Origin: a virus
Taxonomy: Duplodnaviria; Heunggongvirae; Uroviricota; Caudoviricetes
Reading direction: 5' to 3' (one strand)
Length of the DNA stretch: 45,525 nucleotides
IMG/VR virus record: IMGVR_UViG_2531839662_000040
Location: 1 to 45,525 of that record
Every line of letters begins with the position of its first letter. Positions within the stretch are counted from its first letter, which is position 1. The translations under genes were made by a program, and so were the position numbers. A model generated the notes under the pieces. That model ran no database searches, had not been told where the DNA came from, and saw only the letters and a list, made by a program, of their open reading frames with translations. Below, piece after piece: positions 1 through 45,525 of this stretch.

Positions 1-234
1 ATGGTTAGAAATGAAGTAATGAACAAAGACTGGCACCGCGAGTACATCGTTGCCGCTGTGCACACCAAAGGTTTTACATTGCGTGAACTTTCTGAACGCG
101 CTGGTCTAAAAAAAGACTCTTTAAAAAATGCACTGTATCGCTCATGCCCTAAATATGAACGCATCATAGCCGATGCTATTGGTGTGGAACCTGCGGAGAT
201 CTGGCCAAGCCGGTATGCCAGTAAGGCGGCGTAA
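1..234 (+). CDS. ner: Ner-like DNA-binding transcriptional regulator (Mu early negative regulator family)
   Basis: 77 aa; motifs DWHR...LKK...WPSRY resemble Mu Ner/Nlp; sits immediately upstream of the transposase with a TAATG overlap. Confidence 0.75.
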   Translation: MVRNEVMNKDWHREYIVAAVHTKGFTLRELSERAGLKKDSLKNALYRSCPKYERIIADAIGVEPAEIWPSRYASKAA

Positions 235-2276
235 TGTTTTATCCAGCCAATGAGCTGGCCGGTCTTCCTGGTTTGCCCGGTACAGTTCAGGGGGTGCGCT
301 GGACGCTCAATCGGATCACAGAGACGCACCCGGAATGGAAGCGCAAGCGTGAAGGCACAAAAGCATTCGAGTATCACATCGACTGCCTGCCCGCTGAAGC
401 GCAGAAAGTTTTACGTAAGCGCCTGACCCATCAGGTCCTGGAAGATACGCAACTGCCCGCAGTGGTTGAGCAGAAGGCAGTTAAAAACGTCACCGTTCGC
501 GATGAACTGGAGGTGATGGTCAAATGCCCGGAACTGGCATTACGCGAAGTCCAGGCACTGACCGACAAGCAAAAGGCCATCGCTGATGCGCGGATATTGC
601 TGGCTACCGAAGTGCATAAACTGCGTGAATACGCAGGAATGTCCAGGACGGCGGCGATAAAACACATCGTTGATGGTATCCGCCAGGAGGCTTTGCCCGA
701 GCGTGTTATTGTGGCAGGTAATACTGCTAATGCCCGACAGGGTAAACGGACTGGCGTCAGTACAGGGAGTTTACAGGAATGGTATTCCGCCTGGCTGATG
801 GCGCGCGGTGATGCCAATCAGTTACTGGCGTTACTGGCTCCCGGTCATCATAAGGGAACACCGTGGGAGCAGGTCTGGTGGTTGAGCGATTTCTTTATGT
901 TCTATCGCTCATGGAAGCGCCCGACCGTTGAATATGCGTATCGCGAGTTTTCAGCCTGGTGGCATGAAAAACACGCGAACGATGCGGGAATGCTGGCGGC
1001 ACTGCCTTCAGTTCACGCAGTAAGACGGGTGTTAAGCAGCGTCCCGGTGATTGTTAAAGAGCGTTTCCGCTCCACCGGTTCAGCCTGGCGTTCGCTCAAT
1101 CCCTTTGTGCGGCGCGACTGGACATCATTACCGGTTAATGCGGTATGGGTCGGGGATGGTCACTGTATGAAAATGACCGCGTTTAACCCCCTGACCGGCA
1201 ATATTTTCCGGCCAGAAGTGACGCTGGTTATGGATGCGGGGCAACGCTTTGTTGTGGGCTGGTCACTGTCCCTGTCGGAGAACGTGATAGCCGTTGCTGA
1301 TGCGTTACGTTACGGCATGGCGCAGCACGGGATACCGCTGATTTATTACTCCGATAACGGGGGCGGTGAAAAAAACCGGGTGCTTGATGCCGATATTACC
1401 GGGATTCTGCCCCGGCTGGGTGTGGAACATCACACGGGGATACCAGGTAACCCGCAGGGGCGCGGGGTGATTGAACGGGCAAACAAAGGAATACCCAAAG
1501 ACGTGGCTCTGAGTTTCCAGACGTACTGCGCAAGGGATGCAGACAAGGAAACCGTAATGATGCAGCAACGGATTATGCAGTCAGCCATTAAGGCCACCCA
1601 CAAAGGGAAAGAGCTGACAAAACGGCAGGTTAAGGCGAGGGATGAAATCCCTACCTTTGAGCAACTGATGGCCGCCATAGAGCTGGAGGTCAGACGCTAT
1701 AACAACCGGCCACACAGCAGCCTACCCCGCAAAGAGGATGGCGAATATTACAGCCCGGCAGCGTATCGCCGGAAACTGATAAAAGAGCAGAATGTTGAAA
1801 TTGATTTCCTGTCGCCGGAAGAACTGCATGAAATGTTCAGACCGGAAGTGACGCGCAAAACATTTCGCGGGGAAATTCAGTTATTCAACAATATTTATTA
1901 CTCGTATGAGCTGGCCGCAGAGCACGGGAATGAAGTCAGGGTCAGTTACGATATTCATGATGCAAACAGCGTCATTGTCCGGCGGGCTGATGGCTCTTAT
2001 ATCTGCGATGCCATCTGGAACGGTAACAAGGTTGATGCCTTCGCTAAACCAGTTATCGAACAAAAACTGGAGAAACGCGTCAGGGGCCGCATTGCACGGG
2101 CCACGCAGAAAATCGAAGAGGCTAAACGCGAGCTTACCCCGGCCATTACGCAGAAGCCTGACTTTAATCTGGGATATGGACTGGAACGTCAGGAGAAAAA
2201 GGAAAAAGAAGAACTTTATTTATTCGTGTCTGACCGTGAGCGCAATTTAAAGAAAAACGGCACAAATAATCGTTAA
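234..2276 (+). CDS. Mu A-like DDE transposase
   Basis: 680 aa, size and position (after ner, before B-like ATPase) match MuA; Mu-type synteny throughout. Confidence 0.85.
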   Translation: MFYPANELAGLPGLPGTVQGVRWTLNRITETHPEWKRKREGTKAFEYHIDCLPAEAQKVLRKRLTHQVLEDTQLPAVVEQKAVKNVTVRDELEVMVKCPELALREVQALTDKQKAIADARILLATEVHKLREYAGMSRTAAIKHIVDGIRQEALPERVIVAGNTANARQGKRTGVSTGSLQEWYSAWLMARGDANQLLALLAPGHHKGTPWEQVWWLSDFFMFYRSWKRPTVEYAYREFSAWWHEKHANDAGMLAALPSVHAVRRVLSSVPVIVKERFRSTGSAWRSLNPFVRRDWTSLPVNAVWVGDGHCMKMTAFNPLTGNIFRPEVTLVMDAGQRFVVGWSLSLSENVIAVADALRYGMAQHGIPLIYYSDNGGGEKNRVLDADITGILPRLGVEHHTGIPGNPQGRGVIERANKGIPKDVALSFQTYCARDADKETVMMQQRIMQSAIKATHKGKELTKRQVKARDEIPTFEQLMAAIELEVRRYNNRPHSSLPRKEDGEYYSPAAYRRKLIKEQNVEIDFLSPEELHEMFRPEVTRKTFRGEIQLFNNIYYSYELAAEHGNEVRVSYDIHDANSVIVRRADGSYICDAIWNGNKVDAFAKPVIEQKLEKRVRGRIARATQKIEEAKRELTPAITQKPDFNLGYGLERQEKKEKEELYLFVSDRERNLKKNGTNNR

Positions 2277-2294
2277 TTTAAAAGGTATTTAATT

Positions 2295-3188
2295 ATGAGT
2301 TTAATTACGCAATTAAATGACGTAATGGCCCGTCGCGGCTTTACGCAGACCCACGTTGCCCGTGCTATTGGTCGTAGCAGCGCCGTTATCAACCAGTATT
2401 TGCAGGGCAAATATCAGGGCGATATGGCTGATATTGAAGAACGTATTTCTGCCTTTGTGACCCGTGAATGGGAAAAGGAAAACAACCGCCGTATTAAAGT
2501 GCGATTTGTCACCACCGGCATGGCCGCCAAAGGGCTGGAGGTGCTGACCTACGCCCATCTGGAGTGTGATATTTGCGTGCTGTATGGCGCGGCGGGTCTG
2601 GGTAAAAGCATGATTCTGAGTGAATATGCCGCCAGAAACCGGGATGTAGTGCTCATTGAAGCCGATATTGGCTATACGGCCAGAAAGTTACTCGATGAAC
2701 TGTGCCGTCAGCTTGGGGTAAAGGTTCACGGCGATATTCGCGAGAAGATTGATGCCTGTGTGCGTGAACTGCGTGGGTCAGGTCGTCTGCTGATGGTGGA
2801 TGAGGCTGAACTGCTCCCCTATCGTGCACTGGAGGTATTGCGCCGTCTGCATGACAAAGCGGGTATCGGGATTGTCCTGGCGGGTATGCCTCACCTTCTG
2901 ATTAACCTTAAGGGCCGTTGTGGTGAGTTCGCTCAATTATACAGCCGCGTGGCGCTGGCGCTTAACCTGGGCGATACGCTGACGCAGGAAGATTTTAACA
3001 AGATTGCCACAGACATGATGCCGGAAGCGGCGGACCCGGAAATTGGTGAGGCACTTTACACACGTTCGCTGGGTAATGCCCGTCGTCTGTTCAAGCTGGC
3101 GCGCGGTGTGTACCGGATTTGTGATATCAGCGATGCACCGGTCAGTGTGCAGGCCATTGATAAATATTCAGAAATGTTAATTCACTGA
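2295..3188 (+). CDS. Mu B-like AAA+ transposition ATPase
   Basis: 297 aa; N-terminal HTH-like region, Walker A GAAGLGKS, Walker B-like LLMVDEAE; directly follows transposase. Confidence 0.8.
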   Translation: MSLITQLNDVMARRGFTQTHVARAIGRSSAVINQYLQGKYQGDMADIEERISAFVTREWEKENNRRIKVRFVTTGMAAKGLEVLTYAHLECDICVLYGAAGLGKSMILSEYAARNRDVVLIEADIGYTARKLLDELCRQLGVKVHGDIREKIDACVRELRGSGRLLMVDEAELLPYRALEVLRRLHDKAGIGIVLAGMPHLLINLKGRCGEFAQLYSRVALALNLGDTLTQEDFNKIATDMMPEAADPEIGEALYTRSLGNARRLFKLARGVYRICDISDAPVSVQAIDKYSEMLIH

Positions 3189-3427
3189 TGGAGAGCAAGA
3201 CGATGGACAAGCAGACCATTAACGCCGTCCGTTCCCGTGCCCGTGTGGCCATCCACACCACTGGCGGTCGTGTAACGGGGCAGCATCACCGTTTACCTGT
3301 GGTTTATGCCTGCCCGCCCGTGGGTGGTCCTGTATGGCCGGTAACGGAAATCATCCAGACATTCAGCGGCCTGCGTCGTGTGGTTAAAACGTCCTGTATC
3401 GACGGCTGTACCGTCGTATGGCAATAA
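3188..3427 (+). CDS. hypothetical early protein (Cys-containing, 79 aa)
   Basis: ORF with TGATG coupling to B stop; alternative ATG at 3203; no recognisable domain. Confidence 0.3.
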   Translation: MESKTMDKQTINAVRSRARVAIHTTGGRVTGQHHRLPVVYACPPVGGPVWPVTEIIQTFSGLRRVVKTSCIDGCTVVWQ

Positions 3428-3442
3428 AACGAGGAATTAAAA

Positions 3443-3694
3443 GTGAGCGTGAAATTAACAATAGTATTTACCGACCTGGGTAATAACCAGTGCCATAACC
3501 TTATTCGGGTGGAAAATGGCGACAATGCCACACTCGAAGAAGCGGCAAGAACTCTGGGGACTGTTGGCGCTATTTGTACGATTCTGAAGGAGAAACACGG
3601 AAATGAACGGCTTGATCTGCAAATCTACCATGACTACGTGAAACAACTGGCACAGGGATGTCCGTATATTCCTCAAGAAACACAAATGCATTGA
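3443..3694 (+). CDS. hypothetical early protein
   Basis: GTG start preceded by GAGGA; N-terminus MSVKLTIVFT resembles that of ORF 3886..4101, suggesting paralogy. Confidence 0.35.
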   Translation: MSVKLTIVFTDLGNNQCHNLIRVENGDNATLEEAARTLGTVGAICTILKEKHGNERLDLQIYHDYVKQLAQGCPYIPQETQMH

Positions 3695-3704
3695 GGGATG
3701 AAAT

Positions 3705-3896
3705 ATGTCACTGGAGCTTGAATTAACTTTCAGCCTGGACAGGCCAGGTAAACCGGAGAAAGCCGTCGCGACGTATCAGTTGCCGCCTGATGTCACGGGA
3801 GAGCAGGTTTCCGACATTATCATAAAAACTCACTGTTTTATGAACGAAATTATTTTTAAATCGTTTGATTTCAAAGGAGAAAAACATGGCGGTTAA
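3705..3896 (+). CDS. hypothetical early protein
   Basis: ATG preceded by GAGGGA; 63 aa. Confidence 0.3.
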   Translation: MSLELELTFSLDRPGKPEKAVATYQLPPDVTGEQVSDIIIKTHCFMNEIIFKSFDFKGEKHGG

Positions 3897-4101
3897 GTTG
3901 GAAGTAATTATCTATACCAATGAAAAAGGCAGGGTTTTAACCCAGATTACAGGAAGTTATTTGAAGGATGGCGCTTCTGAAAGGGAGTTTCAGGTGGCAA
4001 CAGGATTGCATGATGTTATCAAGGAAGCACTGAGAAATGACTACAACGGCGTGAATATTTTTTCTGAAAACGCTGCGCCCTGCGCACATAACACAAATTA
4101 A
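3886..4101 (+). CDS. hypothetical early protein
   Basis: ATG at 3886 preceded by AAGGAG at good spacing (the ORF track's 3865 start is TTG); N-terminus MAVKLEVIIYT similar to ORF 3443. Confidence 0.35.
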   Translation: MAVKLEVIIYTNEKGRVLTQITGSYLKDGASEREFQVATGLHDVIKEALRNDYNGVNIFSENAAPCAHNTN

Positions 4102-4130
4102 TCTGTAAATATCACTGAGGTAATTTAATT

Positions 4131-4775
4131 ATGACGACTGAAAATAAAGTTAAGCAATACACGAAAACTCAAGCACCTGAAGGTTACTGGGTGGATGCCC
4201 GTGGCGTAATGACACCTGAAAGCCTTATCAAAGATATTGACCGCGACCGTGAGCAGCTGGTCGGTGAGCTTGTGGAGATGGTGATTGCTGCCTCTGCCTC
4301 ACTGCGTGAACTGAAACTACGTGCCTTTGGTGATATTCAGGCGTTTATTGACCTGTCGGCGAAAAAATACGGCGCTGTGAAAGGCGGTAAAAAAGGGAAT
4401 ATCACGCTGTACAGCTTTGACGGGCGTTACAAGATTCAGCGCGCCATGCAGGACCGTATCGCGCTTGATGAACGCATTCAGACCGCGAAGGCACTGATTG
4501 ATGACTGCCTGGCTGACTGGACGGAAGGTGCACGCCCTGAAATTAAAGCCATCATCAGCGAGGCATTCAGCACGGACAAGGAAGGCAACATTAACACCGG
4601 GCGCGTTCTGGCTCTGCGTCGTCTCGATATTACGGAGGAACGCTGGGATAACGCCATGAAACTGATTGGTGAAGCCGTCCAGGTGGTTGGCAGCAGAAGC
4701 TATATCCGCGTGTATGAGCGCGTCGGTGATTCTGATGAATACCGCGCAATCCCGCTTGATATTGCAGGGGTTTAA
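4131..4775 (+). CDS. DUF3164-like Mu-like prophage early protein
   Basis: 214 aa; recalled resemblance to the DUF3164 family common in Mu-like early regions; not similar to Mu Gam. Confidence 0.45.
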   Translation: MTTENKVKQYTKTQAPEGYWVDARGVMTPESLIKDIDRDREQLVGELVEMVIAASASLRELKLRAFGDIQAFIDLSAKKYGAVKGGKKGNITLYSFDGRYKIQRAMQDRIALDERIQTAKALIDDCLADWTEGARPEIKAIISEAFSTDKEGNINTGRVLALRRLDITEERWDNAMKLIGEAVQVVGSRSYIRVYERVGDSDEYRAIPLDIAGV

Positions 4776-4776
4776 C

Positions 4777-5010
4777 ATGCATCAGGATATCAAAGAGTAC
4801 AGAGCCGGAAATAGTTGCGCGGCGTATTCGCTGGGCGCGTCCAGAGCAGAACAACGCGGCGATTATGCCGAGGCTGAAAAGCTGTGGCGTAAGGCAGCGC
4901 AAAGCCCGTGTAGTACTCTGCGCCGCATCTGGGCAGAACACCGGGCACAGTTCTGTGCTAATGCTCACCAGAAAGGATGGAAGCCGATTCATGAACGCGA
5001 AACGCTTTAA
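4777..5010 (+). CDS. hypothetical early protein
   Basis: ATG at 4777 two nt after preceding stop; 77 aa. Confidence 0.3.
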   Translation: MHQDIKEYRAGNSCAAYSLGASRAEQRGDYAEAEKLWRKAAQSPCSTLRRIWAEHRAQFCANAHQKGWKPIHERETL

Positions 5011-5182
5011 TCAGTTATATCCGCCTGGTACTCGTTTCATGCACATTGCACATCAGGCGGTGCGTGGTGGTCGGGTGGTAAAAACTGTTGCACCGGCCAG
5101 AGATTTTAAATGTGGTTGTGTGGTTGAAATTAATGTCGAGCCTTATTTCGTAAAAGTCGAAACACTGAAAGCACCGCATTAA
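4991..5182 (+). CDS. hypothetical small protein
   Basis: internal ATG of ORF 4865..5182; overlaps previous ORF end by 20 nt. Confidence 0.25.
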   Translation: MNAKRFNQLYPPGTRFMHIAHQAVRGGRVVKTVAPARDFKCGCVVEINVEPYFVKVETLKAPH

Positions 5183-5212
5183 TTTAATTTGTTTTTAATT
5201 GTTATTTAAAAC

Positions 5213-5247
5213 AGGCGTAAACCCGTCGGGCTGGCTTACGCCTGAAT
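5213..5247. repeat. intergenic hairpin element, copy 1 (GGCGTAAACCCGYCGGGCTGGCTTACGCC)
   Basis: 7-bp stem GGCGTAA/TTACGCC with 15-nt loop, preceded by AT-rich tract, about 15 nt upstream of the next start; near-identical copy at 5837..5871. Confidence 0.4.
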
Positions 5248-5262
5248 TAAGGGGATTTGTAT

Positions 5263-5751
5263 ATGAAAGATAAAGTCTGGGATTTTATTGTTACTCCTGA
5301 AGGTTTTGCTACCCGTTCATCTGAGAAGTTAACCAATGTAACGTTATGGGCGTCATCATTGCTGGGCCATCTGGGAGCACCTGCCGATTTTATGTATGTG
5401 GTACTTGATGCACAGATTGCCGGGAATGCTATGGCCAGTAAGGGGGCTTATATTCAGGGGGATTTGTTCGCCATGATGGCGAATGACACAGCAGCGCTGT
5501 ATATCGCCACACGGAACATACTGACAAGAATATCCATGCTGTCTGACTGTAAGGATATGGAAGACCTCGCATACATCCTTGAAGATGATTTGCTCACTAT
5601 CTCAGGTGTGCAGGAATCCCTCCCGCGTCAGTTGCGGTTTATTGACCTGGTGGAGTCATATAAAGATAAGCCTGATTTTTTCAGATTCGATTCAGTGGAA
5701 TGGAACTGCTGGATGAATATTATCCGCTGGATTCGATTGCCCGTGATGTGA
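5263..5751 (+). CDS. hypothetical protein, possibly frameshifted at 3' end
   Basis: ATG at 5263 with AAGGGG RBS; last ~20 codons are W/C-rich while an overlapping frame (about 5676..5807) reads as ordinary protein. Confidence 0.4.
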   Translation: MKDKVWDFIVTPEGFATRSSEKLTNVTLWASSLLGHLGAPADFMYVVLDAQIAGNAMASKGAYIQGDLFAMMANDTAALYIATRNILTRISMLSDCKDMEDLAYILEDDLLTISGVQESLPRQLRFIDLVESYKDKPDFFRFDSVEWNCWMNIIRWIRLPVM

Positions 5752-5836
5752 AGGCGTTCGTAAAGTCTGTTGACCGTCATTACCGGAAAGCTGAACGTCG
5801 TAGTTAATAAGTCTGTTTTTAATTTTATTGGTATAT

Positions 5837-5871
5837 GGCGTAAACCCGCCGGGGCTGGCTTACGCCTGAAT
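5837..5871. repeat. intergenic hairpin element, copy 2
   Basis: same stem and loop as 5213..5247 with one loop substitution; again just upstream of an ORF start. Confidence 0.4.
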
Positions 5872-6083
5872 CAGAGAGAGTTTATTTATGAATATCGCTA
5901 AGCAAAAAAAGTTCGCCCGCGAAATTAATCTGACAATCGTTTGTTTTAATCGTCTTGCGACCAGTTCTCAATCGACAGCAGATGTTCATTCAGTACCGCA
6001 GCCAGAACGAACTCCCCACGTTCCTGATGGCCGTGCCGGAAGTTGCGTAATTCAGAATTCAGGATGCTGAGGTTCAGACGACC

Positions 6084-6794
6084 ATGAAAGATAAATACAT
6101 TGCCAAAATCAAAAAACTGTTACGCCTTGCCAGAGGAACATCAAGCCCGGAAGAAGCCGCTAACGCTATTGCAAAAGCCCAGGTTTATATGCGCCAGCAT
6201 GGTATCAGCGAAAACGACGCTGAATTGTTCGACATTCAGGAAGCTGCCAGCGCGGGTGCGCCGAGTGATGCCAGTACGCCGCCGCGTTATATGCACATCC
6301 TGTGTGACCTGGTCTGTAAAGCCTTCGGTGTCGAGTGTTACATCTCCGGTGAGTACCGGGCTTCTGGTTCACTCAAACGTCACGTGCGTTTTTATGGCTC
6401 TGACAGCCGCCCGGAAATCGCGGCTTACGCGTTTGATGTGCTTTCCCGTCAGATGATGGCAGAGCGCAAGAAATATCAGGATAAACACTGCAAACGTTGC
6501 GGTCCGTCCACGCGGGTAGCCCGTGGCGACCAGTTCTGCGAAGGCTGGGTCTTTGGTGCCCGTGATGTCATTGCGGTGTATGACGTCTCCCCGGAAGAAA
6601 AAAGCCGCCTTGAGCTTTACAGAAAGAACCTGCACAGCACTAAGGGACTGCGCGACGGGGATATGCGCACAGCTAAAGCGTGTCGGGGTGCAGAGTTTGC
6701 CGCTACTGCGGGTTTTATCGCCAGGAAAAACGCCAGACTGCATCAGGGGGTTAATGGTCAGAGCAACAGACCGCTGGCACTGGGGAGGGTGTAA
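6084..6794 (+). CDS. DUF2786-family protein
   Basis: N-terminus KIKKLLRLARG...EEAANAIAKAQ matches the recalled DUF2786 signature; 236 aa. Confidence 0.5.
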   Translation: MKDKYIAKIKKLLRLARGTSSPEEAANAIAKAQVYMRQHGISENDAELFDIQEAASAGAPSDASTPPRYMHILCDLVCKAFGVECYISGEYRASGSLKRHVRFYGSDSRPEIAAYAFDVLSRQMMAERKKYQDKHCKRCGPSTRVARGDQFCEGWVFGARDVIAVYDVSPEEKSRLELYRKNLHSTKGLRDGDMRTAKACRGAEFAATAGFIARKNARLHQGVNGQSNRPLALGRV

Positions 6795-6796
6795 CG

Positions 6797-7024
6797 ATGG
6801 CTTTTAAACTTCTCAGTGTTACCGAAGCAATATACCAGCCTCCCGGAGAACGCCACGAATACAGGATGAATGACGGTAGCGCGGCGGTTGAGTTTCCCAA
6901 ATATCCGGGGGCTTCCCGGTGGCGGTTCTATGACAGTGCGGGACGCCGGATTATTAAAAGAACCGTGCACAACGCCATGAAAGCCGCCGTAGAACGTCAC
7001 AAAAGAAGGTTTAACTGCAAATGA
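6797..7024 (+). CDS. hypothetical protein
   Basis: 75 aa ORF immediately following previous stop. Confidence 0.3.
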   Translation: MAFKLLSVTEAIYQPPGERHEYRMNDGSAAVEFPKYPGASRWRFYDSAGRRIIKRTVHNAMKAAVERHKRRFNCK

Positions 7025-7240
7025 ATATTGAATTTTATGACTACGGAGTCACCGCAAAAATCATTGTTACATGCTGGTTCTGGGAGTTCCGCGCTATTGC
7101 CGGGTTGTGGATGCGGCGCTGTTTGTGGCCCCTGAAGTACACCATCAGAGCGGTGGAGGTCTTTTAATGAGAACCGTCATCACCGGTAAAACGGTCCCGA
7201 TGTTACGGGCGTTTAAAGTGGCAAAACAGGAGGCGACACG

Positions 7241-7555
7241 ATGAGCATTGATAAAACGATAACGATAGATGTAGCCATGAATACAGGTCTGGCGCTTATC
7301 GGTTATGGCTATATCACTTTTATGTCATTCAGGTGGTTGATTTCTTCGGTCTTTAAACAATGTGAAAAACGTCGCTGCAAAGACAAGCGCGTGAAGGCAC
7401 TAAATGCGTTTAATGACGCTTTTGATATTGACCGTATGCAACAGGGCGACCCGGCACGCGTAATTACCCGGGGAGATGTCGTGATTTTGGTATACCGGAG
7501 TGAAAAAATGAGCAGGAGGCGGCGCAGTGAACCAGCAAACCAGAATAAGCGATAA
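7241..7555 (+). CDS. small membrane protein (one predicted TM helix)
   Basis: hydrophobic segment NTGLALIGYGYITFMSFRWLISSVF followed by basic tail; RBS AGGAGG upstream. Confidence 0.35.
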   Translation: MSIDKTITIDVAMNTGLALIGYGYITFMSFRWLISSVFKQCEKRRCKDKRVKALNAFNDAFDIDRMQQGDPARVITRGDVVILVYRSEKMSRRRRSEPANQNKR

Positions 7556-7715
7556 GAGTCTGACCAGACTGATTGCCGATGCGGACAAGGTGCTGGAGCG
7601 GAACACCCCCGTTGCCGATGAGGAATGGTGGCAGGATTTCCGGGCCGCAATGCTGGAACTTCAGGAGCGCCGCAGGGCTGACAGTACAGAGTCAGTAGTA
7701 AATACAGGAGAATGA
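7527..7715 (+). CDS. hypothetical protein
   Basis: GTG-start ORF, acidic 62 aa. Confidence 0.25.
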   Translation: MNQQTRISDKSLTRLIADADKVLERNTPVADEEWWQDFRAAMLELQERRRADSTESVVNTGE

Positions 7716-7719
7716 AACG

Positions 7720-7896
7720 ATGAAAAACCGTAAAGCAATACGACTTCTTTTACAGCGACCTGTGTGTATGGTGTCGCTGGTTATCAGCAACCATAAGATA
7801 GCTGTACTCCATCCATTTGGTCAGGTGGCTTTTACCGTAAATCGTAAACCCACCGCGTCACAGAACAGGCGGAAGAAAGGGTACGCAGTAAGATGA
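7720..7896 (+). CDS. small basic protein (MKNRKA paralog 1, 58 aa)
   Basis: ATG just after AGGAG; not in the ORF track (<60 aa); shares start and C-terminal QNRRK motif with the next ORF. Confidence 0.25.
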   Translation: MKNRKAIRLLLQRPVCMVSLVISNHKIAVLHPFGQVAFTVNRKPTASQNRRKKGYAVR

Positions 7897-8069
7897 AAAA
7901 CCGTAAGGCAAAAATTCTGTTAGCTCGCAGAAACGGTGTTGGGGTCTGGCGATGGTTGAGGATTAGTAACAGACGAGTGAGGTTGACGGGGTGTTGCGGG
8001 GTGATGTTGCACAGCTGTTGCAAAAAGCCCAGCGCGGCGCAAAACCGCAGGAAAAATCACGGTATGTAA
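7893..8069 (+). CDS. small basic Cys-rich protein (MKNRKA paralog 2, 58 aa)
   Basis: ATGA overlap with paralog 1 stop; first 19-21 nt near-identical to paralog 1. Confidence 0.25.
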   Translation: MKNRKAKILLARRNGVGVWRWLRISNRRVRLTGCCGVMLHSCCKKPSAAQNRRKNHGM

Positions 8070-8081
8070 AGGAGGTGCCAG

Positions 8082-8492
8082 GTGAAGAAAATGGTTTTTG
8101 TGGCGGCATTGCTGACAATTACCCAACAGGCGCAGGCTTCAGCAGTTATTGTGGCATCTGCCGCTGCGACCACGGCTGCTGTAGCTGCTGCAAACTCTGC
8201 GAATATCGCAAGCCAACAGGAGCGAGACGCTGCTAACGCATCAGCCAGTGCTCTCCCGATTTCTGTTAAGGGCAGTAAGCAACATCTGGGGTTCATAACG
8301 TGCGGTAAGCGTTCTTATGAAGCTGTAGGCTCACTGGGATGTACGGTATATGGCGACAGTGAGAGCAGAGAAATTCCATGGAAAACGTGGCCCGGATACG
8401 TTCTTGGCTCGAAGCTCCCGGCCAGTTATGAGGTAAACGCCGTGTCGTTTGATCACTATAACGGCGTGGCAACTGTCTATTTCACATACTGA
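8082..8492 (+). CDS. secreted protein with N-terminal signal peptide
   Basis: GTG start 6 nt after AAAGGAGG; MKKMVFVAALLTITQQAQA signal-like N-terminus followed by Ala-rich region. Confidence 0.5.
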   Translation: MKKMVFVAALLTITQQAQASAVIVASAAATTAAVAAANSANIASQQERDAANASASALPISVKGSKQHLGFITCGKRSYEAVGSLGCTVYGDSESREIPWKTWPGYVLGSKLPASYEVNAVSFDHYNGVATVYFTY

Positions 8493-8596
8493 GGCCCGGC
8501 ATGAAATTTTCTGAATCACGGAGCAACAACACGATGAAAGCCATCACCGTAACTCGACGTTCCTGATTTCGCGGGTTGTTTAAACAGTAATCAAAT

Positions 8597-8624
8597 GCAG
8601 ACCAAAACATATGTTTTGGTCTGC
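8597..8624. promoter_or_regulatory. perfect 28-bp palindrome GCAGACCAAAACATATGTTTTGGTCTGC
   Basis: read directly; second partial half-site TTTTGGTC 12 nt downstream; sits before ORF 8647. Confidence 0.35.
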
Positions 8625-8646
8625 CAAAAGTAGTGTTTTGGTCATT

Positions 8647-8925
8647 ATGAAGATTGAACAAATCGGAATAGCTGCTTTCAGGCAGCAGGCTGAAAGCGGT
8701 GGCGTGGATGAGTTCGTTGTGCAGCGGTTCGGTGGTGTGTATCACCTCTTCGCTGTGAATCGCCACGCCGGGGTGTCCTATTTTCTACAGGAACGCCGTG
8801 GCGATTACAAGACATGGCTGTCTCTTGACCGTGCCGCTGCGTTCTTGTCAGGGATTGGCGTTTCACGTTTTACCGTGCGTTTTGAGGATAACAAACATGC
8901 TGAAAAAGATGATCGGGGCCATTAA
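8647..8925 (+). CDS. hypothetical protein
   Basis: ATG at 8647 (ORF track 8611 start lies inside the palindrome); 92 aa. Confidence 0.3.
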   Translation: MKIEQIGIAAFRQQAESGGVDEFVVQRFGGVYHLFAVNRHAGVSYFLQERRGDYKTWLSLDRAAAFLSGIGVSRFTVRFEDNKHAEKDDRGH

Positions 8926-9295
8926 AGCCGGTCAGGCGTATCTGGGGTGGGATGATGCCCTTTATCGCCAGACGCTGGCCCGCCTGACCGGTAAAACCAG
9001 CACCACACGCTGCAATCTCGATGAACTGCGCATCATCCGGGAATACATGCACGAACAGGGATTCCCGCGCAAGGCACCCGCTGGTAAAGGTCGCCGCCCT
9101 CGTGTTGCAATGAGCAGAAAATCAGTATTATCCAAAATTGAAGCGTTGCTGGCTGATGCCGGTCGTTCCTGGGCGTATGCAGAAGGACTGGCATCTCACA
9201 TGTATAAGCAACATGTGATCGAATGGCTGACGGATGAACAGCTTTTTGGAGTGATGGTGGCGCTGGTTAAAGATTCAAGAAGGAGAAATCAATGA
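8897..9295 (+). CDS. GemA-like (Mu gp16 family, DUF1018) regulatory protein
   Basis: internal ATG of ORF 8798; LGWDDALYRQTLARLTGKTS...ELRIIREYMHEQGF resembles recalled GemA N-terminal signature. Confidence 0.5.
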   Translation: MLKKMIGAIKAGQAYLGWDDALYRQTLARLTGKTSTTRCNLDELRIIREYMHEQGFPRKAPAGKGRRPRVAMSRKSVLSKIEALLADAGRSWAYAEGLASHMYKQHVIEWLTDEQLFGVMVALVKDSRRRNQ

Positions 9296-9768
9296 TGAAA
9301 AAATGGTTGTTTTGTTTAGTAGGGGTTATTTTCTCTTGTTCTGTGCTGGCACAGACAGAGGAACAGGCGCAAAAGGAACTGAAACGTTATCAGGATATGA
9401 AGCCATTGGCTGAACAGATGCTTCGGGAAAGTGGAAAACTTTATTACGCTATGCCAGAAGCTGCATCGCAGTATCAGCAGGGAAATATTGAAGAGTGGAA
9501 GAATATCAAAAAAGGACTAAAACAACTGGATGAACAGGCCAGTAAACTGGGGGACGACCCGCTTGATCCTGTGTATGGTTCCTGCATAAAAATGAAAAAC
9601 CAGCTACAGGATTACTGGTCTAACGTTATCAGGGATGACAGGCAGTTTCTGGAGCGTTCAAGAAATCAGTTTAAAGAATATCGTATGGATTGTTTTGATT
9701 CGTTTGTTTTTGGTAAAGAGCAAATAGAATCAAGAAAAGGCCTGGTTATTCTAGACCTGACTAAATAA
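9292..9768 (+). CDS. secreted or periplasmic protein with signal peptide
   Basis: MMKKWLFCLVGVIFSCSVLAQ signal-like N-terminus; followed by a strong terminator. Confidence 0.45.
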   Translation: MMKKWLFCLVGVIFSCSVLAQTEEQAQKELKRYQDMKPLAEQMLRESGKLYYAMPEAASQYQQGNIEEWKNIKKGLKQLDEQASKLGDDPLDPVYGSCIKMKNQLQDYWSNVIRDDRQFLERSRNQFKEYRMDCFDSFVFGKEQIESRKGLVILDLTK

Positions 9769-9779
9769 GACTTAGTTTA

Positions 9780-9806
9780 GCCCCTGCCATGCAGGGGCTT
9801 TTTTGT
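9780..9806 (+). terminator. rho-independent terminator
   Basis: GCCCCTGC-CATG-CAGGGGC stem-loop followed by TTTTTTG. Confidence 0.6.
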
Positions 9807-9810
9807 GGTC

Positions 9811-9839
9811 TGTACAGGCGATCATGTATGGCTATAATA
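9811..9839 (+). promoter_or_regulatory. candidate sigma70 promoter upstream of Mor/C-like gene
   Basis: TGTACA, 17-bp spacer, TATAAT; about 29 nt upstream of ATG 9868. Confidence 0.3.
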
Positions 9840-9867
9840 ACAGTAAGTTACTACCGGAGACGCCATC

Positions 9868-10335
9868 ATGCAGACCTTCAGTGAAACAGATCTTCGCGAT
9901 GCGCAGGCACTGCTGCCCGATTCCGTGCAGCAACTGATTAGCGTGATTGGCTTCCCCGCCCTGACCCGGTTAATCCGTTCTTTTGGTGGCGTGACGTTAA
10001 GCGGTAAAACCGGCGCACACGCCGGACGCACCGGCGGTGTCCATGCCCTGTTACATGATGTGCTGACCGAAGACGAAATCAACAAACTGATCCGTTTTCT
10101 TGGCGGCGCACCGTTTTACATTCCCCGTTGCGATCATGCGTTACGTGCCCTGCGTAACACCCGTTTTATGGCTGATTTACAGCAGCATGTAAAAGGCGGA
10201 TGCTCACACCGGCAGGCGCTGGCACTGCTCTGTCCCCGTTACGGGATTTCAGACCGGTACGCATGGCAGCTGATACACCGACGACAAAAACAGACTTCGC
10301 TGAAAAGCCCCACCCAGGTGGGGCTTTTTGATTAA
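9868..10335 (+). CDS. Mor/C-family transcriptional activator
   Basis: 155 aa; FGG...YIPR core and C-terminal HTH-like GISDRYAWQLI typical of the Mu Mor/C family; positioned before the lysis/late genes. Confidence 0.65.
   Translation: MQTFSETDLRDAQALLPDSVQQLISVIGFPALTRLIRSFGGVTLSGKTGAHAGRTGGVHALLHDVLTEDEINKLIRFLGGAPFYIPRCDHALRALRNTRFMADLQQHVKGGCSHRQALALLCPRYGISDRYAWQLIHRRQKQTSLKSPTQVGLFD
10307..10329 (+). terminator. stem-loop plus T-tract inside the 3' end of the Mor/C-like CDS
   Basis: GCCCCACC-CAGGTGGGGC followed by TTTTT. Confidence 0.4.
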
Positions 10336-10360
10336 TGGGCCTCAGAAAAAGGAGACACTT

Positions 10361-10639
10361 ATGACCAACTATACGGCACTTGGCGAGTATACAGCCTACT
10401 CAGAGCAGGCCAGGGATGCTGCCGGACGCCGCTTCGCTTATATGAAAAATCTGGCCAGCCAGCTAAACCGAATGGCTGAACAACCGGATATGGTTGTTCA
10501 GGAAGAAGCGTTGCAGTGTGCCATTGCTGACATCATCGCCAGCGAAAACGAGATGCGCGCAGCGATGGAAAAGGCGAACGCCTCTGCTCCGCTTTGTAAT
10601 AAACCTCTTATTACGCCGGATTCTCTTTCCCGCTTCTGA
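10361..10639 (+). CDS. hypothetical protein
   Basis: ATG at 10361 preceded by AAAGGAG; 92 aa. Confidence 0.35.
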   Translation: MTNYTALGEYTAYSEQARDAAGRRFAYMKNLASQLNRMAEQPDMVVQEEALQCAIADIIASENEMRAAMEKANASAPLCNKPLITPDSLSRF

Positions 10640-10659
10640 TTTATCACCCCGCCGCCGCG

Positions 10660-10686
10660 GGGTGCTGAACTCCCCCAGCAGTACCC
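10660..10686 (+). promoter_or_regulatory. conserved late-operon motif, copy 1 (GGGTGCTGAACTCCCCCAGCAGTACCC)
   Basis: one of three copies sharing the 9-nt core GTGCTGAAC (copies 1-2 share 23 of 27 nt); upstream of the lysis cassette; TTATC element about 20 nt upstream. Confidence 0.4.
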
Positions 10687-10822
10687 ACCACACCAGACCG
10701 TTTACCCTGTCCACTCAGACCACAAGGCACCTTAAGGGATAGCGCCCGGCAAAAGTCATTCTGTGCCTTTGACCGGGTGTTATTTACGGGCCGTCAGTGG
10801 CTCAGATTTACAGGAGAAACTC

Positions 10823-11215
10823 ATGTCTGAACCCTTATCAGGCGGCGGAGCTGTGGCAGTCACCATCGGTGGTGCCAGTGTGTTTGGTCTTCTCACCAAT
10901 ACCGATTTCGGGGTCGTGGTGGGCGCGTTTGCCGGGGCGCTTTTTGTTGTCACGCAGCAGAAAGAAATCCCGGTCTGGCGAATGGCCATCCACCTGCTCG
11001 TCGCGTTTGTGGTTGGCGTTCTGGGGGCTGGCGTGGCTGCGTCACTGATGCAGTGGCTGACCCACTACAACGACAAGCCGCTAGATGCATTGTGTGCGGT
11101 CGGTGTCTCGGCGTTATCCATCAAGATACTGACCTTTCTTTATCAACAGGAAATTTCATCGCTGTTCGGCCTGTTTTCCAGACTGCGCGGCGGAGGGGGT
11201 GGAAATGGAAAGTAG
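10823..11215 (+). CDS. holin-like membrane protein
   Basis: ATG at 10823 after CAGGAGAAAC; several hydrophobic helices; first gene of lysis cassette. Confidence 0.4.
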   Translation: MSEPLSGGGAVAVTIGGASVFGLLTNTDFGVVVGAFAGALFVVTQQKEIPVWRMAIHLLVAFVVGVLGAGVAASLMQWLTHYNDKPLDALCAVGVSALSIKILTFLYQQEISSLFGLFSRLRGGGGGNGK

Positions 11216-11501
11216 CCTTGCCGGTATCGTGAACGTCTGGCTGTGTCTCGCCATTGTATTGGGGTTGTTTGTGTATCGCCGCCACGGTGCGGCGCATAAA
11301 CCGATGATTACCTGGCTGGCGTACTGGCTGATGCTCGGATACATCATCATCCCGTTCCGCTGGCTGTCCGGTACATACACGCACTCCAGCTGGCTGGTTG
11401 TGGCGCTGAATCTGGTTTTCTGTGCGCTTATCGTGTGGGCGCACGGGAATTTGTCAAAAATCCTTTCGTTACTGAGGCATCCACATGAAATCAAAAGATG
11501 A
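11199..11501 (+). CDS. small membrane protein (holin or antiholin candidate)
   Basis: 100 aa with about three hydrophobic segments; overlaps endolysin start. Confidence 0.4.
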   Translation: MEMESSLAGIVNVWLCLAIVLGLFVYRRHGAAHKPMITWLAYWLMLGYIIIPFRWLSGTYTHSSWLVVALNLVFCALIVWAHGNLSKILSLLRHPHEIKR

Positions 11502-12030
11502 CATTTTTGATGAAGTCCTGGGCAAAGAAGGCGGTTACGTCAATCACCCTGACGATAAGGGCGGTCCGACCAAATGGGGCATTACGGAAAAAGTCGCCCG
11601 CGCCCACGGATATCGTGGCGATATGCGCGATTTAACCCGCGAACAGGCGCTGGACATCCTTGAAGCTGATTACTGGTATGGCCCGCGATTTGACCAGATC
11701 GCCGCATTATCCCCTGATATTGCCGCAGAGCTGTGTGATACCGGTGTGAATATGGGGCCAACCGTGGCGTCCAGAATGCTTCAGCGCTGGCTGAATGTGT
11801 TCAATCTGCGCGGCAGGATGTACCCGGATATGGACGCAGACGGACGCATCGGGCCTCGTACCATCAGTGCATTGCGCGCCTTCCTGAATTATCGCGGTCA
11901 GGACGGCGAACGGGTGATGCTGAAGGCCCTGAACTGCACGCAGGGTGAGCGCTATCTGGAACTGGCAGAGAAACGCGAGGCTAACGAATCGTTTGTTTAT
12001 GGCTGGCTGGAGGGGCGCGTGGCGGTATGA
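11485..12030 (+). CDS. endolysin, GH108 lysozyme with C-terminal peptidoglycan-binding domain
   Basis: N-terminal EGGYVNHPDDKGGPTKWGIT is the GH108 signature; 181 aa. Confidence 0.8.
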   Translation: MKSKDDIFDEVLGKEGGYVNHPDDKGGPTKWGITEKVARAHGYRGDMRDLTREQALDILEADYWYGPRFDQIAALSPDIAAELCDTGVNMGPTVASRMLQRWLNVFNLRGRMYPDMDADGRIGPRTISALRAFLNYRGQDGERVMLKALNCTQGERYLELAEKREANESFVYGWLEGRVAV

Positions 12031-12209
12031 CGCGTCAGCACTGGACACACAGAACGCCACGTAAAGCTGCGCGCTGTGTTCTGGCCCTGTTTCTGATGAT
12101 GTTGCTTCCGGTGGGATGCACAGACATTAACAGAGCGGGCCAGCTGTTTGACGCGGCGGCGCAGGTCTGCCGGATTATTGACGGCATCCGGCAGTGTTCA
12201 CAGAACTGA
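12027..12209 (+). CDS. small lipoprotein (possible outer-membrane spanin-like lysis component)
   Basis: signal peptide with lipobox LLPVGC; ATGA overlap with endolysin stop; mature part lacks the Pro-richness of typical Rz1. Confidence 0.35.
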   Translation: MTRQHWTHRTPRKAARCVLALFLMMLLPVGCTDINRAGQLFDAAAQVCRIIDGIRQCSQN

Positions 12210-12229
12210 TTTTTTGAAGGTCTGACACA

Positions 12230-12436
12230 GTGAGCATTATCAGATTTACAGAATGCGCAGGCTCAGGGAGCGCCAGCGCTGTCATGGTAGTCGCTGAACG
12301 CATCACCCATTTTTACCGTCAGTGCGGTGCATATGGTGGCACGGTCATTGAACTGGATACCGGGAAAAACGTGTTTGTTCTTGAAAATCCCGACGAAGTT
12401 AAATGCCTGATTGAACAGGCTCAGAAGGACACTTAA
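12230..12436 (+). CDS. hypothetical protein
   Basis: GTG-start 68 aa ORF. Confidence 0.25.
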   Translation: MSIIRFTECAGSGSASAVMVVAERITHFYRQCGAYGGTVIELDTGKNVFVLENPDEVKCLIEQAQKDT

Positions 12437-12936
12437 TGGCGTGGTCACAGGATATCAGGGACAAAGTCCGTAACGGGTACATCTTTGACCAGCTTCCGCT
12501 GGATATCGTCGCCATGAAGTACGCCGTGCCGCACGACACCGCGCGGCGCTGGAAAACGCAGGCAATGAAGAACGGCGACGACTGGGACAAGCTGCGGGCC
12601 GCGCACGCGCTCGCCGGTGACGGGCTGGAAAGTGTCGCCCGCACCGTGCTTATCAGTCTGGTGGTGAAGTGTCAGACGACGCTTGAACGGCTGAACCAGA
12701 ACCCGGACATCCCGCCGCAGGAGTCCGTCGAACTGCTGGCGAGTCTGTCTGACAGTCTCAGTAAGGCGGTGGCCAGCAGTAAAAAAATCCTGCCGGAAAC
12801 CGACCGGCTCGCCACGGCACTGGAAGTGGTGCAGCGGCTCGGCGCGTTCATCAAGGAGCGTCACCCGGCACAGTATGCCCCGTTTCTTGAGGTGCTCGAA
12901 GGCTTCGCTAAAGAGCTTGAGGATAATTTCAGTTAA
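12436..12936 (+). CDS. small terminase-like protein (Mu gp27, DUF1804-like)
   Basis: 166 aa immediately upstream of large terminase, as in Mu. Confidence 0.45.
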   Translation: MAWSQDIRDKVRNGYIFDQLPLDIVAMKYAVPHDTARRWKTQAMKNGDDWDKLRAAHALAGDGLESVARTVLISLVVKCQTTLERLNQNPDIPPQESVELLASLSDSLSKAVASSKKILPETDRLATALEVVQRLGAFIKERHPAQYAPFLEVLEGFAKELEDNFS

Positions 12937-12970
12937 CCACAGCGGCCCGGTTTTCCGGGCCGTCTGATAT

Positions 12971-14629
12971 TTGTATACCAGGTGTGACGTGGCAAAACGT
13001 AAACTTTCCATTAAAGAGTTTCAGAGAAGCCTGCAGGAGTACATCGCCAACCTCCGCCAGACCATCGAGGCTGAATGTCTGGGGTTCGATGTTAACCCGC
13101 AGGCCACACAGGCCCGCCGGGCGGCAGTCTGCGACCCGGTGACGGGCTACGATTATTTTGTCGAAAACTATTTCCCGCACTACGTCCGCAACCCGGCAAA
13201 AAGTGAGCTGCATAAATACCTGTTCAGCCGTCTGCCACAGGTAGTGGCAAGCCCGGACCCGGAGAACGACGCCATCGCCGCGCCTCGTGGTGAGGCAAAA
13301 TCCACGCTGGTGACTCAGCTGTTTACCCTGTGGACCATTATCCGGGGTATTAAGCATTATCCGGTCATCATTATGGACAGTATCGACCAGGCTTATCCGA
13401 TGCTGGAAGCCATCAAGGCTGAACTGGAATTTAACCCCCGTTTAAAAAACGATTTCCCGGAAGTGTGCGGGCAGGGTCGCGTCTGGCGTATGGGGACCAT
13501 CGTCACGGCCAACAATATCAAGGTGACCGTTGCCGGTAGTGGTAAAAAGCTGCGTGGTCTGCGCCACGGTCCGTACCGTCCTGACCTGGTTATCCTTGAC
13601 GACATCGAGAACGACGAGATGGTGCGTAATCCGGAGCAGCGCGACAAGCTGCATGACTGGCTCACCAAAACCGTGATGCCGCTGGGCGAGGCTGGCGGTA
13701 AAACCGATATTATTTATATCGGAACCATCCTGCATTACGACTCCGTGCTGTCGCGCACGCTGAATAACCCGATGTGGAAAACAGCCCGCTTTAAGGCCGT
13801 TATTCAGTGGCCTGCCAATATGAAGCTGTGGGACGAGTGGGAAGAACTCATCCGCAACAAACAGCCGGAAGCAGCGGAGGCACTTTACCGACAGAACGAA
13901 GCCGACATGCTCGCCGGGTCGGTGGTGTCATGGGCGGCGCGTCCCCTGCTGGCACTGATGAAAATCCGTGTTCGTGACGGTCATGACACCTTTGATTCTG
14001 AATACCAGAACGACCCGGTCAGCGGTGAAGATGCGCTGTTTGCGGGCTGCATTAAGTTCTGGGTTAACCGTCTTGATGAATGGGTGTTCTACGGCGCTGT
14101 TGACCCCAGCCTCGGGAAGAAGAATAAAAACCGCGACCCGTCGGCCATTCTCGTGGGGGGCTTTAACCGCTTTACCGGCATTCTGGATGTGGTTGAAGCC
14201 GATATCCGCCGACGTCTGCCGAATAAACTTATCGAAGACGTGATCAAGTATCAGCGTGAATATCACTGCCTGTGCTGGTCGTTTGAGTCCGTCCAGTTTC
14301 AGGAGTTTCTGCGTACCGTGCTGGTTGAGCGTTCGGCGGCGCTGGGTGTGCCGGTTCCGGCGCTGCCGGTCATCCCGCTGGAGGATAAGGCGCTGCGTAT
14401 CGAATCCCTTCAGCCGCATATGGCCAACGGCCTGATCCGCATCAGTCACACACATCAGACACTGATTGACCAGCTGCGCCACTACCCCAAAGCCGACCAC
14501 GATGATGGCCCGGACTGTCTGCACATGCTGTGGACGCTGGCGGTATCGCGCAGCGCAAAATTTCAGATACACACCCCACGCAGCACCGGGCGTGACCGTG
14601 GCGGGCGTTTTGGTTCAGGAGGATGGTAA
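12971..14629 (+). CDS. terminase large subunit (Mu gp28-like)
   Basis: 552 aa; position and size match; true start could be slightly downstream. Confidence 0.75.
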   Translation: MYTRCDVAKRKLSIKEFQRSLQEYIANLRQTIEAECLGFDVNPQATQARRAAVCDPVTGYDYFVENYFPHYVRNPAKSELHKYLFSRLPQVVASPDPENDAIAAPRGEAKSTLVTQLFTLWTIIRGIKHYPVIIMDSIDQAYPMLEAIKAELEFNPRLKNDFPEVCGQGRVWRMGTIVTANNIKVTVAGSGKKLRGLRHGPYRPDLVILDDIENDEMVRNPEQRDKLHDWLTKTVMPLGEAGGKTDIIYIGTILHYDSVLSRTLNNPMWKTARFKAVIQWPANMKLWDEWEELIRNKQPEAAEALYRQNEADMLAGSVVSWAARPLLALMKIRVRDGHDTFDSEYQNDPVSGEDALFAGCIKFWVNRLDEWVFYGAVDPSLGKKNKNRDPSAILVGGFNRFTGILDVVEADIRRRLPNKLIEDVIKYQREYHCLCWSFESVQFQEFLRTVLVERSAALGVPVPALPVIPLEDKALRIESLQPHMANGLIRISHTHQTLIDQLRHYPKADHDDGPDCLHMLWTLAVSRSAKFQIHTPRSTGRDRGGRFGSGGW

Positions 14630-14632
14630 TTA

Positions 14633-16228
14633 ATGGCACAGCTTGTTGATATTTACGGACGCCCGCTGAAACGTGAGGCACTCAAAACCACGCAGTCGGT
14701 CAGAGTGGCGGAACGGCTGCGCATTTATCCCGACCACCCGTCCCGTGGTCTGAACATCAGAAAACTGCCACGCATTCTGGAAGCTGCCGAACGCGGCTAT
14801 CTTCCGGCGCAGGCGATGCTGTTTGCGGATATGGAAGAGCGTGATGGTCATCTGTTTGCCGAGATGGAAAAGCGCAAAAAAGCGTTGCTGACGCTGGACT
14901 GGTCGGTGGAGCCGCCCCGCAATGCCTCGAAGGCAGAAAAGGAGCTGACTGCCGCCGTGGATGAGTGGCTGCACGGCATCCCGGACATGGAGGACATCAT
15001 CCTCAACGGGATGAGCAGTGTCGGTTACGGCTTCAGCTGTCAGGAAATCAGCTGGGCGTTCGTGGATAAAACGTGGTTACCGGATGCGGTGACACTGCGA
15101 CCGCATAACTGGTTTATTACCCTGCCGGAACACAATGACGAACTCCGGCTGGATGACGGCAATCGTGGGGAAGATGGTAAAGACGGTTCCGCGCTGTGGC
15201 CGTTCGGCTGGCTGGTTCACCGTTACAACGCCCGGTCGGGGTTCCTGGGTTCATCCGGCCTGTTCCGCGTACTGGTCTGGCCGTATCTGTTCAAAAACTT
15301 TGCGCTGCGTGATATGGCAGAATTTCTGGAGATTTACGGTCTTCCGGCGCGCATTGCCTACTATGCACAGGGCACCAGTGACGAGGACCGGGACAACATT
15401 CTCGAAGCCCTGGTTAATCTGGGCCATGAAGCGGTGGCAGCCCTGCCGCAGGGTAACGAAATCGAGTTCAAGGAAGCCGCGTCCGGCGGGCCCGAGGCGT
15501 TCATGTCGATGGTGGAATGGGCGGAGCGTACCACCTCAAAAGTGATTCTGGGCAGTACGCTGACCAGCCAGGCTGACGGTAAAACCTCCACCAACGCGCT
15601 GGGTAATGTGCATAACGAGGTCCGGCACGACATTCTGGCCGCCGATGCGCGCCAGCTGTCCGGCATGTTCAGCAGCCTGATACAGATGATGGCCAGCCTC
15701 AACGGCTGGCAGGATATCCCGCCACGCCGTCTGCCGCGTCTGGTGTTTGATGTGCAGCAGGAAGCCGACATTAAGGGCGTGGCGGACGCCGTCAACGTGC
15801 TGGTCAACAATGTGGGGATGAAGGATATCCCTGTGTCGTGGGTACGCAAAAAAACCGGTATCCCCACCCCGAAAGACGGCGAAGAGGTACTGGTGCCGGT
15901 GGCACAGCATCTCCCTGTGCAGGCGGGCCTCAGCCAGCTGCGTGAGCGGCTGAATGTTGCCGCGCTCAGTCAGCAGGACAACGGGGAGGACGACCCGGCA
16001 CAGCGCGCCATCGACCGGGCAGAGCTTCCGGCAGAGGCCATCGCGCAGGGGATGAACGAACTGGTGGCCCCACTGGTGCAGGCCATACAGGAAGGCCGGG
16101 ATGCAGACGAGGCCATGAACGTACTGGCGGAAGCATGGCCGGAGCTGCCGGATGACACGCTGCGGCAGTTGCTGACGCAGGCATTTTTTGTGGCGGATAT
16201 CTGGGGGCGACTGAATGCCGACAGCTGA
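14633..16228 (+). CDS. portal protein (Mu gp29, DUF935-like)
   Basis: 531 aa directly after terminase. Confidence 0.75.
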   Translation: MAQLVDIYGRPLKREALKTTQSVRVAERLRIYPDHPSRGLNIRKLPRILEAAERGYLPAQAMLFADMEERDGHLFAEMEKRKKALLTLDWSVEPPRNASKAEKELTAAVDEWLHGIPDMEDIILNGMSSVGYGFSCQEISWAFVDKTWLPDAVTLRPHNWFITLPEHNDELRLDDGNRGEDGKDGSALWPFGWLVHRYNARSGFLGSSGLFRVLVWPYLFKNFALRDMAEFLEIYGLPARIAYYAQGTSDEDRDNILEALVNLGHEAVAALPQGNEIEFKEAASGGPEAFMSMVEWAERTTSKVILGSTLTSQADGKTSTNALGNVHNEVRHDILAADARQLSGMFSSLIQMMASLNGWQDIPPRRLPRLVFDVQQEADIKGVADAVNVLVNNVGMKDIPVSWVRKKTGIPTPKDGEEVLVPVAQHLPVQAGLSQLRERLNVAALSQQDNGEDDPAQRAIDRAELPAEAIAQGMNELVAPLVQAIQEGRDADEAMNVLAEAWPELPDDTLRQLLTQAFFVADIWGRLNADS

Positions 16229-17381
16229 CGATGTTGACCTGGGGTATGCGTACACCCTGAAACCGGAAGAAGCGATTAAGTATTTCGAAAGCAAGGGATA
16301 CGTTATCGGCTTCCGCTGGCACGATGTGAAGGACATCGCACACGCCCGGGCGTTCACGGTGGCGGGCGTGCTGAAACTGGATGTGCTGAAGGATATCCGT
16401 GATGGCCTGACGGCGGCACTGGCTGACGGCGGGACGTTCCGGGAGTTTGCTGCACAACTGGAGCCGTTACTGGAGAAAAAAGGCTGGCTGGGTAAACGGC
16501 TGATTGTGGACGAGGACACCGGCGAACTGCACGGCAGACAGCTGACGCCGCGCCGGTTGCGCACGATATTTGATACCAATATTCAGTCGTCATACAACGC
16601 CGGACGTTATCAGCAGCAGATGGCGAACGTGGCTGACCGGCCTTATTTTGAGCGCGTGGCAGTGATGGACCTTCACACACGCCCGAAACACGCCGCCCTG
16701 AACGGCTTTACCGCCCGGGCGGATGACCCGGTCTGGGAGTATTTCTACGCGCCTGACGGGTACGGATGCCGCTGCCGTATCCGGGCGCGTTCGGCGTCTG
16801 ATGTGGAGAAATATGGCCTGACGGTGCAGAGCAGCGAGGGGCGACTGGTTGAGGTTGAACAGGAATATGGCCAGCCGGGCCAGACCATCAGAACAATGGG
16901 GCTGAAGATGCCGGACGGTTCCGTGTATACCGCCGACCCGGGCTTCGGATTTAATCCCGGTCGGGTGGCATGGCAGCCGGAACTGGAAAAATACGATTAC
17001 CGCAGCGCCCGCCAGTATGTCACCGGCACCCTGACCGGGCCGGATTTTGCCCGGGGACTGGCGAACGTCAGCGAACTGGATGCGCGCCAGCGATATCCGC
17101 TGGCCATCCGTTCACCGGAACAGGTCGCCGCCACGGGGGCCGCACGGCAGACGGTAAACCTTACGGCTGACGTTATGAAGCGCCTCAGTGCAACAGACAC
17201 GCCCCCGACCGCCGCCGACTATGTGCTGATGCAGCAGACCATCGAACGGGCGGAGCATGTCACGCAGGACGGCAACGCGTGGCGGTATGCGTTACAGTCT
17301 GGCGACCGCTGGTCAGTGGCGACGGTTGAGGATGACGTGCTGACAGACTGGGTTATGCAGGACACCCCGGAGGCATCATGA
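16215..17381 (+). CDS. Mu F-like head morphogenesis protein
   Basis: 388 aa; GYGCRCR motif region typical of Mu F-like proteins; follows portal. Confidence 0.7.
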   Translation: MPTADDVDLGYAYTLKPEEAIKYFESKGYVIGFRWHDVKDIAHARAFTVAGVLKLDVLKDIRDGLTAALADGGTFREFAAQLEPLLEKKGWLGKRLIVDEDTGELHGRQLTPRRLRTIFDTNIQSSYNAGRYQQQMANVADRPYFERVAVMDLHTRPKHAALNGFTARADDPVWEYFYAPDGYGCRCRIRARSASDVEKYGLTVQSSEGRLVEVEQEYGQPGQTIRTMGLKMPDGSVYTADPGFGFNPGRVAWQPELEKYDYRSARQYVTGTLTGPDFARGLANVSELDARQRYPLAIRSPEQVAATGAARQTVNLTADVMKRLSATDTPPTAADYVLMQQTIERAEHVTQDGNAWRYALQSGDRWSVATVEDDVLTDWVMQDTPEAS

Positions 17382-17929
17382 GCGGCGGTAAACTGGATAT
17401 TAAGATTGATTTAAGCGCGTATAACACCACGCTGGGGAAACTGATTCGTTCCGTGAAGGACCGGCGCGACCTGATGACGGCACTTGCAGGCTCCATGCTG
17501 GATGCGGTTGAGACTAACTTTGAACAACAGGGTCGCCCGAAATGGATGGGCTGGAGTCCGGCTTATGCGAAGCGACGCGGCCCCGGGCAAATCCTCCAGA
17601 AGTCCGGGCGACTGGCTGCCAGTATCCGCTCTGCGGTTAACAATAACGAGGCCACGGTCGGGACAAACGTCCGTTACGCCCGTATCCACAACGAAGGCGG
17701 CGAAATCCGCCATCAGGCACGGACGCAGAACCTGTATTTTAAACAGTACAAAAACGGCAGCGTCAGCACCCGCTTTGTGAAAAAGCGCAACAGTAATTTT
17801 GTGCAGAGCGCAACGGTCGGAGCGTATACGGTCAACATGCCCGCGCGTCCCTTCCTTCAGCTTGTGCAGGACGACATCGACGAGCTGGAGAACACTGCAA
17901 ACCGCTATTTTGCGCGTGTGATTGACTGA
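17378..17929 (+). CDS. Mu G-like virion morphogenesis protein
   Basis: 183 aa, position after F-like gene. Confidence 0.55.
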   Translation: MSGGKLDIKIDLSAYNTTLGKLIRSVKDRRDLMTALAGSMLDAVETNFEQQGRPKWMGWSPAYAKRRGPGQILQKSGRLAASIRSAVNNNEATVGTNVRYARIHNEGGEIRHQARTQNLYFKQYKNGSVSTRFVKKRNSNFVQSATVGAYTVNMPARPFLQLVQDDIDELENTANRYFARVID

Positions 17930-18020
17930 ATGGTCACAAACGCGCTGTAATCGTCTGTGACAACATAAACGCCTCACGGATGAGGCATTACAGCACCGCA
18001 CCCCATAAATGCCGTCAGAA

Positions 18021-18045
18021 TCGTTTTTAAAAGGGTTTTAAAAAC
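18021..18045 (+). terminator. AT-rich palindromic hairpin CGTTTTTAAAA-GGG-TTTTAAAAACG
   Basis: perfect 11-bp arms followed by T-rich tract, between G-like and I-like genes; second hairpin GCCTCA-CGGA-TGAGGC just upstream. Confidence 0.3.
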
Positions 18046-18082
18046 GGTTTTATTTCCCATTTTATCCTTTCCCGTTATGGCT

Positions 18083-18109
18083 GGGTGCTGAACACCCTCA
18101 ACAGTACCC
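18083..18109 (+). promoter_or_regulatory. conserved late-operon motif, copy 2 (GGGTGCTGAACACCCTCAACAGTACCC)
   Basis: 23 of 27 nt shared with copy 1; overlaps the GTG start of the I-like gene. Confidence 0.4.
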
Positions 18110-19254
18110 CGTTTTCTCCTTCCGTCATCATGCCGCGTATGAAGATGAACATTGCGGCGTTAAGCCTCGAAATCACCAAAGCAACTCACAGCGAAATCCA
18201 GCTGTTTCCGGCAGGCGAGTTCAGTGCGGTGGATGGTCGCCCACATACCGATGAAGTCGAAAGCGGTAAATGGGTGCTGACTGCCGAACTGGCCGCGCAG
18301 CTTGTCGCACAGGTGGCAGCCCGTACCACGCCTTTTGTCATTGATTACGAACATCAGACGCTGCGCGCCGTAAACAACGGCAAGCCCGCCCCGGCGGCGG
18401 GCTGGTTCAGCCAGGTGGAATGGCGTGAAGGTGTGGGCCTGTATGCCACCGGTGTGGAGTGGACGGAGAACGCGGCGGCCATGATTGCCGCCGGTGAGTA
18501 CAAATTTATTTCCCCTGTTTTTGCCTACAACAAGCGCGGCGAAGTGCTGGAGCTGTTACATGCTGCGCTGACCAATACCCCGGCGCTGGACGGTATGGAC
18601 GCGGTCATGCTGGCTGCGGCCAGTCGTCTGGCGAGTCTGTCAACTGAAACGGAGACCACAACGGTGGATGAAGAACTGTTAAACGATTTGCTGTCCAGTC
18701 TGCGCTGGATGCTTAACCTCCCGGTGACCTCAACGGCGGAAGATATCAAAAGCGAGCTGCAAAAGGTCGTTGACATGATTTCGAACGGTCAGGGAACGGC
18801 GGCGGCATCCGTCAGCCTGCTGGCCCTGCTGAATCAGAAAGACGAGCAAATCGCCAGCCTGTCAGCAAATGCCTATGACCCGACGAAGCATATCCCTCTG
18901 ACGGCATATGAAGAACTTCAGGGACGTTATGCCGTACTGGCGCAACAGTCCGGTGAAGCCGAAGCCGGGGCACTGATTCAGGCGGCGCTGTCTGACGGGC
19001 GACTGCTTCCGACGCTGGAAGACTGGGCGAAAGATTACGCTCGTCGCGATATTAACGGTTTTAAAACCTGGCTGGATAAAACCACCCCGCTTGCCGCACT
19101 CAGCAGCACCCAGACCGGCGGCAAACCACCCAAAACGCCGTCACCGGCCCCGGCGCAGATTAAAACCGGCGATGACGTCGATGTCGATATCGCCATTTGT
19201 TCAATGATGGGCGTTGATCCAGAGGATGTCGCCCGTTACGCAGGAGACAAGTAA
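18085..19254 (+). CDS. Mu I-like head protease/scaffold protein
   Basis: 389 aa; position between G-like and major head gene; true start may be an internal Met (MPRMKMNIAAL). Confidence 0.65.
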   Translation: MLNTLNSTPFSPSVIMPRMKMNIAALSLEITKATHSEIQLFPAGEFSAVDGRPHTDEVESGKWVLTAELAAQLVAQVAARTTPFVIDYEHQTLRAVNNGKPAPAAGWFSQVEWREGVGLYATGVEWTENAAAMIAAGEYKFISPVFAYNKRGEVLELLHAALTNTPALDGMDAVMLAAASRLASLSTETETTTVDEELLNDLLSSLRWMLNLPVTSTAEDIKSELQKVVDMISNGQGTAAASVSLLALLNQKDEQIASLSANAYDPTKHIPLTAYEELQGRYAVLAQQSGEAEAGALIQAALSDGRLLPTLEDWAKDYARRDINGFKTWLDKTTPLAALSSTQTGGKPPKTPSPAPAQIKTGDDVDVDIAICSMMGVDPEDVARYAGDK

Positions 19255-19650
19255 ATGGATCGCAATACCCCCTACCGTGACGGCGAACTGAACCCGGTGC
19301 CGGTTGCCGCTGCGACCGAAATTTTTGGCGGTCATATGGTGGCCGTTAACGCATCCGGTTATGCCGTTCCGGCCAGTGCCACGGCCTCACAGATTACGCT
19401 GGGCGTGTCTGATGGCTGGGCGGATAACAGTACCGGCAGCGATGGCGATGTCACCGTTCTGGTGCGTTGCGGCAAAGATTTTCTGATGGTGAACAGCACC
19501 TCAGACCCGGTCACACAATCGCAGGTCGGCAAGCTGTGCTACGTGGAAGACAGCGTGACCGTGGCAAAAACCGACAACAGCAGCGCCCGTCCTGTCGCAG
19601 GGAAAGTGATCGGCATCTGTGGCGATGGCGTCTGGGTTCATTTCAGTTAA
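19255..19650 (+). CDS. hypothetical head-associated protein
   Basis: 131 aa between protease and major head gene. Confidence 0.4.
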   Translation: MDRNTPYRDGELNPVPVAAATEIFGGHMVAVNASGYAVPASATASQITLGVSDGWADNSTGSDGDVTVLVRCGKDFLMVNSTSDPVTQSQVGKLCYVEDSVTVAKTDNSSARPVAGKVIGICGDGVWVHFS

Positions 19651-19660
19651 GGAGCAAAAC

Positions 19661-20569
19661 GTGTTAGTCAACGTTAAAAACGTCAAACAGATTTTTATCA
19701 ATCTGAAGGCCACCTTCCAGAAAGCCTTCGACCAGTCGCCAACTGACTGGCAGAAGGTGGCAATGGAAGTGCCATCAAACGGCAAGGAAAACGACTACAG
19801 CTGGTTAAGTCGTTTCCCGAAAATGCGCGAGTGGATTGGTGACAAGGTCGTCAAATCACTGGCGGCATTTAACTACACCATCCGTAACAAGGACTGGGAA
19901 GCCACGGTTGAAGTCGATCGTAACGACATCGAGGACGACCAGATTATGGGCTATGCCCTTCAGGCGAAAGGAGCCGGACAGTCGGCAGCAGAGCTACCGG
20001 CAGATATTGTGGCGTCCCTTATCAGTAACGGTTTTACCAATCTCTGTTATGACGGTCAGCCGTTCTTTGATACCGACCACCTGGTCGCCGGTAAATCGGT
20101 GTCCAACAAAGGCACCAAAAAACTCAAAGTTGGCTCGCTTGCCGAGGCGAAAGCCTCCTACGGTGCCGCCCGTACGGCCATGCGTAGTCTGAAAGATGAC
20201 GAAGGCGCATCCCTCAAAATTCGCCCGAATCTGCTGGTTGTGCCACCGGCGCTGGAGGATGACGCGAACTACCTGATGACCGCCGAGAAGTTCCCGGACG
20301 GCACGCCGAACCCGTACCGCAATACCGCCGAAGTGCTGGTGATGCCGGAGCTGGCGTCGGATTCTGCGTGGTTCCTGTTTGACACCACCAAACCGGTGAA
20401 ACCGCTGATTTATCAGCTGCGTAAAAAGCCTGTTTTTGTGGAGCAGACGGACTACAACAGCGACAACGTGTTCAAGCGTAAGAAGTTCCTGTTTGGTGCC
20501 GAAGCGCGCTGTAACGGCGGTTACGGCTTCTGGCAGATGGCATTTGGTTCAGATGGTACGACGGAGTAA
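19661..20569 (+). CDS. major head subunit (Mu T-like)
   Basis: GTG at 19661 preceded by AGGAG; about 303 aa; position after I-like gene. Confidence 0.75.
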   Translation: MLVNVKNVKQIFINLKATFQKAFDQSPTDWQKVAMEVPSNGKENDYSWLSRFPKMREWIGDKVVKSLAAFNYTIRNKDWEATVEVDRNDIEDDQIMGYALQAKGAGQSAAELPADIVASLISNGFTNLCYDGQPFFDTDHLVAGKSVSNKGTKKLKVGSLAEAKASYGAARTAMRSLKDDEGASLKIRPNLLVVPPALEDDANYLMTAEKFPDGTPNPYRNTAEVLVMPELASDSAWFLFDTTKPVKPLIYQLRKKPVFVEQTDYNSDNVFKRKKFLFGAEARCNGGYGFWQMAFGSDGTTE

Positions 20570-20572
20570 TGC

Positions 20573-20914
20573 ATGGAAAAGGTGATTGAAATTACCGCCC
20601 GCCGTGAGGGTTTTCGCCGCTGCGGTGTGGCACACAGCGCAACCACGAAGGCATGGCCTGTGGATGCGTTCACCCCGGAACAGCTGGCGGTGCTGAAGGC
20701 GGACCCCATGCTGATTGTGGTGGAGCGTGATAAAGCGTCCGGCCAGAACGACGCGGACCAAAGTGATGAACTGGTCGCACAACTGGATGCCGAACGCCAG
20801 AAAGTCAGCGAACTGACGGCGCAACTGGAAGAAGAACGCCAGAAAGTCAGTGAACTGACCGCACAGCTGAACGCCGCACAGAAAACACAAAAAGCGGACA
20901 AAAAGGAGAAGTAA
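20573..20914 (+). CDS. hypothetical coiled-coil protein with internal tandem repeat
   Basis: 113 aa; ERQKVSELTAQL repeated twice. Confidence 0.4.
   Translation: MEKVIEITARREGFRRCGVAHSATTKAWPVDAFTPEQLAVLKADPMLIVVERDKASGQNDADQSDELVAQLDAERQKVSELTAQLEEERQKVSELTAQLNAAQKTQKADKKEK
20792..20869 (+). repeat. 42-bp-period direct repeat inside CDS 20573..20914
   Basis: GAACGCCAGAAAGTCAGYGAACTGACSGCRCARCTG twice. Confidence 0.5.
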
Positions 20915-20917
20915 CCC

Positions 20918-21349
20918 ATGTCTTACGCCACACCGGAACAGTTCATCAGGGCGTTCAGTGAACGAGAGGCACGCACACTGACGGATGAAGACATGACGGG
21001 ATTCATCGACGAAGAAAAGCTGGCCTCCGCGCTTGCGCGCGCCAGTGCCCAGATTGATGGCTATCTGGTGGGGCGTTACCGGACCCCGTGGCCTGACAGC
21101 CCGGGGATTCTGGTGGGTTACTGCTGCGATATCGCCCGTTACCACCTGGCGACCGATTACCGTATCTGCTCAGAAGAAATTCAGATGCGCTACCGGGATG
21201 CCATCCGCTTTCTGGAGAAAGTCGCGGCAGGACAAGTCAACCTCGGACGGGATACGTCCGGCAGCGTGATCCAGTCATCGTCACAGGTGCGTATCCGCTC
21301 CGGCTCCCGTCAGTTCGGGCGTGAGTCCACGCGGGGAGGTGCATTCTGA
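20918..21349 (+). CDS. Mu gp36-like protein (DUF1320 family)
   Basis: 143 aa; synteny after major head gene. Confidence 0.55.
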   Translation: MSYATPEQFIRAFSEREARTLTDEDMTGFIDEEKLASALARASAQIDGYLVGRYRTPWPDSPGILVGYCCDIARYHLATDYRICSEEIQMRYRDAIRFLEKVAAGQVNLGRDTSGSVIQSSSQVRIRSGSRQFGRESTRGGAF

Positions 21350-21402
21350 TTACTGACATTGAACGGGCGCTGGTTGAGCGTCTGCGCTGTGGTCTGGGGC
21401 AT

Positions 21403-21984
21403 ATGGTGCAGGATGTCCGCACCTATGCCGGTGAACTGGATGAAGACCCTGGCCGGATTGTTCGCAGCCTTCCGGCAGCCTGGGTGACGTTCGGCGGCAT
21501 CGTGAAAACCGAACGCTATTCCACGTCGCGCCGGAAATACATTGCCACCGGACGCTTTGTGGTTGTGGTGGGTGATTACAACACCCGCAGCGAACAGAGC
21601 GCCAGACAGGGAGGCTCTGTCCGGGATGAAGTCGGGACAAACCAGCTGGTTGAATCCGTCCGTCGCCTGCTGACCGGTCAGGATTTGGGGCTGGAGATTG
21701 ATTATTTCGAACCCGGGCGGGTCAGGACGCTGTTTAACACCGGCGTGGCAGAGCGGGCAATGTCCGTGTTTGCCTGTGAGTTCGATACCCGCTGGGTGGA
21801 GCACGCGCTGGAGAACGGCAAATGGCCGGAGCGTGGCGCAGAAGCGGACCGCCTCTTCAACCGCTACCACGGCAGGCTGTCAGACCCTGACCCGGATTTA
21901 CTGCGAATTGGTACGCAATACGGCGCAGATATCTGTGGTCTGGATGAATTAAGAGAGCAACAGCATGAACAAAATGAAGGTTAA
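21403..21984 (+). CDS. Mu gp37-like protein
   Basis: 193 aa by synteny; start uncertain (frame is open back to the previous stop but without a canonical start codon). Confidence 0.45.
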   Translation: MVQDVRTYAGELDEDPGRIVRSLPAAWVTFGGIVKTERYSTSRRKYIATGRFVVVVGDYNTRSEQSARQGGSVRDEVGTNQLVESVRRLLTGQDLGLEIDYFEPGRVRTLFNTGVAERAMSVFACEFDTRWVEHALENGKWPERGAEADRLFNRYHGRLSDPDPDLLRIGTQYGADICGLDELREQQHEQNEG

Positions 21985-22207
21985 GGCGGCTCACGGGATG
22001 AAGTTCCCGATGGAGGATAACGCCCGGAAATACATCACCACGGAAGCGGTGACCGTTGAGAATACCGCTTATTACCGGCGCGCCGTTCAGGACGGTGACC
22101 TGATTCTGGTGAAGGATGAACCTGAAGCCACCGAGGTGGCTGAACAGGACGCCGTGCAGGTAAAAGCGAAGGTGAAGAAAGAGAAACAGGTGGGCTCCGA
22201 TGAGTGA
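21965..22207 (+). CDS. Mu gp38-like small protein (DUF2635-like)
   Basis: 80 aa immediately upstream of tail sheath. Confidence 0.45.
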   Translation: MNKMKVKAAHGMKFPMEDNARKYITTEAVTVENTAYYRRAVQDGDLILVKDEPEATEVAEQDAVQVKAKVKKEKQVGSDE

Positions 22208-23621
22208 AATTCAGTTTGACACCATTTCGGGCGGCATCCGTAAGCCCGGTGTGCATTTTGAGTTTAATACCCGACTGGCCGTTAACACGCTGCCGGGTAA
22301 TGAACAGCGTGTTCTGGTGATTGGTCCGATGCTGTCAGGCGGCACCGCCACGCCCCTGAATGCCGTCTCCGTGTATTCCGAAGACGAAGCGGATTTGTAT
22401 TTCGGGGCCGGTTCGCTGGCCGCTGCAATGGCGCGCGCGGCCATTAATGCCAACAGCTATCTGCAACTGGATGTTATCGGTATTGCAGACAGTGGCGCAG
22501 GAAAGGCGGCAACCGGCGCAGTTACCGTCAGTGGCACGGCAACCAGCAGCGGCACGCTGTCGGTATGGGTTGCCGGTGAGCAGGTCACGGTGGATGTGGA
22601 AACCGGTGATGAACCGTCGAAAATCATTCCGGCACTGGTGGAAGCAATGACGCAGACGCCATCGCTTCTGGTCACGGGGGAATACAAATCGGAAGCCTCT
22701 CAGCTGACGGTGACCACCCGGACCAAAGGGGCCTGGGGGGATGATATCACCCTGTCAGCGTCCACCACGGCAGGCGGTCTGACCGTGAGCGCCACGCCGA
22801 TGGCGAACGGCGAAATGGATCCGGATATTCAGCCCGCACTGGATGCGGTCTTTGCCGCCGGTCACAACATTCTGATTTGTCCGTTCAGTACCACGCCAGC
22901 CCTTGCTGCCCTGAAGCAGCATCTGGAGAAAACCGGGAACGCGATGGAACAGCGCGGCGCGATTGGCTGTGCGGGCTGGACGGGTAGTCTCGGAAACGGG
23001 ATCACCCTGGCAGCCGGTGTGAACAGCGGGCGCGTGTCCGTCCCCTGGTATCGCGGCTCCGTGAAGCTGCCAGCGGTGCTGGCTGCCATCTACGGCGCTG
23101 TGATGGCGGGCGAGGAAGACCCGGCGCGTCCGCTGAACTCGCTGGCGCTGTCCGGGCTGGATGTGGTCGCCATGTCACAGCGTGAAAGCCGTAACGAGCA
23201 GGAAAACGCCCTGCATAACGGCCTGACACCGGTTGAGGTTGGCCCGGGTAATACGGTGCAGATTGTGCGTGCAGTCAGTACCTACACGGTGAACGCGCAG
23301 GGCGTGGCTGATGTCTCGCTACTGGATATCACGTCCATCAGAACGCTGGATTACACCCGTAAGGCGTGCCGCGAACGTATCAGCCTCCGCTTCCCGCGTG
23401 AAAAACTCAGCACCCGCACTATCGCAAAAGTGGAAAGTGAACTGTATGACGTGCTGATCAAGCTGGAGGAAGCGGAAATTCTGGAGAACGTGGAAGCGAA
23501 CAAGGCAAAGCTGCGCGTTCAGCGAAACGGGAAAGATGCAAACCGTCTCGACTGCGTGGTTCCGGCGGATGTGGTTAACGGCCTGCACGTGTTTGCCGGT
23601 CGCATCGACATGATTTTGTAA
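22200..23621 (+). CDS. tail sheath protein (Mu L-like)
   Basis: 473 aa; followed by tube, chaperone and tape measure. Confidence 0.8.
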   Translation: MSEIQFDTISGGIRKPGVHFEFNTRLAVNTLPGNEQRVLVIGPMLSGGTATPLNAVSVYSEDEADLYFGAGSLAAAMARAAINANSYLQLDVIGIADSGAGKAATGAVTVSGTATSSGTLSVWVAGEQVTVDVETGDEPSKIIPALVEAMTQTPSLLVTGEYKSEASQLTVTTRTKGAWGDDITLSASTTAGGLTVSATPMANGEMDPDIQPALDAVFAAGHNILICPFSTTPALAALKQHLEKTGNAMEQRGAIGCAGWTGSLGNGITLAAGVNSGRVSVPWYRGSVKLPAVLAAIYGAVMAGEEDPARPLNSLALSGLDVVAMSQRESRNEQENALHNGLTPVEVGPGNTVQIVRAVSTYTVNAQGVADVSLLDITSIRTLDYTRKACRERISLRFPREKLSTRTIAKVESELYDVLIKLEEAEILENVEANKAKLRVQRNGKDANRLDCVVPADVVNGLHVFAGRIDMIL

Positions 23622-23633
23622 GGAGCGCGGTAA

Positions 23634-24008
23634 ATGTCCATTAAAGAATATGTCGGCTCGATTGTGCTGGAGGTGGACAGCCAGGAAATCGAGATCACCG
23701 ACTTCGATGTTCAGATCAACACCGGACGAAAGCTGGTCAAGACCATGAACAAAACCGGCAGGGCAAAAGGCTTTGCCCGTGGCATTGCCACTTACGATAT
23801 TTCAGTTTCGGCGGTTATCCCTGATACCAACGAGCCGGACTGGGAAAATCTGGAAGGTGTGAAAATCTCAATTTATCCGCTCAGCAACAGCGGTAAGCGC
23901 ACCTCCTATCTGGACTGCTTCACTGTTGAAGTGGGTGAGAAATACACCGTCGACAGTGAAGCGAAAATTGATATCAAAATGGCTGCACTCAGGAAGGTGA
24001 CAGGATGA
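23634..24008 (+). CDS. tail tube protein (Mu M-like)
   Basis: 124 aa directly after sheath. Confidence 0.7.
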   Translation: MSIKEYVGSIVLEVDSQEIEITDFDVQINTGRKLVKTMNKTGRAKGFARGIATYDISVSAVIPDTNEPDWENLEGVKISIYPLSNSGKRTSYLDCFTVEVGEKYTVDSEAKIDIKMAALRKVTG

Positions 24009-24388
24009 CTTTGATTAATACACAGACCGGCGAACTGTCTGATGGCGTGGTATTTAACGGCACCGTTCATAAAAACTTTGAGCTGCGTCTGCCGGTCATG
24101 CGTGATAACGGGCAGGCACTGGAAGAAACCGAAGAACGCTTTCAGACGGTGGACGGCTTCGCGGCAGATTATTACTACCGTTGTGCAGTGATGGCGGCAA
24201 CGCTGGTCCGTCTTGGGGATATCCCGCAGGAAGAACTGACGGCGGATCTGTTGCACGACAACATGACGCCGGACGATTTTAATATTCTGCTGGCATCACG
24301 CAACGTCCTGAAGGTAAAGCGGAACGGCGGGAATCCCGGCTCGCCGGACTCCGGCTCGCAGTCCTCATCCTCGGGCGCTACGGAATAA
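24005..24388 (+). CDS. tail assembly chaperone (Mu gp41-like)
   Basis: 127 aa between tube and tape measure; Ser/Gly-rich C-terminus; overlapping -1 frame open from 24283 to 24561. Confidence 0.5.
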   Translation: MTLINTQTGELSDGVVFNGTVHKNFELRLPVMRDNGQALEETEERFQTVDGFAADYYYRCAVMAATLVRLGDIPQEELTADLLHDNMTPDDFNILLASRNVLKVKRNGGNPGSPDSGSQSSSSGATE

Positions 24389-24550
24389 CCGAAGAGCAAA
24401 TCATGACCATGAGCCGTCCCGAGCTGGACGGCTGGCTTGCCGCCGTTGACAGGCTGAACGGCGGCGGCTCAGGAAGGAAGGACACCTCACAGACCACCCG
24501 CCAGTCATTTAAATCCCTCAGAAAGAAACGCAGAAAAGGTAAGCAGAAAA

Positions 24551-26830
24551 ATGGCCGGTAATTTCAAAGTTGGCATGACCCTGACTGCGAAGGACGAAGC
24601 CTCGCAGGTCCTGGAAAAGGGACAAAAACAGGTTATCAAAGCCACCGAAGGTGTAACAAAGGCAACCCGGAAAGCAGGCGCAGAGCAGAAGCGTACCGAG
24701 CAGGAAAGCATTAACAGCACGAAAAAGGCCGCAAAAGAGATACAGCGTGCCGCCCGTGCCCGGGAAACGCTCGGTATTCGTGCAGAACGCGAGATCCGGC
24801 GTGAAATTTATCTGACGGTTGCCAGTTATAACCGTCTGGCCCGCGCCGGTTTTGAATCTGCGCAGGAGCAGGAGCGCGCCATGCAGGCCACCCGGGAAAA
24901 AGCCCGGGCACTCAAGCGCGAACTGGATGGCGTTACTCAGGCTCAGATGAAGATGGCGAAAACGCCTGTTATCCCTGAACAGGGGCGTTTTGCGCGTGCA
25001 GCTGCATTTGGCAGGAATGCCGTGACAACAGGCGCTGGTATCGCAGCAGGTGCGGCTATTATGGCGCAGCCGGTCAAAAAGCAGATGAGCTACGAACGCC
25101 AGCTGGCAATGATGGCCAATACCGCTTTCAGTGATGGCGGCCTGGAGGGGCGCAGAGCTGGTCTTGAGCAGATGAAAAGCAGCATCCGTAACGCAGTGAC
25201 CTATGGTGGCGGTACGAAAGAGGATGCAGCCGAAACACTGGATGCCTTGCTGAAAGACGGCATTTCATTTGAAACAGCCAGTAAGTGGCTGCCCGAACTG
25301 ATGAAATACGCCACGGCTTCAGGCGCATCTGCAACAGACCTGGCTAAGGTGATGATTAAGGGCAAAAAGACCTTTGGATTCAGGGATGAAGATATTTCCA
25401 CCGTTCTGAATATGGCGATTGCAGCGGGCAAAGAAGGCAGCTTTGAACTGAACGACATGGCCCGCTGGTTATCCCAGCAAATGGGCGCTGCGTCAGCTGC
25501 GGGGATGAAAGGCAAGGATGATTTCGTCAAGATTCTGGCGCTGAATGAAGCTGCCGCCATCACGGCGGGAAGCAGTGATGAAGCCGGAAATAACGTGGTT
25601 AACCTGCTGGCAAAACTGACCAGTAAGGATATTGAAACAGCGGCTGCGGGGATAAATTACAACGGTAAGGGAATCGACTTTTCCGGTACGCTGACTGAAG
25701 CACGTGAGAATGGACTTAATCCGATAGACGCGCTGTCCAGCCTGATAGACAAAATCGTTGCCAGCGATAAACGCTATCAGGAGCTGCAAAAGAAACTGGC
25801 CTCCGCCCGGGATAAAGGTGAGCAGACGGCTGTTTATGATTCGATGGCAACACTCCTTGAAGGCTTTGGTGTCGGAAAGCTGATTGCAGACCGTCAGGCG
25901 TTGATGGCGTTGTTAGCCTACCGTAACAACCCTGAATACCGGAAAAAGGTTGAAGACGCGATTAATCAGCAGCGCACCCTGCCGGAAGGTCAGCGCGCGG
26001 GTGATGTGGATTTTAAATTCATATCAGATACGAATGATTTTAAAACCGAACAGGCTAAAAACACGCTTGAATTTTCACAAATGGACAGCGTGAAAAAGCT
26101 GGCGGATGCATCCGGTACTGTGGCCGATGCCATAAGCTGGGCGGGTGAAAAATTTCCGGGACTGACCACAGCAGTCGTGGGTGCCACGACCGCCATTGAA
26201 GCGATGACCGCAGCAGCCCTGACATGGGCCGGGATCAAAATCCTGACCGGGGGTAAACCCGGTGGCAAGGCTGGCGAGGTTGTCGGTGATGTCATTGAAA
26301 ACACGGTCAAAAAAGGCAAAGGATTTAAATTCCCCGGCATTGCCGGTGGCCTGCTTTCTTTCGGTAGCACCGTTACGGCACTGGCCACTGCAACCAGCCC
26401 GGAAGAAGACGCCGCCGTCGAAGGAAGCGAGGAGCGCTGGAAAAATATACGGGCTAAATATCCTCAGTGGCTGATTGATGCTGCCCGTGAAAAATATCAG
26501 CCGTGGTGGCAGTTTGGCGAAGGTTACTCAACAGAAAACGAGAAATGGATCCAGCAGTATCTTGACGAACTGAAAAAAACCGGGGTTATCGCCGGTGATT
26601 CTCTGCCAACACCAGAACAAGTCCGACAGCAAGCCGGAATGGCAGCGTCTGAAACGGCATCAAAGCAACCCGGACGCATCACCCAGCCGGAATACCTCAC
26701 GCACTGGGGACCACCTGCCAGCCCCATTAATTTCACCACACAACTGGTGCTCGATGGTCAGGTCGTGGCGGAAGCGGTGAATAAATACAACCTTCAGGAC
26801 GGCAACAGAGGCACGGGAGGAACTTACTGA
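24551..26830 (+). CDS. tail tape measure protein (Mu-type)
   Basis: 759 aa, Ala/Gly-rich with predicted coiled regions. Confidence 0.8.
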   Translation: MAGNFKVGMTLTAKDEASQVLEKGQKQVIKATEGVTKATRKAGAEQKRTEQESINSTKKAAKEIQRAARARETLGIRAEREIRREIYLTVASYNRLARAGFESAQEQERAMQATREKARALKRELDGVTQAQMKMAKTPVIPEQGRFARAAAFGRNAVTTGAGIAAGAAIMAQPVKKQMSYERQLAMMANTAFSDGGLEGRRAGLEQMKSSIRNAVTYGGGTKEDAAETLDALLKDGISFETASKWLPELMKYATASGASATDLAKVMIKGKKTFGFRDEDISTVLNMAIAAGKEGSFELNDMARWLSQQMGAASAAGMKGKDDFVKILALNEAAAITAGSSDEAGNNVVNLLAKLTSKDIETAAAGINYNGKGIDFSGTLTEARENGLNPIDALSSLIDKIVASDKRYQELQKKLASARDKGEQTAVYDSMATLLEGFGVGKLIADRQALMALLAYRNNPEYRKKVEDAINQQRTLPEGQRAGDVDFKFISDTNDFKTEQAKNTLEFSQMDSVKKLADASGTVADAISWAGEKFPGLTTAVVGATTAIEAMTAAALTWAGIKILTGGKPGGKAGEVVGDVIENTVKKGKGFKFPGIAGGLLSFGSTVTALATATSPEEDAAVEGSEERWKNIRAKYPQWLIDAAREKYQPWWQFGEGYSTENEKWIQQYLDELKKTGVIAGDSLPTPEQVRQQAGMAASETASKQPGRITQPEYLTHWGPPASPINFTTQLVLDGQVVAEAVNKYNLQDGNRGTGGTY

Positions 26831-28179
26831 TGGGCTGGGCTGAAAACCTGCAAAACGCCTCCTTTCGTGGCGTGCAGTTTGATGTACTGAACACGGATGA
26901 ACAAATCAGCCGCGACCATGCGGTCTATGAATACCCGTTTGTTGACGGGGCGGATTTGCACGACCTCGGGCGCAAGGCGCGACCGTTCCGCATGACGGCG
27001 TTCCTGTGGGGGGAGTATTACGAATATAAACTCGAAAAGCTGATCGCCGCCCTGGACGAAGGCGGCGATGGTGAGCTGATTCACCCGGTTTATGGCTCCG
27101 TTCCGTCGGTGATTGTGACCGGCTACAGCATTCGCCATGACGCAGAAAGCCCGGACAGCTGCACCATCGACATGAGCTTTCTGGAGAACCGCACCGGCAG
27201 CGCGTTGTTCAGCACCCCGTTACCGGAGCTGTTTGCACAGCAGTTATTTGAAGAACTGGATAAGTTACTGGCACAGTTAAGCGAATTATTTGACGCTGTT
27301 ACGGCCCCTTTAAAGACCATTAACAGCGTGATTAAAAAAATCCAGACAGTGCGCGCCACACTGGTAAATACCCTGCTGACGTTCAAAAGCGATTTTCTCT
27401 CATCCATCGACAATATGATGTCGCTGGCCAGCGAACCCGGGAAATTTATTGGCGGGCTGGCAGAGGTGCTGGAAATCCACACGTCAGATGTCGGGCACGC
27501 GGTGCCGGTGCTGGAGCGTACTGATTCCGCCACCACGACCGGACTGACCGGGGAAGACAGCGTCGCCAGTTCTGCGACAGTGATGACCTGCTGGAATGAG
27601 GTGACGGCAGATATGGATGAGCTGGTCGCGCTGCCGGTCGCACTGGTCAGCGGTGATAAAACGCCGTCTGTGGCACTTCCGCCGGATGCGTCCGTGGAAG
27701 ACGTGCAGGACGTGAAAGCGGCTTATGCGGTTCTGGCAGCCTCAGAGCTGGCCAGCGTGGCGACGGCGATACTGTCCGATGAGGCCCAGTCAGAACAGCT
27801 TATACCGGCAGATATCGGGCGACTGGTCGGGGATGTGCGCACCCGCTTACAGGCAGCCATCACGCTGTTCCGTGAACGCTATGAAAGCGAACGCGAACGG
27901 ATAACCGAAACCGCATCACCACTGGGGCTGATGTACCCGGAAATCATTCAGAGCATGAAGAACGTGGCGGCATCCGTGCAGGATGTCGGCCTGCTGGTTC
28001 TGTCACGCCGCCCACCGCTGACGCAGAAACAGGTGCAGGCGGACAGCTGTCTGCTGTTGCTGGCGTGGCAGTGGTACGGTGATTACAGCCGTGCGGCAGA
28101 GCTGCAACGTCTGAACCCGCAGCTGCGTGACCCGAACAACATAACCGCCGGGATGGTGATTAATGCCTACGCAAAATAA
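26830..28179 (+). CDS. Mu N-like DNA circularisation/tail protein
   Basis: 449 aa following tape measure, as in Mu. Confidence 0.7.
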   Translation: MGWAENLQNASFRGVQFDVLNTDEQISRDHAVYEYPFVDGADLHDLGRKARPFRMTAFLWGEYYEYKLEKLIAALDEGGDGELIHPVYGSVPSVIVTGYSIRHDAESPDSCTIDMSFLENRTGSALFSTPLPELFAQQLFEELDKLLAQLSELFDAVTAPLKTINSVIKKIQTVRATLVNTLLTFKSDFLSSIDNMMSLASEPGKFIGGLAEVLEIHTSDVGHAVPVLERTDSATTTGLTGEDSVASSATVMTCWNEVTADMDELVALPVALVSGDKTPSVALPPDASVEDVQDVKAAYAVLAASELASVATAILSDEAQSEQLIPADIGRLVGDVRTRLQAAITLFRERYESERERITETASPLGLMYPEIIQSMKNVAASVQDVGLLVLSRRPPLTQKQVQADSCLLLLAWQWYGDYSRAAELQRLNPQLRDPNNITAGMVINAYAK

Positions 28180-29374
28180 CGACGACAAAATCAGTCTGGT
28201 CATTGCCGGAAGGTCGCATTCTGACTGGAGCAGTTACCGTATTGACAGTGATTTCCTGAAAGCTGCCGACGGCTGGCAGCTTCAGTTGGGACTGCCTGAA
28301 AAGGTGTTCCCGGCGGATATCGTCCGGGGTGCGCCAGTCCGGTTGCAGGTGGGAGACGAAACGGTGCTCAGTGGTCGCGTGGACAGCGTGCGCCGCAGTG
28401 TATCCCGTCAGAGCTGCACGCTGACGCTGTCCGGGCGTGATGATGCCGCCATTCTGGTGGACTGTGCCGCGCCGGTGTTCAGCGCCAACCAGCTGACACT
28501 GGACGAGGTCATCGACAGGATAGTCAGACCGCTGGGGATACAGCGCATTCGTATTCAGGCGTCCGGTGTGTCACGTAATGACAAGGTCGTTATAGAGCCG
28601 GGGATGCGTGCGTGGGATGCACTGGCTAAAGCTGCCGCCGGTCGCGGCTTATGGCCGTGGTTTGAGCCTGACGGGACGCTGGTTGTGGGTGGCCCTGACT
28701 ACACCACCACGCCGGTGGATACGCTGATTCTGAAGCTGGACGGCACCGGGAACAACGTGATGGAGCTGGATGATACCCGGTCCATTAACGGCTGCTTCTC
28801 CGAACTTACAGTGCTGGCACAGAGCCACGCCCGCCGCGCAGACAGCAAAAAGCAGCTGGCCACAGTGCCACTGGATATCTGGAACGAGGACGGCAGCGTG
28901 CGCACATTATCCGGGCGGGACGGCGGTAATACGGACAATGGCCAGACAGGCATTCATAACATGAAAGCTGTGGCCACCGACCCCACCGTGGATTATTACC
29001 GCCCGCAGATTATCACTCAGGGTGACACCAGCAACCTGGAGCAGGTGAACTGGCGCGCCAAAAAAATGATGAGTGATGCCCGTCTGTCGGGGCTGGATAT
29101 CGTCGCACTGGTTGCAGGTCATCGCACGGCGGACGGTGTCCTGTGGCAGCCCGGCCAGCGTGTGCGGATTGTCAGCGAACCCCACGGCATCGACGCCATC
29201 TTTTTCCTGATGGGGCGTGAGTTCAGCGGAGGCCGTAACGGGAAGACAACCCGGCTCCGATTTAAGGAGGACGGCGTGTGGATACCTGACGCCTTCCCGC
29301 GCGAGAAGAAACGCCATCACCGCAGGGGCAAAAAGAAAAAAGAGGTCGCCATTGTTAAGGTCTGGGAGAAATGA
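28163..29374 (+). CDS. Mu P-like tail protein (P2 gpD-like fold)
   Basis: 403 aa; synteny N then P. Confidence 0.7.
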   Translation: MPTQNNDDKISLVIAGRSHSDWSSYRIDSDFLKAADGWQLQLGLPEKVFPADIVRGAPVRLQVGDETVLSGRVDSVRRSVSRQSCTLTLSGRDDAAILVDCAAPVFSANQLTLDEVIDRIVRPLGIQRIRIQASGVSRNDKVVIEPGMRAWDALAKAAAGRGLWPWFEPDGTLVVGGPDYTTTPVDTLILKLDGTGNNVMELDDTRSINGCFSELTVLAQSHARRADSKKQLATVPLDIWNEDGSVRTLSGRDGGNTDNGQTGIHNMKAVATDPTVDYYRPQIITQGDTSNLEQVNWRAKKMMSDARLSGLDIVALVAGHRTADGVLWQPGQRVRIVSEPHGIDAIFFLMGREFSGGRNGKTTRLRFKEDGVWIPDAFPREKKRHHRRGKKKKEVAIVKVWEK

Positions 29375-30024
29375 TGTGGGACAAAGTTAATCAGCGCGTA
29401 CAGCAGGCACTGGCCGCCGTTCGCCAGGCATTCAGGGTGGTGACCGGTACGGTGGACAGTTCGACCAAAGTACAGTTGCTTCAGCTGAACGGGCTGGCAG
29501 GCGAACAGCTGGATGGTGCGGAGTATTTCCAGCATTACGGCCTCACCACATCTCCGCCACCCGGCTCGATGGGTATTGCCGTTCCGCTGAACGGCAATAC
29601 CTCCCATACCGTCGTCGTGGCCACAGAGCACGGCGCATATCGCCTGACGGAACTGAAACCCGGCGAGGTGGCCCTGTATACCGATGAAGGCGCGAAAATC
29701 GTACTGAAACGCGGGCGGGTTGTTGAAACGGACTGTGACGTTTACCGGGTGAAATGCAAACGCTATGAGGTTGAGGCAGAGGAAAGTGCCGCATTCACGA
29801 CACCGTTACTGACGGCCAGCGATAAGCTGACGGTGGAAGGTAAAATCACCGGCAACGGTGGCATGGCCATCAGTGGGGGCAAGAAATACGCCGCCACCTT
29901 TGAAGGCAACATCAACCATGTGGGTGGTGTGATTACCTCCGTTGACGTCACCGTTAATGGCGTTAAAATCGGAACGCATAAACACGATACCCCTCACGGC
30001 ATATCTGGTCTGCCGCATAATTAA
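29371..30024 (+). CDS. baseplate spike protein (Mu gp45 / P2 gpV-like)
   Basis: 217 aa; C-terminal His-rich apex GTHKHDTPHGISGLPHN. Confidence 0.65.
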   Translation: MMWDKVNQRVQQALAAVRQAFRVVTGTVDSSTKVQLLQLNGLAGEQLDGAEYFQHYGLTTSPPPGSMGIAVPLNGNTSHTVVVATEHGAYRLTELKPGEVALYTDEGAKIVLKRGRVVETDCDVYRVKCKRYEVEAEESAAFTTPLLTASDKLTVEGKITGNGGMAISGGKKYAATFEGNINHVGGVITSVDVTVNGVKIGTHKHDTPHGISGLPHN

Positions 30025-30044
30025 GTGCTGAACCCCCTCACCTG
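30025..30044 (+). promoter_or_regulatory. conserved late-operon motif, copy 3 (GTGCTGAACCCCCTCACCTG)
   Basis: shares GTGCTGAAC core with copies at 10660 and 18083; lies between spike and gp46-like genes. Confidence 0.35.
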
Positions 30045-30077
30045 ATTCTGACCTGTCCATGCTGCCAGACTGGCGGC

Positions 30078-30428
30078 ATGGACCAGACGATTTCACCTGC
30101 AACCGGCGACTACGAACGCCGCCGGATTTATACACTCCATAACGCGGTTTATCTGCGACTGGCGACACCGCTTGGCAGTTACTGGGCGGATGCGTCGCTG
30201 GGGTCACGCCTGCACGAACTGAAGCGGGAAAAAGACGTTTCCCGTGTTCACAGGCTGGCGGCGCAGTATGCCAGCCAGGCACTTCAGCCCCTGCTTGATG
30301 ACGGGCGGGCAAAATCCATTACCGTTGACACGAAAGCGGGCCAGCGCGGCTGGTTGTTGCTGTTAATCACTGTCACGGATAACGCGGGCACACCGCAGAC
30401 GTTTGAACACCCTGTGAGGATTATGTAA
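30078..30428 (+). CDS. baseplate protein (Mu gp46 / P2 gpW-like)
   Basis: 116 aa by synteny. Confidence 0.55.
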   Translation: MDQTISPATGDYERRRIYTLHNAVYLRLATPLGSYWADASLGSRLHELKREKDVSRVHRLAAQYASQALQPLLDDGRAKSITVDTKAGQRGWLLLLITVTDNAGTPQTFEHPVRIM

Positions 30429-31507
30429 TGCCGTTTCCTGTTCCGGGCGTTGCTGAAAACACAGAACGCCAGCTACGTGATATCGCTAACGCCCTGCCGG
30501 GAGAAACCATCGACACCGGCGCTGACAGCGATTACCGCATTCGTGCAAATGCCGTATCCGGCGTGGCGGACGGGCTTTATATGCATCAGGGATGGATCCT
30601 CCGTCAGGTGTTTCCTGACACGGCAGACCCTGAATATCTGGAGCTGCACTGCCGTACGCGCAATGTTTTTCGTAAAAAAGCAACGGCCTCATCCGGTCCG
30701 GTAGTGATTACCGGCACACCCGGTAAGACGCTGCCAGCCGGTGCGGAAATTCGTGGTGAAGGTGTCAGCGTGACCACCACAGCAGACTGCACCGTCGGCG
30801 ATGAAGGCAGTGCAGAGGTGACGGTAAAAAGCTCCGCCACGGGTGCACAGACGAACGCATCCGCAACGCAGACGGCAACGCTGGTCAGCCCGCCGGAAGG
30901 CATCAACAGCACGGTGACGATTAAATCCCTGACCGGCGGAACGGACAGGGAAAGCGACGCCGACCTGCTGGCGCGTTATCTGGATATTCTGCGCAGGCCG
31001 CCCGCTGGCGGTAACAAATATGATTACAAACGCTGGGCGCTGGAAGTGGATGGCGTTACGTCTGCGTATGTGGAGCCGTTGCGTCGTGGACTGGGGACGG
31101 TTGATGTGGCCATTACGTCAGCCAATGACCTCCCTTCGCAGGAACTGATTAATGCCGTGCTGGCACATATTGAGGAAGTCCGCCCGGTCACAGCGAAAGA
31201 CACGATGGTACTGGCCCCGACGAAAAAAGCCGTTGATTTCGTTGTCCGGGTAAAAACCAGCGGCCTGACCGTTGAGCAGATAAAACCGCAGATAACTGAC
31301 GTTATCACGGATTTTATGAACCGGCTGGAGCCGGGGCAGGAATTAATTATTTCACAACTGGAAACCCAGATTTCATTAATTTCCGGTGTCAGTGACCGGC
31401 GAATCATTACGCCAGCAGACAATGTAAAAGCCATTATTAACGCGTCAACGTGGGAATGGCTGCGTCCGGGAAATATTGATATTCAGTCCTTTCCGCGTGA
31501 GGGGTGA
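30428..31507 (+). CDS. baseplate J-like protein (Mu gp47)
   Basis: 359 aa by synteny and size. Confidence 0.7.
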   Translation: MPFPVPGVAENTERQLRDIANALPGETIDTGADSDYRIRANAVSGVADGLYMHQGWILRQVFPDTADPEYLELHCRTRNVFRKKATASSGPVVITGTPGKTLPAGAEIRGEGVSVTTTADCTVGDEGSAEVTVKSSATGAQTNASATQTATLVSPPEGINSTVTIKSLTGGTDRESDADLLARYLDILRRPPAGGNKYDYKRWALEVDGVTSAYVEPLRRGLGTVDVAITSANDLPSQELINAVLAHIEEVRPVTAKDTMVLAPTKKAVDFVVRVKTSGLTVEQIKPQITDVITDFMNRLEPGQELIISQLETQISLISGVSDRRIITPADNVKAIINASTWEWLRPGNIDIQSFPREG

Positions 31508-31510
31508 TTC

Positions 31511-32083
31511 ATGAATATGGTCGATTTATTTCGCGCCATGCTGCCGCCTGTCAGTTATGACCAGAACGGAAAATATATTTCCGCAGAACTGATGGCCGAG
31601 GCTAACGTCATGGAGGCCGTGAAGGCATCAGCGGCGAGTGTTCTGGCACAAATCACCCCATTGCAGGCATCGATGACGCTGTCTGACTGGGAGCGCGTGT
31701 ACGGTGTTGTCCCCCGTGAAGGTGCCACGCAACAGGAGAGGCGGCAGAACATCCAGGTCAGGATGGCTGCCACTGGCGGGCTGTCAATTCCTTACTTTAA
31801 GAGTCTTGCCGCCAGCCTGGGCTACACCATCACCATTACGGAGCCGCGAGCGTTCCGGGTGGGGATAAATCGCTGCGGTGACCGTCTGCTGATACCGGAA
31901 ATCCGCTGGGTGTGGCAGGTCAATGTTATCGGGACAAAAACGCCGGTCTACCGTTTCAGAACGGGGGCATCGGCAACCGGCGAACCGCTGACGGCCTTTG
32001 GTGAATCCATTTTAGAAAACACGTTTAAAGACCTTAAACCGGCTTTTACAGACTGTTATTTCACATATGAGGTGGAGGAATAA
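31511..32083 (+). CDS. baseplate/tail protein (Mu gp48 / P2 gpI-like)
   Basis: 190 aa by synteny. Confidence 0.6.
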
Positions 32084-33066
32084 TGCAGAATTTAATGCCT
32101 CCGGTGAATACGCCGGATAAGCTATTTCATGATGGTGACCCCACTCAGGGAATTGAGGGAACCATCGTTTACGCCGAATATATGAATAATCATCAGGCGG
32201 CAACGCGCGATTTGCAGCAGGAGGTGATTAACGTCCTTAAAGAGGCTGGCGTAACCCCGGATCCGAAAAAACAGAATCAACTGGTTGAGGCGCTGGCCTT
32301 ATATGTCGGGAAAAAAGTTCCTGACGCATCATTAACGAAGAAGGGTATCGTTCAGCTCAGTAGTGCAACAGACAGTGATTCAGAAGAACTGGCTGCCACC
32401 CCAAAGGCAATAAAGGCGTTAGCAAAAAAAATTGCTGATTTACAGGGTACGGCTTTACCGGTCGGGACACCAATCCCGTGGCCATCTGATTCTGTGCCAT
32501 CCGGTTATGCCTTAATGCAGGGGCAAAGTTTTGATAAAGGCTCTTACCCTAAACTTGCGGTTGCCTATCCGTCCGGGGTTATTCCTGATATGCGCGGCTG
32601 GACTATCAAGGGTAAGCCTGCCAGTGGTCGTGCCGTATTGTCTCAGGAACAGGATGGCATCAAGTCGCATACCCACAGTGCCAGTGCGTCAAATACCGAT
32701 TTAGGAACGAAAACGACAAGTTCATTTGACTACGGCACCAAGACAGTCAGCACGTTTAACCACGGCACAAAATCAACAAATAACACAGGAAATCATACGC
32801 ACAGTGTCGGTGGTGTTTATGGCGGCGACTCTATCGGCGGAAAACAACGTGTGCAGGCGTCAGGGAGCAATCAGATTTCCAGTACTGCCGGAGCACATGC
32901 TCATACTGTCGATATTGGTCAGCATAACCACACCGTAGGTATTGGTGCCCATGCACACACTGTGGCATTGGGTGCGCACGGGCACACCATCACGGTAAAT
33001 CCAACAGGCAATACCGAAAACACCGTCAAAAACATTGCATATAACTATATTGTGAGGCTGGCATAA
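32083..33066 (+). CDS. tail fibre protein (Mu S / P2 H-like) with His-rich HxH repeats at C-terminus
   Basis: N-terminal [25 protein letters not shown] and collar-like [11 protein letters not shown]...PDMRG; C-terminal HTHS, GNHTHS, GAHAHTV, QHNHTV, GAHAHTV, GAHGHTI repeats. Confidence 0.7.
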
Positions 33067-33641
33067 TGACTTTCAAAATGAGTGCAGAAGCACAAACCAT
33101 TCGTGTATTTAATTATCTCGATGGCACAAATGAATTTATTGGCGAAAGCGACGCATATATTCCACCTCATACAGGTCTGCCAGCTAATTCAACAGATATT
33201 GCGCCTCCTGATATTCCGGCGGGTTTTGCTGCCGTGTTTAATGCTGATGAAATGAAATGGCATCTGATGGAAGACCACCGAGGGAAAACGGTTTATTCAA
33301 CAGAAACCGGAGTAGCTGTAACAGTGTCTGAACTGGGAAGCCTTCCTGAAAATGTGACTTCTGTTTCTCCTGATGGCGAATACCAACGCTGGAATGGCAG
33401 TCAGTGGGTGACAGATGAAGAAGCCAGGCGTAATGCGCTGATAAATCAGGCGGCAGAGAAGAAAGCGGGTCTGCTTAAACAGATGGGAGAGCAAATCGCC
33501 GTTTTACAGGATGCCGTTGATTTTGGTGAAGCGACGCCAGAAGAACAGGAACAGCTGACAGCCCTCAGGAAATTACGAATAAAGTTAAATCGCATTCAAC
33601 CGGAAAACGCGCCAGATATTGACTGGTCAGACTTTGAATAA
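33066..33641 (+). CDS. tail fibre assembly protein (lambda Tfa / Mu U-like)
   Basis: N-terminus [33 protein letters not shown] closely matches recalled lambda Tfa. Confidence 0.8.
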
Positions 33642-33649
33642 ATCAGACA

Positions 33650-33670
33650 GCCGCCCGCAGGCGGCTTTTT
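33650..33670 (+). terminator. rho-independent terminator
   Basis: GCCGCC-CGCA-GGCGGC followed by TTTTT. Confidence 0.6.
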
Positions 33671-33686
33671 ATCATTCAGAGGTTTT

Positions 33687-35303
33687 ATGTCTGTATTAAT
33701 CTCAGGCGCGCTTATTAATGGCGCTGGCGTTCCGATGGCGGAATGCAAAATTTATTTAGATGCACTGGTTAATACCAGTGAGGTGGTCACTGAATCATTC
33801 GCGGTTATTGAAACCGATGCGGCGGGACAGTATGCCTTTGAAGCGCAAAAAGGCAAATACACCGTACACATCAAGCAAAAGAACGGCCCCAAGTGCTGCG
33901 TGGGTGATATCGCTGTATACGATGACTCAAAGCCCGGCACACTGAATGATTTTCTGACCGCCCCCAATGAAGGCGACCTCAAACCCGACGTGGTGAAACG
34001 CTTTGAGGAAATGGTGGCGCAGGCGCAGCAGAGCGCGGAAGCGGCAGCGGAAAGCGAACGACAGGCCGGGCAACACGCAGCTGATGCGCAGAAGATTAAG
34101 GGTGATTGCCAGACGCTGGCAGATAATGTTCAGCAGAATACAAATGCTGTGGAGGAAAACACGCAGCGCGTTGAACAGCTGGCCTCAGAAGTTGAGCTGA
34201 ACGCCGGGCAGGTGCAGCAGGGCGTGCAGAATGTTACTGATGCGGTAAAAAAGGCGCAGCAGGCAGCAAAGAATTCTGCTGACAGTGCCACTGACTCAAA
34301 AAACAGTGCTGACAACGCCGCCCTGAGCGAACAGAACGCACAAAAACACGCGCAGAAAGCTGAACAACATGAGCAGCAGACTAAACAATATGCGCAGGAT
34401 GCAGCGACCGCCGCAGAATCAGCAGAGAACGCCAAAGGCGAAATTGACGAAATTCTGGATGGCGGCTATCTCAAGATAAAAAACAACTTTCAGGAAATTG
34501 TTGATGCTGGCCCCTCAGCACTGGCTCAGGCCCAATGGAATTTACAGATTTCCGGGGTGAAAAATAAACAGGTAATTGCCACCCCTTATACATGGCCATC
34601 CAGAACTGAGTATGAACAAAGGGTGCATCTGCCACTCGCCGGGGCTTACGGATTTGGCTACACGTTTGAAGACAAAAGCCAGGGACGTATAAACCTTAGC
34701 GAAAGTTACACCGGCTCCTGGTGGTCACAGTGGGTAAAGCCGGGGCGTTATTACGTTACAACCAGTGATAAACAATATCTGACACCAGACGGGTACACGT
34801 ACGGGGTTGTTGATGTGCTGTGGCTTAACGGTAACGCATATAATGACGCTTCGCAGGTTCTTAAAATACTGGCTTTTTACGATGGTGACGGATGCCTGCA
34901 TATCGGCAAGCGCGTTGGTCAGAGCAACTGGTCAATAAGCTGGCGCAAGCTGACATCGCTCCCTGATGTCAGGGCCATGCTGTATTCATATATTTATAAT
35001 AATTACAACAGAGAATGGCGTGACCCGGAGCTGGGAGGTTTAATTCTGGCGTCATACCAGGGAACCGCAGACGGCGACACAAATATAAAAGTATCCCGTG
35101 GTCAGACTTATCCCGGCTCACGACTTGCACCTGTGGCGATAGAATGCCAGTTCACTCCATCCGGTACGTATGCCGCAACACCGCGATTCCATATTACCGG
35201 CTGCAAGAGCAAATCACTCCCCGGAACTTATATTTCACTGTCTGGAGCACCCACAACATACAGCGACCAGGCTTTTGTGGCGCTATTCATGAGGATTGCA
35301 TGA
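33687..35303 (+). CDS. side tail fibre protein (lambdoid Stf-like N-terminus)
   Basis: 538 aa; MSVLISGALINGAG N-terminus of lambdoid Stf type; Ala/Gln-rich coiled middle; distinct C-terminal domain. Confidence 0.65.
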   Translation: MSVLISGALINGAGVPMAECKIYLDALVNTSEVVTESFAVIETDAAGQYAFEAQKGKYTVHIKQKNGPKCCVGDIAVYDDSKPGTLNDFLTAPNEGDLKPDVVKRFEEMVAQAQQSAEAAAESERQAGQHAADAQKIKGDCQTLADNVQQNTNAVEENTQRVEQLASEVELNAGQVQQGVQNVTDAVKKAQQAAKNSADSATDSKNSADNAALSEQNAQKHAQKAEQHEQQTKQYAQDAATAAESAENAKGEIDEILDGGYLKIKNNFQEIVDAGPSALAQAQWNLQISGVKNKQVIATPYTWPSRTEYEQRVHLPLAGAYGFGYTFEDKSQGRINLSESYTGSWWSQWVKPGRYYVTTSDKQYLTPDGYTYGVVDVLWLNGNAYNDASQVLKILAFYDGDGCLHIGKRVGQSNWSISWRKLTSLPDVRAMLYSYIYNNYNREWRDPELGGLILASYQGTADGDTNIKVSRGQTYPGSRLAPVAIECQFTPSGTYAATPRFHITGCKSKSLPGTYISLSGAPTTYSDQAFVALFMRIA

Positions 35304-35872
35304 TGCAGATAAAAGAAATTACCAGCCCCCACTACACCGAATCCGGTGCGATTGACTGCGAAGTTTTATTTGAAGGGATGGATGAAGCCGTTCCGTACAC
35401 AGCCACACCAGAAGACACAGCAACAACAGGCCAGCAAATTTGGCAGGAACTGCAAAGCGGCAAATGGGGCGAGATTGCCCCGTTCACCGCATCACCTGAA
35501 CTTATCGCAGCAGCAAAGGACGCCAAAAAACGGGAAATTGAGGCATGGCGCACAGAACAGGAAGCGCAGCCATTCACGTTCGAATGGAACGGCCGCACAT
35601 GGAACGCTGGCCCCGACTCAATGGCCCGTCTTTATCCTGTGGTAATGGCTGCAAAATCTGATACGGCACGAACTGCCCTTGCGTGGGGTGACGCCGATAA
35701 TCAACAGGTGAAACTGTCGATGCCGGAACTGGAAGAACTGGCAGCCGCGATGGCGCAGGCGCAGGTTGAGCGCAATGACGAGATTTATCAACGCCAGCGT
35801 GAGATGAAGGAGGAACTGAATAACCTGGATGATTTACGCTCAATCAGAGCGATGACGATTAGCAGCAGTTAG
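35300..35872 (+). CDS. tail fibre assembly protein (Tfa)
   Basis: ATGA overlap with fibre stop; 190 aa; highly similar to the Tfa at 44953..45525. Confidence 0.65.
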   Translation: MMQIKEITSPHYTESGAIDCEVLFEGMDEAVPYTATPEDTATTGQQIWQELQSGKWGEIAPFTASPELIAAAKDAKKREIEAWRTEQEAQPFTFEWNGRTWNAGPDSMARLYPVVMAAKSDTARTALAWGDADNQQVKLSMPELEELAAAMAQAQVERNDEIYQRQREMKEELNNLDDLRSIRAMTISSS

Positions 35873-35876
35873 CGGT

Positions 35877-35937
35877 CAATTCTGGACTTTTTGGGCGCAC
35901 CTGAACCGTCCAGAATTGCGCGTCAATCAGTCCAGAA
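35877..35937. repeat. inverted repeat CAATTCTGGAC / GTCCAGAATTG with third TCCAGAA copy
   Basis: 11-bp arms separated by 20 nt; third half-site about 12 nt further on; lies between a Tfa and an N-terminally short fibre ORF. Confidence 0.35.
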
Positions 35938-35955
35938 AAAAACGCGAAGTTACAG

Positions 35956-37032
35956 ATGATCAGCGACAGAGGTACGCTTATCGCGTACGGACGTTATCCC
36001 GACACCTTTTTACCAGACCAGACGGACTCCGTTATCAAGGAAGTTATTCTGACGCTGGTTCTTGGGTTGACGCACGCACAAAACGTGGTGCTGGAAGTTG
36101 ATCCGGACAGGGCCATTATTACTCAGGAAATCGGAGACAGACGCTATCTGCAACGAAAAAAGAATCTTTCGGATGTGGAAGACAAGGATGAGGCTGTTGA
36201 AAACCTCGGATTAAAACCCACGGTGGACAAGGCAAAAAATGCCGTTCAGCGTGATGGTGACACCATGACCGGGGAACTGAAAATCCGTGGTGTTAATGCG
36301 CTGAGGATTTTCAACGAGGCTTTTGGCCTGATTTTTCGTCGTTCAGAAGATTACCTGCACTTCATTCCCACGCAGGAAGACCATGGAGAAAATGGTGATA
36401 TTGGCCCACTGCGGCCCATTTCCATTAACCTGCGCCAGGGCGATGTGGTTATTGGTGACAGGATTGGCATCGGTAATGAGAACAATCTGGGTGAAAAATC
36501 ACTCACGCTCTGTGATAGCAATACCGGTTTTAAGTGGGGCGGACGCGGTGTTATTAATGTGTTTGCAGAGGGACACAACGTCTTTCGTTTTACAAAAAAC
36601 GGTGTGCTGGCATTAGAAAATCTCTCGACCGGCAATTTAAGAAAGTTCACGCTGTCGTGTGACAGTTCTTCCACGAAGAGTGCAAGATTTAATCTATGGG
36701 GAAATTCCTCAAGGCCTGTTGTTGCAGAGCTTGGTGATGATTCTGGCTGGCATTTTTACAGTCAGAGGAATACGGATAACAGCATAACGTTTGCCGTAAA
36801 CGGGCAGATGGTTCCATCAAACTACGGAAATTTTGATACCCGTTACCAGACCAGAACAGGTGGTGTGCAGGATGTGCGTCTGGGAGGTGCCATTGGTATT
36901 GGACGCGGAGGAAATGCGCCATCAGGTCATTTACTGAGTGGTGTTGATGGCGGTGAAAGTGTGGACTGGGCCAATGCACGCCCGGTGCAGGTTCTGATTA
37001 ATGGTGTCTGGCGAAATGTAGCGAGTTTGTAA
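35956..37032 (+). CDS. tail fibre C-terminal-type protein lacking Stf/H-like N-terminal domain
   Basis: 358 aa; GDTMTGEL fibre motif and Gly-rich C-terminus; weak RBS; frame open about 50 nt upstream without start codon. Confidence 0.5.
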   Translation: MISDRGTLIAYGRYPDTFLPDQTDSVIKEVILTLVLGLTHAQNVVLEVDPDRAIITQEIGDRRYLQRKKNLSDVEDKDEAVENLGLKPTVDKAKNAVQRDGDTMTGELKIRGVNALRIFNEAFGLIFRRSEDYLHFIPTQEDHGENGDIGPLRPISINLRQGDVVIGDRIGIGNENNLGEKSLTLCDSNTGFKWGGRGVINVFAEGHNVFRFTKNGVLALENLSTGNLRKFTLSCDSSSTKSARFNLWGNSSRPVVAELGDDSGWHFYSQRNTDNSITFAVNGQMVPSNYGNFDTRYQTRTGGVQDVRLGGAIGIGRGGNAPSGHLLSGVDGGESVDWANARPVQVLINGVWRNVASL

Positions 37033-37034
37033 TC

Positions 37035-37580
37035 ATGATGCACTTAAAAAATCTTACGGCACAAAACCCTAAAACAATTGAGCAATACCAGCTGGCACGA
37101 CAGCATAAATTTTTATTGTGGCTGTTCTCCGATGATGGTCAGGAATGGCACGAAGCCCAGGAAAAATTTCAGCCAGACACTCTGAAAGTTATTTATGTTG
37201 AAACTGGCGAAGTGGTCTGGGTCGGAAAAGACATCACCTCAATCTGCCCGGAAAATAAAAGTGTGATTGAGTTGCCGGATATTACCGCTAATCGTCGCAT
37301 TGAGGCGTCGGGATACTGGTTCTACCGCAATGATGAATTTGTTTTTGACTACAAACTTAAAGCGGAAGATGAGCGTGATGCACTGTTAAAACAGGTCAGC
37401 ATCATGACCAGCGAATGGGAAAAAGACCTGCTGCTGGGATTAATCAGTGACGAAGACAGGGAAAAGCTCAAAGCGTACCGCATTTACGCGAAATCGCTGC
37501 AGGCGATGGATTTCAGCGCTATTACGGATAAGACCACTTACAACAATATTAGCTGGCCTGAGCAGCCACAAAATACCTGA
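37035..37580 (+). CDS. tail fibre assembly protein (P2 G / TfaE-like)
   Basis: 181 aa; MMHLKNLTAQNPKT...VELPDITANRR resembles recalled TfaE-type chaperones. Confidence 0.7.
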   Translation: MMHLKNLTAQNPKTIEQYQLARQHKFLLWLFSDDGQEWHEAQEKFQPDTLKVIYVETGEVVWVGKDITSICPENKSVIELPDITANRRIEASGYWFYRNDEFVFDYKLKAEDERDALLKQVSIMTSEWEKDLLLGLISDEDREKLKAYRIYAKSLQAMDFSAITDKTTYNNISWPEQPQNT

Positions 37581-37599
37581 AAAAGAAGTTAATCATCTG

Positions 37600-37621
37600 A
37601 CCGCCTGAGGGCGGTTTTTTT
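37600..37621 (+). terminator. rho-independent terminator
   Basis: ACCGCC-TGAG-GGCGGT followed by seven T. Confidence 0.6.
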
Positions 37622-37634
37622 ATGGGAGAAATGT

Positions 37635-45525: not shown

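What the first reader, a model, noticed from the sequence alone, without database searches (positions are those of the whole stretch)
3188..9768. About 6.5 kb early accessory region including two signal-peptide proteins
Between the B-like gene and the Mor/C-like gene are more than 15 small co-directional ORFs, mostly without recognisable domains, including two likely paralogues (3443 and 3886) and two predicted secreted proteins (8082..8492 and 9292..9768, the latter followed by a strong terminator). This corresponds to the Mu semi-essential region where host-modulating genes reside. Secreted proteins here are unusual and could mediate superinfection exclusion or act as lysogenic-conversion morons.
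Basis: inference. Interest (0 to 1): 0.4.

Follow-up and report, generated by a model that had tools for sequence, protein, structure and literature searches.

The report
Exported-protein swap slot in Mu-like prophage
This is the ordinary accessory early region of a Mu-like prophage of E. coli, but its last gene sits in a swap slot that in sister prophages holds unrelated small exported proteins or nothing, which points to a dispensable function at the cell envelope that can be tested directly.

Summary
The window is a Mu-like prophage of E. coli UMNF18. Region 3188-9768 is its semi-essential early region: about 19 co-directional small genes between MuB and Mor, including Kil-like, DUF3164, ANR, DUF2786/DUF7168, DUF4752 and GemA. 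Both signal-peptide proteins are real and conserved, and each has two invariant cysteines. A crude heuristic flags them as the only 2 of 95 plus-strand ORFs in the window with signal-peptide features. The claimed paralogues 3443/3886 are at chance level; the true tandem pair is 7720/7893.

The new result concerns SP2 (9292-9768). It is the last gene before the early terminator, in a polymorphic slot. Among 58 E. coli genomes with 97-100% identical flanks, the slot holds SP2 (23), an unrelated 112-aa exported protein (11), an unrelated 174-aa exported protein (5) or nothing (19). All cargos are low-GC, two-cysteine and acidic. The terminator and a conserved promoter in front of mor belong to the backbone.

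SP2 belongs to a tiny family (11 representatives in 1.84 billion proteins) that lay next to GemA/Mor in every locus examined. It is under purifying selection and is predicted to be a four-helix bundle. SP1 is a mobile accessory gene also found in P1-like phage-plasmids and in the virulent phage Av-05.

Function is inferred, not shown: most likely envelope-level exclusion of other phages during lytic growth.

The parts
3203..3427 (+). Kil-like small protein, directly after MuB
   Evidence: phrog_2679 'Kil', E 4e-37. 34% identity to Mu Kil over the C-terminal 44 aa. Same position as Mu gp5.
3443..3694 (+). Small ORF of unknown function (phrog_35084). Not a paralogue of 3886.
3705..3896 (+). Small ORF of unknown function (phrog_38867)
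3886..4101 (+). Small ORF of unknown function (phrog_7438)
4131..4775 (+). DUF3164 protein. It occupies the position that Gam holds in a related phage.
   Evidence: PF11363, E 7e-79. In L011 a Phage_Mu_Gam gene precedes the same ANR and 63-aa genes.
4777..5010 (+). ANR-family (AraC negative regulator) small protein
   Evidence: NF033650, 57.3 bits against a cut-off of 32. Annotated as ANR in RefSeq.
4991..5182 (+). Small ORF of unknown function (phrog_5591)
5263..5751 (+). phrog_7741 ORF, truncated in the window by a 1-bp homopolymer difference (T6 versus T7 near 5675). Flanked by ~85-nt direct repeats at 5175-5258 and 5799-5882.
   Evidence: The RefSeq and L002 versions are 181 aa.
6084..6794 (+). 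DUF2786 + DUF7168 protein
6797..7024 (+). Unannotated small ORF (phrog_9400), conserved in relatives
7021..7167 (+). 48-aa ORF annotated by RefSeq
7241..7555 (+). DUF4752 protein. Its C-terminus is altered in the window by a 1-bp homopolymer difference (A6 versus A7 near 7503).
   Evidence: It is 96 aa in RefSeq and in relatives.
7527..7715 (+). Small ORF (phrog_14672)
7720..8069 (+). Tandem pair of phrog_1380 small basic proteins (7720-7896 and 7893-8069). This is the true paralogue pair. The module is shared at ~85% nt identity with P1-like and Stx phages.
8082..8492 (+). SP1: exported 136-aa protein. Signal peptide MKKMVFVAALLTITQQAQA|S, then a conserved Ala/Thr-rich segment, then a C-terminal domain with invariant C74 and C87.
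   Evidence: phrog_8805.
8597..8643 (.). Perfect 28-bp palindrome (8597-8624) plus an adjacent related half-palindrome, in the intergenic gap upstream of the 8647 gene
8647..8925 (+). Small ORF (phrog_7844)
8897..9295 (+). GemA / gp16 family protein
   Evidence: PF06252, E 3e-18
9292..9768 (+). SP2: exported 158-aa protein. Signal peptide MMKKWLFCLVGVIFSCSVLA|Q; predicted four-helix bundle; invariant C98 and C134. It is the cargo of the polymorphic slot. Its ATG overlaps the gemA stop.
9779..9805 (+). Intrinsic terminator of the early operon (backbone feature, present in the empty-slot allele)
9811..9838 (+). Conserved sigma-70-like promoter (TGTACA-16-TATAAT, with a GATC in the spacer) in front of mor
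9868..10335 (+). Mor/C-family late activator (right boundary of the region)

Best explanation
Region 3188-9768 is the semi-essential early operon segment of a Mu-like transposable prophage. About 19 small genes are read in the same direction as A and B and end at an intrinsic terminator (9779-9805) just upstream of a separately promoted mor gene.

Most of the region is a mosaic of exchangeable accessory genes. Two of them encode small Sec-exported, disulfide-capable proteins.

SP2 (9292-9768) is the terminal gene of the operon. It occupies a cassette-exchange slot between the gemA stop codon and the promoter of mor. In sister prophages with nearly identical flanks, the slot carries a deeply diverged SP2 allele, either of two unrelated exported proteins, or nothing.

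Shown: the anatomy, the polymorphism, the foreign base composition, purifying selection, and independence from the lysis cassette.

Inferred:
- SP2 is made as part of the early transcript during lytic development, because it is translationally coupled to gemA and has no promoter of its own.
- It is cleaved by signal peptidase I and folds in the periplasm into a disulfide-stabilised four-helix bundle.
- It acts as a dispensable binder at the envelope. The most likely role is to block entry or envelope penetration by competing phages while the cell is committed to producing progeny, in the way T4 Spackle/Imm, P1 Sim or T5 Llp work.
- SP1 is a second, independently mobile exported accessory protein of the same general kind.

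I put about 0.9 on the anatomy and slot description and about 0.35-0.4 on the exclusion function. The overall figure below reflects the combined statement.
For: Identity and synteny:
- The window is 100% identical to E. coli UMNF18, with the order Ner-A-B-Kil...GemA-Mor.

Slot polymorphism in 58 complete E. coli genomes:
- SP2 window type: 12
- SP2 variant at 89% nt: 11
- 174-aa cargo: 5
- 112-aa cargo: 11
- empty: 19

Shared properties of the cargos:
- a signal peptide
- exactly two cysteines in the mature part
- 38-43% GC, against 52-55% in the flanks
- pI 5.3-5.7
- mature size 11-17 kDa

Cassette boundaries and selection:
- Divergence between SP2 alleles is confined to ~9377-9797, with 95-100% identity on both sides.
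- dS is 1.2-3.3 in SP2 and 0.07-0.24 in GemA/Mor. dN/dS is 0.07-0.16.

The SP2 family:
- 10 clusters in 5.8 billion proteins.
- 11 representatives in 1.84 billion.
- Absent from 50,697 deposited phage genomes.
- In every locus examined it abuts GemA/Mor, either as GemA-SP2-terminator-Mor or as GemA-Mor-SP2-like.
- The signal peptide and both cysteines are conserved down to ~20% identity.

Structure:
- The AlphaFold2 model has pLDDT 83.7 and pTM 0.74, with four helices.

Terminator and promoter:
- They are kept in the empty allele and in distant lineages, with three different compensating stems.

No promoter of its own:
- Only 3 promoter-like sites occur in 8 kb, none upstream of SP2.
- The SP2 ATG overlaps the gemA stop.

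Independence from the lysis cassette:
- The same holins (identical protein accessions) accompany SP2, the 112-aa cargo, the 174-aa cargo and the empty slot; GH108 accompanies SP2, both other cargos and four of the five empty-slot prophages sampled (the fifth has an M15 peptidase endolysin).

SP1:
- 56 to 116 clusters, all in Enterobacterales or their phages.
- Found full-length in the virulent phage Av-05 (68% aa), in phage KW1E_UTAR, and in P1-like phage-plasmids (47%).
- dN/dS is 0.16-0.38.
Against: - No functional evidence of any kind exists.
- There is no sequence or significant structural match to any known exclusion protein. PADLOC gives no hit. BFVD and PDB Foldseek give nothing at E<0.06. 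PDB sequence searches give nothing.
- The four-helix bundle is a generic fold.
- Signal peptides were judged by my own heuristic and by conservation, not by SignalP.
- In this allele the sequence V-I-F-S-C16 fits the loose PROSITE lipobox, so a lipoprotein form is not excluded. However, Cys16 is Phe in P0003 and P0005 and is absent in distant members.
- Expression timing is inferred from gene layout only. A weak internal promoter inside gemA cannot be excluded.
- The SP1 structure prediction failed (pLDDT 50).
- A third of sister prophages lack any cargo, so whatever the cargos do is non-essential and could be niche-specific rather than anti-phage.
Confidence: 0.5

Rival explanations
1. SP1, SP2 or both are lysogenic-conversion morons. 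[quoted passage not shown]
For: - SP2 has foreign base composition: 40% GC against 52-55% in the flanks.
- It is an insertion between genes that are adjacent in sister prophages.
- The identical SP2 protein is present in the pathogens UMNF18 (porcine ETEC) and EPEC E2348/69.
- The proteins are exported.
Against: - No promoter-like site lies upstream of either gene.
- The SP2 ATG overlaps the gemA stop, and SP1 starts 13 nt after the preceding gene.
- Both lie inside the early operon, which in Mu is shut off by the repressor in lysogens (established knowledge of Mu Pe regulation).
- SP1 also occurs in a strictly virulent phage, Av-05, where lysogenic conversion is meaningless.
- Carriers include commensal, soil and animal isolates.
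Confidence: 0.15
2. SP2 and the other slot cargos regulate the phage's own lysis from the periplasm, as an antiholin or endolysin inhibitor that sets lysis timing, like the periplasmic domain of T4 RI.
For: - The protein is periplasmic and helical.
- In the Klebsiella, Trabulsiella and Buttiauxella arrangement, the SP2-like gene lies between Mor and the endolysin gene.
Against: - Prophages with identical holins (WP_001372993, WP_000445983) and a GH108 endolysin carry SP2, the 112-aa cargo, the 174-aa cargo or nothing.
- The SP2 family is found with three different endolysin types: GH108, Phage_lysozyme and a GH19-like enzyme.
- Three unrelated proteins are unlikely to regulate the same holin.
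- In the window SP2 is separated from the lysis genes by a terminator, mor and another gene.
Confidence: 0.1
3. SP2 is a free-standing mimic of periplasmic four-helix-bundle sensor domains. It would titrate a ligand or a partner lipoprotein of a host envelope sensor (QseE/QseG type, or chemoreceptor or NarQ type) to rewire host signalling during phage development.
Against: - Sequence identity is 5-13%.
- The long first helix of the model includes the signal peptide, which inflates similarity to TM-plus-sensor constructs.
- The unrelated 112-aa and 174-aa cargos in the same slot are not four-helix bundles by sequence.
Confidence: 0.07
4. The ORFs are decaying or functionless passenger DNA.
For: - A third of sister prophages lack the slot cargo.
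- No function can be assigned.
- The window carries two frameshifting homopolymer differences elsewhere in the region.
Against: - dN/dS is 0.07-0.16 for SP2 despite near-saturated dS, and 0.16-0.38 for SP1.
- Signal peptides and cysteine pairs are conserved down to ~20% identity.
- The SP2 fold prediction is confident.
Confidence: 0.04

Closest known systems
Semi-essential early region of phage Mu (kil to gemA/mor)
   Same: Same position and orientation between B and Mor. Kil follows B directly and GemA is last before Mor. The genes are many, small, tightly packed, dispensable-looking and mostly of unknown function.
   Different: - In Mu, gemA overlaps mor directly and the early terminator lies after mor. 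Here a cargo gene, a terminator and a promoter lie between gemA and mor.
- Gam is replaced by DUF3164.
- Apart from Kil (34% identical over 44 aa) and GemA (25% identical), the genes are not detectably homologous to Mu's; none of the others falls in a family annotated from Mu, though I did not compare them directly with Mu's proteins.
Regions of genomic plasticity in Pseudomonas Mu-like (D3112-type) phages, Cazares et al. 2014 (PMC4378225)
   Same: Accessory genes sit at fixed positions between conserved core genes. They are often single ORFs, low in GC, and present or absent between near-identical genomes.
   Different: In those phages GemA (ORF13) and Mor (ORF14) are adjacent core genes, and the paper text I searched does not mention signal peptides or membrane proteins. 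The slot here lies exactly between GemA and Mor, and in the alleles seen it holds only exported proteins.
Morons of lambdoid phages (Juhala/Hendrix definition, as quoted in PMC4378225)
   Same: Extra DNA between genes that are adjacent in relatives, with deviant base composition and a terminator downstream.
   Different: There is no promoter of its own. The start codon overlaps the upstream gene. The terminator is a backbone element that persists when the slot is empty, although its sequence is exchanged together with the cargo.
Exported superinfection-exclusion proteins: T4 Spackle and Imm, P1 Sim, T5 Llp, phi80/N15 Cor (from my own knowledge of these systems)
   Same: Small phage-encoded proteins that carry a signal peptide or lipobox, act in the periplasm or outer membrane, are dispensable, and in T4 and T5 are made early in lytic infection.
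   Different: No sequence or significant structural similarity was found. No phenotype is known. The resemblance is of kind, not of family.
Periplasmic four-helix-bundle ligand-binding domains (4HB_MCP type: Tar, Tsr, PcaY, NarQ, QseE)
   Same: Predicted up-down four-helix bundle of similar size located in the periplasm. These are the top structural neighbours.
   Different: SP2 is stand-alone and soluble, with no transmembrane or signalling module. Scores are below significance for homology. SP2 has a helix 3 to helix 4 cysteine pair that is invariant in its own family.

Membership tests
Mu-type semi-essential early region | Lies between the transposition genes A/B and the Mor/C activator, on the same strand | tested here: met
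   MuA 234-2276, MuB 2295-3188 and Mor 9868-10335. All 17 annotated CDS are on the plus strand.
Mu-type semi-essential early region | Kil directly after B, and GemA at the distal end | tested here: met
   phrog_2679 Kil at 3203-3427. PF06252 GemA at 8897-9295. Order as in Mu.
Mu-type semi-essential early region | Gam (Phage_Mu_Gam) present | tested here: not met
   No Gam hit. DUF3164 occupies the position that Gam has in L011.
Mu-type semi-essential early region | gemA translationally coupled to mor, with the early terminator after mor | tested here: not met
   This holds in Mu and in about 65 of 75 other species. Here SP2, a terminator and a promoter intervene.
Moron (autonomous accessory unit) | Inserted between two genes that are adjacent in related phages | tested here: met
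   The empty-slot allele occurs in 19 of 58 genomes.
Moron (autonomous accessory unit) | Base composition differs from the neighbours | tested here: met
   SP2 is 40.3% GC; GemA is 52.1% and Mor 55.1%.
Moron (autonomous accessory unit) | Own promoter | tested here: not met
   No promoter-like site upstream. The ATG overlaps the gemA stop. A consensus scan is not proof of absence.
Moron (autonomous accessory unit) | Own terminator | tested here: inconclusive
   A terminator follows SP2, but it is also present in the empty allele. Its sequence nevertheless changes together with the cargo.
Sec signal peptide, signal peptidase I substrate | Positive n-region, hydrophobic h-region of about 10-15 residues, and small residues at -3 and -1 | tested here: met
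   Own heuristic flags 2 of 95 ORFs. The features are conserved in all homologues. SignalP was not available.
Sec signal peptide, signal peptidase I substrate | Experimental export and cleavage | not testable with these tools
   Needs PhoA or Bla fusions, or N-terminal sequencing.
Bacterial lipoprotein | Invariant lipobox cysteine at +1 | tested here: not met
   SP2 Cys16 is Phe in P0003 and P0005 and is absent in P0067-P0075. SP1 has no cysteine in its signal region. The window allele alone fits a loose lipobox.
Known anti-phage defence or exclusion families (PADLOC; T4 Sp, P1 Sim, Cor, Llp) | Sequence or structural homology to a described member | tested here: not met
Known anti-phage defence or exclusion families (PADLOC; T4 Sp, P1 Sim, Cor, Llp) | Protection phenotype against phage | not testable with these tools
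   Needs plating assays.
4HB_MCP-type periplasmic sensor domain | Four-helix-bundle fold | tested here: inconclusive
4HB_MCP-type periplasmic sensor domain | Flanked by two transmembrane helices and linked to a cytoplasmic signalling module | tested here: not met
   SP2 is 158 aa, with a single N-terminal hydrophobic segment and nothing after helix 4.

The most novel reading that the evidence does not exclude
The position between gemA and the early terminator in enterobacterial Mu-like phages would be a dedicated exchange slot for periplasm-targeted effectors. It would be a miniature counter-phage or envelope 'armoury' locus in which whole mature domains plus the terminator are swapped by recombination. 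For SP2 alleles the swap happens inside the shared signal-peptide-coding 5' end. The SP2 family would then be a previously unrecognised, Mu-specific class of periplasmic four-helix-bundle exclusion factor.
Probability: 0.3. Interest if true: 0.6.

Novelty: new variant of a known kind. Interest (0 to 1): 0.45.

Why it matters
- Accessory slots in temperate phages are where anti-phage and host-modifying functions have repeatedly been found. The anti-CRISPR locus of Pseudomonas Mu-like phages is one example.
- This slot is sharply bounded, and in the alleles seen it holds only small exported, disulfide-capable proteins or nothing. That gives a natural set of isogenic-like comparisons: four cargo states on nearly identical prophages, one of them in the model EPEC strain E2348/69.
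- If the cargos are exclusion factors, they would add envelope-level defences from transposable phages, and a new protein family with no characterised member.
- The relocation of mor behind a terminator and its own conserved promoter also shows that this phage clade runs the early-to-late switch differently from Mu.

Tried and rejected
- Paralogy of 3443 and 3886: BLASTP and a shuffle test both put it at chance level.
- Pfam at E<=1, NCBIfam, PADLOC and PHROGs for SP2: only noise. No PHROG at all for the window-type and variant SP2 alleles; the Klebsiella SP2-like gene hits phrog_29261, of unknown function.
- PDB sequence searches with profiles of SP1 and SP2 and with both alternative cargos: only a weak Sel1-repeat hint for the 112-aa cargo, E 0.0013.
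- SP1 structure prediction: pLDDT 50, unusable, so no fold search was run on it.
- BFVD and PDB Foldseek for SP2: nothing significant. AFDB50 was not available.
- Rfam on the region: no hits.
- Generality of the slot: in 80 other species GemA is almost always directly coupled to Mor, and the few insertions encode zinc-ribbon-type proteins, not exported ones. The slot is therefore clade-specific. The apparent enrichment of hydrophobic N-termini after Mor (45 of 264) is explained by lysis genes, and I discarded it.
- Correlation of an empty slot with an M15 endolysin: suggested by one locus, but four further empty-slot prophages carry GH108.
- Literature: no paper in the library mentions these proteins or this slot.

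Full report
**What the window is**

The queried stretch is 100% identical to the chromosome of porcine ETEC strain E. coli UMNF18, apart from two 1-bp homopolymer differences. RefSeq annotates a Mu-like prophage there. The order is repressor, Ner-like, Mu transposase, MuB-like ATPase, 17 small plus-strand CDS, a Mor-family activator, two holins, a GH108 endolysin, DUF1804, terminase and a Mu-type portal. The order Ner-A-B-Kil...GemA-Mor matches phage Mu.

**Checking the observation**

- Gene count. There are 17 annotated CDS, plus two unannotated ORFs with full-length PHROG matches (6797-7024 and 7720-7896). That gives about 19 co-directional genes.
- Recognisable families. These are Kil (PHROG), DUF3164, ANR (NCBIfam, 57 bits against a cut-off of 32), DUF2786/DUF7168, DUF4752 and GemA. 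The remaining genes match only PHROGs of unknown function.
- Paralogues. The proposed pair 3443/3886 is not supported. BLASTP finds nothing at E<=100, and the Smith-Waterman score equals the shuffle mean (z = 0.2). A real tandem duplication lies at 7720-7896 / 7893-8069, with 43% identity and z = 13.6.
- Signal peptides. Both signal-peptide ORFs exist as described. A crude heuristic of my own requires a positive n-region, an uncharged hydrophobic 9-mer and small residues at -3 and -1. It flags exactly these two among the 95 plus-strand ORFs of the whole 45.5-kb window. No dedicated predictor was available.
- Terminator. The terminator after 9768 is strong: a 9-bp stem with 7 GC pairs, a T6 run, -23.4 kcal/mol and z = -4.7.

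**SP2 (9292-9768) and its slot**

- SP2's ATG overlaps the gemA stop codon (ATGA). No promoter-like site precedes it.
- A search with gemA-SP2-mor against 5,426 complete E. coli genomes found 58 carriers of this prophage type, with flanks 97-100% identical. The span between the flanks differs between them.
- I fetched one example of each span length. The tally is:

| Slot content | Genomes |
|---|---|
| SP2 as in the window (includes EPEC E2348/69, identical protein) | 12 |
| SP2 variant, ~70% aa identical | 11 |
| Unrelated 174-aa protein, MKSKIINSIIIGSLLLSTPVFA\|DW... | 5 |
| Unrelated 112-aa protein, MKKLLLLILTLCFTGISHA\|SD... | 11 |
| Nothing | 19 |

- In the empty allele, the gemA stop is followed directly by the same hairpin terminator and the same sequence CTGTACAGGCGATCATGTATGGCTATAAT...ATG(mor). 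The terminator and the promoter-like element are therefore backbone features, not parts of an SP2 moron.
- All cargos share a profile: signal peptide, exactly two cysteines in the mature part, 38-43% GC against 52-55% in the flanks, pI 5.3-5.7, and 11-17 kDa.
- Between SP2 alleles, nucleotide identity is 95-100% up to about codon 28. It drops to 45-77% through the rest of the gene and the terminator, then returns to 93-100% at the promoter.
- Synonymous divergence is 1.2-3.3 inside SP2 and 0.07-0.24 in GemA and Mor. dN/dS is 0.07-0.16. These are old alleles moved by recombination and kept under purifying selection.

**How wide the SP2 family is**

- A word-indexed search of 5.8 billion proteins found 10 clusters.
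- An exhaustive HMM search of 1.84 billion representatives found 11.
- None of 50,697 deposited phage genomes encodes it.
- All members keep the signal peptide, a (K/R)(R/K)(Y/H)xxLKP motif and both cysteines.
- In every locus I examined, the gene abuts GemA/Mor in a Mu-like element. It is arranged either as GemA-SP2-terminator-Mor (window, Salmonella L002, E. coli L003 and L007, and the more distant L009 and L011 with a different lysis module) or as GemA-Mor-SP2-like (L010, Trabulsiella L016, Klebsiella L017, Buttiauxella L020).
- In both layouts it is the last gene coupled to the early genes.
- In 80 other species GemA is almost always directly coupled to Mor, as in Mu. The rare insertions encode zinc-ribbon-type proteins. 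The exported-protein slot is therefore specific to this enterobacterial clade.
- The terminator/promoter pair in front of mor is conserved even in L009 and L011. Three different stem sequences all preserve pairing, a T-run, and the CTGTACA...GATC...GGCTATAAT motif.

**Structure of SP2**

**SP1 (8082-8492)**

- It has a conserved signal peptide, a conserved Ala/Thr-rich segment, and a C-terminal domain of about 70 residues with invariant C74 and C87.
- The family is larger than SP2's but still has no annotation.
- It occurs full-length in the virulent phage Av-05 (68% aa, 78.5% nt), in 45-kb phages such as KW1E_UTAR, and at 47% identity in the accessory region of P1-like phage-plasmids next to hot, humD and phd/doc.
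- Within the Mu-like prophages it is present or absent independently of the slot state.
- Its structure prediction failed (pLDDT 50).

**Mechanism**

- Shown: the anatomy, the polymorphism, selection, and independence from the lysis cassette. The same holins (identical protein accessions) accompany SP2, the 112-aa cargo, the 174-aa cargo and the empty slot; GH108 accompanies all cargo states and four of the five empty-slot prophages sampled.
- Inferred: SP2 is translated from the early transcript during lytic development, exported, oxidised and folded in the periplasm. There it acts as a dispensable binder.
- Most likely role: the pattern is unrelated exported proteins alternating with absence at one locus, foreign composition, and early expression. 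This best fits envelope-level exclusion of competing phages, as T4 Spackle/Imm, P1 Sim and T5 Llp do (my own knowledge of those systems). I give this about 0.35-0.4.
- Rivals: lysogenic conversion (0.15), own-lysis regulation (0.1), a decoy of host sensor domains (0.07), and no function (0.04).

**Novelty**

Fixed accessory slots in Mu-like phages are known for Pseudomonas (PMC4378225), and so are exported exclusion proteins. What is new here:
- the slot's position between gemA and mor
- its restriction, in the alleles seen, to exported proteins
- the uncharacterised Mu-specific SP2 family
- the relocation of mor behind a terminator and its own promoter

I rate it a new variant of a known kind, of moderate interest.

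Noticed in passing
window 9779-9868: The late activator gene mor sits behind a strong intrinsic terminator and has its own near-consensus sigma-70-like promoter (TGTACA-16-TATAAT, with a GATC Dam site in the spacer). The arrangement is conserved across lineages with three different terminator stems. In Mu, mor is simply the last gene of the early transcript. How a near-consensus promoter in front of the late activator is kept silent in the lysogen is unexplained.
   Followed up: partly
window ~5675 and ~7503: The window differs from the RefSeq record of the same strain by two 1-bp homopolymer deletions (T6 versus T7, and A6 versus A7). They truncate the phrog_7741 ORF (181 aa in RefSeq and relatives, 162 aa here) and change the C-terminus of the DUF4752 protein (96 aa elsewhere, 104 aa here). 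They are probably sequencing or assembly-version differences.
   Followed up: yes
window 5175-5258 and 5799-5882: Direct repeats of ~85 nt (73-84% identical, spacing 624 nt), each containing a GGCGTAAACCCG.CGGGCTGGCTTACGCC hairpin, flank ORF 5263-5751. That ORF is absent from the sister prophage L003. The repeats may be the recombination linkers that let gene cassettes move in this region.
   Followed up: no
window 8597-8643: A perfect 28-bp palindrome GCAGACCAAAACAT|ATGTTTTGGTCTGC is followed by a related copy CCAAAAGTAGTGTTTTGGTC. They lie in the 155-nt gap between SP1 and the next gene, immediately upstream of its ATG at 8647. It looks like an operator or an RNA-processing hairpin. No promoter was detected nearby.
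   Followed up: no
window 4777-5010: A prophage-borne ANR-family (AraC negative regulator) gene scores well above the NCBIfam cut-off. ANR proteins such as Aar down-regulate AraC-type virulence activators and H-NS in enteric pathogens (PMC4038620, PMC4983702, PMC5570504). This one sits in a Mu-like prophage of an ETEC strain, in a prophage type that also occurs in EPEC E2348/69; I did not check that the ANR gene itself is present in E2348/69.
   Followed up: partly
window 4131-4775; L011 1-346: DUF3164 occupies the position, upstream of the same ANR and 63-aa genes, that a Phage_Mu_Gam gene occupies in a related Mu-like prophage. DUF3164 may therefore be a functional alternative to Gam.
   Followed up: no
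window 7705-8511: The block holding the two phrog_1380 genes and SP1 is a mosaic module. It is shared at 78-95% nucleotide identity with P1-like phage-plasmids (RCS47, P1), Stx2c phages, phiV10 and the virulent phage Av-05.
   Followed up: partly
L100 (E. coli STEC346) 4743-5120: One sister prophage with the same holins has an M15 metallopeptidase endolysin in place of the GH108 enzyme, so the endolysin gene is itself exchangeable.
   Followed up: partly
L001 1-1142 (upstream of the window start): A phage tail protein gene lies immediately upstream of the prophage's repressor gene. The Mu-like element may be inserted next to, or inside, another prophage.
   Followed up: no

Follow-up and report, generated by a model that had tools for sequence, protein, structure and literature searches.

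What does a conserved hairpin, present in two copies, do between the early genes of a transposable phage? The window, that is, the whole 45,525-nt stretch of DNA analysed here, is a Mu-like transposable prophage of E. coli UMNF18, and the 3 kb surrounding the element are 100% identical to the UMNF18 chromosome. The element sits in the early region of this prophage. Specifically, the gene order is repressor, Ner-like HTH protein, MuA-type transposase, MuB-type AAA ATPase, small genes, DUF3164, ANR, 63-aa gene, hairpin, 181-aa gene, hairpin, and DUF2786/DUF7168, with Mor, lysis, and terminase genes farther on. Because every annotated gene in the interval from transposase to Mor is on the + strand, the hairpins lie inside the early operon. 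The 63-aa early gene (4991–5182, + strand; PHROG 5591, function unknown) is the gene directly 5' of the primary hairpin in nearly all related phages. The 181-aa gene (5263–5807, + strand; PHROG 7741) is an accessory cassette with a hairpin on either side, and in the window it is frameshifted, the T run at 5676–5681 being shorter by 1 nt.

The original prediction described two near-identical hairpins, and both are found as matches to a sequence pattern and to a covariance model. Copy 1 (GGCGTAAACCCGTCGGGCTGGCTTACGCC) occupies 5214–5242 and copy 2 (GGCGTAAACCCGCCGGGGCTGGCTTACGCC) occupies 5837–5866, both on the + strand; the element had been placed 1 nt too early, at 5213. The two share the form GGCGTAA-N15/16-TTACGCC, and the pattern GGCGTAA-N8-25-TTACGCC has two matches in the window, compared with 0.00 expected from 100 shuffles. 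A covariance model of the element, based on 32 distinct relatives, matches these two copies and no others in the 45.5-kb window, with scores of 58.7 and 61.9 bits (E ~1e-16 to 1e-17). In copy 1, the primary syntenic copy, CA/TG lengthens the 7-bp outer stem GGCGTAA/TTACGCC to 9 bp, pairing in the inner helix is imperfect, and the + strand RNA is predicted to fold with −17 kcal/mol (z = −3.2). Copy 2, the secondary copy that closes the cassette at its 3' end, has the same sequence as the commonest form of the element.

The repeat is wider than the stem. As predicted, an AT-rich tract precedes each hairpin: tract 1 (5183–5213, + strand, 31 nt) lies directly 3' of the stop codon TAA at 5180–5182, and tract 2 (5808–5836, + strand, 29 nt) lies 3' of the stop codon at 5805–5807, so that the hairpins start 31 and 29 nt after the respective stop codons. 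About 25 nt of this upstream tract (TGTTTTTAATT.TTATT) are common to both copies, as is a downstream TGAAT. After copy 1 (5243–5262, + strand), the TGAAT box precedes AAGGGG, the Shine-Dalgarno sequence of the downstream gene, and after copy 2 (5867–5887, + strand) it precedes a purine-rich Shine-Dalgarno-like GAGAGAG. The distance from the end of the stem to the ATG is 20 nt for the ATG at 5263 and 21 nt for that at 5888, rather than the roughly 15 nt first proposed.

Of the two early ORFs said to follow the hairpins, the one starting at 5263 is the 181-aa cassette, and the one starting at 5888 is doubtful. The latter, a + strand ORF of 60 aa (5888–6070), has no RefSeq annotation and overlaps the remnant of a 72-aa minus-strand gene, of which the C-terminal 46 codons persist (5949–6086, − strand); its substitutions are sparse, with few variable sites. 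The 72-aa gene is complete in E. coli E2348/69 and in a related prophage locus, L008, where it has its own promoter-like sequence and Shine-Dalgarno sequence; in E2348/69 the hairpin element lies around 2,721,837–2,721,880 of NC_011601.1. The DUF2786/DUF7168 gene follows at 6084–6794 on the + strand.

Whether other copies exist anywhere was the point on which the original prediction could have failed, and they are found in E. coli genomes, viral contigs, cultured phages, and species-level loci. The hairpin occurs in 59 of 5426 complete E. coli genomes, at 1–4 places each, and the prophage segment is matched in 58 of the same 5426; the hairpin therefore belongs to the phage and is no repeat of the host. 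Scanning IMG/VR for the exact pattern yielded 44 viral contigs with the hairpin, and it is also present in two cultured phages, Klebsiella phage ST405-OXA48phi1.1 and Pseudomonas fluorescens phage VW-6B. In a species-level sample of 79 loci, anchored on DUF3164 with one genome per species, 23 loci have the hairpin, with one match per locus in all 23. All are from Enterobacterales, namely Photorhabdus, Xenorhabdus, Yersinia, Pantoea, Mixta, Erwinia, Kosakonia, Trabulsiella, Phytobacter, Edwardsiella, Morganella, Klebsiella, and Citrobacter. The hairpin is limited to one Mu-like phage lineage.

The primary copy is syntenic. The 63-aa gene and the hairpin occur together in 20 species-level loci; in one further locus (L095) the gene is present and the hairpin lies beyond the scanned range, and in at least three (L021, L031, and L052) the hairpin occurs without the gene. 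In relatives, the hairpin lies 20–47 nt past a stop codon and 18–28 nt ahead of the next ATG. An AT-rich tract with a TTTAAA-like box is found 5' of every copy, that of the Pseudomonas phage included, and at least 17 of the 25 nt closest upstream of the hairpin are A or T in the collected instances. Orientation relative to early transcription is the same in all instances found. No mention of the hairpin element was found in the literature. The hairpin is thus a real, conserved cis element that is apparently undescribed. Stem-loops between the genes of an operon are ordinary in kind; what sets this one apart is its conservation, its role at cassette boundaries, and above all its occupation of a slot that is filled by hammerhead ribozymes in related phages.

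Across 43 divergent loci, the hairpin has a mean identity of 85% (74–100%), compared with 60% (52–65%) for the DNA of the adjacent 63-aa gene. Because a non-coding element is better conserved than its coding neighbours, the hairpin is under selection of its own, with a stronger constraint than the gene beside it. The general claim of function at the RNA or DNA level, as opposed to a chance stem, therefore holds, given copies in many phages and conservation above that of coding DNA. Conservation is concentrated in the outer stem GGCGTAA/TTACGCC and in the 5' half of the loop (AACCCGYCRGG), which are nearly invariant among loci whose DUF3164 proteins are down to 40–55% identical.

Pairing of the stem is supported by the alignment and by compensatory variants. 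In the 32-sequence alignment, 76.6% of the cells pair, compared with 21–42% when the 3' partners are slid by 1–3 columns, and the observed covariation score is reached by 0 of 500 shuffles, a control that does not amount to a probability for related sequences. Most positions of the outer stem are invariant and hence uninformative on pairing. The informative positions are those that vary: three pairs are changed on both sides in GGCGCAG/CTGCGCC (L002, L003, and L033), the stem of Pantoea rodasii is GGCGTGA/TCACGCC, a Morganella locus (L068) has a G-U stem pair, and the pair flanking the stem switches between U-A and A-U among relatives. In the imperfect inner helix, the 5' strand is conserved and the 3' strand is variable. 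Folding energies and G-U pairs do not assign the element to a strand, the signal being mixed across variants. Specifically, the commonest variant folds better as minus-strand RNA (−18.2 kcal/mol, compared with −13.9 kcal/mol for the plus strand), and for the Klebsiella-type and some other variants the plus-strand fold is the more stable one.

Several familiar identities do not fit the element. An intrinsic terminator was rejected on either strand. The GC-rich stem-loop is there (7–9 bp, −17 kcal/mol on the + strand), but the T run is inadequate: on the + strand it is absent, the stem being followed by TGAATTAAGG or TGAATCAGAG, and the minus-strand tails are short and inconsistent. A consensus terminator scan called neither hairpin while calling 9779–9799, and the canonical terminators elsewhere in the same operon (9779–9799 and 10303–10328) look different. 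A sigma-70 promoter within the AT-rich tract was rejected as well, the promoter scan being empty at 5180–5260 and 5805–5885; the aligned upstream tracts share the TTTAAA-like box but have no TANNNT at a fixed position and no consistent −10/−35 elements. REP/BIME repeats are barriers to mRNA decay between cistrons, and REPs are dispersed over the host chromosome in hundreds of copies. The hairpin resembles them as a GC-rich stem-loop without a T run between the cistrons of an operon; it differs in being restricted to prophage-bearing genomes, at the few places per genome given above, and in having an unrelated sequence, and a host repeat of this kind was rejected.

Comparison with known RNA families was likewise negative. 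The best overlapping match to an Rfam 15 family, to Lnt RNA on the minus strand, reaches 27 bits, below the gathering score of 55 (E = 1.8); an Rfam scan of positions 1–12000 gives no ribozyme match, and the related hairpin-bearing loci give no Rfam match at the gathering threshold. A type II hammerhead, intact or degenerate, was rejected because the sequence scores 0–3 bits against a hammerhead covariance model across 5100–5950; a hammerhead has three stems around a conserved catalytic core (CUGANGA, GAAA, and UH). An integron attC site is an inverted repeat with imperfect arms and the core sites RYYYAAC and GTTRRRY; the arms GGCGTAA/TTACGCC lack the GTTRRRY core, and no integron integrase is annotated in the surrounding 15 kb. 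An operator of the repressor or Ner was rejected, as the intergenic region between c and ner contains no GGCGTAA half-sites; nor is GGCGTAAA over-represented elsewhere.

Two possible RNA activities were also rejected. The hairpin does not appear to keep the ribosome-binding site (RBS) open: across 67 instances, the Shine-Dalgarno/AUG region has a predicted probability of being unpaired of 0.479 for the native sequence and 0.477 with the hairpin scrambled (p = 0.72), and 0.441, slightly below native, with the hairpin deleted. A substrate of RNase III was rejected in that copy 1 has extended pairing of its flanks (18-nt arms, 83% complementary), which is not apparent in the flanks of other variants.

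The DUF3164 loci without the hairpin provide the main clue to its function. A recurrent two-hairpin motif in these loci is the type II hammerhead ribozyme (Rfam RF02276), with Rfam scores of 64–75 bits compared with a gathering score of 37. Using a covariance model built from seven sequences of related prophages, we found 23 hammerheads in 21 of the 79 loci, all on the + strand and 300–2000 nt 3' of DUF3164. These loci are all in non-enterobacterial hosts, e.g. Pseudomonas, Rheinheimera, Undibacterium, Aquitalea, and Cupriavidus, and none of the 79 loci has both the hairpin and the hammerhead. The hammerheads run from the stop codon of one gene to 10–25 nt ahead of the next ATG, and some loci (L124 and L109) have two; one example is the hammerhead at 3978–4053 of L101, from a Pseudomonas or Rheinheimera relative.

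The genes downstream of the two elements are homologous. Three protein families are encoded directly 3' of the hairpin in some phages and directly 3' of the hammerhead in others, the latter being more distant relatives in the case of DUF2786/DUF7168. Specifically, 14 distinct DUF2786/DUF7168 proteins are linked to the hairpin and 3 to the hammerhead; for a family of ~90 aa, the numbers are 8 and 1 (pairwise E = 7e-14), and for a family of ~145 aa they are 3 and 3. Judged from gene order and protein homology, the hairpin is positionally equivalent to the type II hammerheads of related phages. This equivalence could reflect lineage alone, since in the species-level sample the hairpin loci are from Enterobacterales and the hammerhead loci are not. 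The mutual exclusivity tracks host taxonomy, and it may result from one ancient replacement rather than from repeated convergence.

Perreault et al. (2011, PMC3088659) reported multiple hammerheads around individual prophage genes; these cut polycistronic RNA both in vitro and in E. coli, and their probable role is to divide long phage transcripts into gene-length mRNAs. In vivo cleavage has been described for type II hammerheads near phage genes (PMC8782182), and the purpose of hammerheads between phage genes is still described as open (PMC6765202). The hairpin shares with them a slot in Mu-like prophages that lies after a stop codon, before an RBS, and upstream of homologous genes, and both elements occur in multiple copies around single accessory genes. 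There is no sequence or structural similarity between the two: the hairpin is a single stem-loop without a catalytic core, and any cleavage at the hairpin would need a protein nuclease.

Taken together with the layout of the element, this points to an intercistronic processing or stability module in the polycistronic early mRNA; a host nuclease would cut it, and it would serve in addition as a crossover point for cassettes. We assign this reading a probability of roughly one half. In the early + strand transcript, the module would comprise a single-stranded AU-rich tract, a stable stem-loop, and the RBS of the next gene. A host endoribonuclease would cut within or beside the AU-rich tract, and the stem-loop would then cap either the downstream cistron at its new 5' end or the upstream cistron at its 3' end. 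The messages of the accessory genes would thereby be split from the transposase/core message and would acquire a stability and translation of their own. The cleavage, the nuclease responsible, and the effect on expression are steps that we infer. Among the options named in the original prediction, i.e., a processing site, a translational operator, or a small regulatory site, the processing site appears to be the best supported because hammerhead ribozymes fill the equivalent slot in relatives. The hairpin module would then be the enterobacterial counterpart of the type II hammerheads, with the same proposed job in the same slot.

RNase E is probably the likeliest candidate for the nuclease, because an AU-rich single strand beside a stem-loop is the classical architecture of its substrates; the RNase E motif itself is too degenerate for a sequence test. 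The same layout is found in 5'-terminal stem-loops that protect a downstream message. RNase E sites with a stem-loop between cistrons and stabilising 5' stem-loops are exemplified by T4 gene 32 mRNA and the ompA 5' UTR. The element presents this architecture, with an AU-rich single strand adjoining a stable stem-loop in a transcribed intercistronic region, and after the predicted cleavage the hairpin would finish at or near the new 5' end. The Mu-like hairpin differs in being far more conserved in sequence than is usual at such sites.

The second part of this reading, a role in cassette exchange, is suggested by comparison of phage arrangements, which form a nested series between the 63-aa gene and DUF2786. 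In the simplest form, the 63-aa gene, one hairpin, and DUF2786 follow each other; in the second, a 200-nt segment lies between hairpin and DUF2786; in the form found in the window, the 181-aa gene and a second hairpin are inserted between the first hairpin and the segment; and in the largest, DUF7448 and a variant hairpin precede the 181-aa gene in addition. The extra DUF7448 cassette is that of L002, with its own, different hairpin at the cassette 3' end, and the 181-aa cassette is missing from arrangements such as L008 and E2348/69. Similarity between arrangements stops just past TGAAT. In L008, the upstream flank of copy 1 (with one mismatch) is joined to the exact downstream flank of copy 2, and this arrangement is the product that would be expected of recombination between two hairpin copies. 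Because the element is a conserved direct repeat of 35–60 bp at gene boundaries, it would serve as a crossover site at which accessory cassettes are gained and lost. Comparison of the junctions thus shows the hairpin as a probable crossover point for accessory cassette exchange, which is compatible with an RNA role.

The same junctions raise the question of whether recombination is the whole story, i.e., whether the hairpin is a pure linker whose repeats mediate homologous cassette exchange and are spread by it, with no role in RNA. Cassette presence/absence variants join exactly at hairpin/TGAAT, the copies within a phage are direct repeats, and the layout resembles the linkers of T4-type phages known as PeSL (promoter-early stem-loop), which are conserved intergenic motifs that combine an AT-rich part with a stem-loop (Arbiol et al. 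2010, PMC2839356). PeSL motifs extend as far as the Shine-Dalgarno/ATG of the following gene, cluster among accessory ORFs that are non-essential, and contain the indel junctions between related phages (PMC2839356). Likewise, the Mu-like stem-loop motif ends at the Shine-Dalgarno/ATG of an accessory ORF and contains indel junctions. It differs from PeSL in having no recognisable sigma-70 promoter, the promoter scan and the aligned tracts giving no −35/−10-like hexamers within the motif; in phage type and transcription strategy, since the hairpin lies in the single early operon of a Mu-like phage; and in that terminator activity is not expected of it, because it has no T run. A pure linker is unlikely, since any conserved sequence would serve for recombination and a hairpin with compensatory stem variants would be left unexplained, as would the single copy at a fixed syntenic position in most phages (23 of 23 species-level loci) and the ribozyme in the equivalent slot of relatives.

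The near-invariant stem and 5' half of the loop (GGCGTAAACCCGYCRGG) show more conservation than a simple structural cap needs, which hints at sequence-specific recognition by a candidate protein or nuclease. Consequently, the hairpin might instead be an operator for a phage RNA-binding (or DNA-binding) protein that controls translation or stability of the accessory genes. Its position immediately 5' of an RBS and its tight linkage to the 63-aa gene would suit such an operator, and the 63-aa protein is a candidate recognition partner, though the hairpin occurs without its gene in the three loci named above. Adjacency alone predicts the linkage. Moreover, the 63-aa protein has a shallow alignment, an AlphaFold model of low confidence (pLDDT 65.7), and no informative family match. 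The asymmetric conservation of the inner helix argues against a symmetric DNA-binding site for a dimer, and half-sites are missing from the repressor/Ner operator region. As the equivalence with hammerheads would also be left unexplained, we regard a protein operator as improbable.

A further possibility starts from the opposite strand, where the element could be a terminator or insulator that stops antisense transcription from reverse-oriented morons of the accessory region before it enters the transposase operon. The minus-strand RNA of the commonest variant is a nearly perfect 13-bp stem with G-U pairs, the minus-strand stem of copy 1 is followed by UGUUUUAAAU, and in E2348/69 and L008 the complete 72-aa minus-strand gene, with its promoter-like sequence, faces the hairpin. 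However, the T tract is short and inconsistent (e.g. ATTTAAAA and AAAATTAA, with ATATACCA in copy 2), the consensus terminator scan called neither hairpin, folding favours the plus strand in other variants, the downstream genes of most phages are all on the + strand, and the conserved TGAAT would have no explanation. A minus-strand terminator is therefore quite unlikely.

We consider it highly improbable that the AU-rich tract and hairpin together are an unrecognised RNA-cleavage motif, functionally interchangeable with type II hammerheads in Mu-like phages. Such a motif would be either self-cleaving, as a new minimal ribozyme class, or a high-specificity substrate of one host or phage nuclease, and the near-invariant GGCGUAAACCCGYCRGG would be its recognition or catalytic determinant. 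A new small self-cleaving RNA of an undescribed class, interchangeable with the hammerhead, is extremely unlikely in its own right, because a slot shared with type II hammerheads upstream of homologous genes, conservation at a ribozyme-like level, and the occurrence of other ribozyme classes in similar phage-like gene contexts (PMC8782182) are set against a single imperfect hairpin with no visible conserved pseudoknot or multi-helix junction, conserved nucleotides mostly in the stem rather than in an unpaired core, 0–3 bits with the hammerhead model, and no Rfam match.

Under the preferred reading, an intercistronic processing or stability module that doubles as a crossover point, phages whose hosts (E. 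coli and Klebsiella) are genetically tractable have a simple hairpin in place of a ribozyme ahead of homologous genes. If the hairpin and the hammerhead are functionally equivalent, the selection acting at this slot could be dissected with E. coli RNase mutants and swaps of the two elements; selection may be for separating the transcripts, for protecting a 5' end, or for altering how accessory genes are translated. The hairpin is also a sequence marker of the point at which the conserved core of these prophages gives way to exchangeable accessory cassettes, and as such it is of use in annotation and in tracing how new genes are acquired by these phages. In two loci (L015 and L042), three hairpins lie ~459 nt apart, with one small gene before each.

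In Mu-like prophages from Pseudomonas, Rheinheimera, Undibacterium, Aquitalea, Cupriavidus and other hosts, type II hammerhead ribozymes (Rfam RF02276) sit between early genes. Specifically, one ribozyme is located at 3279-3361 of locus L097 and one at 3977-4053 of L101, while L124 carries two, at 4193-4276 and 4936-5017; further type II hammerheads are present in 17 other loci. At these loci, the ribozyme starts at the stop codon of the upstream gene, and a pseudoknot partner adjoins the Shine-Dalgarno sequence of the downstream gene. Locus L080, from a Mu-like prophage of Haemophilus influenzae, contains in its early region a match to Rfam sRNA-Xcc1 (5404-5487) that scores 60.5 bits, above the gathering score of 53.

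In the window, hairpin 2, the second of the two conserved stem-loops, is separated from the DUF2786 gene by 200 nt (5888-6086) that represent what is left of the 3' part of a 72-aa gene on the minus strand. The corresponding segment of L129 spans 2555-2925. E. coli E2348/69 and IMG/VR contig L008 carry the complete gene; there it has a strong Shine-Dalgarno sequence and a promoter-like sequence and converges on the hairpin. An unannotated 60-aa ORF on the plus strand, starting at 5888 and equipped with a Shine-Dalgarno sequence, overlaps this remnant; the coding strand of the segment could be either minus (72-aa remnant) or plus (60-aa ORF). In the Trabulsiella prophages L057 and L058, the gene 3' of the hairpin encodes a 59-aa Cys4 zinc-finger protein (CPRC...CHFC), which seems to resemble the Mu translational activator Com.

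The 181-aa gene bracketed by the two hairpins is frameshifted in the window by a shorter T run, with an ORF stop at 5751 and a second ORF at 5700-5807. The run (5676-5681) has 6 T, one fewer than the 7 T of strain B1172 and of the RefSeq entry for the strain itself; the discrepancy is either a sequencing difference in the homopolymer or a genuine inactivating mutation.

Upstream of mor, the early region contains two canonical intrinsic terminators. The first (9779-9799) consists of AGCCCCTGC..GCAGGGGCT followed by TTTTTT. The second (10303-10328; AAAAGCCCCACC..GGTGGGGCTTTT) is bidirectional and weakly matches the RsmY terminator region and STnc100.

Elsewhere in the window, adjacent 58-aa ORFs at 7720-7896 and 7893-8069 have a common N-terminal MKNRKA motif, which suggests that a small gene or repeat was duplicated in tandem. 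At 8597-8643, GCAGACCAAAACAT/ATGTTTTGGTCTGC forms a perfect palindrome of 28 nt, with an incomplete third copy (CCAAAAGTAGTGTTTTGGTC) after it; this could be a protein-binding site. Three 42-nt coding repeats (GAACTG..CAGAAAGTCAG.) are arranged in tandem at 20768-20893. Four collinear blocks of 109-300 nt, with 76-87% identity, are shared between 33897-35851 and 43760-45510, about 9.7-9.9 kb apart. These blocks may have arisen by duplication of tail-fibre or host-range segments, and one of the copies may be part of a neighbouring element.

Follow-up and report, generated by a model that had tools for sequence, protein, structure and literature searches.

Two overlapping mini-genes in a Mu-like early region belong to PHROG 1380, a mobile family of small basic phage proteins

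The DNA analysed here (the window) is a stretch of 45,525 nucleotides, positions 1 to 45,525 of IMG/VR virus record IMGVR_UViG_2531839662_000040, and matches the chromosome of the porcine E. coli strain UMNF18 at 100% identity. In its early operon, genes for a Mu transposase and an AAA ATPase are followed by DUF3164, DUF2786 and DUF4752 genes (Pfam and PHROG assignments) and then by the two mini-genes under study, downstream of which lie GemA (Pfam, E 2.9e-18) and Mor (PHROG 836, E 1.2e-42). The mini-gene region is therefore flanked by transposase A, the B ATPase, GemA and Mor, as in the early region of a Mu-like transposable prophage, and an earlier note on this DNA, which had placed small basic proteins in such a setting, is borne out. 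The features at the locus are as follows.

7527 to 7715, + strand: gene for an acidic 62-aa protein (phrog_14672, pI 4.7), with its stop 4 nt before the orfA start
7706 to 7710, + strand: Shine-Dalgarno-like AGGAG, 9 nt before the orfA ATG
7720 to 7896, + strand: orfA, ATG start, 58 aa, MKNRKAIRLL...QNRRKKGYAVR; PHROG 1380 subtype A1; pI 12, 13 K+R, no D or E
7893 to 7896, + strand: ATGA, stop/start overlap of orfA and orfB
7893 to 8069, + strand: orfB, ATG start, 58 aa, MKNRKAKILL...QNRRKNHGM; PHROG 1380 subtype B; pI 12, 16 K+R, no D or E
8070 to 8075, + strand: AGGAGG, Shine-Dalgarno sequence of the exported-protein gene, 6 nt before the GTG at 8082
8082 to 8492, + strand: predicted exported protein, 136 aa, GTG start; phrog_8805, E 3.1e-82; UniRef homologue 'Prophage exported protein'

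The open reading frame list and the sequence confirm what the earlier note had described: two 58-codon frames with similar MKNRKA heads and QNRRK tails that overlap at an ATGA, followed by a strong ribosome binding site and a signal-peptide gene. A repeat finder recovered the 20-nt head, GATGAAAAACCGTAA(A/G)GCAA, twice at a distance of 173 nt, and the two products share 43% identity over 54 residues with a BLASTP E of 4e-09, a resemblance beyond chance. The claim that these are paralogous genes for small basic proteins in a Mu-like early operon thus holds. The net charge is +13 for the orfA product and +16 for that of orfB, and acidic residues are absent from both. RefSeq (PGAP) annotation of the source genome lists orfB as WP_000797272.1, a 'hypothetical protein,' and leaves orfA out. 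B-type copies are likewise unannotated in several other genomes, including an O104:H4 strain. The gene immediately upstream (7527 to 7715) is a component of the Mu-like backbone and stands outside the mini-gene family. In relatives its product has 102 aa instead of the 62 found here, and truncation or recombination may have shaped the window copy.

Profile comparison placed residues 1 to 58 of orfA on positions 1 to 60 of PHROG 1380 (E 1.2e-20) and residues 1 to 57 of orfB on positions 1 to 57 (E 3.6e-28), and by these matches to its 62-position profile both are members of this phage family of unknown function. The family consensus reads MKNRKAK-x-LL...(I/L/V)SN(R/H)(R/K)...G...K(P)SAAQNR(W/R)KNH, and both frames carry the MKNRKA head, the central S-N-(R/H)-(R/K) and the KP(S/T)A(A/S)QNR(W/R)K tail; alignment columns M1, N3, R4, K5, A6, L9, R13, V18, S25 and N26 are invariant. 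Each product also departs from the rest of the family. The orfA protein sits in the divergent A subtype, a clade separate from B-G with at most 39% identity to any other subtype, and the orfB protein has an unusual R where the family has W in QNRWK, together with a short NHGM tail that accompanies the exported-protein cassette. Neither orfA nor orfB had a significant match in Pfam, NCBIfam or PADLOC, and PADLOC-DB, whose models cover defence and not anti-defence, gave no family at E<=1 for orfA, orfB or their neighbours.

A profile search of 1.84 billion representative proteins recovered 46 clusters of the family plus a few low-complexity repeat proteins. Database members are named only 'hypothetical' or 'prophage protein,' their source names are limited to Escherichia, Shigella, Salmonella and Citrobacter, and the GTDB species representatives contain just two loci, one in Citrobacter braakii and one on a 228-bp contig labelled Acinetobacter. 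A copy was detectable in 557 of 5,426 complete E. coli genomes, at 386 chromosomal and 263 plasmid places, and a match covering at least 80% of the orfA-orfB pair was present in 135 complete E. coli genomes. In Citrobacter rodentium ICC168 one protein is identical to orfB (CBG87058.1) and the member of the orfA cluster is CBG87059.1; the adjoining accessions suggest that this strain carries the same pair. The family is confined to temperate phages of enterobacteria, namely Mu-like, lambdoid or Stx, P1-like and phiV10 genomes. A gene found in about one-tenth of complete E. coli genomes, including the Stx phages of EHEC and P1-like plasmid prophages, is thus known solely as 'hypothetical,' is often left unannotated and has no known function. 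No paper turned up when the literature was searched with the peptide head and with the PHROG number.

Related Mu-like prophages hold other genes in the mini-gene slot. P1-like genomes have a mini-gene in an accessory block with EaA, and phiV10 (Uetakevirus) has two or three copies (p49-p51) after its replication genes. In VT2-Sakai the mini-gene belongs to the variable portion of the exo-xis region, downstream of an ea22-like gene, and the annotation shows it as the C-terminal part of an over-long orf8. Unrelated upstream genes precede a common leader, CAGGAGA(G/A)...ACG-ATG, with an RBS-like CAGGAGAG conserved 7 to 8 nt before the ATG, and variable downstream genes start exactly 1 nt after the mini-gene stop. 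Among the IMG/VR matches listed, the gene downstream of the mini-gene(s) encodes a 69-aa Cys-rich protein in at least 44 loci, a 171-aa protein in at least 21, a member of a group represented by a 170-aa protein in at least 17 and one of about 15 other kinds in the remaining loci. The genes most often found on either side of the family in other phages had no Pfam match. A small frame of 51 to 58 aa ending in ...AAARRAAKRRRRAKR usually precedes the mini-gene at lambdoid loci; it occurs in the VT2-Sakai locus (L001, 2850 to 3005) and in at least 81 IMG/VR loci, and this candidate ORF is joined by an ATGA to the ea22-like gene on one side and to the mini-gene on the other.

Two known classes of phage accessory gene invite comparison. 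Lambdoid members of the family occupy the niche of the exo-xis region, as orf8 of VT2-Sakai does, and they resemble its genes in being early-transcribed, of unknown function and part of a block that varies in number and kind. Published work describes the genes after ea22 as a block whose number and kind vary and in which partial duplications occur, and it gives the mini-gene no function (PMC8614690); the exo-xis literature describes this variable block and not the mini-gene, which is also not among the genes of the phi24B expression study. The mini-genes showed no detectable sequence relation to any characterised exo-xis protein, and in the window they sit in a Mu-type early operon instead of the lambda pL operon. 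The second comparison is with phage morons, which are likewise horizontally mobile accessory genes lying between the backbone genes of unrelated phages. Morons, in contrast, are defined by a promoter and terminator of their own, and none was found around the mini-genes: there were no promoter-like sites within 6800 to 9400 and no + strand terminator-like sites between 7419 and 8597. The mini-genes also differ in being translationally coupled to their neighbours by stop/start overlaps, and these features count against a moron identity. As judged from their surroundings, the mini-genes are in-operon cassettes without a promoter or terminator of their own.

Scanning IMG/VR with the conserved head gave at least 120 loci holding at least 161 units, which we sorted into eight subtypes (A1, A2, B, C, D, E, F and G). 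Among the matches listed, 151 of 161 units are intact ORFs of at least 55 aa. Of 94 unique 174-nt units, 89 have no stop in the proposed frame, compared with 0, 0, 1, 10 and 0 for the remaining five. The earlier note had proposed that its reading would fail if neither frame were conserved in relatives and no translation were seen, and the frame is conserved. Codon alignment showed that subtypes differ in length by whole codons. In six of the eight subtypes (C, A1, B, E, G and D) pN/pS is 0.15 to 0.4 and differences are in excess at third positions, and subtypes F and A2 have little or no codon periodicity in their differences. Between subtypes the conserved central Ser is encoded variously as AGC, AGT or TCA and Arg by CGN or AGR, and the QNR(W/R)K tail reads CAG AAC AGG CGG AAG in A types and CAA AAC CGC TGG AAA in B-F, so that the central (I/L/V)-S-N-(R/H)-(R/K) motif and the tail are retained despite synonymous codon switches. 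With the frame kept open, pN/pS low, codons switched synonymously at conserved residues and the ribosome binding site preserved, orfA and orfB are, on this comparative evidence, protein-coding and under purifying selection. The literature search found no experimental evidence for translation or function of the mini-genes.

Frameshifted variants exist in the databases. The tails of P0004-P0006 and P0011 are read in another frame, and P0006 occurs on 91 contigs, so the mini-gene can be dispensed with, at least in the prophage state. Other database members are in-frame fusions of an Ea22-like N terminus with a mini-protein. These frameshifts and fusions (P0004-P0006, P0011 and P0041) indicate frequent recombination and occasional decay at the locus.

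The conserved ends of the mini-genes overlap translation signals, and part of their conservation may lie at the DNA or RNA level. An explanation built on this point, which we regard as unlikely, treats the mini-genes as linker or coupling cistrons that are translated, with selection maintaining chiefly their ends and the peptide having little or no function. The A-rich head and its ribosome binding site would give efficient initiation, the tail would supply the next gene's ribosome binding site and a stop-start junction, and both ends would provide homology for swapping neighbouring cargo genes. Head and tail DNA are indeed nearly identical across subtypes B-F around a middle at random-level identity, and at least six unrelated cargo families begin 1 nt after the stop, behind AAAGGAGAG inside the tail. 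The NHGM-stop-AGGAGG tail accompanies the secreted-protein gene whether the copy in front of it is of E, B or A type, and some lineages tolerate frameshifted tails. However, the middle is under purifying selection within subtypes, as the pN/pS values show, and all eight subtypes keep S-N-(R/H)-(R/K) and a Gly 10 residues after the Asn via synonymous changes. QNR(W/R)K is encoded differently in the A, G and B-F types, which argues for conservation at the amino-acid level, and two or three diverged copies in series would be superfluous in a mere coupling device. The narrower idea that the tail is only a DNA-level junction, prompted by the out-of-frame database proteins, was rejected as the main explanation by the codon analysis and survives as a partial truth within the linker account.

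The explanation we favor, with slightly better than even confidence, is that orfA and orfB form a translated pair of basic PHROG 1380 proteins, carried as a mobile cassette of the early operon and likely to bind nucleic acid and to act on the host. Lacking a promoter and terminator of their own and lying between the transposase genes and GemA/Mor, the mini-genes would be expected to be transcribed early, along with the Mu-type early operon, after induction or infection. Translation would be serial, with orfA read from its own AGGAG and orfB through the coupling that the ATGA overlap at 7893 to 7896 implies. Recombination shifts the family as an in-operon cassette between unrelated temperate enterobacterial phages, the cassette's place in lambdoid and Stx genomes being after ea22 in the exo-xis region, and breakpoints fall in or next to the conserved head (ribosome binding site plus MKNRKAK) and tail (KPSAAQNRWKNH plus the ribosome binding site of the next gene).

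What the products do is suggested by which positions are conserved and by how the copies are arranged. Among the matches listed, 39 of 40 A-type units are followed at an ATGA by another copy, and since A-type copies nearly never occur without an overlapping non-A copy, the A-type product and the non-A product that follows it probably act together. What all subtypes conserve are polar or basic positions, and the hydrophobic segments between them vary, a pattern that fits conservation set by ligand contacts. Invariant N, R, K, S, Q and W positions, combined with the lack of any acidic residue, make binding to a nucleic acid or an acidic target the most likely activity; the ligand would be RNA, DNA or a highly acidic host target shared by Escherichia, Salmonella and Citrobacter. 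Because the family has spread at high DNA identity between unrelated backbones, a host target is likelier than a phage-specific one, and we infer a host-directed accessory role.

Structure prediction added little. AlphaFold2 on the mini-protein alignment gave one long helix at low confidence (pLDDT 66.8, pTM 0.26), so the model offers no fold backing for nucleic-acid binding. The best hits of a profile search against the PDB, at E of about 1.3 to 2 (an archaeal membrane protein and the NHL repeats of TRIM71), were not significant. The family core N-x-(R/K)-h-x-h-h-x-x-x-G has the spacing of the NHL blade motif N-H-R-I-Q-V-F-x-x-x-G, but with PDB matches at E of about 2 and Pfam NHL unmatched at E<=1 this is a resemblance only. 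Arginine-rich RNA-binding peptides and small basic ribosomal proteins, such as the amino-terminal arm of lambda N, L34 and L36, offer another comparison. They too are very small with few or no acidic residues, conserve Arg, Lys, Asn, Gln and Trp and have no confidently predicted independent fold; the mini-proteins have no detectable homology to them.

A more specific form of the favored explanation has, in our estimate, a low probability of being correct. The A-type protein would be an adaptor with an interchangeable B-G partner, and the two would form a hetero-oligomer on a host RNA, DNA or acidic factor, disabling a function or defence found throughout the Enterobacteriaceae. If true, this two-component reading would account for the spread of the cassette across Mu-like, lambdoid, P1-like and phiV10-like phages, for the near absence of solitary A-type copies and for the divergence of the subtype centres between invariant polar motifs.

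Small, strongly cationic proteins could instead be membrane-active or toxic peptides, either Kil-like division inhibitors or depolarising agents, possibly working with the downstream exported protein, and we consider this quite unlikely. The early regions of Mu and lambda encode small killing functions (Mu kil and lambda kil), which counts in its favor, as do the moderately hydrophobic centre of orfA, VCMVSLVISNHKIAVLHPFGQVAFTV, and the exported product encoded next door. Against it, inspection shows that most subtypes, orfB among them, have Arg or Lys throughout the centre and no plausible membrane span, the GRAVY values of the two mini-proteins are -0.24 and -0.63, and the exported protein follows mini-genes in just five of the loci listed and occurs elsewhere without them. 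Membrane activity or toxicity is thus possible for orfA alone and unlikely for most subtypes, given their arginine-rich central segments. A type I toxin-like or other small membrane peptide was rejected as an identity on the same grounds, namely the lack of a membrane-length hydrophobic span in most subtypes including orfB (by inspection) and negative GRAVY.

The earlier note had also read the pair as a recent duplication coupled to a secreted protein, and the almost identical heads of 20 nt, the shared length, the overlap at ATGA and the next gene's strong ribosome binding site do give that impression. A recent local duplication that formed a functional unit with the secreted protein is nevertheless highly improbable. 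The two frames are 39% identical in amino acids and 43% in nucleotides overall, and by segment their DNA agrees at 19 of 21 head positions, 33 of 108 central positions (31%) and 21 of 39 tail positions. They are not each other's closest relatives, as orfA has DNA counterparts at 91% identity in phages TL-2011b/c and at 84% in P1-like phages, and orfB at 93% in phiV10 and at 95 to 96% in other E. coli chromosomes. Tandem layouts among the IMG/VR matches listed are A1-C (at least 25 loci), A2-E (at least 3) and B-F (at least 2), with C-F, A2-D, A1-F, A1-C-F and the A1-B of the window in addition, and every tandem array found has the same -4 ATGA overlap. What recurs is the layout, an A copy overlapping a second copy, and the partner can be B, C, D, E or F. 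Given this recurring A-then-X layout and the deep divergence of A from non-A types, orfA and orfB represent an old, combinatorial arrangement of two subtypes.

The exported protein has its own history. Read by eye, its N terminus resembles a Sec signal with an AXA cleavage motif, MKKMVFVAALLTITQQAQA followed after cleavage by SA, in which MKK, MVFVAALLTI and TQQAQA (cleaved before S) can be taken as the parts of the signal peptide; the cleavage site has no Cys nearby, which argues against a lipoprotein. The protein also has an Ala-rich segment and, in its C-terminal domain, two invariant Cys, and the AlphaFold2 model (pLDDT 48.8) was unusable. The supposed coupling to the mini-genes did not hold up: among the matches listed this gene is downstream in just 5 of about 110 scorable loci, and it is present without any mini-gene in the virulent phage Av-05 (Vequintavirinae) and in P1-like plasmids, where it comes directly after an Ea22-like gene. 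One related Mu-like prophage has the exported protein after an Ea22-like gene, and another Mu-like relative has neither mini-genes nor exported protein. The lone exception among A-type units, locus L024, lacks orfB yet keeps orfA (one residue different), with the exported-protein gene directly after it. Whichever mini-gene subtype precedes, the exported-protein gene is accompanied by a GGTATGTAAAGGAGGT(G/A)CCAGGTG string, and the short tail seen behind E-, B- and A-type copies moves with it, which places a recombination junction inside the conserved mini-gene tail. From these distributions, the exported-protein gene is an independent cassette and no conserved partner of the mini-genes. In Av-05 (L130) its DNA counterpart, at 1514 to 1924, is 78% identical, which points to an unusual exchange between temperate and virulent phages.

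Finally, we dismiss as exceedingly improbable the reading that the repeated unit is a small RNA or other nucleic-acid element with fortuitous ORFs, for which the missing annotation of orfA in RefSeq and of B-type copies in several genomes and the odd composition (rich in Arg, Cys and Trp) might speak, given a frame open in 89 of 94 unique units listed versus almost none in other frames, whole-codon length differences, synonymous replacement at conserved residues and an Rfam search of 7000 to 9300 that, at permissive E-values, returned one chance-level miRNA match only.

PHROG 1380 was already known as a family. New here are the evidence for coding by both frames, including the unannotated orfA, which corrects the annotation of the source genome, together with the A-then-partner architecture and the cassette behaviour across phages. 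The finding does not by itself reveal a new mechanism; a real, selected and mobile gene in a fixed A-then-partner layout does give studies of early accessory functions in phages a small, concrete target.

Several other features of the window were noted. Between the exported-protein gene and the next gene, at 8597 to 8643, lies a perfect 28-bp palindrome, GCAGACCAAAACAT joined to ATGTTTTGGTCTGC, with a second, imperfect copy, CCAAAAGTAGTGTTTTGGTC, after it; an operator and an RNA hairpin are both possible roles. The 'gcagaccaaaa' of this region stands directly 3' of a B-type mini-gene in some relatives, so the palindrome is part of the Mu-like backbone. Between GemA and Mor, positions 9292 to 9768 encode another probable exported protein (158 aa, N terminus MMKKWLFCLVGVIFSCSVLAQ...); it had no match in Pfam or PHROG, and its slot holds a 112-aa gene in one related prophage. 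The Mu-like tail genes include the sheath (22200 to 23621), tape measure (24551 to 26830), baseplate (28163 to 31507) and fibre (32083 to 33066). They are followed, from about 33687 to 45525, by a second contractile-tail set with fibre N-terminal domains (33687 to 35303 and 43550 to 44953), a fibre assembly protein (37035 to 37580), sheath (37635 to 39110), tube (39107 to 39625) and gpU (41759 to 42253), so that the Mu-like prophage apparently borders either the remnant of a P2-like prophage or a tail-only element.

Follow-up and report, generated by a model that had tools for sequence, protein, structure and literature searches.

A previously undescribed cis-element, formed by four hexamers in alternating orientation, was found in the early operon of a Mu-like prophage, where it is tied physically and evolutionarily to a gene encoding a protein of 92 amino acids (92-aa gene). 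The element is real and under strong purifying selection, with free spacers, a fixed geometry and linkage to this gene. To judge from the sequence, the array is very probably a binding site controlling the 92-aa gene. The perfect 28-bp palindrome on which the preliminary description of this DNA was centred is one strain's version of the larger four-hexamer element.

Most of the semi-essential early region of Mu-like phages lacks annotation, and little is understood of how the gemA-mor end of the operon is controlled. The array and its gene form a conserved pair that moves between unrelated temperate phages, and a 40-bp site with a single 92-aa protein could reveal a new early-to-late regulator or a small nucleic-acid-binding fold. 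The scope is modest, since the 92-aa family is small.

Genomic setting and structure of the array

The window, that is, the whole stretch of DNA analysed (45,525 nucleotides), covers a Mu-like prophage, and its gene annotation was taken from the RefSeq record of the Escherichia coli UMNF18 chromosome (NZ_AGTD01000001.1), which is identical to it in sequence. The RefSeq gene order is repressor, Ner-like HTH protein, MuA and MuB homologues, small early genes, gp16/GemA and Mor-family activator, followed by the lysis genes and then by head and tail genes. The array is located in a gap of 154 bp between a gene for a 136-aa protein and the 92-aa gene (Table 1); the slot of the 136-aa gene holds other genes in other prophages. 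A rho-independent terminator overlaps the last codons of the Mor-family gene and probably closes the early operon, much as the early terminator does in Mu. Since this terminator stands at the end of the mor-like gene, the array lies inside the early operon, as in Mu.

Table 1. Coordinates of the array, its parts and the neighbouring genes in the window.
Feature	Position	Strand	Characteristics
Perfect 28-bp palindrome	8597–8624		Dyad 1 plus 5-bp arm extensions GCAGA/TCTGC
Whole array	8602–8641		CCAAAA (h1)-CATATG-TTTTGG (h2)-TCTG-CCAAAA (h3)-GTAGTG-TTTTGG (h4)
Dyad 1	8602–8619		h1 8602–8607, spacer 8608–8613 (6 bp), h2 8614–8619
Dyad 2	8624–8641		h3 8624–8629, spacer 8630–8635 (6 bp), h4 8636–8641
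Inner palindrome TTTTGG-TCTG-CCAAAA (h2, linker, h3)	8614–8629		Family consensus approximately WTTGGT-NN-ACCAAW
A-rich block TTAAACAGTAATCAAAT	8580–8596		5' of the palindrome; partly conserved despite differing upstream gene
ATG at palindrome centre	8611–8613	+	Same frame as ORF 8647 (potential 104-aa product); not conserved
136-aa protein gene, phrog_8805	8082–8492	+	Signal-peptide-like N-terminus; variable cargo, unlinked to the array
92-aa gene, WP_001373002.1, phrog_7844	8647–8925	+	No Pfam; constant partner of the array
gemA (gp16 family)	8897–9295	+	PF06252, E 1.5e-18; 29-nt overlap with the 3' end of the 92-aa gene
Mor-family activator gene	9868–10335	+	Last gene of the early operon
Rho-independent terminator AAAAGCCCCACC-CA-GGTGGGGCTTTTT	10303–10333	+	Canonical, GC-rich with clean T-run; end of the mor-like gene

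Other features of the early region were also recorded. A 158-aa ORF between gemA and mor (window 9292–9768) has a signal-peptide-like N-terminus and no family match; it is swapped for different genes in other prophages and is thus another cargo slot. A 43-bp stretch at window 8018–8060, which matches many coliphage records (Stx and P1 among them) and 254 plasmid sites at 93–95% identity, is a widely shared short segment of the variable early region. The Mu-like prophage itself is apparently inserted in the tail-fibre region of a P2-like prophage (L001 1–950; window ~32300–45525, L105), with baseplate and tail protein I genes on its left and, on its right, a pseudogene ('phage tail protein, missing N-terminus'), followed by genes for sheath, tube and late control D and then by the host potB.

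The palindrome GCAGACCAAAACATATGTTTTGGTCTGC, with arms GCAGACCAAAACAT and ATGTTTTGGTCTGC (14 + 14), was exact as first described. It is the longest in the 45.5-kb window and the sole perfect even palindrome with arms of at least 8. An origin by chance was ruled out: an arm of 14 appeared in 0 of 200 dinucleotide-preserving shuffles, in which the longest arm averaged 7.8 and reached a maximum of 13 once. The sequence TTTTGGTC occurs again at 8636–8643, beginning 12 nt past the end of the palindrome. The position of this extra half-site was thus correctly reported, but it is not a lone half-site, being part of a full second dyad. Positions 8602–8641 were resolved by a repeat finder into CCAAAA-N6-TTTTGG-N4-CCAAAA-N6-TTTTGG (spacings 6/4/6), equivalent to two tandem 18-bp dyads CCAAAA-N6-TTTTGG placed 22 bp apart, centre to centre. 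As had been stated, the element stands just before ORF 8647 and the GemA-like gene, with 5 nt between the end of the array and the ATG, and with the ORF overlapping gemA. The described overlap with a gene start held for the unconserved ATG at 8611 and for no other, the RefSeq start being 8647.

No further copies of the array were detected in the window or in the 2 kb leftward of it, which carry the repressor/ner control region, and the array was unique in L001. Just left of the window (L001 1935–1985), between the repressor and the ner-like gene, a dyad GGATAACAC-GGCG-GTGTTATCC is followed by a third GGATAAC; it is likely a repressor or Ner operator, unrelated to the CCAAAA array. The second-longest hairpin of the window, with 13-bp arms and a 4-nt loop, lies in the tail gene region (29572–29601). 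Inverted repeats with arms of 10–11 bp and short loops were located at 18022–18046, in the gap ahead of the protease/scaffold gene, at 45032–45055 and at 10476–10501.

Conservation of the array and its linkage to the 92-aa gene

The region was found in 58 complete E. coli genomes, and sequences were read from 13 of these and from 27 viral or metagenomic contigs. Close copies were compared in 39 E. coli-type Mu-like prophages, representing 30 distinct sequences over 220 bp. Among the 39 copies the 28 positions of hexamers and linker were all invariant, against 9 variable positions out of 12 in the spacers (Fisher 8e-7). In the coding sequence next to the array, variation affected 25 of 38 third positions (Fisher 8e-9 with respect to the 0/28 of hexamers and linker) and 10 of 77 first and second positions. 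These figures indicate that the hexamers are constrained more strongly than the protein, and the excess of variable third positions over first and second positions that the 92-aa ORF is a real gene.

The 28-mer was perfect in just 14 of the 39 close copies. The spacer of dyad 1 was CATATG, CATGTT, CATGTG, AGTATT, TATATG, CATGTA or CATACG, and that of dyad 2 was GTAGTG, GTAATG, GTGATG, GCGATG, ATGATG or GCAATG. The central ATG, used as a start by PGAP in a few genomes, is lost or out of frame with the centres CATGTT, CATGTG, AGTATT and CATACG. A start codon at the centre of the palindrome, or a leader peptide, was therefore rejected: the ATG is not conserved, falls in two frames among the variants and has no Shine–Dalgarno sequence (SD). 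The earlier suggestion of a hairpin controlling translation of the central ATG likewise fails because this ATG is not conserved, the real start being at 8647.

Prophages lose homology to one another at several points in the roughly 20 bp ahead of the palindrome (query positions 23, 38, 41, 49 and 60), and at least three unrelated genes or contexts are found upstream of the array. The array thus belongs with the downstream gene.

The 92-aa protein family is small (about 30 protein clusters), with 20 clusters at 90% identity and 13 representatives at 50%, all from Enterobacterales-type phages. No homologue was found among 50,697 isolated phage records, so that no experimental literature is directly applicable. 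Searches against Pfam and with NCBI-style naming gave no match at E values up to 1, and a BFVD search retrieved uncharacterised viral proteins only. The protein is modelled as a small alpha/beta fold resembling eL38/FtsH-N; the top structural matches of this model are RNA-binding proteins, and neither a helix-turn-helix (HTH) nor a ribbon-helix-helix (RHH) motif was present in it.

The same 6/4/6 array was located directly upstream of 92-aa homologues in 11 distant contexts with 54–74% protein identity, comprising Intestinirhabdus, Leminorella, two Erwinia genomes and metagenomic and viral contigs; the homologues preceded by the array include those of non-Mu phages. The family consensus is CCAWWW-N6-WWWTGG-N4-CCAWWW-N6-NWWTGG, with CCA/TGG invariant; h4 of the distant relatives is GAATGG, GATTGG or GTTTGG, with TGG kept, and TGGT-NN-ACCA is perfect in L021, L024, L025, L027, L044 and L045. 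Spacer sequences are unrelated and their lengths constant at 6/4/6 across the 11 distant and 39 close copies, except for L023, a decayed prophage with a first spacer of 5 nt; the array is degenerate in L016 and L047. The ATG follows the last hexamer after 2 to 11 nt, depending on the homologue, and the upstream flanks are unrelated, the upstream gene even ending inside the array in some phages. Because the distance to the ATG varies and the internal spacing is fixed, indels occur beside the array and not within it.

In IMG/VR, the strict 24-base pattern was detected in 18 contigs, 17 of them with the 92-aa gene; relaxed patterns added matches at chance level, none with this gene. Leminorella grimontii CP146357.1 carries two near-identical Mu-like prophages (L017 and L018), each with the array-gene cassette, and in each an inserted HNH endonuclease gene separates gemA from the 92-aa family gene.

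In contigs L106 and L107, from phages with ParA, SSB and a P22-type portal, the array and gene lie just before the terminase. There was no Mor gene within 10 kb on either side of the array, and over the same distance the 92-aa protein was the sole protein in common with the present prophage. The gene and array thus move as a cassette. The lambdoid contig L059 has a strict array (5942–5981) without the 92-aa gene, sharing only the hexamers and the geometry. This array is placed downstream of a terminator and 110 nt ahead of the next ATG, upstream of a Phd/Doc-like pair, and L104, its E. coli counterpart, has exactly one dyad (3083–3100), a clean difference of 22 bp. The L059/L104 site is the lambdoid nin-region, and the single-unit form was observed in six E. 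coli genomes. Proteome comparison revealed no protein common to the L059/L104 flanks and the window.

The L059 and L104 copies argue for a DNA site of modular units and, together with L106 and L107, for a binder that would be either the product of the 92-aa gene or a host factor. In these comparisons the 92-aa product was the sole protein travelling with the array, and it is a putative binder. By-eye comparison with Mu repressor, Ner and IHF-like consensus sequences gave no convincing match.

Possible function of the array

The array would best be explained as a sequence-specific protein-binding DNA site of four alternating CCAWWW hexamers with rigid 6/4/6 spacing. Four copies of one short motif at fixed positions are the signature of sequence-specific recognition, not of a helix, and because the two dyads are 22 bp, or two helical turns, apart, all the sites lie on one face of the helix. 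This one-face layout is what a dimer of dimers would predict, with a protein lattice on B-DNA. We tentatively favour, at somewhat less than an even chance, an operator bound by a dimer of dimers; the DNA-binding factor, whether encoded by the 92-aa gene itself or by the host, would gate the distal early genes. We infer that the ligand is a protein acting on DNA, through autoregulation if the 92-aa gene encodes it. Together with this gene, the array would then constitute a mobile cassette in the early operon, just before the genes of the next stage (gemA-mor in Mu-like phages, terminase in others), and the bound factor could control, as an operator or as a roadblock, whether the 92-aa gene and those downstream of it are transcribed or expressed. 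A bolder version of this explanation is unlikely: a self-contained autoregulatory cassette, serving as a portable early-to-late gate, in which the 92-aa protein would be a previously unrecognised sequence-specific nucleic-acid binder that finds its own DNA or mRNA through the four CCAWWW boxes.

The features expected of a dyad-symmetric operator were observed as regards conservation of half-sites around a free spacer, fixed spacing and helical phasing; an adjacent promoter was lacking. No sigma-70-like promoter of at least 9/12 was detected between 8300 and 9000 on either strand, none adjoins the array and none is conserved in the family. Weaker candidates are not conserved in position across the family, and none was seen on the minus strand, a promoter for an antisense RNA included. 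A roadblock-type operator would need no promoter. Also against a DNA operator is the location of the array, 2–11 nt from the start codon and sometimes overlapping the end of the upstream gene, which would be commoner for translational control. The preliminary description proposed an operator for a dimeric regulator, a reading supported in part, by the invariant half-sites, free 6-bp centres and rigid spacing across genera. The proposal requires revision in that the unit is an array of four hexamers, suggesting a dimer of dimers, which is unique in the prophage and has no adjoining promoter, and in that the regulators then named (Ner-like, Mor/C-like, prophage repressor) do not travel with it in other phages.

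Among known systems, tandem dyad operators such as lambdoid OR1-OR2 and the dimer-of-dimers sites of P22 Arc/Mnt resemble the array in their conserved inverted half-sites with a free centre, and in that two sites, separated by about two helical turns, occupy a single face beside the gene that they would control. The array differs from them in having no detectable promoter or nearby cognate HTH/RHH protein, and in being single per genome, inside an operon and abutting a start codon.

A translational operator on the early mRNA, setting the use of the SD-poor start at 8647 through a protein or through the structure itself, is the main alternative, although less likely than a DNA operator. The segments would pair as 1:2 and 3:4, or as 2:3 nested in 1:4, and the gene's own product, a host factor or an RNase would act on them. 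Autogenous translational control is exerted by T4 gp32, RegA and ribosomal proteins, and alternative mRNA structures are known in lambda cIII. The array likewise covers the ribosome-binding region of its own gene with four segments capable of alternative pairings, and its partner protein has an RNA-binding-like predicted fold, with no HTH. Its position in the translation-initiation region, with h4 ending 2–11 nt ahead of the ATG in all homologues, those with an overlapping upstream gene included, is that expected of a structured cis-regulatory RNA; moreover, the window copy has no recognisable SD, and the site lies without a promoter within an operon ending at terminator 10303. The E. coli group has a strong 1:2 hairpin (-33 kcal/mol for the region of the window copy, z -3.5). 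Two of three stem-extension variants retain pairing via G-U, and compensatory swaps were found between h1 and h2 (CCAAAT:ATTTGG in L044/L045) and in 2:3 (AATTGG:CCATTT in L027). Pairing 2:3 was the best kept of the three, with 90% of cells paired and five double changes, matched in 4 of 500 shuffles; pairing 1:2 was kept in 79% of cells. However, pairing 3:4 was no better than in shuffled columns, with 3 bp (CCA:UGG) left in distant members, and single-sequence folds of the homologues were mutually discordant, without a common fold. The RNAalifold consensus, based on few independent sequences, was weak (-4.2 kcal/mol), its covariation term of +0.35 being unfavourable and giving no bonus. G-U pairs were not enriched over A-C, and the stems of distant relatives are AU-rich and 5–7 bp long. 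The invariant loop lengths would be unusual for simple hairpins, and in L059/L104 as many as 110 nt separate the copies from the start codon that follows. No Rfam family was matched, the best sub-threshold hit reaching 19.8 bits against a gathering score of 55.8. In contrast to autogenous operators, no conserved fold or covariation was found for the array, and half of its putative helices do not form in distant homologues.

The remaining explanations were considered less probable than either a DNA-bound or an mRNA-bound operator. The array could be a mosaic-boundary or mRNA-processing element, a hairpin at a module junction of the variable semi-essential region. It would then be maintained as punctuation of the polycistronic early transcript, for instance as an RNase III or RNase E site or a 5' stabiliser of the distal 92-aa-gemA-mor message, and its shared sequence would favour recombination between phages as well. 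The break in homology just upstream of the palindrome, the unrelated upstream genes, the nested 1:4/2:3 fold of some copies (L003), which resembles two-stem RNase III signals, and the 22-bp indel between L059 and L104 agree with such a role. Structure alone, however, would fix neither the 24 hexamer positions nor, across genera whose stems have ceased to pair, CCA/TGG and the exact spacing, and the array may mark a boundary as a result of being conserved and not the other way round. This role is quite improbable. It is very unlikely that a host regulator of the GntR/FadR type (UxuR/ExuR) occupies the inner palindrome TTGGT-NN-ACCAA, linking the cassette to sugar-acid metabolism. The UxuR operator AAATTGGTATACCAATTT has a TGGT-N2-ACCA core (PMC8092373), which recurs in the family consensus of the inner palindrome; L027 matches this operator at 13/16, the best value among the relatives, five others (L021, L024, L025, L044 and L045) have perfect TGGT-NN-ACCA arms, and a host factor would explain the presence of the array in phages with no other common protein. 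But the window copy matches at 10/16 only, with GCCA in place of ACCA, the likeness is one between short AT-rich palindromes, the equally conserved outer hexamers h1 and h4 have no counterpart and are left unexplained, and there is no link to hexuronate genes. It is hardly credible that the array is a plus-strand attenuator or an intrinsic terminator working on the minus strand or in both directions, for instance to end an antisense RNA: the consensus scan gave, on the minus strand, a 12-bp stem followed by ATTTGATT, with a partly conserved T-rich tract, but this match is weak and is accompanied by no minus-strand gene or promoter. The plus-strand stem is followed by CAAAAG, with no T-run, the short AU-rich stems of distant copies also speak against it, and the terminator that the phage does possess, at 10303, combines a high GC content with a clean T-run.

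Mu biology in general, not this array, makes it plausible that an internal control point exists upstream of gemA. The site of a Mor/C-type activator for an internal 'gem' promoter was considered. The Mor site in Pm of Mu is 16 bp long, with 5-bp inverted repeats and a 6-bp spacer, centred at -43.5 (PMC4390567). Dyad 1 shares this 5-6-5 geometry, as well as the Mu-like phage setting and the closeness to gemA and mor; with a dyad centred near -43.5, CATTAT (8643–8648) would occupy the place of the -10, and CTGCCA-16-CATTAT scores 8/12 in all E. coli-type copies. Nevertheless, the predicted start would fall past the ATG at 8647, CATTAT overlaps this start codon, and the -10-like hexamer is not conserved at the required distance in distant relatives. 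The spacer of the array is A/T-rich and variable, that of Mor sites G/C-rich; the half-sites are unrelated, and the array is duplicated in tandem. No similar dyad was found ahead of the late genes in the window, and L106 and L107 have the array without a nearby Mor gene. A Mor-type promoter was rejected on the variable A/T-rich spacer, the unconserved -10 and the occurrence of the array in phages lacking a nearby Mor, and an activator site of this kind is correspondingly among the least probable readings.

Two further candidates were rejected. An invertase site similar to gix/hix was discarded on the grounds that there is no recombinase gene and that the outer half-site sequences differ. Iterons, the 22-bp direct repeats of plasmid and phage origins, share with the array the period of 22 bp and the copy-number steps of 22 bp (L059 versus L104). 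The array differs from them in having two units only, each internally palindromic, and no rep gene, in a transposable phage that replicates by transposition with MuA and MuB. Four perfect 22-bp repeats GCAACCAAAAAGTGGGGTTTGG, followed by 42-bp repeats, were observed in L086 (5910–5996), an unrelated low-GC viral contig and a chance match to the relaxed pattern, where they lie upstream of a 442-aa Rep-like ORF and have the look of an iteron origin.

Follow-up and report, generated by a model that had tools for sequence, protein, structure and literature searches.

To our knowledge, Mor/C-type activators have been studied almost only in phage Mu. The DNA analysed here, a stretch of 45,525 nucleotides that we call the window, comes from a Mu-like prophage with one gene of this family (Table 1), and it raises the question of how the late operons of such a prophage are switched on. 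The original prediction was that a motif with a 9-nt core, recurring at three late-operon boundaries, marks candidate late promoters for this single activator. Promoter geometry, conservation, co-variation with the activator clade and the sole activator gene all support it. From sequence, we put the probability at roughly 80% that the three GTGCTGAAC boxes are late promoters and the binding boxes of the prophage's one Mor/C-family activator. Very probably, they have a Mu-type promoter architecture with a different recognition sequence.

Recurrence of the core at three operon starts

The shared core is real. There are four exact matches to GTGCTGAAC in the whole window against 0.43 expected, and at least four were seen in 0 of 100 shuffles. 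The plus-strand matches, at 10662, 18085 and 30025, all lie in intergenic gaps, in agreement with the gene context first given for them (lysis cassette, gene I and gp46). Copy 1 is between a 92-aa open reading frame (ORF), which follows the Mor-family gene, and the holin gene at 10823; copy 2 is directly 5' of protease gene I (ATG at 18139); and copy 3 is in the 53-nt gap from the baseplate V stop codon (30024) to the gp46 ATG (30078). The 27-mers containing copies 1 and 2 (10660-10686 and 18083-18109) are identical at 24 of 27 positions, not 23 as first counted. The similarity of copy 3 (30025-30044), first put at about 15 of 20, also stands: it matches copy 2 at 17/20 positions and copy 1 at 16/20. 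The fourth match, unmentioned in the original prediction, is on the minus strand within the N-like gene (27207-27215). It lies in a coding region, is not a full box by the matrix described below, and was set aside as chance.

Two further elements had been associated with the motif. TTATC is indeed present 20 and 23 nt before copies 1 and 2, but it is kept in close relatives only and is thus probably not part of the element; before copy 2, it belongs to G-I intergenic sequence resembling that of Mu. The hairpins said to precede copy 2 are part of a distinct element, TTTTTAAA..TTTAAA, which is itself conserved.

All three intergenic copies fall in a 19-nt box, yGCTGAAsCCyyTCArCyG, whose two halves form an imperfect dyad, GCTGA-N6-TCArC, around a C-rich centre. 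With a position matrix, three boxes and no more come up in the window, at 24.9-30.5 bits; the next best site scores 14.9, and shuffled sequences reached 20.3 at most. The matrix scan found no fourth late promoter, either mom-like or for the P2-like module (37.6-45.5 kb).

Table 1 Positions of the activator gene, the candidate late promoters and associated features in the window
Feature	Position	Strand	Remarks
Intrinsic terminator (9781-9806), then sigma70-like promoter TGTACA-16-TATAAT (9811-9838)	9781..9838	+	5' of activator gene
Mor/C-family activator gene, 155 aa	9868..10335	+	Pfam PF08765, 28.3 bits vs cut-off 24.9
Hairpin CACCCCGC-CGCC-GCGGGGTG, GC-rich	10645..10664	+	Right arm overlaps first two bases of box 1; fold z-score -3.5
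Box 1, candidate lysis-operon promoter, TGCTGAACTCCCCCAGCAG, dyad GCTGA-N6-CCAGC	10663..10681	+	Matrix 24.9 bits
-10-like hexamer TACCCT	10703..10708	+	Fixed +39 offset
Box 2, candidate head-operon promoter, putative Mu PI equivalent, TGCTGAACACCCTCAACAG	18086..18104	+	Matrix 28.1 bits
-10-like hexamer CATCAT	18126..18131	+	Predicted start 18138-18139
Protease/scaffold gene I	18139..19254	+	RefSeq start; ATG at predicted transcript start; without Shine-Dalgarno
Box 3, candidate baseplate/tail-fibre operon promoter, TGCTGAACCCCCTCACCTG	30026..30044	+	Matrix 30.5 bits
-10-like hexamer CAGACT	30066..30071	+	Predicted start 30078
Inverted repeat, 13-bp stem, GAC loop	30055..30083	+	MFE -26.2 kcal/mol, z -5.3
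gp46-family baseplate gene	30078..30428	+	ATG at predicted transcript start; without Shine-Dalgarno

Promoter geometry and the Mor/C-family activator

At each of the three sites, a -10-like hexamer (TACCCT, CATCAT and CAGACT, respectively) begins 39 nt after the G of GCTGA. Both this offset and the form (T/C)AnnnT are fixed in 47 of 48 distinct sites from the window and its relatives, as is the 31.5-nt distance from the dyad centre to the hexamer. Among relatives, the box and the -10 are conserved, while the flanks and the 20-21-nt spacer diverge. The hexamers are weak, with 3-4/6 matches to TATAAT, and a consensus scan of 9800-19000 found no full sigma70 promoter at the lysis and gene I sites; the sequence itself has AGTACC (2/6) at the -35 position of the lysis site.

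Given the offset of the hexamer, the dyad centre lies at -43.5 and the box at -52 to -34 relative to the predicted start. This is the geometry of the promoters of the late genes in Mu (Plys, PI, PP and Pmom), with an imperfect dyad and a 6-bp C-rich centre at the same place. In the Mu sequences, each of the four late promoters has its ATAA half-site beginning 28 nt 5' of the -10, and the dyad centre of Pmom is 31.5 nt before its -10, the same distance as here. The region -52 to -34 is required in Mu Plys, with the dyad at -43.5 (PMC2582627), and the Mor site at Mu Pm is a dimer-type 16-bp dyad, again at -43.5 (PMC4390567). As in Mu, the -10 is weak but recognisable (TAGACT, CAAACT and TATCCT in Mu) and there is no -35; promoters precede the lysis genes and gene I, and the activator is encoded just 5' of the lysis operon. 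Moreover, MAFFT aligns box 2 with Mu PI, and a hairpin abuts the first box, as the Mu terminator overlaps the TTAT half-site of Plys. What differs is the recognition sequence, as originally noted: the half-sites are GCTGA/TCArC here versus the Mu C consensus TTAT-N5-6-ATAA (PMC12867686). They are thus not Mu C sites and point to a different specificity within the same architecture. Other differences concern layout. The third promoter here precedes gp46, whereas that of Mu is within gene N, ahead of P; a mom promoter is absent; gene I is without the 26-nt leader that bears a ribosome-binding site in Mu; and one activator replaces the Mor-to-C cascade.

The claim of a single Mor/C-family gene also withstood scrutiny: among six-frame ORFs of the window, a profile made from family members together with Mu C and Mor matches this gene alone. 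Its PF08765 match is just above threshold. Its alignment to Mu C and Mor runs through FLGGxxFYIP, the helix-turn-helix and QxxLF; identity to Mu C is confined to a 21-aa stretch. Unlike Mu C, with which it shares only the FLGGxxFYIP stretch, it has insertions and is without the N-terminal clamp motif. At the C-terminus, QVGLFD lines up with QPDLF, the motif by which Mu C binds the clamp, and this retained QxxLF suggests a coupling to the sliding clamp, as reported for Mu C. An ORF at 9292-9768 was considered as a hidden second Mor and rejected, with no Pfam match, no similarity to the Xenorhabdus Mor paralogue and no profile match. Where a relative has two Mor-family genes, a CACTGAAC box stands about 90 nt 5' of the C-like one, at the place taken in Mu by the Mor-activated Pm. 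The window, unlike Mu at Pm, has neither a second activator nor this box; the terminator and sigma70-like promoter are found there instead.

We propose that the Mor/C-family activator, together with host sigma70 RNA polymerase, switches on the three late promoters, one each for the lysis/packaging, head and baseplate/fibre operons. If it works as Mu C and Mor do, it would bind the box at -43.5, replacing the -35 contact, and recruit or remodel the polymerase.

Conservation in relatives and co-variation with the activator

A search of related Mu-like prophages for the motif at equivalent positions located it at the same three operon starts in every relative with an orthologous activator. Salmonella, Serratia, Xenorhabdus, Aeromonas, Klebsiella and metagenomes all supply relatives with box and hexamer at the lysis cassette, gene I and gp46. 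In all relatives with activators 36-65% identical to that of the window, the two best sites are just 3' of the activator gene and 5' of gene I. Box 1 is conserved in position in L005, L006, L008, L009 and L188-L218, even where the lysis cassette has been swapped, and non-homologous hairpins occupy the place of the preceding hairpin in L008, L009 and L010. All relatives examined have box 2 5' of gene I. Across 470 kb of DNA surrounding gp46 homologues, every site that reaches 18 bits is 51 or 50 nt 5' of the gp46 ATG (39 loci). These comparative data already contradict the reading of the repeats as functionless chance matches or recombination remnants at module boundaries, which we regard as extremely improbable. 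The sites do lie at module junctions, and the lysis cassette 3' of box 1 differs between relatives, but the shuffle statistics speak against chance, and box, offset and orientation are strictly kept down to 36% activator identity, where the flanks are unalignable.

The pattern of variation also bears on whether the box acts in RNA. GCTGA and TCAGC are complementary and could form a stem with a 6-nt loop, serving as a processing, stability or anti-termination signal in late transcripts; every copy is on the transcribed strand, and hairpins are common near the sites. However, the left arm is invariant in 26/26 distinct boxes while the right arm reads TCAGC, TCAAC, TCACC or CCAGC, with no compensating change, and for lack of such variation an RNA stem was rejected as very unlikely. 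The fixed 39-nt offset of the hexamer and the change of box with activator clade argue the same way, and comparing the whole window with Rfam at gathering thresholds gave no match.

The box changes with the activator in a regular manner. GCTGAA is found in activator clades at least 44% identical to that of the window, ACTGAA in a 40-42% clade and with the Mor-like paralogue, and GACGAA in a 36-41% clade. Box types track helix-turn-helix residues (S-x-R-Q versus S-x-L-M, and SDRxxW versus SDRxxQ) in a sample of three clades and one paralogue. The ACTGAA boxes of Klebsiella phage ST405-OXA48phi1.1 number exactly three and stand at lys, I and gp46. It is unlikely, if slightly less so than an RNA stem, that the boxes are real promoter elements read by some other factor, such as a regulator of the host or another early protein of the phage. 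For several early ORFs no function is known, and the activator gene has its own sigma70-like promoter, so that timing must be controlled in some other way. Against such a factor, box type follows the Mor/C clade and its helix-turn-helix residues from Escherichia to Aeromonas, the first box is always directly 3' of the activator gene, and the boxes have the geometry of sites for Mu C and Mor (PMC2582627, PMC4390567). The 92-aa ORF between activator and box 1 is no better placed: L009 lacks a counterpart, and L008 and L010 have ORFs of different length in its place.

With the Mor/C-family activator as the reader of the boxes, they would form a second well-defined Mor/C operator family, with Mu geometry and different half-sites. 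The natural variants GCTGAA, ACTGAA and GACGAA, which match particular residues, offer a ready system for studying how Mor/C activators read DNA, and for Mu-like prophages of E. coli, Salmonella, Klebsiella and others, the late operons become annotatable from sequence alone. Among isolated phages, no activator was more than 41% identical to that of the window; a Megablast search of phage records with 9800-19000 returned a sole match, of 538 bp in two Yersinia phages, and a genome-contig search with the activator protein returned no relative. Literature searches on the motif string, and on leaderless or late promoters in Mu-like phages, found nothing relevant.

Predicted leaderless starts and the hairpin at gp46

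The lysis promoter has a predicted start at about 10715, giving a structured 108-nt leader (z -2.7) to the holin ATG at 10823, with AGGAG. The other two promoters look different. At gene I and gp46, the ATG is 6-8 nt past the hexamer in many lineages of very different sequence, and five lineages otherwise dissimilar in sequence all have the gene I hexamer 6-7 nt 5' of the ATG. A hexamer nAnnnT ending at -7/-8 is present in 39/50 distinct gp46 upstream regions, versus 8% of random positions and 18% of other ORF starts. Anti-Shine-Dalgarno pairing is weakest at gene I (+1.2 kcal/mol) among the 63 gene starts scored and third weakest at gp46 (-1.5 kcal/mol), which suggests leaderless mRNAs. From the spacing, transcription at the head and baseplate promoters would begin at the ATG or 1 nt before it, and we somewhat favour the view that the gene I and gp46 mRNAs are leaderless. 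The gp46 start codon is ATG in 80/80 viral loci; an exception is Klebsiella phage ST405-OXA48phi1.1, which has GTG at the predicted +1 and a compensating change in the left arm of the hairpin described below.

The cI mRNA made from PRM of phage λ is leaderless. The predicted transcripts resemble it in beginning at the A of AUG with no Shine-Dalgarno sequence; unlike cI, the candidates here, whose 5' ends are predicted, would be highly expressed late structural genes heading long operons. Translation without a leader, if the leaderless starts are true, would be uncommon for phage structural genes of such abundance.

The gp46 start is also covered by a hairpin, whose loop and adjoining stem bases contain the -10 hexamer and whose right arm contains the AUG. 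RNAalifold with 23 sequences gives 10 pairs, four of them with compensatory changes. This conservation shows that selection acts also on a longer RNA or on the DNA itself. Read-through RNA would fold into the hairpin and bury the AUG, so that gp46 translation would depend on the local promoter; if the starts are leaderless, the hairpin would be a built-in means of distinguishing locally started from read-through RNA. That it has such a translational function is doubtful at present. Mu mom, a late gene, likewise has an RNA hairpin that hides its start codon. In contrast to com-mom translational control (PMC6483171), no Com-like protein or binding site was identified here, and the proposed escape is a local transcription start.

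The same hairpin allows an alternative that we consider possible but distinctly less probable than leaderless starts, in which the promoters are real and the mRNAs are not leaderless. Transcripts would start elsewhere or be translated on read-through RNA, with the hairpin as the main device, a translational switch or RNase site comparable to com-mom. Leaderless translation in E. coli is generally held to be inefficient and to require AUG, and the compensatory changes in the AUG-sequestering hairpin, together with the one in the phage with GTG at the predicted +1, fit this alternative. However, the lysis promoter, which has no ATG nearby, shows exactly this box-to-hexamer spacing; the hexamer is then most simply a -10, from which RNA polymerase would have to start 6-9 nt downstream, at the ATG. 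The absence of Shine-Dalgarno sequences at I and gp46 points the same way, and A and T are kept at positions 2 and 6 of the hexamer, neither of which a hairpin loop would need.

Taking leaderless starts as the preferred reading, we offer a broader proposal only tentatively. In a clade of Mu-like myoviruses that is widespread (Enterobacterales, Aeromonas and many metagenomic relatives; not Mu), the head-protease and baseplate-wedge operons may be leaderless from Mor/C-type promoters, and an AUG-sequestering hairpin may silence the same genes on read-through transcripts. What separates 'late' from 'middle' activator specificity may be a single box base, position 2 of xCTGAA, where G or A would be read by two helix-turn-helix residues (R-Q versus L-M). 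A hairpin like that of gp46 is not significant at gene I in the window (z -0.75); distant relatives do have one at gene I.

Recurrence and anatomy of the box

The core motif GTGCTGAAC occurs four times in the window against 0.43 expected, a count that no shuffled sequence reached, so its recurrence at three late-operon boundaries, from which the original prediction started, is real. The first two copies are slightly more alike than had been stated, with 24 of 27 positions identical rather than 23. The conserved unit is a 19-nt box, yGCTGAAsCCyyTCArCyG, whose C-rich center lies within an imperfect dyad, GCTGA-N6-TCArC. Scanned with a position matrix derived from 26 distinct related boxes, its own three among them, the window yields three sites, scoring 24.9, 28.1, and 30.5 bits, all intergenic and on the + strand, upstream of the lysis operon, gene I, and gene gp46 (boxes 1, 2, and 3). 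The next-best site, within the endolysin gene, scores 14.9 bits, and shuffled sequences give a maximum of 20.3 and a mean of 9.9. The minus-strand copy of the core was rejected as a fourth box, not being a full site.

Positions 2 to 7 (GCTGAA) are invariant in 26/26 distinct boxes, and the right arm varies with no compensating change. This variation does not suit an RNA stem; an invariant left arm with a variable right arm fits what would be a protein site whose half-sites are unequal, one strong and the other weak. At all three window sites, a (T/C)AnnnT hexamer begins 39 nt past the G of GCTGA, and the distance from dyad center to -10 is 31.5 nt. As this is the spacing of Mu Pmom, the box spans -52 to -34 relative to the predicted starts. 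No -35 element turned up at either the lysis or the gene I site in a sigma70 scan of 9800-19000.

Coordinates of the predicted late-promoter elements and neighboring features (window positions unless a related locus, L-number, is named)
Feature	Sequence	Position	Strand
Activator gene		9868-10335	+
Core motif, box 1	GTGCTGAAC	10662	+
Core motif, box 2	GTGCTGAAC	18085	+
Core motif, box 3	GTGCTGAAC	30025	+
Core motif, rejected copy	GTGCTGAAC	27207	-
-10-like hexamer, lysis site	TACCCT	10703	+
-10-like hexamer, gene I site	CATCAT	18126	+
-10-like hexamer, gp46 site	CAGACT	30066	+
Start codon, gene I	ATG	18139	
Start codon, gp46	ATG	30078	
Predicted holin mRNA leader		10715-10823	
Hairpin at box 1		10645-10664	
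Hairpin at gp46		30055-30083	
Terminator and sigma70 promoter upstream of activator gene		9781-9838	
Candidate gyrase-site element	CGTTTTTAAA-N5/6-TTTAAA	18022-18046	
P2-like tail module		37635-45525	
Second tail-fiber gene		43550-44953	
Box and hexamer before C-like gene, two-Mor-gene relatives	CACTGAACCCCTTCAAC, AATACT	L195 5158-5210; also L193, L196, L199-L206	

Comparison with Mu and with related loci

In Mu (L003), each of the four annotated late promoters (hexamers TAGACT, CAAACT, TATCCT, and TAAGAT) has its ATAA half-site beginning 28 nt upstream of the -10, and the TTAT-N6-ATAA dyad of Pmom is centered 31.5 nt before the -10, at -43.5. The Mu C consensus is TTAT-N5-6-ATAA (PMC12867686), the published center of C/Mor sites is -43.5, and mutation has defined -52 to -34 as the 19-bp region needed in Mu Plys (PMC2582627, PMC4390567). 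The window boxes share the 31.5-nt spacing and the -52 to -34 placement of Mu C/Mor promoters. Box 2 and its -10 have an aligned counterpart in Mu PI, but PI is followed by a 26-nt leader that contains a ribosome-binding site.

Relatives were compared at loci around activator homologues whose identity is 83% in a Logan assembly, 65% in Salmonella, and about 54% in Serratia, Xenorhabdus, and Aeromonas; viral contigs supplied further loci around gp46 (80), gene I (79), and the activator (49). The box with an nAnnnT hexamer at +39 (or +38) is found in 47/48 distinct site sequences, the lone exception (L057) being spaced differently from the gp46 ATG; across lineages, the 20-21 nt spacer and the upstream flank of these 48 sites are unalignable. 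In every relative whose activator is 36 to 65% identical, one of the two best matrix matches falls just 3' of the activator gene and the other 7-9 kb farther on, before gene I. Across 470 kb surrounding gp46 homologues, every site scoring 18 bits or more is 51 or 50 nt upstream of the gp46 ATG, in 39 loci. The box is retained where unrelated genes replace the lysis cassette, and the complete Klebsiella phage ST405-OXA48phi1.1 (L219) has exactly three, upstream of the lysis genes, gene I, and gp46. The search of relatives at equivalent positions, suggested with the original prediction, thus recovered boxes before all three.

Spacing, conservation, and co-variation of box and activator clade uphold the reading of these sites as late promoters for the single Mor/C-family activator. 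From such sequence comparisons, we consider it probable (about 0.8) that they are Mu-type late promoters with a new operator sequence, the predicted activator box. No description of these promoters was found in the searchable literature; the architecture is already known, and the operator, its specificity variants, and a probable leaderless design are new variants. Distant gene I loci from other Mu-like clades (e.g., L153, L155, L141) carry different, clearly palindromic boxes, CGGAAnnnnTTCCG and CGAATCCATTCG, and there too the box stands at an equal distance from a -10-like hexamer close to the ATG, which suggests a design shared throughout the group.

The activator and box specificity

The activator is, as first proposed, the only Mor-family member found in the window. 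Its family is small (18 proteins among 5.8 billion), and it passes the Pfam Mor threshold by a narrow margin. It has FLGGxxFYIP in common with Mu C, and its C-terminal QVGLFD aligns with QPDLF, the C-terminal clamp-binding motif of Mu C (PMC12867686), for which a requirement for that motif and the beta clamp in activation has been tested. Box type follows activator clade: yGCTGAAC in clades at >= 44% identity, CACTGAAC in a clade at 40-42%, and TGACGAAC in a clade at 36-41%. In the alignment, the first helix of the helix-turn-helix has S-x-R-Q in most GCTGAA-type proteins, the pair being R115-Q116 in the window activator, and S-x-L/T/S-M in ACTGAA-type proteins, the Mor-like paralogue included; GACGAA-type proteins have SDRxxQ, versus SDRxxW in the others. 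This co-variation is a correlation over few clades, yet it is as would be predicted for a cognate protein-site pair.

Phages with two Mor-family genes have an additional CACTGAAC box with a -10 roughly 90 nt upstream of the C-like gene, the position of the Mu middle promoter. The CACTGAACCCCTTCAAC box there, one base different from the late box, resembles a middle promoter, with a second TACTGAAC lying across its -10. Two signals precede the window activator gene: a near-consensus sigma70 promoter, TGTACA-16-TATAAT, and, farther upstream, an intrinsic terminator, AGCCCCTGC-CAT-GCAGGGGCT with a T7 tail.

Start codons, hairpins, and neighboring elements

The lysis promoter, with a predicted start at ~10715, has a 108-nt structured leader and a normal AGGAG; the predicted holin leader contains a long stem (-42.5 kcal/mol, z -2.7). 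The ATGs of gene I and gp46 stand 6-8 nt past the -10 hexamer in the window and likewise in Salmonella, Serratia, Xenorhabdus, Aeromonas, and Klebsiella. A hexamer nAnnnT ending at -7 or -8 is present in 39/50 distinct gp46 upstream regions, against 8% of random positions and 18% of other ORF starts, and 9 of the 11 remaining regions have it one base farther off. Among 63 gene starts, gene I has the weakest anti-Shine-Dalgarno pairing and gp46 the third weakest. All 80 viral loci begin gp46 with ATG; in Klebsiella phage ST405-OXA48phi1.1 (29780-29805), the start codon is GTG at the predicted +1, which counts against leaderless translation. On balance, with starts predicted at 18138/9 and 30078, we somewhat favor leaderless gene I and gp46 mRNAs.

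At gp46, a 13-bp stem (-26.2 kcal/mol, z -5.3) contains the AUG in its right arm and the -10 hexamer within its GAC loop and adjoining stem bases. Among 23 diverse sequences that keep this stem, 4/10 pairs show compensatory changes, and in the Klebsiella phage, which also keeps it, the change from ATG to GTG is paired with CCAT to CCAC in the left arm. Distant gene I promoters share this design; no such hairpin was found at gene I of the window. The gp46 AUG would be hidden in read-through RNA and exposed in locally started RNA. That the hairpin separates the two is a tentative idea, to which we give fairly low confidence.

A GC-rich hairpin lies next to the left arm of box 1 or runs into it, as in L008, L009, and L010, the stem sequences being unrelated; in Xenorhabdus, its right arm is the box itself, and in Mu, a predicted terminator (10383-10406) overlaps the TTAT half-site. 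Ahead of the gene I promoter, the G-I intergenic region keeps CGTTTTTAAA-N5/6-TTTAAA in five aligned relatives, Mu included (about 17912-17935), Salmonella (L006) excepted. The Mu copy lies about 35-55 nt 3' of the annotated gyrase cut site, and the element may be part of a strong gyrase site.

The window is an Escherichia coli Mu-like prophage with a near-identical copy in strain UMNF18 and ~97% identity to one in EPEC E2348/69. The sole differences from the RefSeq UMNF18 record are two 1-nt homopolymer indels (about 5680 and about 7505) and an SNP at 18081, 5 nt upstream of box 2. Gene order is Mu-like: transposase A and B, early genes, GemA, and the activator; two holins and endolysin, terminase, portal, F, G, and protease I; then major head, tail, baseplate V, gp46, gp47, and fibers. 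Beyond these, a second, P2-like tail module (sheath, tube, assembly protein, and U/X/D-like genes) extends toward potB and contains no late-promoter boxes. A second tail-fiber gene, after the Mu-like fiber genes, is a partial duplicate of 33687-35303.

What the first reader, a model, noticed from the sequence alone, without database searches (positions are those of the whole stretch)
24283..24561. Possible -1 frameshift extension of the Mu-type tail chaperone
The -1 frame relative to gp41-like ORF 24005..24388 is open from 24283 across the gp41 stop to 24561, where it overlaps the tape measure start. It encodes a protein-like sequence (...ITEEQIMTMSRPELDGWLAAVDRLNGGG... with a basic tail). This position, between tube and tape measure, is where phages commonly make a chaperone by programmed frameshift. 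I found no canonical X XXY YYZ heptamer, so the shift site, if real, is non-canonical; alternatively a 53-aa ORF starts independently at ATG 24403.
Basis: inference. Interest (0 to 1): 0.4.

Follow-up and report, generated by a model that had tools for sequence, protein, structure and literature searches.

The report
Frameshifted tail chaperone of Mu-like prophage
The Mu-like prophage in this E. coli window almost certainly makes a long form of its tail assembly chaperone by a programmed -1 ribosomal frameshift, which is an ordinary phage strategy, but here it uses a weakened slip site (G GUA AAG) where its relatives have the classic A AAA AAG.

Summary
The -1 frame is open from 24283 to 24561, across the stop of the tail chaperone gene (24005-24388), and it ends 11 nt inside the tape measure gene.

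- In about 26 close and about 55 distant relatives, the -1 frame stays open and its protein sequence is conserved from one point onward: the codons GTA AAG at 24314-24319.
- Third-codon-position variation switches from the chaperone frame to the -1 frame at that point, 28 codons upstream of ATG 24403.
- Every distant relative found has the dnaX-type heptamer A_AAA_AAG there. The -1 frame often opens exactly at that site.
- Five distant loci lack the conserved Met, and two of them have no start codon anywhere in the extension.

So a 185-aa fusion (105 + 80 aa) is made alongside the 127-aa short form, as with lambda G/GT, P2 E/E+E' and Mu gp41/FS-gp41.

In the window's clade the heptamer has degenerated to G_GNA_AAG. 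This keeps only the A_AAG tetramer, a known hexanucleotide-type site. It is followed by a 22-nt stretch that is invariant at the nucleotide level and could be a stimulatory hairpin; that is unproven.

The separately annotated 52-aa ORF is most likely an annotation artefact. This is a new member of a known kind, of modest interest.

The parts
23634..24008 (+). Tail tube gene. Its stop overlaps the chaperone start (ATGA at 24005-24008).
   Evidence: ORF. phrog_185 tail tube protein, E 3e-35. It follows the sheath gene 22200-23621, which has Pfam sheath domains.
24005..24388 (+). Tail assembly chaperone, short form made by standard decoding (127 aa). It has a folded domain of about residues 6-106 and a disordered Ser/Pro/Gly tail.
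   Evidence: phrog_508 tail assembly chaperone, E 1.9e-40. AlphaFold2 pLDDT is 88-94 in every 10-residue block from residue 11 to 100 (79 for residues 1-10, 80 for 101-110, 46 for 111-120); residues 113-127 are below 50. The best PDB fold match is the HK97 tail assembly chaperone 2ob9 (E 0.07, probability 0.92), and Mu FS-gp41 is among the BFVD matches. No Pfam match.
24313..24319 (+). Proposed -1 shift site G_GTA_AAG. The zero-frame codons are GTA 24314-16 and AAG 24317-19. tRNA-Lys slips from AAG to AAA (24316-18).
   Evidence: A_AAG is invariant in all relatives. The site is G_GTA/GCA/GGA_AAG in the window's clade and A_AAA_AAG in all distant relatives. Conservation of the -1 frame begins at the next codon. 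A_AA.G is the most shift-prone tetramer in E. coli (PMC4066793). NNA_AAG sites are used by IS1222 (PMC5009743).
24319..24561 (+). The -1 frame extension (80 aa, AERRES...KNGR, plus a TAA stop). Joined to residues 1-105 it gives a 185-aa fusion, the GT-like long form. It has a hydrophobic/helical core, LAGLRLAVLILGRYGITEEQIMTMSRPELDGWLAAVDRLNG, and a Lys/Arg-rich C-terminus.
   Evidence: Translation. Conserved in about 80 loci. Wobble phase analysis. phrog_3114 match, E 9e-19. Weak profile match to the P2 E' segment (hhalign E 0.006, probability 6%).
24325..24346 (+). Candidate stimulatory hairpin, unproven. The stem is CGGCGGG/CUCGCCG with an 8-nt loop, and it starts 5 nt 3' of the AAG. It lies within the nucleotide-invariant 22-mer GGCGGGAATCCCGGCTCGCCGG (24326-24347).
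   Evidence: The 22-mer is invariant in 10 clade sequences whose chaperones are 54-100% identical. None of the 7 -1-frame wobble columns inside it varies, against 31 of 41 elsewhere (Fisher p = 2.6e-4). The hairpin is predicted at -8.8 to -17.3 kcal/mol, but the z-score is only -0.2 to -0.6. There is no covariation. The 22-mer is absent from relatives that have A_AAA_AAG.
24403..24561 (+). The 52-aa ORF that RefSeq annotates as a separate hypothetical protein (WP_000178828.1). It is most likely just the C-terminal two-thirds of the frameshift extension.
   Evidence: Annotation. Conservation of the -1 frame extends 28 codons upstream of this ATG. L066 and L068 have no start codon in the extension. 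L122, L123 and L142 have Leu in place of the Met.
24551..26830 (+). Tape measure protein gene. Its ATG lies 8 nt before the stop of the -1 extension.
   Evidence: ORF. PF10145 PhageMin_Tail, E 1.4e-20. RefSeq calls it 'phage tail tape measure protein'.

Best explanation
The gene at 24005-24388 encodes the tail assembly chaperone of a Mu-like contractile-tail prophage.

**Two products.** Most ribosomes read it to the stop at 24386-24388 and make a 127-aa protein. That protein has a folded domain of about 105 residues and a disordered 22-residue tail. A minority of ribosomes slip back one nucleotide when Lys codon AAG (24317-24319) is in the A site and GUA is in the P site. tRNA-Lys re-pairs with AAA (24316-24318). 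Reading then continues with GCG at 24319 in the -1 frame, to the TAA at 24559-24561. The product is a 185-aa fusion: chaperone domain (105 aa) plus an 80-aa T-like extension.

**Likely function.** By analogy with lambda gpG/gpGT and P2 gpE/gpE+E', both forms bind the tape measure protein. The extension of the rare long form recruits the tube protein, so a fixed ratio of the two forms governs tail assembly.

**The shift site.** In this lineage it is a degenerate descendant of A_AAA_AAG. It keeps only the A_AAG tetramer, as an NNA_AAG hexanucleotide-type site. The invariant GC-rich hairpin 5 nt downstream possibly boosts shifting.

**Shown versus inferred.**
- Shown here: the ORF geometry, the conservation, the switch in codon phase, the homology of the site to A_AAA_AAG, and the chaperone-like fold and position.
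- Inferred: that slippage actually happens, its efficiency, the role of the hairpin, and the assembly function of the two forms.
For: 1. **Position.** The gene order is sheath, tube, chaperone, tape measure. The ORF matches phrog_508 'tail assembly chaperone' at E 1.9e-40.

2. **Open frame.** The -1 frame is open from the site to a stop at the tape measure start in all 26 first-round relatives, whose chaperones are 37-100% identical. The same holds in the IMG/VR loci (27) and metagenome loci (34) found with the extension alone, apart from one abnormal locus (L059) and two that run off the contig end.

3. **Where conservation begins.** The -1 frame protein is conserved only from the codon after AAG onward (AERRESRLAGLRLAVLILGRYGI...). 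Upstream of that point the -1 frame is not conserved and has stops at varying places.

4. **Phase switch.** Mean pairwise differences at zero-frame codon positions 1/2/3 are:
   - 0.28/0.23/0.50 upstream of the site;
   - 0.13/0.33/0.17 between the 22-mer and the zero-frame stop, all upstream of ATG 24403;
   - 0.15/0.36/0.17 after that stop.

   Zero-frame position 2 is -1 frame position 3. The distant clade shows the same pattern: 0.31/0.26/0.56 upstream, then 0.30/0.46/0.27.

5. **Canonical heptamer in relatives.** All distant relatives have A_AAA_AAG in the correct frame at the aligned codons. In most, a TAA immediately 5' means the -1 frame opens exactly at the slip site. L025, a member of the window's clade, has the canonical G_GGA_AAG.

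6. **No start codon.** There is no ATG, GTG or TTG in the -1 frame between 24283 and 24403. L066 and L068 have no start codon anywhere in the extension. L122, L123 and L142 lack the conserved Met.

7. **Dispensable zero-frame tail.** After the site, the zero-frame tail varies from 10 to 31 residues and is not conserved across the family. It is predicted to be disordered.

8. **Precedent.**
   - Mu has an annotated, verified -2 frameshift at this gene position.
   - P2 E+E' has a -1 shift.
   - The lambda G-T mechanism and the use of A_AAG/NNA_AAG sites are described in PMC5009743.
   - A_AA.G is the best tetramer in E. coli, reaching 5.6% with a stimulator (PMC4066793).
Against: - There is no experimental evidence for this locus: no junction peptide and no reporter assay.
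- G_GUA_AAG is not a canonical heptamer. P-site tRNA-Val would re-pair with GGU, with a mismatch in the middle position. According to PMC4066793, tetramer sites are near background without a stimulator.
- The proposed stimulator is not statistically distinguishable from shuffled sequence (z = -0.2 to -0.6) and shows no covariation.
- A Met is conserved at extension position 31 in most relatives, and a weak AAGAG lies 6 nt before ATG 24403. Some independent initiation therefore cannot be excluded.
- The similarity of the extension to P2 E' is weak (probability 6%). The chaperone domain has no Pfam match. Fold matches are all at E of 0.004 or weaker.
Confidence: 0.85

Rival explanations
1. The downstream frame is an independent small gene, as RefSeq annotates it: a 52-aa protein started at ATG 24403 (or 24409), with no frameshifting.
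For: PGAP calls it a separate CDS, WP_000178828.1. GenBank does the same for the Klebsiella phage. PHROGs has a 56-position family, phrog_3114, that starts at this Met. The Met is conserved in most relatives, and AAGAG lies 6 nt upstream of ATG 24403.
Against: The 28 -1-frame codons upstream of the ATG are conserved as protein, show -1 frame wobble variation, and contain no start codon. L066 and L068 have no start codon in the whole extension. L122, L123 and L142 have Leu instead of Met. The SD-like sequence is not conserved in position: it is 12 nt away in L025 and 0-1 nt away in L001. P2 E' has a Met at the aligned place, in a fusion its record annotates as made by a -1 frameshift. The slip tetramer is invariant, and the distant relatives carry A_AAA_AAG.
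Confidence: 0.05
2. Both routes operate. The fusion is made by frameshifting, and a free C-terminal peptide is also started internally at ATG 24403 or 24409.
For: The Met at extension position 31 is conserved in most lineages. A weak SD-like AAGAG sits 6 nt before ATG 24403 in the window's clade.
Against: The SD-like element is inconsistent across relatives, and several lineages lack the Met. No precedent was found in the G/GT literature read here (PMC5009743).
Confidence: 0.12
3. The frameshift has decayed in this clade. Loss of A_AAA_AAG abolished slippage, and the overlap is a relic that is no longer expressed as a fusion.
For: The window's heptamer is non-canonical. Tetramer sites are near background without a stimulator (PMC4066793).
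Against: Within the clade (chaperones 54-100% identical) the -1 frame upstream of the ATG has no stops. It is 78-86% identical as protein and varies mostly at its own wobble positions. A_AAG is invariant, and the base before the P-site codon is always G. One clade member has the canonical G_GGA_AAG. Such purifying selection is not expected on a relic.
Confidence: 0.04
4. The fusion arises from transcriptional slippage by RNA polymerase, not from ribosomal slippage.
For: Distant relatives carry a run of 8 A. Homopolymer runs can cause transcript slippage (topic reviewed in PMC5009743).
Against: The window has only AAA at the site (GGTAAAG), which is too short for polymerase slippage. The conserved feature across the family is A_AAG in a fixed reading frame, which is a ribosomal requirement.
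Confidence: 0.02

Closest known systems
Bacteriophage lambda gpG / gpGT tail assembly chaperones (programmed -1 frameshift at G_GGA_AAG)
   Same: The gene sits immediately before the tape measure gene. There is a short abundant form and a rare -1 frame fusion. The A-site codon is AAG, slipping to AAA. One member of the window's clade (L025) has the very same heptamer, G_GGA_AAG. The mechanism and role are described in PMC5009743.
   Different: No sequence similarity was detected: no Pfam match. The window's phage has a contractile tail. The window's heptamer is G_GUA_AAG, so the P-site tRNA cannot re-pair fully.
Bacteriophage P2 gpE / gpE+E' (-1 frameshift at T_TTT_TTG; Pfam PF06528 Phage_P2_GpE)
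   Same: The myovirus gene order is the same: sheath, tube, chaperone, tape measure. It uses a -1 shift, and the extension ends by overlapping the tape measure start. The window's extension aligns weakly with the PF06528 segment: YGITEEQIMTMSRPELDGWL against FHWPPSELYPMSLTELITW.
   Different: The similarity is not significant (hhalign probability 6%; no Pfam hit). The slip heptamer is different. The window's extension carries a long Lys/Arg-rich tail that P2 E' lacks.
Bacteriophage Mu gp41 / FS-gp41 (UniProt P0DJY4; Pfam PF23746 Gp41_Mu)
   Same: The genome type is the same (Mu-like structural module: DUF1834, DUF2635, sheath, tube, chaperone, tape measure, DNA circularization protein). The fusion is of similar size (188 vs 185 aa). 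There is a structural match at TMq 0.54.
   Different: Mu shifts by -2, at CGG GGG CGA, into the other frame. The window protein does not match PF23746 or PF10109. The extensions show no similarity.
Hexanucleotide/tetranucleotide -1 shift sites NNA_AAG (IS1222 G_CGA_AAG; B. subtilis cdd A_CGA_AAG) and dnaX A_AAA_AAG
   Same: The window's G_GUA_AAG has the same form as these sites: only tRNA-Lys can re-pair perfectly. Its relatives use the dnaX heptamer A_AAA_AAG (PMC5009743, PMC4066793).
   Different: Those sites are in a transposase, a cytidine deaminase and a polymerase subunit, not in phage tail genes. Their stimulators (pseudoknots, an SD-like sequence plus a hairpin) have been shown by experiment. 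Here the stimulator is only a candidate.

Membership tests
Tail assembly chaperone pair made by programmed frameshift (lambda G/GT type; Xu, Hendrix & Duda 2004) | The gene lies between the major tail/tube gene and the tape measure gene | tested here: met
   Tube gene 23634-24008 (phrog_185), chaperone 24005-24388, tape measure 24551-26830 (PF10145).
Tail assembly chaperone pair made by programmed frameshift (lambda G/GT type; Xu, Hendrix & Duda 2004) | A second ORF overlaps the 3' end in another frame, has no start of its own, and ends at or near the tape measure start | tested here: met
   The -1 frame is open 24283-24561. It has no ATG, GTG or TTG before 24403, and its stop is 8 nt after the tape measure ATG. 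The same geometry holds in about 80 related loci.
Tail assembly chaperone pair made by programmed frameshift (lambda G/GT type; Xu, Hendrix & Duda 2004) | A slippery sequence in the overlap, conserved in position | tested here: met
   A_AAG is invariant. The site is A_AAA_AAG in all distant relatives, G_GGA_AAG in L025, and G_GTA_AAG in the window, which is non-canonical at the P-site codon.
Tail assembly chaperone pair made by programmed frameshift (lambda G/GT type; Xu, Hendrix & Duda 2004) | Purifying selection on the second frame begins at the slip site | tested here: met
   Codon-phase switch and per-frame BLOSUM/identity scores.
Tail assembly chaperone pair made by programmed frameshift (lambda G/GT type; Xu, Hendrix & Duda 2004) | Both products are made in a fixed ratio, and both are needed for tail assembly | not testable with these tools
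   This needs protein detection and genetics.
Tail assembly chaperone pair made by programmed frameshift (lambda G/GT type; Xu, Hendrix & Duda 2004) | Chaperone (gpG-like) fold of the N-terminal domain | tested here: inconclusive
   The AF2 model is confident (mean pLDDT 83.9). The best PDB match is the HK97 tail assembly chaperone, and BFVD matches include tail assembly chaperones and Mu FS-gp41. All are at E of 0.004 or weaker, with TM 0.4-0.56.
Pfam PF23746 Gp41_Mu / PF10109 Phage_TAC_7 (Mu gp41, P2 E family) | A sequence match above the Pfam gathering score | tested here: not met
   No Pfam family matches at E up to 10 for the fusion, or up to 0.1 for the short form. Mu gp41 scores 119.5 bits in the same search.
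Pfam PF06528 Phage_P2_GpE (the E' / T-like extension) | A sequence match of the extension | tested here: not met
   No Pfam hit. hhalign against P2 E' gives E 0.006 and probability 6% over 28 columns. This is a resemblance only.
PHROG phrog_508 (tail assembly chaperone) and phrog_3114 (unknown function) | A profile match | tested here: met
   phrog_508 at E 1.9e-40 for the short form. phrog_3114 at E 9e-19 for the part of the extension from Met 24403 onward.
-1 frameshift signal with a downstream RNA stimulator | A stable structure 5-9 nt 3' of the slip site, supported by covariation or by stability above background | tested here: inconclusive
   A hairpin is predicted 5 nt downstream. The 22-mer is more invariant than coding needs explain (p = 2.6e-4). 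However, the z-score is -0.2 to -0.6, there are no compensatory changes, and there is no Rfam match.

The most novel reading that the evidence does not exclude
In this enterobacterial clade the ancestral strong heptamer A_AAA_AAG was replaced by a weak hexanucleotide-type site (G_GUA/GCA_AAG). In compensation, the clade acquired a nucleotide-invariant GC-rich hairpin or pseudoknot (24325-24346 and flanks) that restores the required ratio of short to long chaperone. This would be a natural case of co-evolution between a slip site and its stimulator, in a phage tail gene. It would also be the first tail-chaperone frameshift that relies on single-tRNA (A-site only) slippage.
Probability: 0.3. Interest if true: 0.45.

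Novelty: new member of a known kind. Interest (0 to 1): 0.3.

Why it matters
**Annotation.** RefSeq annotates this locus as three hypothetical proteins, and it occurs in 56 of 5426 complete E. coli genomes searched. GenBank treats the Klebsiella phage the same way, and PHROGs lists the extension as a family of unknown function (phrog_3114). Recognising the fusion gives the correct gene model for a whole family of Mu-like prophages in Enterobacteriaceae and Ralstonia.

**Mechanism.** The family offers a natural series of slip sites at one homologous position: A_AAA_AAG, G_GGA_AAG, G_GCA_AAG and G_GUA_AAG. A candidate stimulator is present only with the G_GNA_AAG sites of the window's clade (which include the canonical G_GGA_AAG of L025). 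That would be a convenient system for asking how phages tune the chaperone ratio.

Otherwise this is an expected feature of long-tailed phages.

Tried and rejected
- **DNA search of GenBank phages.** Only short Ralstonia matches came back, so there is no close sequenced phage.
- **Pfam.** No match for either frame.
- **PDB sequence search with the family profile.** Nothing found.
- **RNA folding of the region 3' of the slip site.** The hairpins are no more stable than in dinucleotide shuffles.
- **Alignment folding.** No covariation, because the element is invariant.
- **Rfam.** Only a chance sub-threshold hit on the opposite strand.
- **Metagenome scan for variants of the 22-mer.** This was aimed at intermediate forms that could test the hairpin. 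Every new sequence either had the identical 22-mer or belonged to the A_AAA_AAG group without it.
- **Other slip sites in the overlap.**
  - T_TTT at about 24276-24279 runs straight into the -1 frame TAA at 24280-24282.
  - G_GGC at 24370-24373 would skip the conserved AERRES...LILG segment and is a poorly shifting tetramer (PMC4066793).
- **Upstream SD-like stimulator.** GAAGG abuts the site (24310-24314). That is too close for the 10-14 nt spacing known from dnaX, and it is not conserved in L004 or L001.
- **Extension versus the Mu extension.** No similarity.
- **Xu et al. 2004.** The paper (PMID 15469818) is not in the library. Statements about it rest on the Mu GenBank annotation, on PMC2628397 and on PMC5009743.
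Full report
**1. What is in the sequence**

The window matches a Mu-like prophage of E. coli UMNF18 at 100% identity.

Around the finding, the + strand carries these genes:
- a sheath gene, 22200-23621, with Pfam sheath domains;
- a tube gene, 23634-24008, matching phrog_185 at E 3e-35;
- a 127-aa ORF, 24005-24388, matching phrog_508 'tail assembly chaperone' at E 1.9e-40;
- a tape measure gene, 24551-26830, matching PF10145.

The -1 frame relative to the chaperone has a TAA at 24280-24282. It is then open to the TAA at 24559-24561. The independent ORF from ATG 24403 is 52 aa. RefSeq annotates it as a separate hypothetical protein.

**2. Relatives**

The chaperone has homologues at 54-98% identity in Escherichia, Citrobacter, Yersinia, Enterobacter and Trabulsiella. 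I collected loci from several sources:
- 23 IMG/VR loci and one Intestinirhabdus locus;
- a Klebsiella phage at 37% identity;
- IMG/VR loci and 34 metagenome loci, found by searching with the -1 frame peptide alone; 27 of the IMG/VR loci were more distant and not in the first set;
- a Ralstonia phage.

In nearly all of them the -1 frame is open from the homologous point to a stop at the tape measure start. The exceptions are L059, where the extension ends early, and two loci cut off by the end of the contig.

**3. Where the second frame becomes coding**

The -1 frame peptide is conserved only from the codon after AAG (24317-24319) onward. In the window's clade it reads AERRESRLAGLRLAVLILGRYGITEEQIM..., with conservative substitutions (L/I/A/T, Y/C/F, T/S). 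Upstream of that point the -1 frame is unconserved and has stops at various places.

The phase of nucleotide variation confirms this. The table gives mean pairwise differences at zero-frame codon positions 1/2/3. Zero-frame position 2 is the wobble position of the -1 frame.

| Region | Window's clade | Distant clade |
|---|---|---|
| 30 (28 in the distant clade) codons upstream of the site | 0.28 / 0.23 / 0.50 | 0.31 / 0.26 / 0.56 |
| After the site, before ATG 24403 | 0.13 / 0.33 / 0.17 | 0.30 / 0.46 / 0.27 |
| After the zero-frame stop | 0.15 / 0.36 / 0.17 | not separated |

So 28 codons upstream of ATG 24403 are under selection in the -1 frame, and that stretch contains no ATG, GTG or TTG.

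**4. The shift site**

In the window, the zero-frame codons are CTG AAG GTA AAG CGG. This makes the heptamer G_GTA_AAG at 24313-24319. Clade members have G_GTA_AAG, G_GCA_AAG or G_GGA_AAG.

Every relative outside this clade has NTN or GCN followed by AAA AAA AAG or A AAA AAG. That is the dnaX-type A_AAA_AAG, in the correct frame at the aligned codons. This covers more than 40 distinct sequences, including the Klebsiella and Ralstonia phages. In most of these relatives the preceding T creates a TAA in the -1 frame, so the -1 frame opens exactly at the slip site.

The family's shift site is therefore established by comparison. The window carries a degenerate version that keeps the A_AAG tetramer.

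From the literature:
- A_AA.G is the most shift-prone tetramer in E. coli. It reaches up to 5.6% with a strong pseudoknot and is near background without one (PMC4066793).
- NNA_AAG sites are used naturally, for example G_CGA_AAG in IS1222.
- The efficiency of NNA_AAG sites depends on the wobble capacity of the tRNA reading the NNA codon (PMC5009743).
- From general knowledge, not tested here: the GUA and GCA codons are read in E. coli by cmo5U34 tRNAs, which have extended wobble.

**5. The independent-ORF alternative**

- L066 and L068 have no start codon anywhere in the 75-78-codon extension.
- L122, L123 and L142 have Leu in place of the otherwise conserved Met.
- The SD-like AAGAG is not conserved in spacing.
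- P2 E', which its record annotates as part of a -1 frameshift fusion, has a Met at the weakly aligned position.

Independent initiation as the sole route is therefore very unlikely. A minor internal start cannot be excluded.

**6. Products**

The short form is 127 aa. AlphaFold2, run with 26 homologues, gives a confident fold for about residues 6-106 and a disordered tail, with pLDDT below 50 for residues 113-127. The folded domain thus ends at the slip site, which is residue 105.

Across the family, the zero-frame tail after the site ranges from 10 to 31 residues and is not conserved.

The long form is 105 + 80 = 185 aa, close to Mu FS-gp41 at 188 aa.

Fold searches give weak matches that point the same way:
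- HK97 tail assembly chaperone 2ob9 is the top PDB hit (E 0.07, probability 0.92);
- tail assembly chaperones and Mu FS-gp41 appear among the BFVD hits.

**7. Candidate stimulator**

In the window's clade the 22 nt GGCGGGAATCCCGGCTCGCCGG (24326-24347) are invariant in ten sequences whose chaperones have diverged to 54% identity. None of the seven -1-frame wobble positions inside the 22-mer varies, against 31 of 41 elsewhere in the extension (Fisher p = 2.6e-4).

Points in favour of an RNA-level constraint:
- The zero-frame tail appears dispensable in the wider family, so protein coding alone does not readily explain the invariance.
- A 7-bp hairpin, CGGCGGG/CUCGCCG at 24325-24346, starts 5 nt after the AAG.
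- The 22-mer occurs in IMG/VR only in this clade.
- It is absent from all relatives that have A_AAA_AAG.

Points against:
- The predicted stability is not above shuffled controls (z = -0.2 to -0.6).
- There is no covariation.
- No Rfam family matches.
- Selection on the zero-frame peptide GGNPGSP cannot be excluded.

This part remains a hypothesis.

**8. Comparison with known systems**

Functionally, this is the conserved tail-chaperone frameshift of long-tailed phages: lambda G/GT, P2 E/E+E' and Mu gp41/FS-gp41 (PMC5009743; annotations).

It is not a sequence member of the Mu gp41 or P2 E Pfam families. It also differs from Mu in the direction of the shift, which is -1 here and -2 in Mu.

The frameshift is not annotated for this family in RefSeq, in the only GenBank phage that carries it, or in PHROGs.

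**9. Verdict**

- This is a new member of a known kind. It has a mildly unusual tetramer/hexamer-type slip site derived from A_AAA_AAG, and a possible compensating stimulator.
- Interest is modest.

Noticed in passing
window 24326-24347: A 22-nt island, GGCGGGAATCCCGGCTCGCCGG, is invariant across clade members whose flanking codons vary freely. It is found in IMG/VR only in this gene. It may be a frameshift stimulator, or it may reflect selection on both overlapping peptides.
   Followed up: partly
window 24005-24008 and 24551-24561: The tube stop overlaps the chaperone start (ATGA). The tape measure ATG lies 8 nt before the stop of the -1 extension. This suggests translational coupling along the tube, chaperone and tape measure genes.
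   Followed up: no
window 24403-24561; phrog_3114; WP_000178828.1: Gene callers and PHROGs treat the C-terminal two-thirds of the frameshift extension as a separate family of small proteins of unknown function. This is probably a systematic annotation artefact for this phage family.
   Followed up: partly
window 24500-24558 (extension C-terminus KSLRKKRRKGKQKNGR): A Lys/Arg-rich C-terminal tail (KSxRxKxxKGK..R) is conserved in nearly all relatives of the extension. P2 E' has no such tail. Its role is unknown.
   Followed up: no
L059 (IMGVR_UViG_2851255004_000003) 910-1141: In this relative the chaperone frame is interrupted (only 30 codons open) and the extension ends early at 61 aa. Its near-identical sibling L058 is intact. 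This may be a degraded prophage or an assembly error.
   Followed up: no
protein P0012 (E. coli ACLBOM_00560), alignment A1 columns 57-81: This chaperone homologue replaces YYYRCAVMAATLVRL with an unrelated stretch, GPLLPLCGNGGNAGPS. That looks like a pair of compensating indels, or a sequencing error, within the gene.
   Followed up: no
L085 (Ralstonia phage YO374_1, ON170342) 1177-1720: This unannotated betaproteobacterial phage record has the same architecture. A_AAA_AAG lies at 1494-1500, and a -1 extension (...AGITEAQLRTMSLAEVE...) ends 14 nt before the tape measure ATG at 1720.
   Followed up: partly

Follow-up and report, generated by a model that had tools for sequence, protein, structure and literature searches.

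The tail fibre gene at positions 32083..33066 of the window, by which the whole stretch of 45,525 nucleotides analysed here is meant, encodes a protein in whose C-terminal half short His-x-His (HxH) motifs are clustered. The question raised by this locus is whether these motifs form a metal-binding tip that serves in receptor recognition. Iron needles built from HxH motifs in phage fibre tips have been textbook knowledge since 2010. The window matches the chromosome of Escherichia coli UMNF18 at 100% identity, and the fibre gene is part of a Mu-like transposable prophage that also carries MuA/MuB, Mor, gpT and baseplate genes of Mu type. The reading frame is open throughout on the plus strand, yielding a product of 327 amino acids (aa), and its ATG overlaps the stop codon of the upstream Mu gp48-like gene (31511..32083). 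Minus-strand and other-frame ORFs across the fibre region (52-70 aa) are mechanical only and unsupported. The parts of the fibre and the genes that follow it are listed in Table 1.

Table 1. Parts of the tail fibre and adjoining genes, in coordinates of the window.
Feature	Coordinates	Strand	Basis or content
Tail fibre gene, 327 aa and stop	32083..33066	+	Mu S-like base and T4 gp37/lambda Stf-type collar-and-needle tip
Mu S-like baseplate-proximal part, aa 1-122, one Phage_fiber_2 repeat	32083..32448	+	Alignment to Mu S
Collar, N-terminal part, aa 123-194 (equivalent to T4 gp37 D10 811-881)	32449..32664	+	PF07484, E 4.5e-10; BLASTP
Descending needle arm (predicted), aa 196-240	32668..32802	+	HxH 1 (H196/H198), three decamers, HxH 2 (H238/H240)
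Hypervariable tip loop (predicted), aa 241-271	32803..32895	+	Equivalent to T4 tip subdomain 932-959 and linker
Ascending arm (predicted), four HxH at 9-residue period	32896..32985	+	H272/274, H281/283, H290/292, H299/301
C-terminal strand, aa 311-327, predicted to return and complete the collar	33013..33063	+	Equivalent to T4 1010-1026, near-identical
Tail fibre assembly chaperone (Tfa/gp38-type)	33066..33641	+	Pfam Caudo_TAP, E 3e-32
Second fibre gene of the Mu-like prophage, lambda Stf-type 'prophage tail fibre N-terminal' domain	33687..35303		
DUF4376 partner of the second fibre gene	35300..35872		

An earlier note on this DNA, made from the sequence, had listed six HxH motifs, and exactly six were found in the 327-aa product, with the same strings: HTHS at aa 196 (nt 32668), HTHS at aa 238 (32794), HAHT at aa 272 (32896), HNHT at aa 281 (32923), HAHT at aa 290 (32950) and HGHT at aa 299 (32977..32988). 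The span that it gave for them, 32668-32983, starts correctly but cuts the last motif, which ends at 32988, a trivial discrepancy. Thirteen of the 15 histidines of the fibre fall within aa 196-301, and 12 of those 13 belong to HxH pairs. The last four motifs are spaced at exactly nine residues, in the pattern GxHxHTVxh. No tandem repeat was detected by Tandem Repeats Finder in the DNA beneath this 9-aa period, which indicates that the nonamers are old, diverged protein repeats with no recent duplication among them.

A segment rich in His, Gly and Thr could in principle give rise to such a cluster as a compositional accident, with no role in metal binding, and the biased composition of the segment is the sole point in favour of this explanation. 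Shuffling tests argue against it. Among 100,000 shuffles of the composition of the whole protein, none reached six HxH motifs (mean 0.64, maximum 5), and with shuffling limited to the His-rich C-terminal 137 aa the probability of obtaining at least six was 1.1e-4. The paired histidines are, in addition, invariant or nearly so across 100 diverse relatives for five of the six motifs, and they are in register with iron ligands determined crystallographically, as set out below. An accident of composition is effectively refuted and retains a negligible probability.

The C-terminal part of the fibre is homologous to the C-terminus of T4 gp37. A phmmer search of PDB sequences matched aa 123-327 to the chain of 2XGF, the crystal structure of the gp37 collar-and-needle tip, with an E value of 1.2e-77, and BLASTP aligned aa 100-327 to residues 792-1026 of full-length gp37 with 60% identity over 228 aa (E 4e-79). 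The T4 needle carries seven HxH motifs, with the first histidine of each at 883, 915, 929, 966, 980, 989 and 998, and all six motifs of the fibre align to HxH motifs of T4, these being six of the seven. The pairs in the BLASTP alignment are H196/198 with H883/885, H238/240 with H929/931, H272/274 with H966/968, H281/283 with H980/982, H290/292 with H989/991 and H299/301 with H998/1000. In T4 gp37 the collar (D10) comprises residues 811-881 and 1010-1026 and the needle (D11) residues 882-1009, with a tip subdomain at 932-959; seven iron atoms are coordinated along the needle axis by the HxH motifs, and the substitutions H929A and H931A are each lethal (PMC6957217). The HxH motifs of gp37, P2 gpV and the R-pyocin fibre are octahedral Fe sites, each formed by three symmetry copies of two histidines (PMC6116203).

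Pfam domains were distributed along the fibre in a corresponding order, with Phage_fiber_2 at aa 83-113, Collar at aa 128-175 and Phage_fiber at aa 191-204. The last of these (PF03335), around the first HxH, scored 23.7 bits and is above the gathering cut-off of 20. The collar is split by the insertion of the needle: the Pfam Collar domain lies on one side and the C-terminal 17 aa, near-identical to T4 1010-1026, on the other, and both were modelled confidently by AlphaFold2 (pLDDT 84-95 for aa 123-194 and approximately 89 for aa 311-327). The region very probably constitutes the needle (D11-like) domain of a receptor-binding tip of the T4 gp37/lambda Stf type. The earlier note predicted a metal-binding tip for receptor recognition, like that of gp37, and homology upholds this, on the match to 2XGF, the 60% identity and the in-register HxH motifs.

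Structure prediction for the needle itself was less informative. An AlphaFold2 monomer of the full protein, with an alignment of 35 sequences, had a mean pLDDT of 49.6 and was unusable. A monomer of aa 123-327, for which 100 diverse representatives were aligned, had a mean pLDDT of 64.0, with 84-95 in the collar and 40-68 in the needle. A Foldseek search with the latter model returned 2xgf_A as the sole significant match (E 1e-15), at a TM score of 0.35 and an rmsd of 18.6 Å. The monomer models and the superposition on 2XGF being poor, the alignment of the histidines along the axis is predicted from homology alone. The same homology modifies one element of the original description, in which the motifs had been placed at the distal C-terminus. 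They do cluster in the C-terminal half, but the C-terminus is not predicted to be distal, because the chain would fold back on itself; the distal pole would instead be the loop at aa ~241-271.

As regards trimer geometry, the identity and occupancy of the metal, and the receptor, we infer the following arrangement. The fibre would be a homotrimer, plugged into the Mu-type baseplate by its Mu S-like N-terminal part. Each chain would form the first part of the collar, run down the fibre axis (aa 196-240), form a distal variable loop (aa ~241-271), run back up (aa 272-310) and complete the collar, and the needle would be a six-stranded antiparallel beta structure. Both histidines of each HxH motif would face the three-fold axis, so that the three chains contribute six imidazoles binding one metal ion octahedrally. 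The bound metal would by homology be Fe(II), with six buried axial ions per trimer, and these ions would act as folding registers and stiffeners rather than as receptor ligands. Receptor specificity would sit in the hypervariable tip loop, and folding would need the Tfa/gp38-type chaperone encoded directly downstream.

The same fold and role might be combined with zinc or another divalent ion in place of iron. Crystals of the T4 short tail fibre gp12 had zinc at the HxH site (PMC6116203), and the metal cannot be specified from sequence alone. However, the zinc of gp12 may stem from refolding in a zinc salt (PMC6116203), and the closest homologue of the fibre by far is gp37, at 60% identity, where all seven HxH motifs are reported to hold iron (PMC6957217, PMC6116203, PMC12609058). 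A metal other than iron is considered unlikely, and the assignment of Fe(II) is retained as the predicted one.

Conservation within the family was assessed using an exhaustive HMMER search of aa 123-327 against 1.84 billion cluster representatives, which yielded 250 proteins at E <= 1e-30, and an alignment of 100 representatives, each less than 50% identical to every other. H196, H198, H281, H283, H290, H292, H299 and H301 were invariant in these 100 representatives and H238/H240 were conserved in at least 90% of them, while H272/274 were missing only in members with a shorter needle. The same held, with motifs invariant or almost so, for both alignments examined (A1 and A2). The descending arm of the family consists of an HxH motif, a number of xDxGTK decamers (TDLGTK, FDYGTK and others), an optional 14-aa HxH unit and a tip-proximal HxH; in the ascending arm, HxH nonamers come after a 14-aa HxH unit that may be absent. 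Nearly all members have their last HxH exactly 29 aa from the C-terminus. The three 10-aa repeats in the descending arm of the present fibre are TDLGTK, FDYGTK and FNHGTK. The histidine of the last of these, H227, was considered as a degenerate remnant of the second HxH of T4, an idea that arose from the alignment of FNH with GGH of T4 by both HMMER and BLAST. This was rejected: H227 occupies the Tyr position of an FDYGTK-type decamer, relatives have Tyr there, and comparison across the family identified FNHGTK as the third decamer of the descending arm.

The two arms vary in concert. Across approximately 236 complete modules there are as many 10-aa xDxGTK repeats on the descending arm as there are 9-aa steps from one ascending HxH motif to the next, with an optional distal pair of 14-aa units, one on each arm. 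When the first spacing is paired with the count of trailing 9-aa spacings, the combinations are 22/1, 32/2, 42/3, 52/4 and 62/5; a handful of exceptions were point-mutated or atypical. The resulting needles have from 4 to 10 HxH layers. With the spacings of the descending arm given before the slash and those of the ascending arm after it, T4 gp37 has seven sites (32,14 / 14,9,9) and lambda Stf eight (42,14 / 14,9,9,9), while the present fibre, the characterised phiNP ORF6 and the P2-like Salmonella phage STYP1 each have six (42 / 9,9,9). The fibre encoded at 32083..33066 is the three-unit, six-site form, with spacings of 42,34,9,9,9 when the interval across the tip loop is included.

Covariation of the arms is as predicted for an antiparallel fold-back hairpin with paired rungs and lends independent, if indirect, support to a T4 topology, with the reservation that the sequences compared share a phylogeny. 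The authors of the Bas63 study suggested that the number of motifs may scale with needle length (PMC12609058). It is possible, and is put forward here only tentatively, that needle length and iron load are a tunable trait, altered by concerted gain or loss of units, swapped independently of the tip loop and perhaps matched to the depth of the receptor under LPS or capsule. The paired copy-number rule itself was observed directly; an adaptive value for it, and the absence of a formal description of it in the literature, are conjectural. For engineering needle length, the rule provides a design principle that is modest and can be tested.

The loop between the arms is the variable element of the module. 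Among 85 distinct six-site modules, the mean pairwise identity of the tip loop (aa 241-271) was 0.33, as against 0.71-0.81 in the collar, both arms and the C-terminus, and its length ranged from 30 to 46 residues. Orthologous prophages of strains AH19B041 and STEC346 have kept the scaffold and have completely different loops. Near-identical tip loops were also found on needles of differing length. The T4 residues that bind LPS and OmpC map to the equivalent tip loop (PMC6957217), and aa 241-271 are predicted from this correspondence to be the receptor-contacting distal pole. The loop of the present fibre closely matches that of STYP1 but not those of T4, lambda or phiNP. The receptors of characterised relatives are OmpC, OmpF or LPS core glucose; on account of the difference in loop, no receptor is assigned to the fibre. 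Host range is predicted to be set by the loop at aa ~241-271 and the downstream Tfa, which would be useful to know for tip swaps that retarget phages or tailocins.

The chaperone gene that follows the fibre encodes a protein with 61% identity to lambda Tfa orf-194 (E 2e-86) and 28% identity to T4 gp38 (E 8e-18); a PDB sequence search gave no solved homologue of it. Tips and chaperones are mobile together among T4-, lambda- and other phages and have been described as a 'T4- and lambda-based RBP family' (PMC9659904), and the present tip and Tfa have travelled together as in that family. The adjacency of the two genes might also be read differently, with the needle as a mere scaffold and Tfa remaining on the tip as the real adhesin, in the manner of gp38 of T2-type phages; according to a note in the T4 record, the adhesin of those phages is an unrelated 'gp38'. 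The product of 33066..33641, however, is of the T4 gp38/lambda Tfa chaperone type and not of the T2 adhesin type. Furthermore, the T4 receptor-binding residues lie in the tip loop of gp37 itself (PMC6957217), and the equivalent loop is the hypervariable element in the present fibre. Retention of Tfa as the adhesin is very improbable, and the tip loop is preferred as the predicted site of receptor contact.

In RefSeq, positions 32332..33066 are labelled a partial pseudogene, 'incomplete; missing N-terminus', and the same label is found in strain STEC346. Taken at face value this would make the fibre a decayed, N-terminally truncated remnant and its HxH array a relic with no current function, and 327 aa is indeed short for a fibre. 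Several observations are at odds with such decay. The ORF runs unbroken from its ATG, which overlaps the stop codon of the preceding gene. AH19B041 has an orthologue annotated as intact, and the identical 327-aa protein occurs, also annotated as intact, in other E. coli. Proteins of 305-344 aa with the same architecture form dozens of 90%-identity clusters from E. coli, Salmonella and Citrobacter. The dN/dS ratio of the gene against two orthologues was 0.12-0.19, in the N-terminal and tip halves alike, a value indicative of purifying selection, and the functional receptor-binding protein of phiNP is shorter still at 282 aa. A remnant is scarcely credible on this evidence. The pseudogene label is probably an annotation artefact that arose from comparison with much longer fibres, and the annotation is corrected here to an intact receptor-binding fibre gene.

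The Mu-like prophage (window ~1..35954) has inserted into an outer prophage, interrupting its P2 H-like tail fibre gene. At the junction, 35954/35956, the N-terminal fragment of the interrupted gene ends ...LRELGM and the C-terminal fragment resumes M-ISDRGTLIA at 35956; the left junction lies at ~6170-6235 in the coordinates of sequence L006. A target-site duplication was sought, and the two junctions of the insertion share only GATG. Related Mu-like copies in other strains occupy sites in tkt and a toxin gene. The tail module of the outer prophage (35956..37580 and 37635..43525) is of P2 type and comprises the H C-terminal fragment, Tfa, sheath, tube, E, tape measure, U, X and D; lambda-type head genes (decoration protein, major capsid and FI) lie upstream of the window. 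Approximately 3.3 kb of this fibre region, in four pieces, is about 91% identical to the Stx phage phiP27. Paralogues of the second fibre gene and its DUF4376 partner in the Mu-like prophage, a pair 38% identical to them at 43550..44953 and 44953..45525, lie at the end of the outer prophage, beside potB.

Within the Mu-like prophage, the presence of a second fibre gene and its DUF4376 partner (Table 1) suggests that two kinds of fibre are probably displayed. A Mu-type invertible G segment with S'/U' and Gin was not encountered, no invertase being annotated before the right end of the prophage at ~35954, and the fibre genes downstream of 32083..33066 are all on the plus strand.

The N-terminal part of the fibre has a different affinity from the tip. 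Residues 44-74 and 79-113 align to residues 47-77 and 109-143 of the Mu tail fibre protein S (5YVQ) with an E value of 3e-9. No alignment to Mu S (5YVQ, 8JU3) was obtained beyond residue 143, and the C-terminal 205 aa match gp37. Confinement of the Mu S match to aa 44-113, with a match to gp37 beyond it, indicates that the fibre is a mosaic of a Mu-type base and a T4/lambda-type tip. The term 'Mu-type tail fibre', under which the protein had first been described, holds for the N-terminal ~115 aa and for the genomic context, but the part bearing the HxH motifs is of the T4/lambda type and not of the Mu S type. The gene occupies the position of Mu S, after homologues of gp47 and gp48 (Pfam Baseplate_J and Phage_Mu_Gp48 upstream) in a Mu-like prophage; the C-terminal receptor-binding domain of Mu S is replaced by the T4-type tip. 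This tip module is already known to move among T4-, lambda-, P2- and Mu-type tails. The tip of the present fibre is of a known kind, correctly read but ordinary, and it adds nothing on how HxH needles work.

The protein was compared with known fibres. T4 gp37 shares with it the order of collar, descending arm, tip loop, ascending arm and collar return, a near-identical C-terminus (NTVKNIAxNYIVRLA) and a gp38-type chaperone gene that comes next. The needles differ in that T4 has seven HxH motifs against six, a single FDYGTK decamer and a distal pair of 14-aa HxH units (32,14 / 14,9,9), whereas the present fibre lacks 14-aa units and has a second such decamer and one more 9-aa unit (42 / 9,9,9), each of its arms being 4-5 residues shorter. 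Its tip loop is 3 residues shorter than that of T4 and mostly different, with only the GG pair kept among the T4 receptor-critical residues, and beneath the tip there is a 122-aa Mu-like base in place of the ~800-aa shaft of gp37. The T4 short tail fibre gp12 is similar in the collar (9cuy, E 2e-10, aa 107-198), but there a compact head with one HxH motif comes after the collar, and in the present fibre the six-motif needle homologous to gp37.

Lambda Stf (orf-401/orf-314) is 51% identical over aa 43-327 and has the same collar-and-needle tip; it differs in its eight HxH motifs (42,14 / 14,9,9,9), in a tip loop of 45 aa (48 residues from first His to first His) and in an N-terminal attachment domain that is different and much longer. 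For the long tail fibre of the Felixounavirus Bas63, a 630-Å fibre of a lytic myovirus, six di-histidine motifs are reported in a tip like that of T4, together with a needle shorter than in T4 (PMC12609058). ORF6 of the Citrobacter phage phiNP is a tail collar fibre protein of 282 aa, of the 'T4- and lambda-based RBP family', for which a role as receptor-binding protein is experimentally supported (PMC9659904). Its N-terminus differs and its tip-loop sequence is unrelated, for which reason the phiNP receptor, LPS Glc-II, is not transferable to the present fibre. The two fibres have the identical layout of 42,34,9,9,9 and 58.8% identity over aa 44-327, and each is a short fibre encoded right after the baseplate genes and followed by Tfa.
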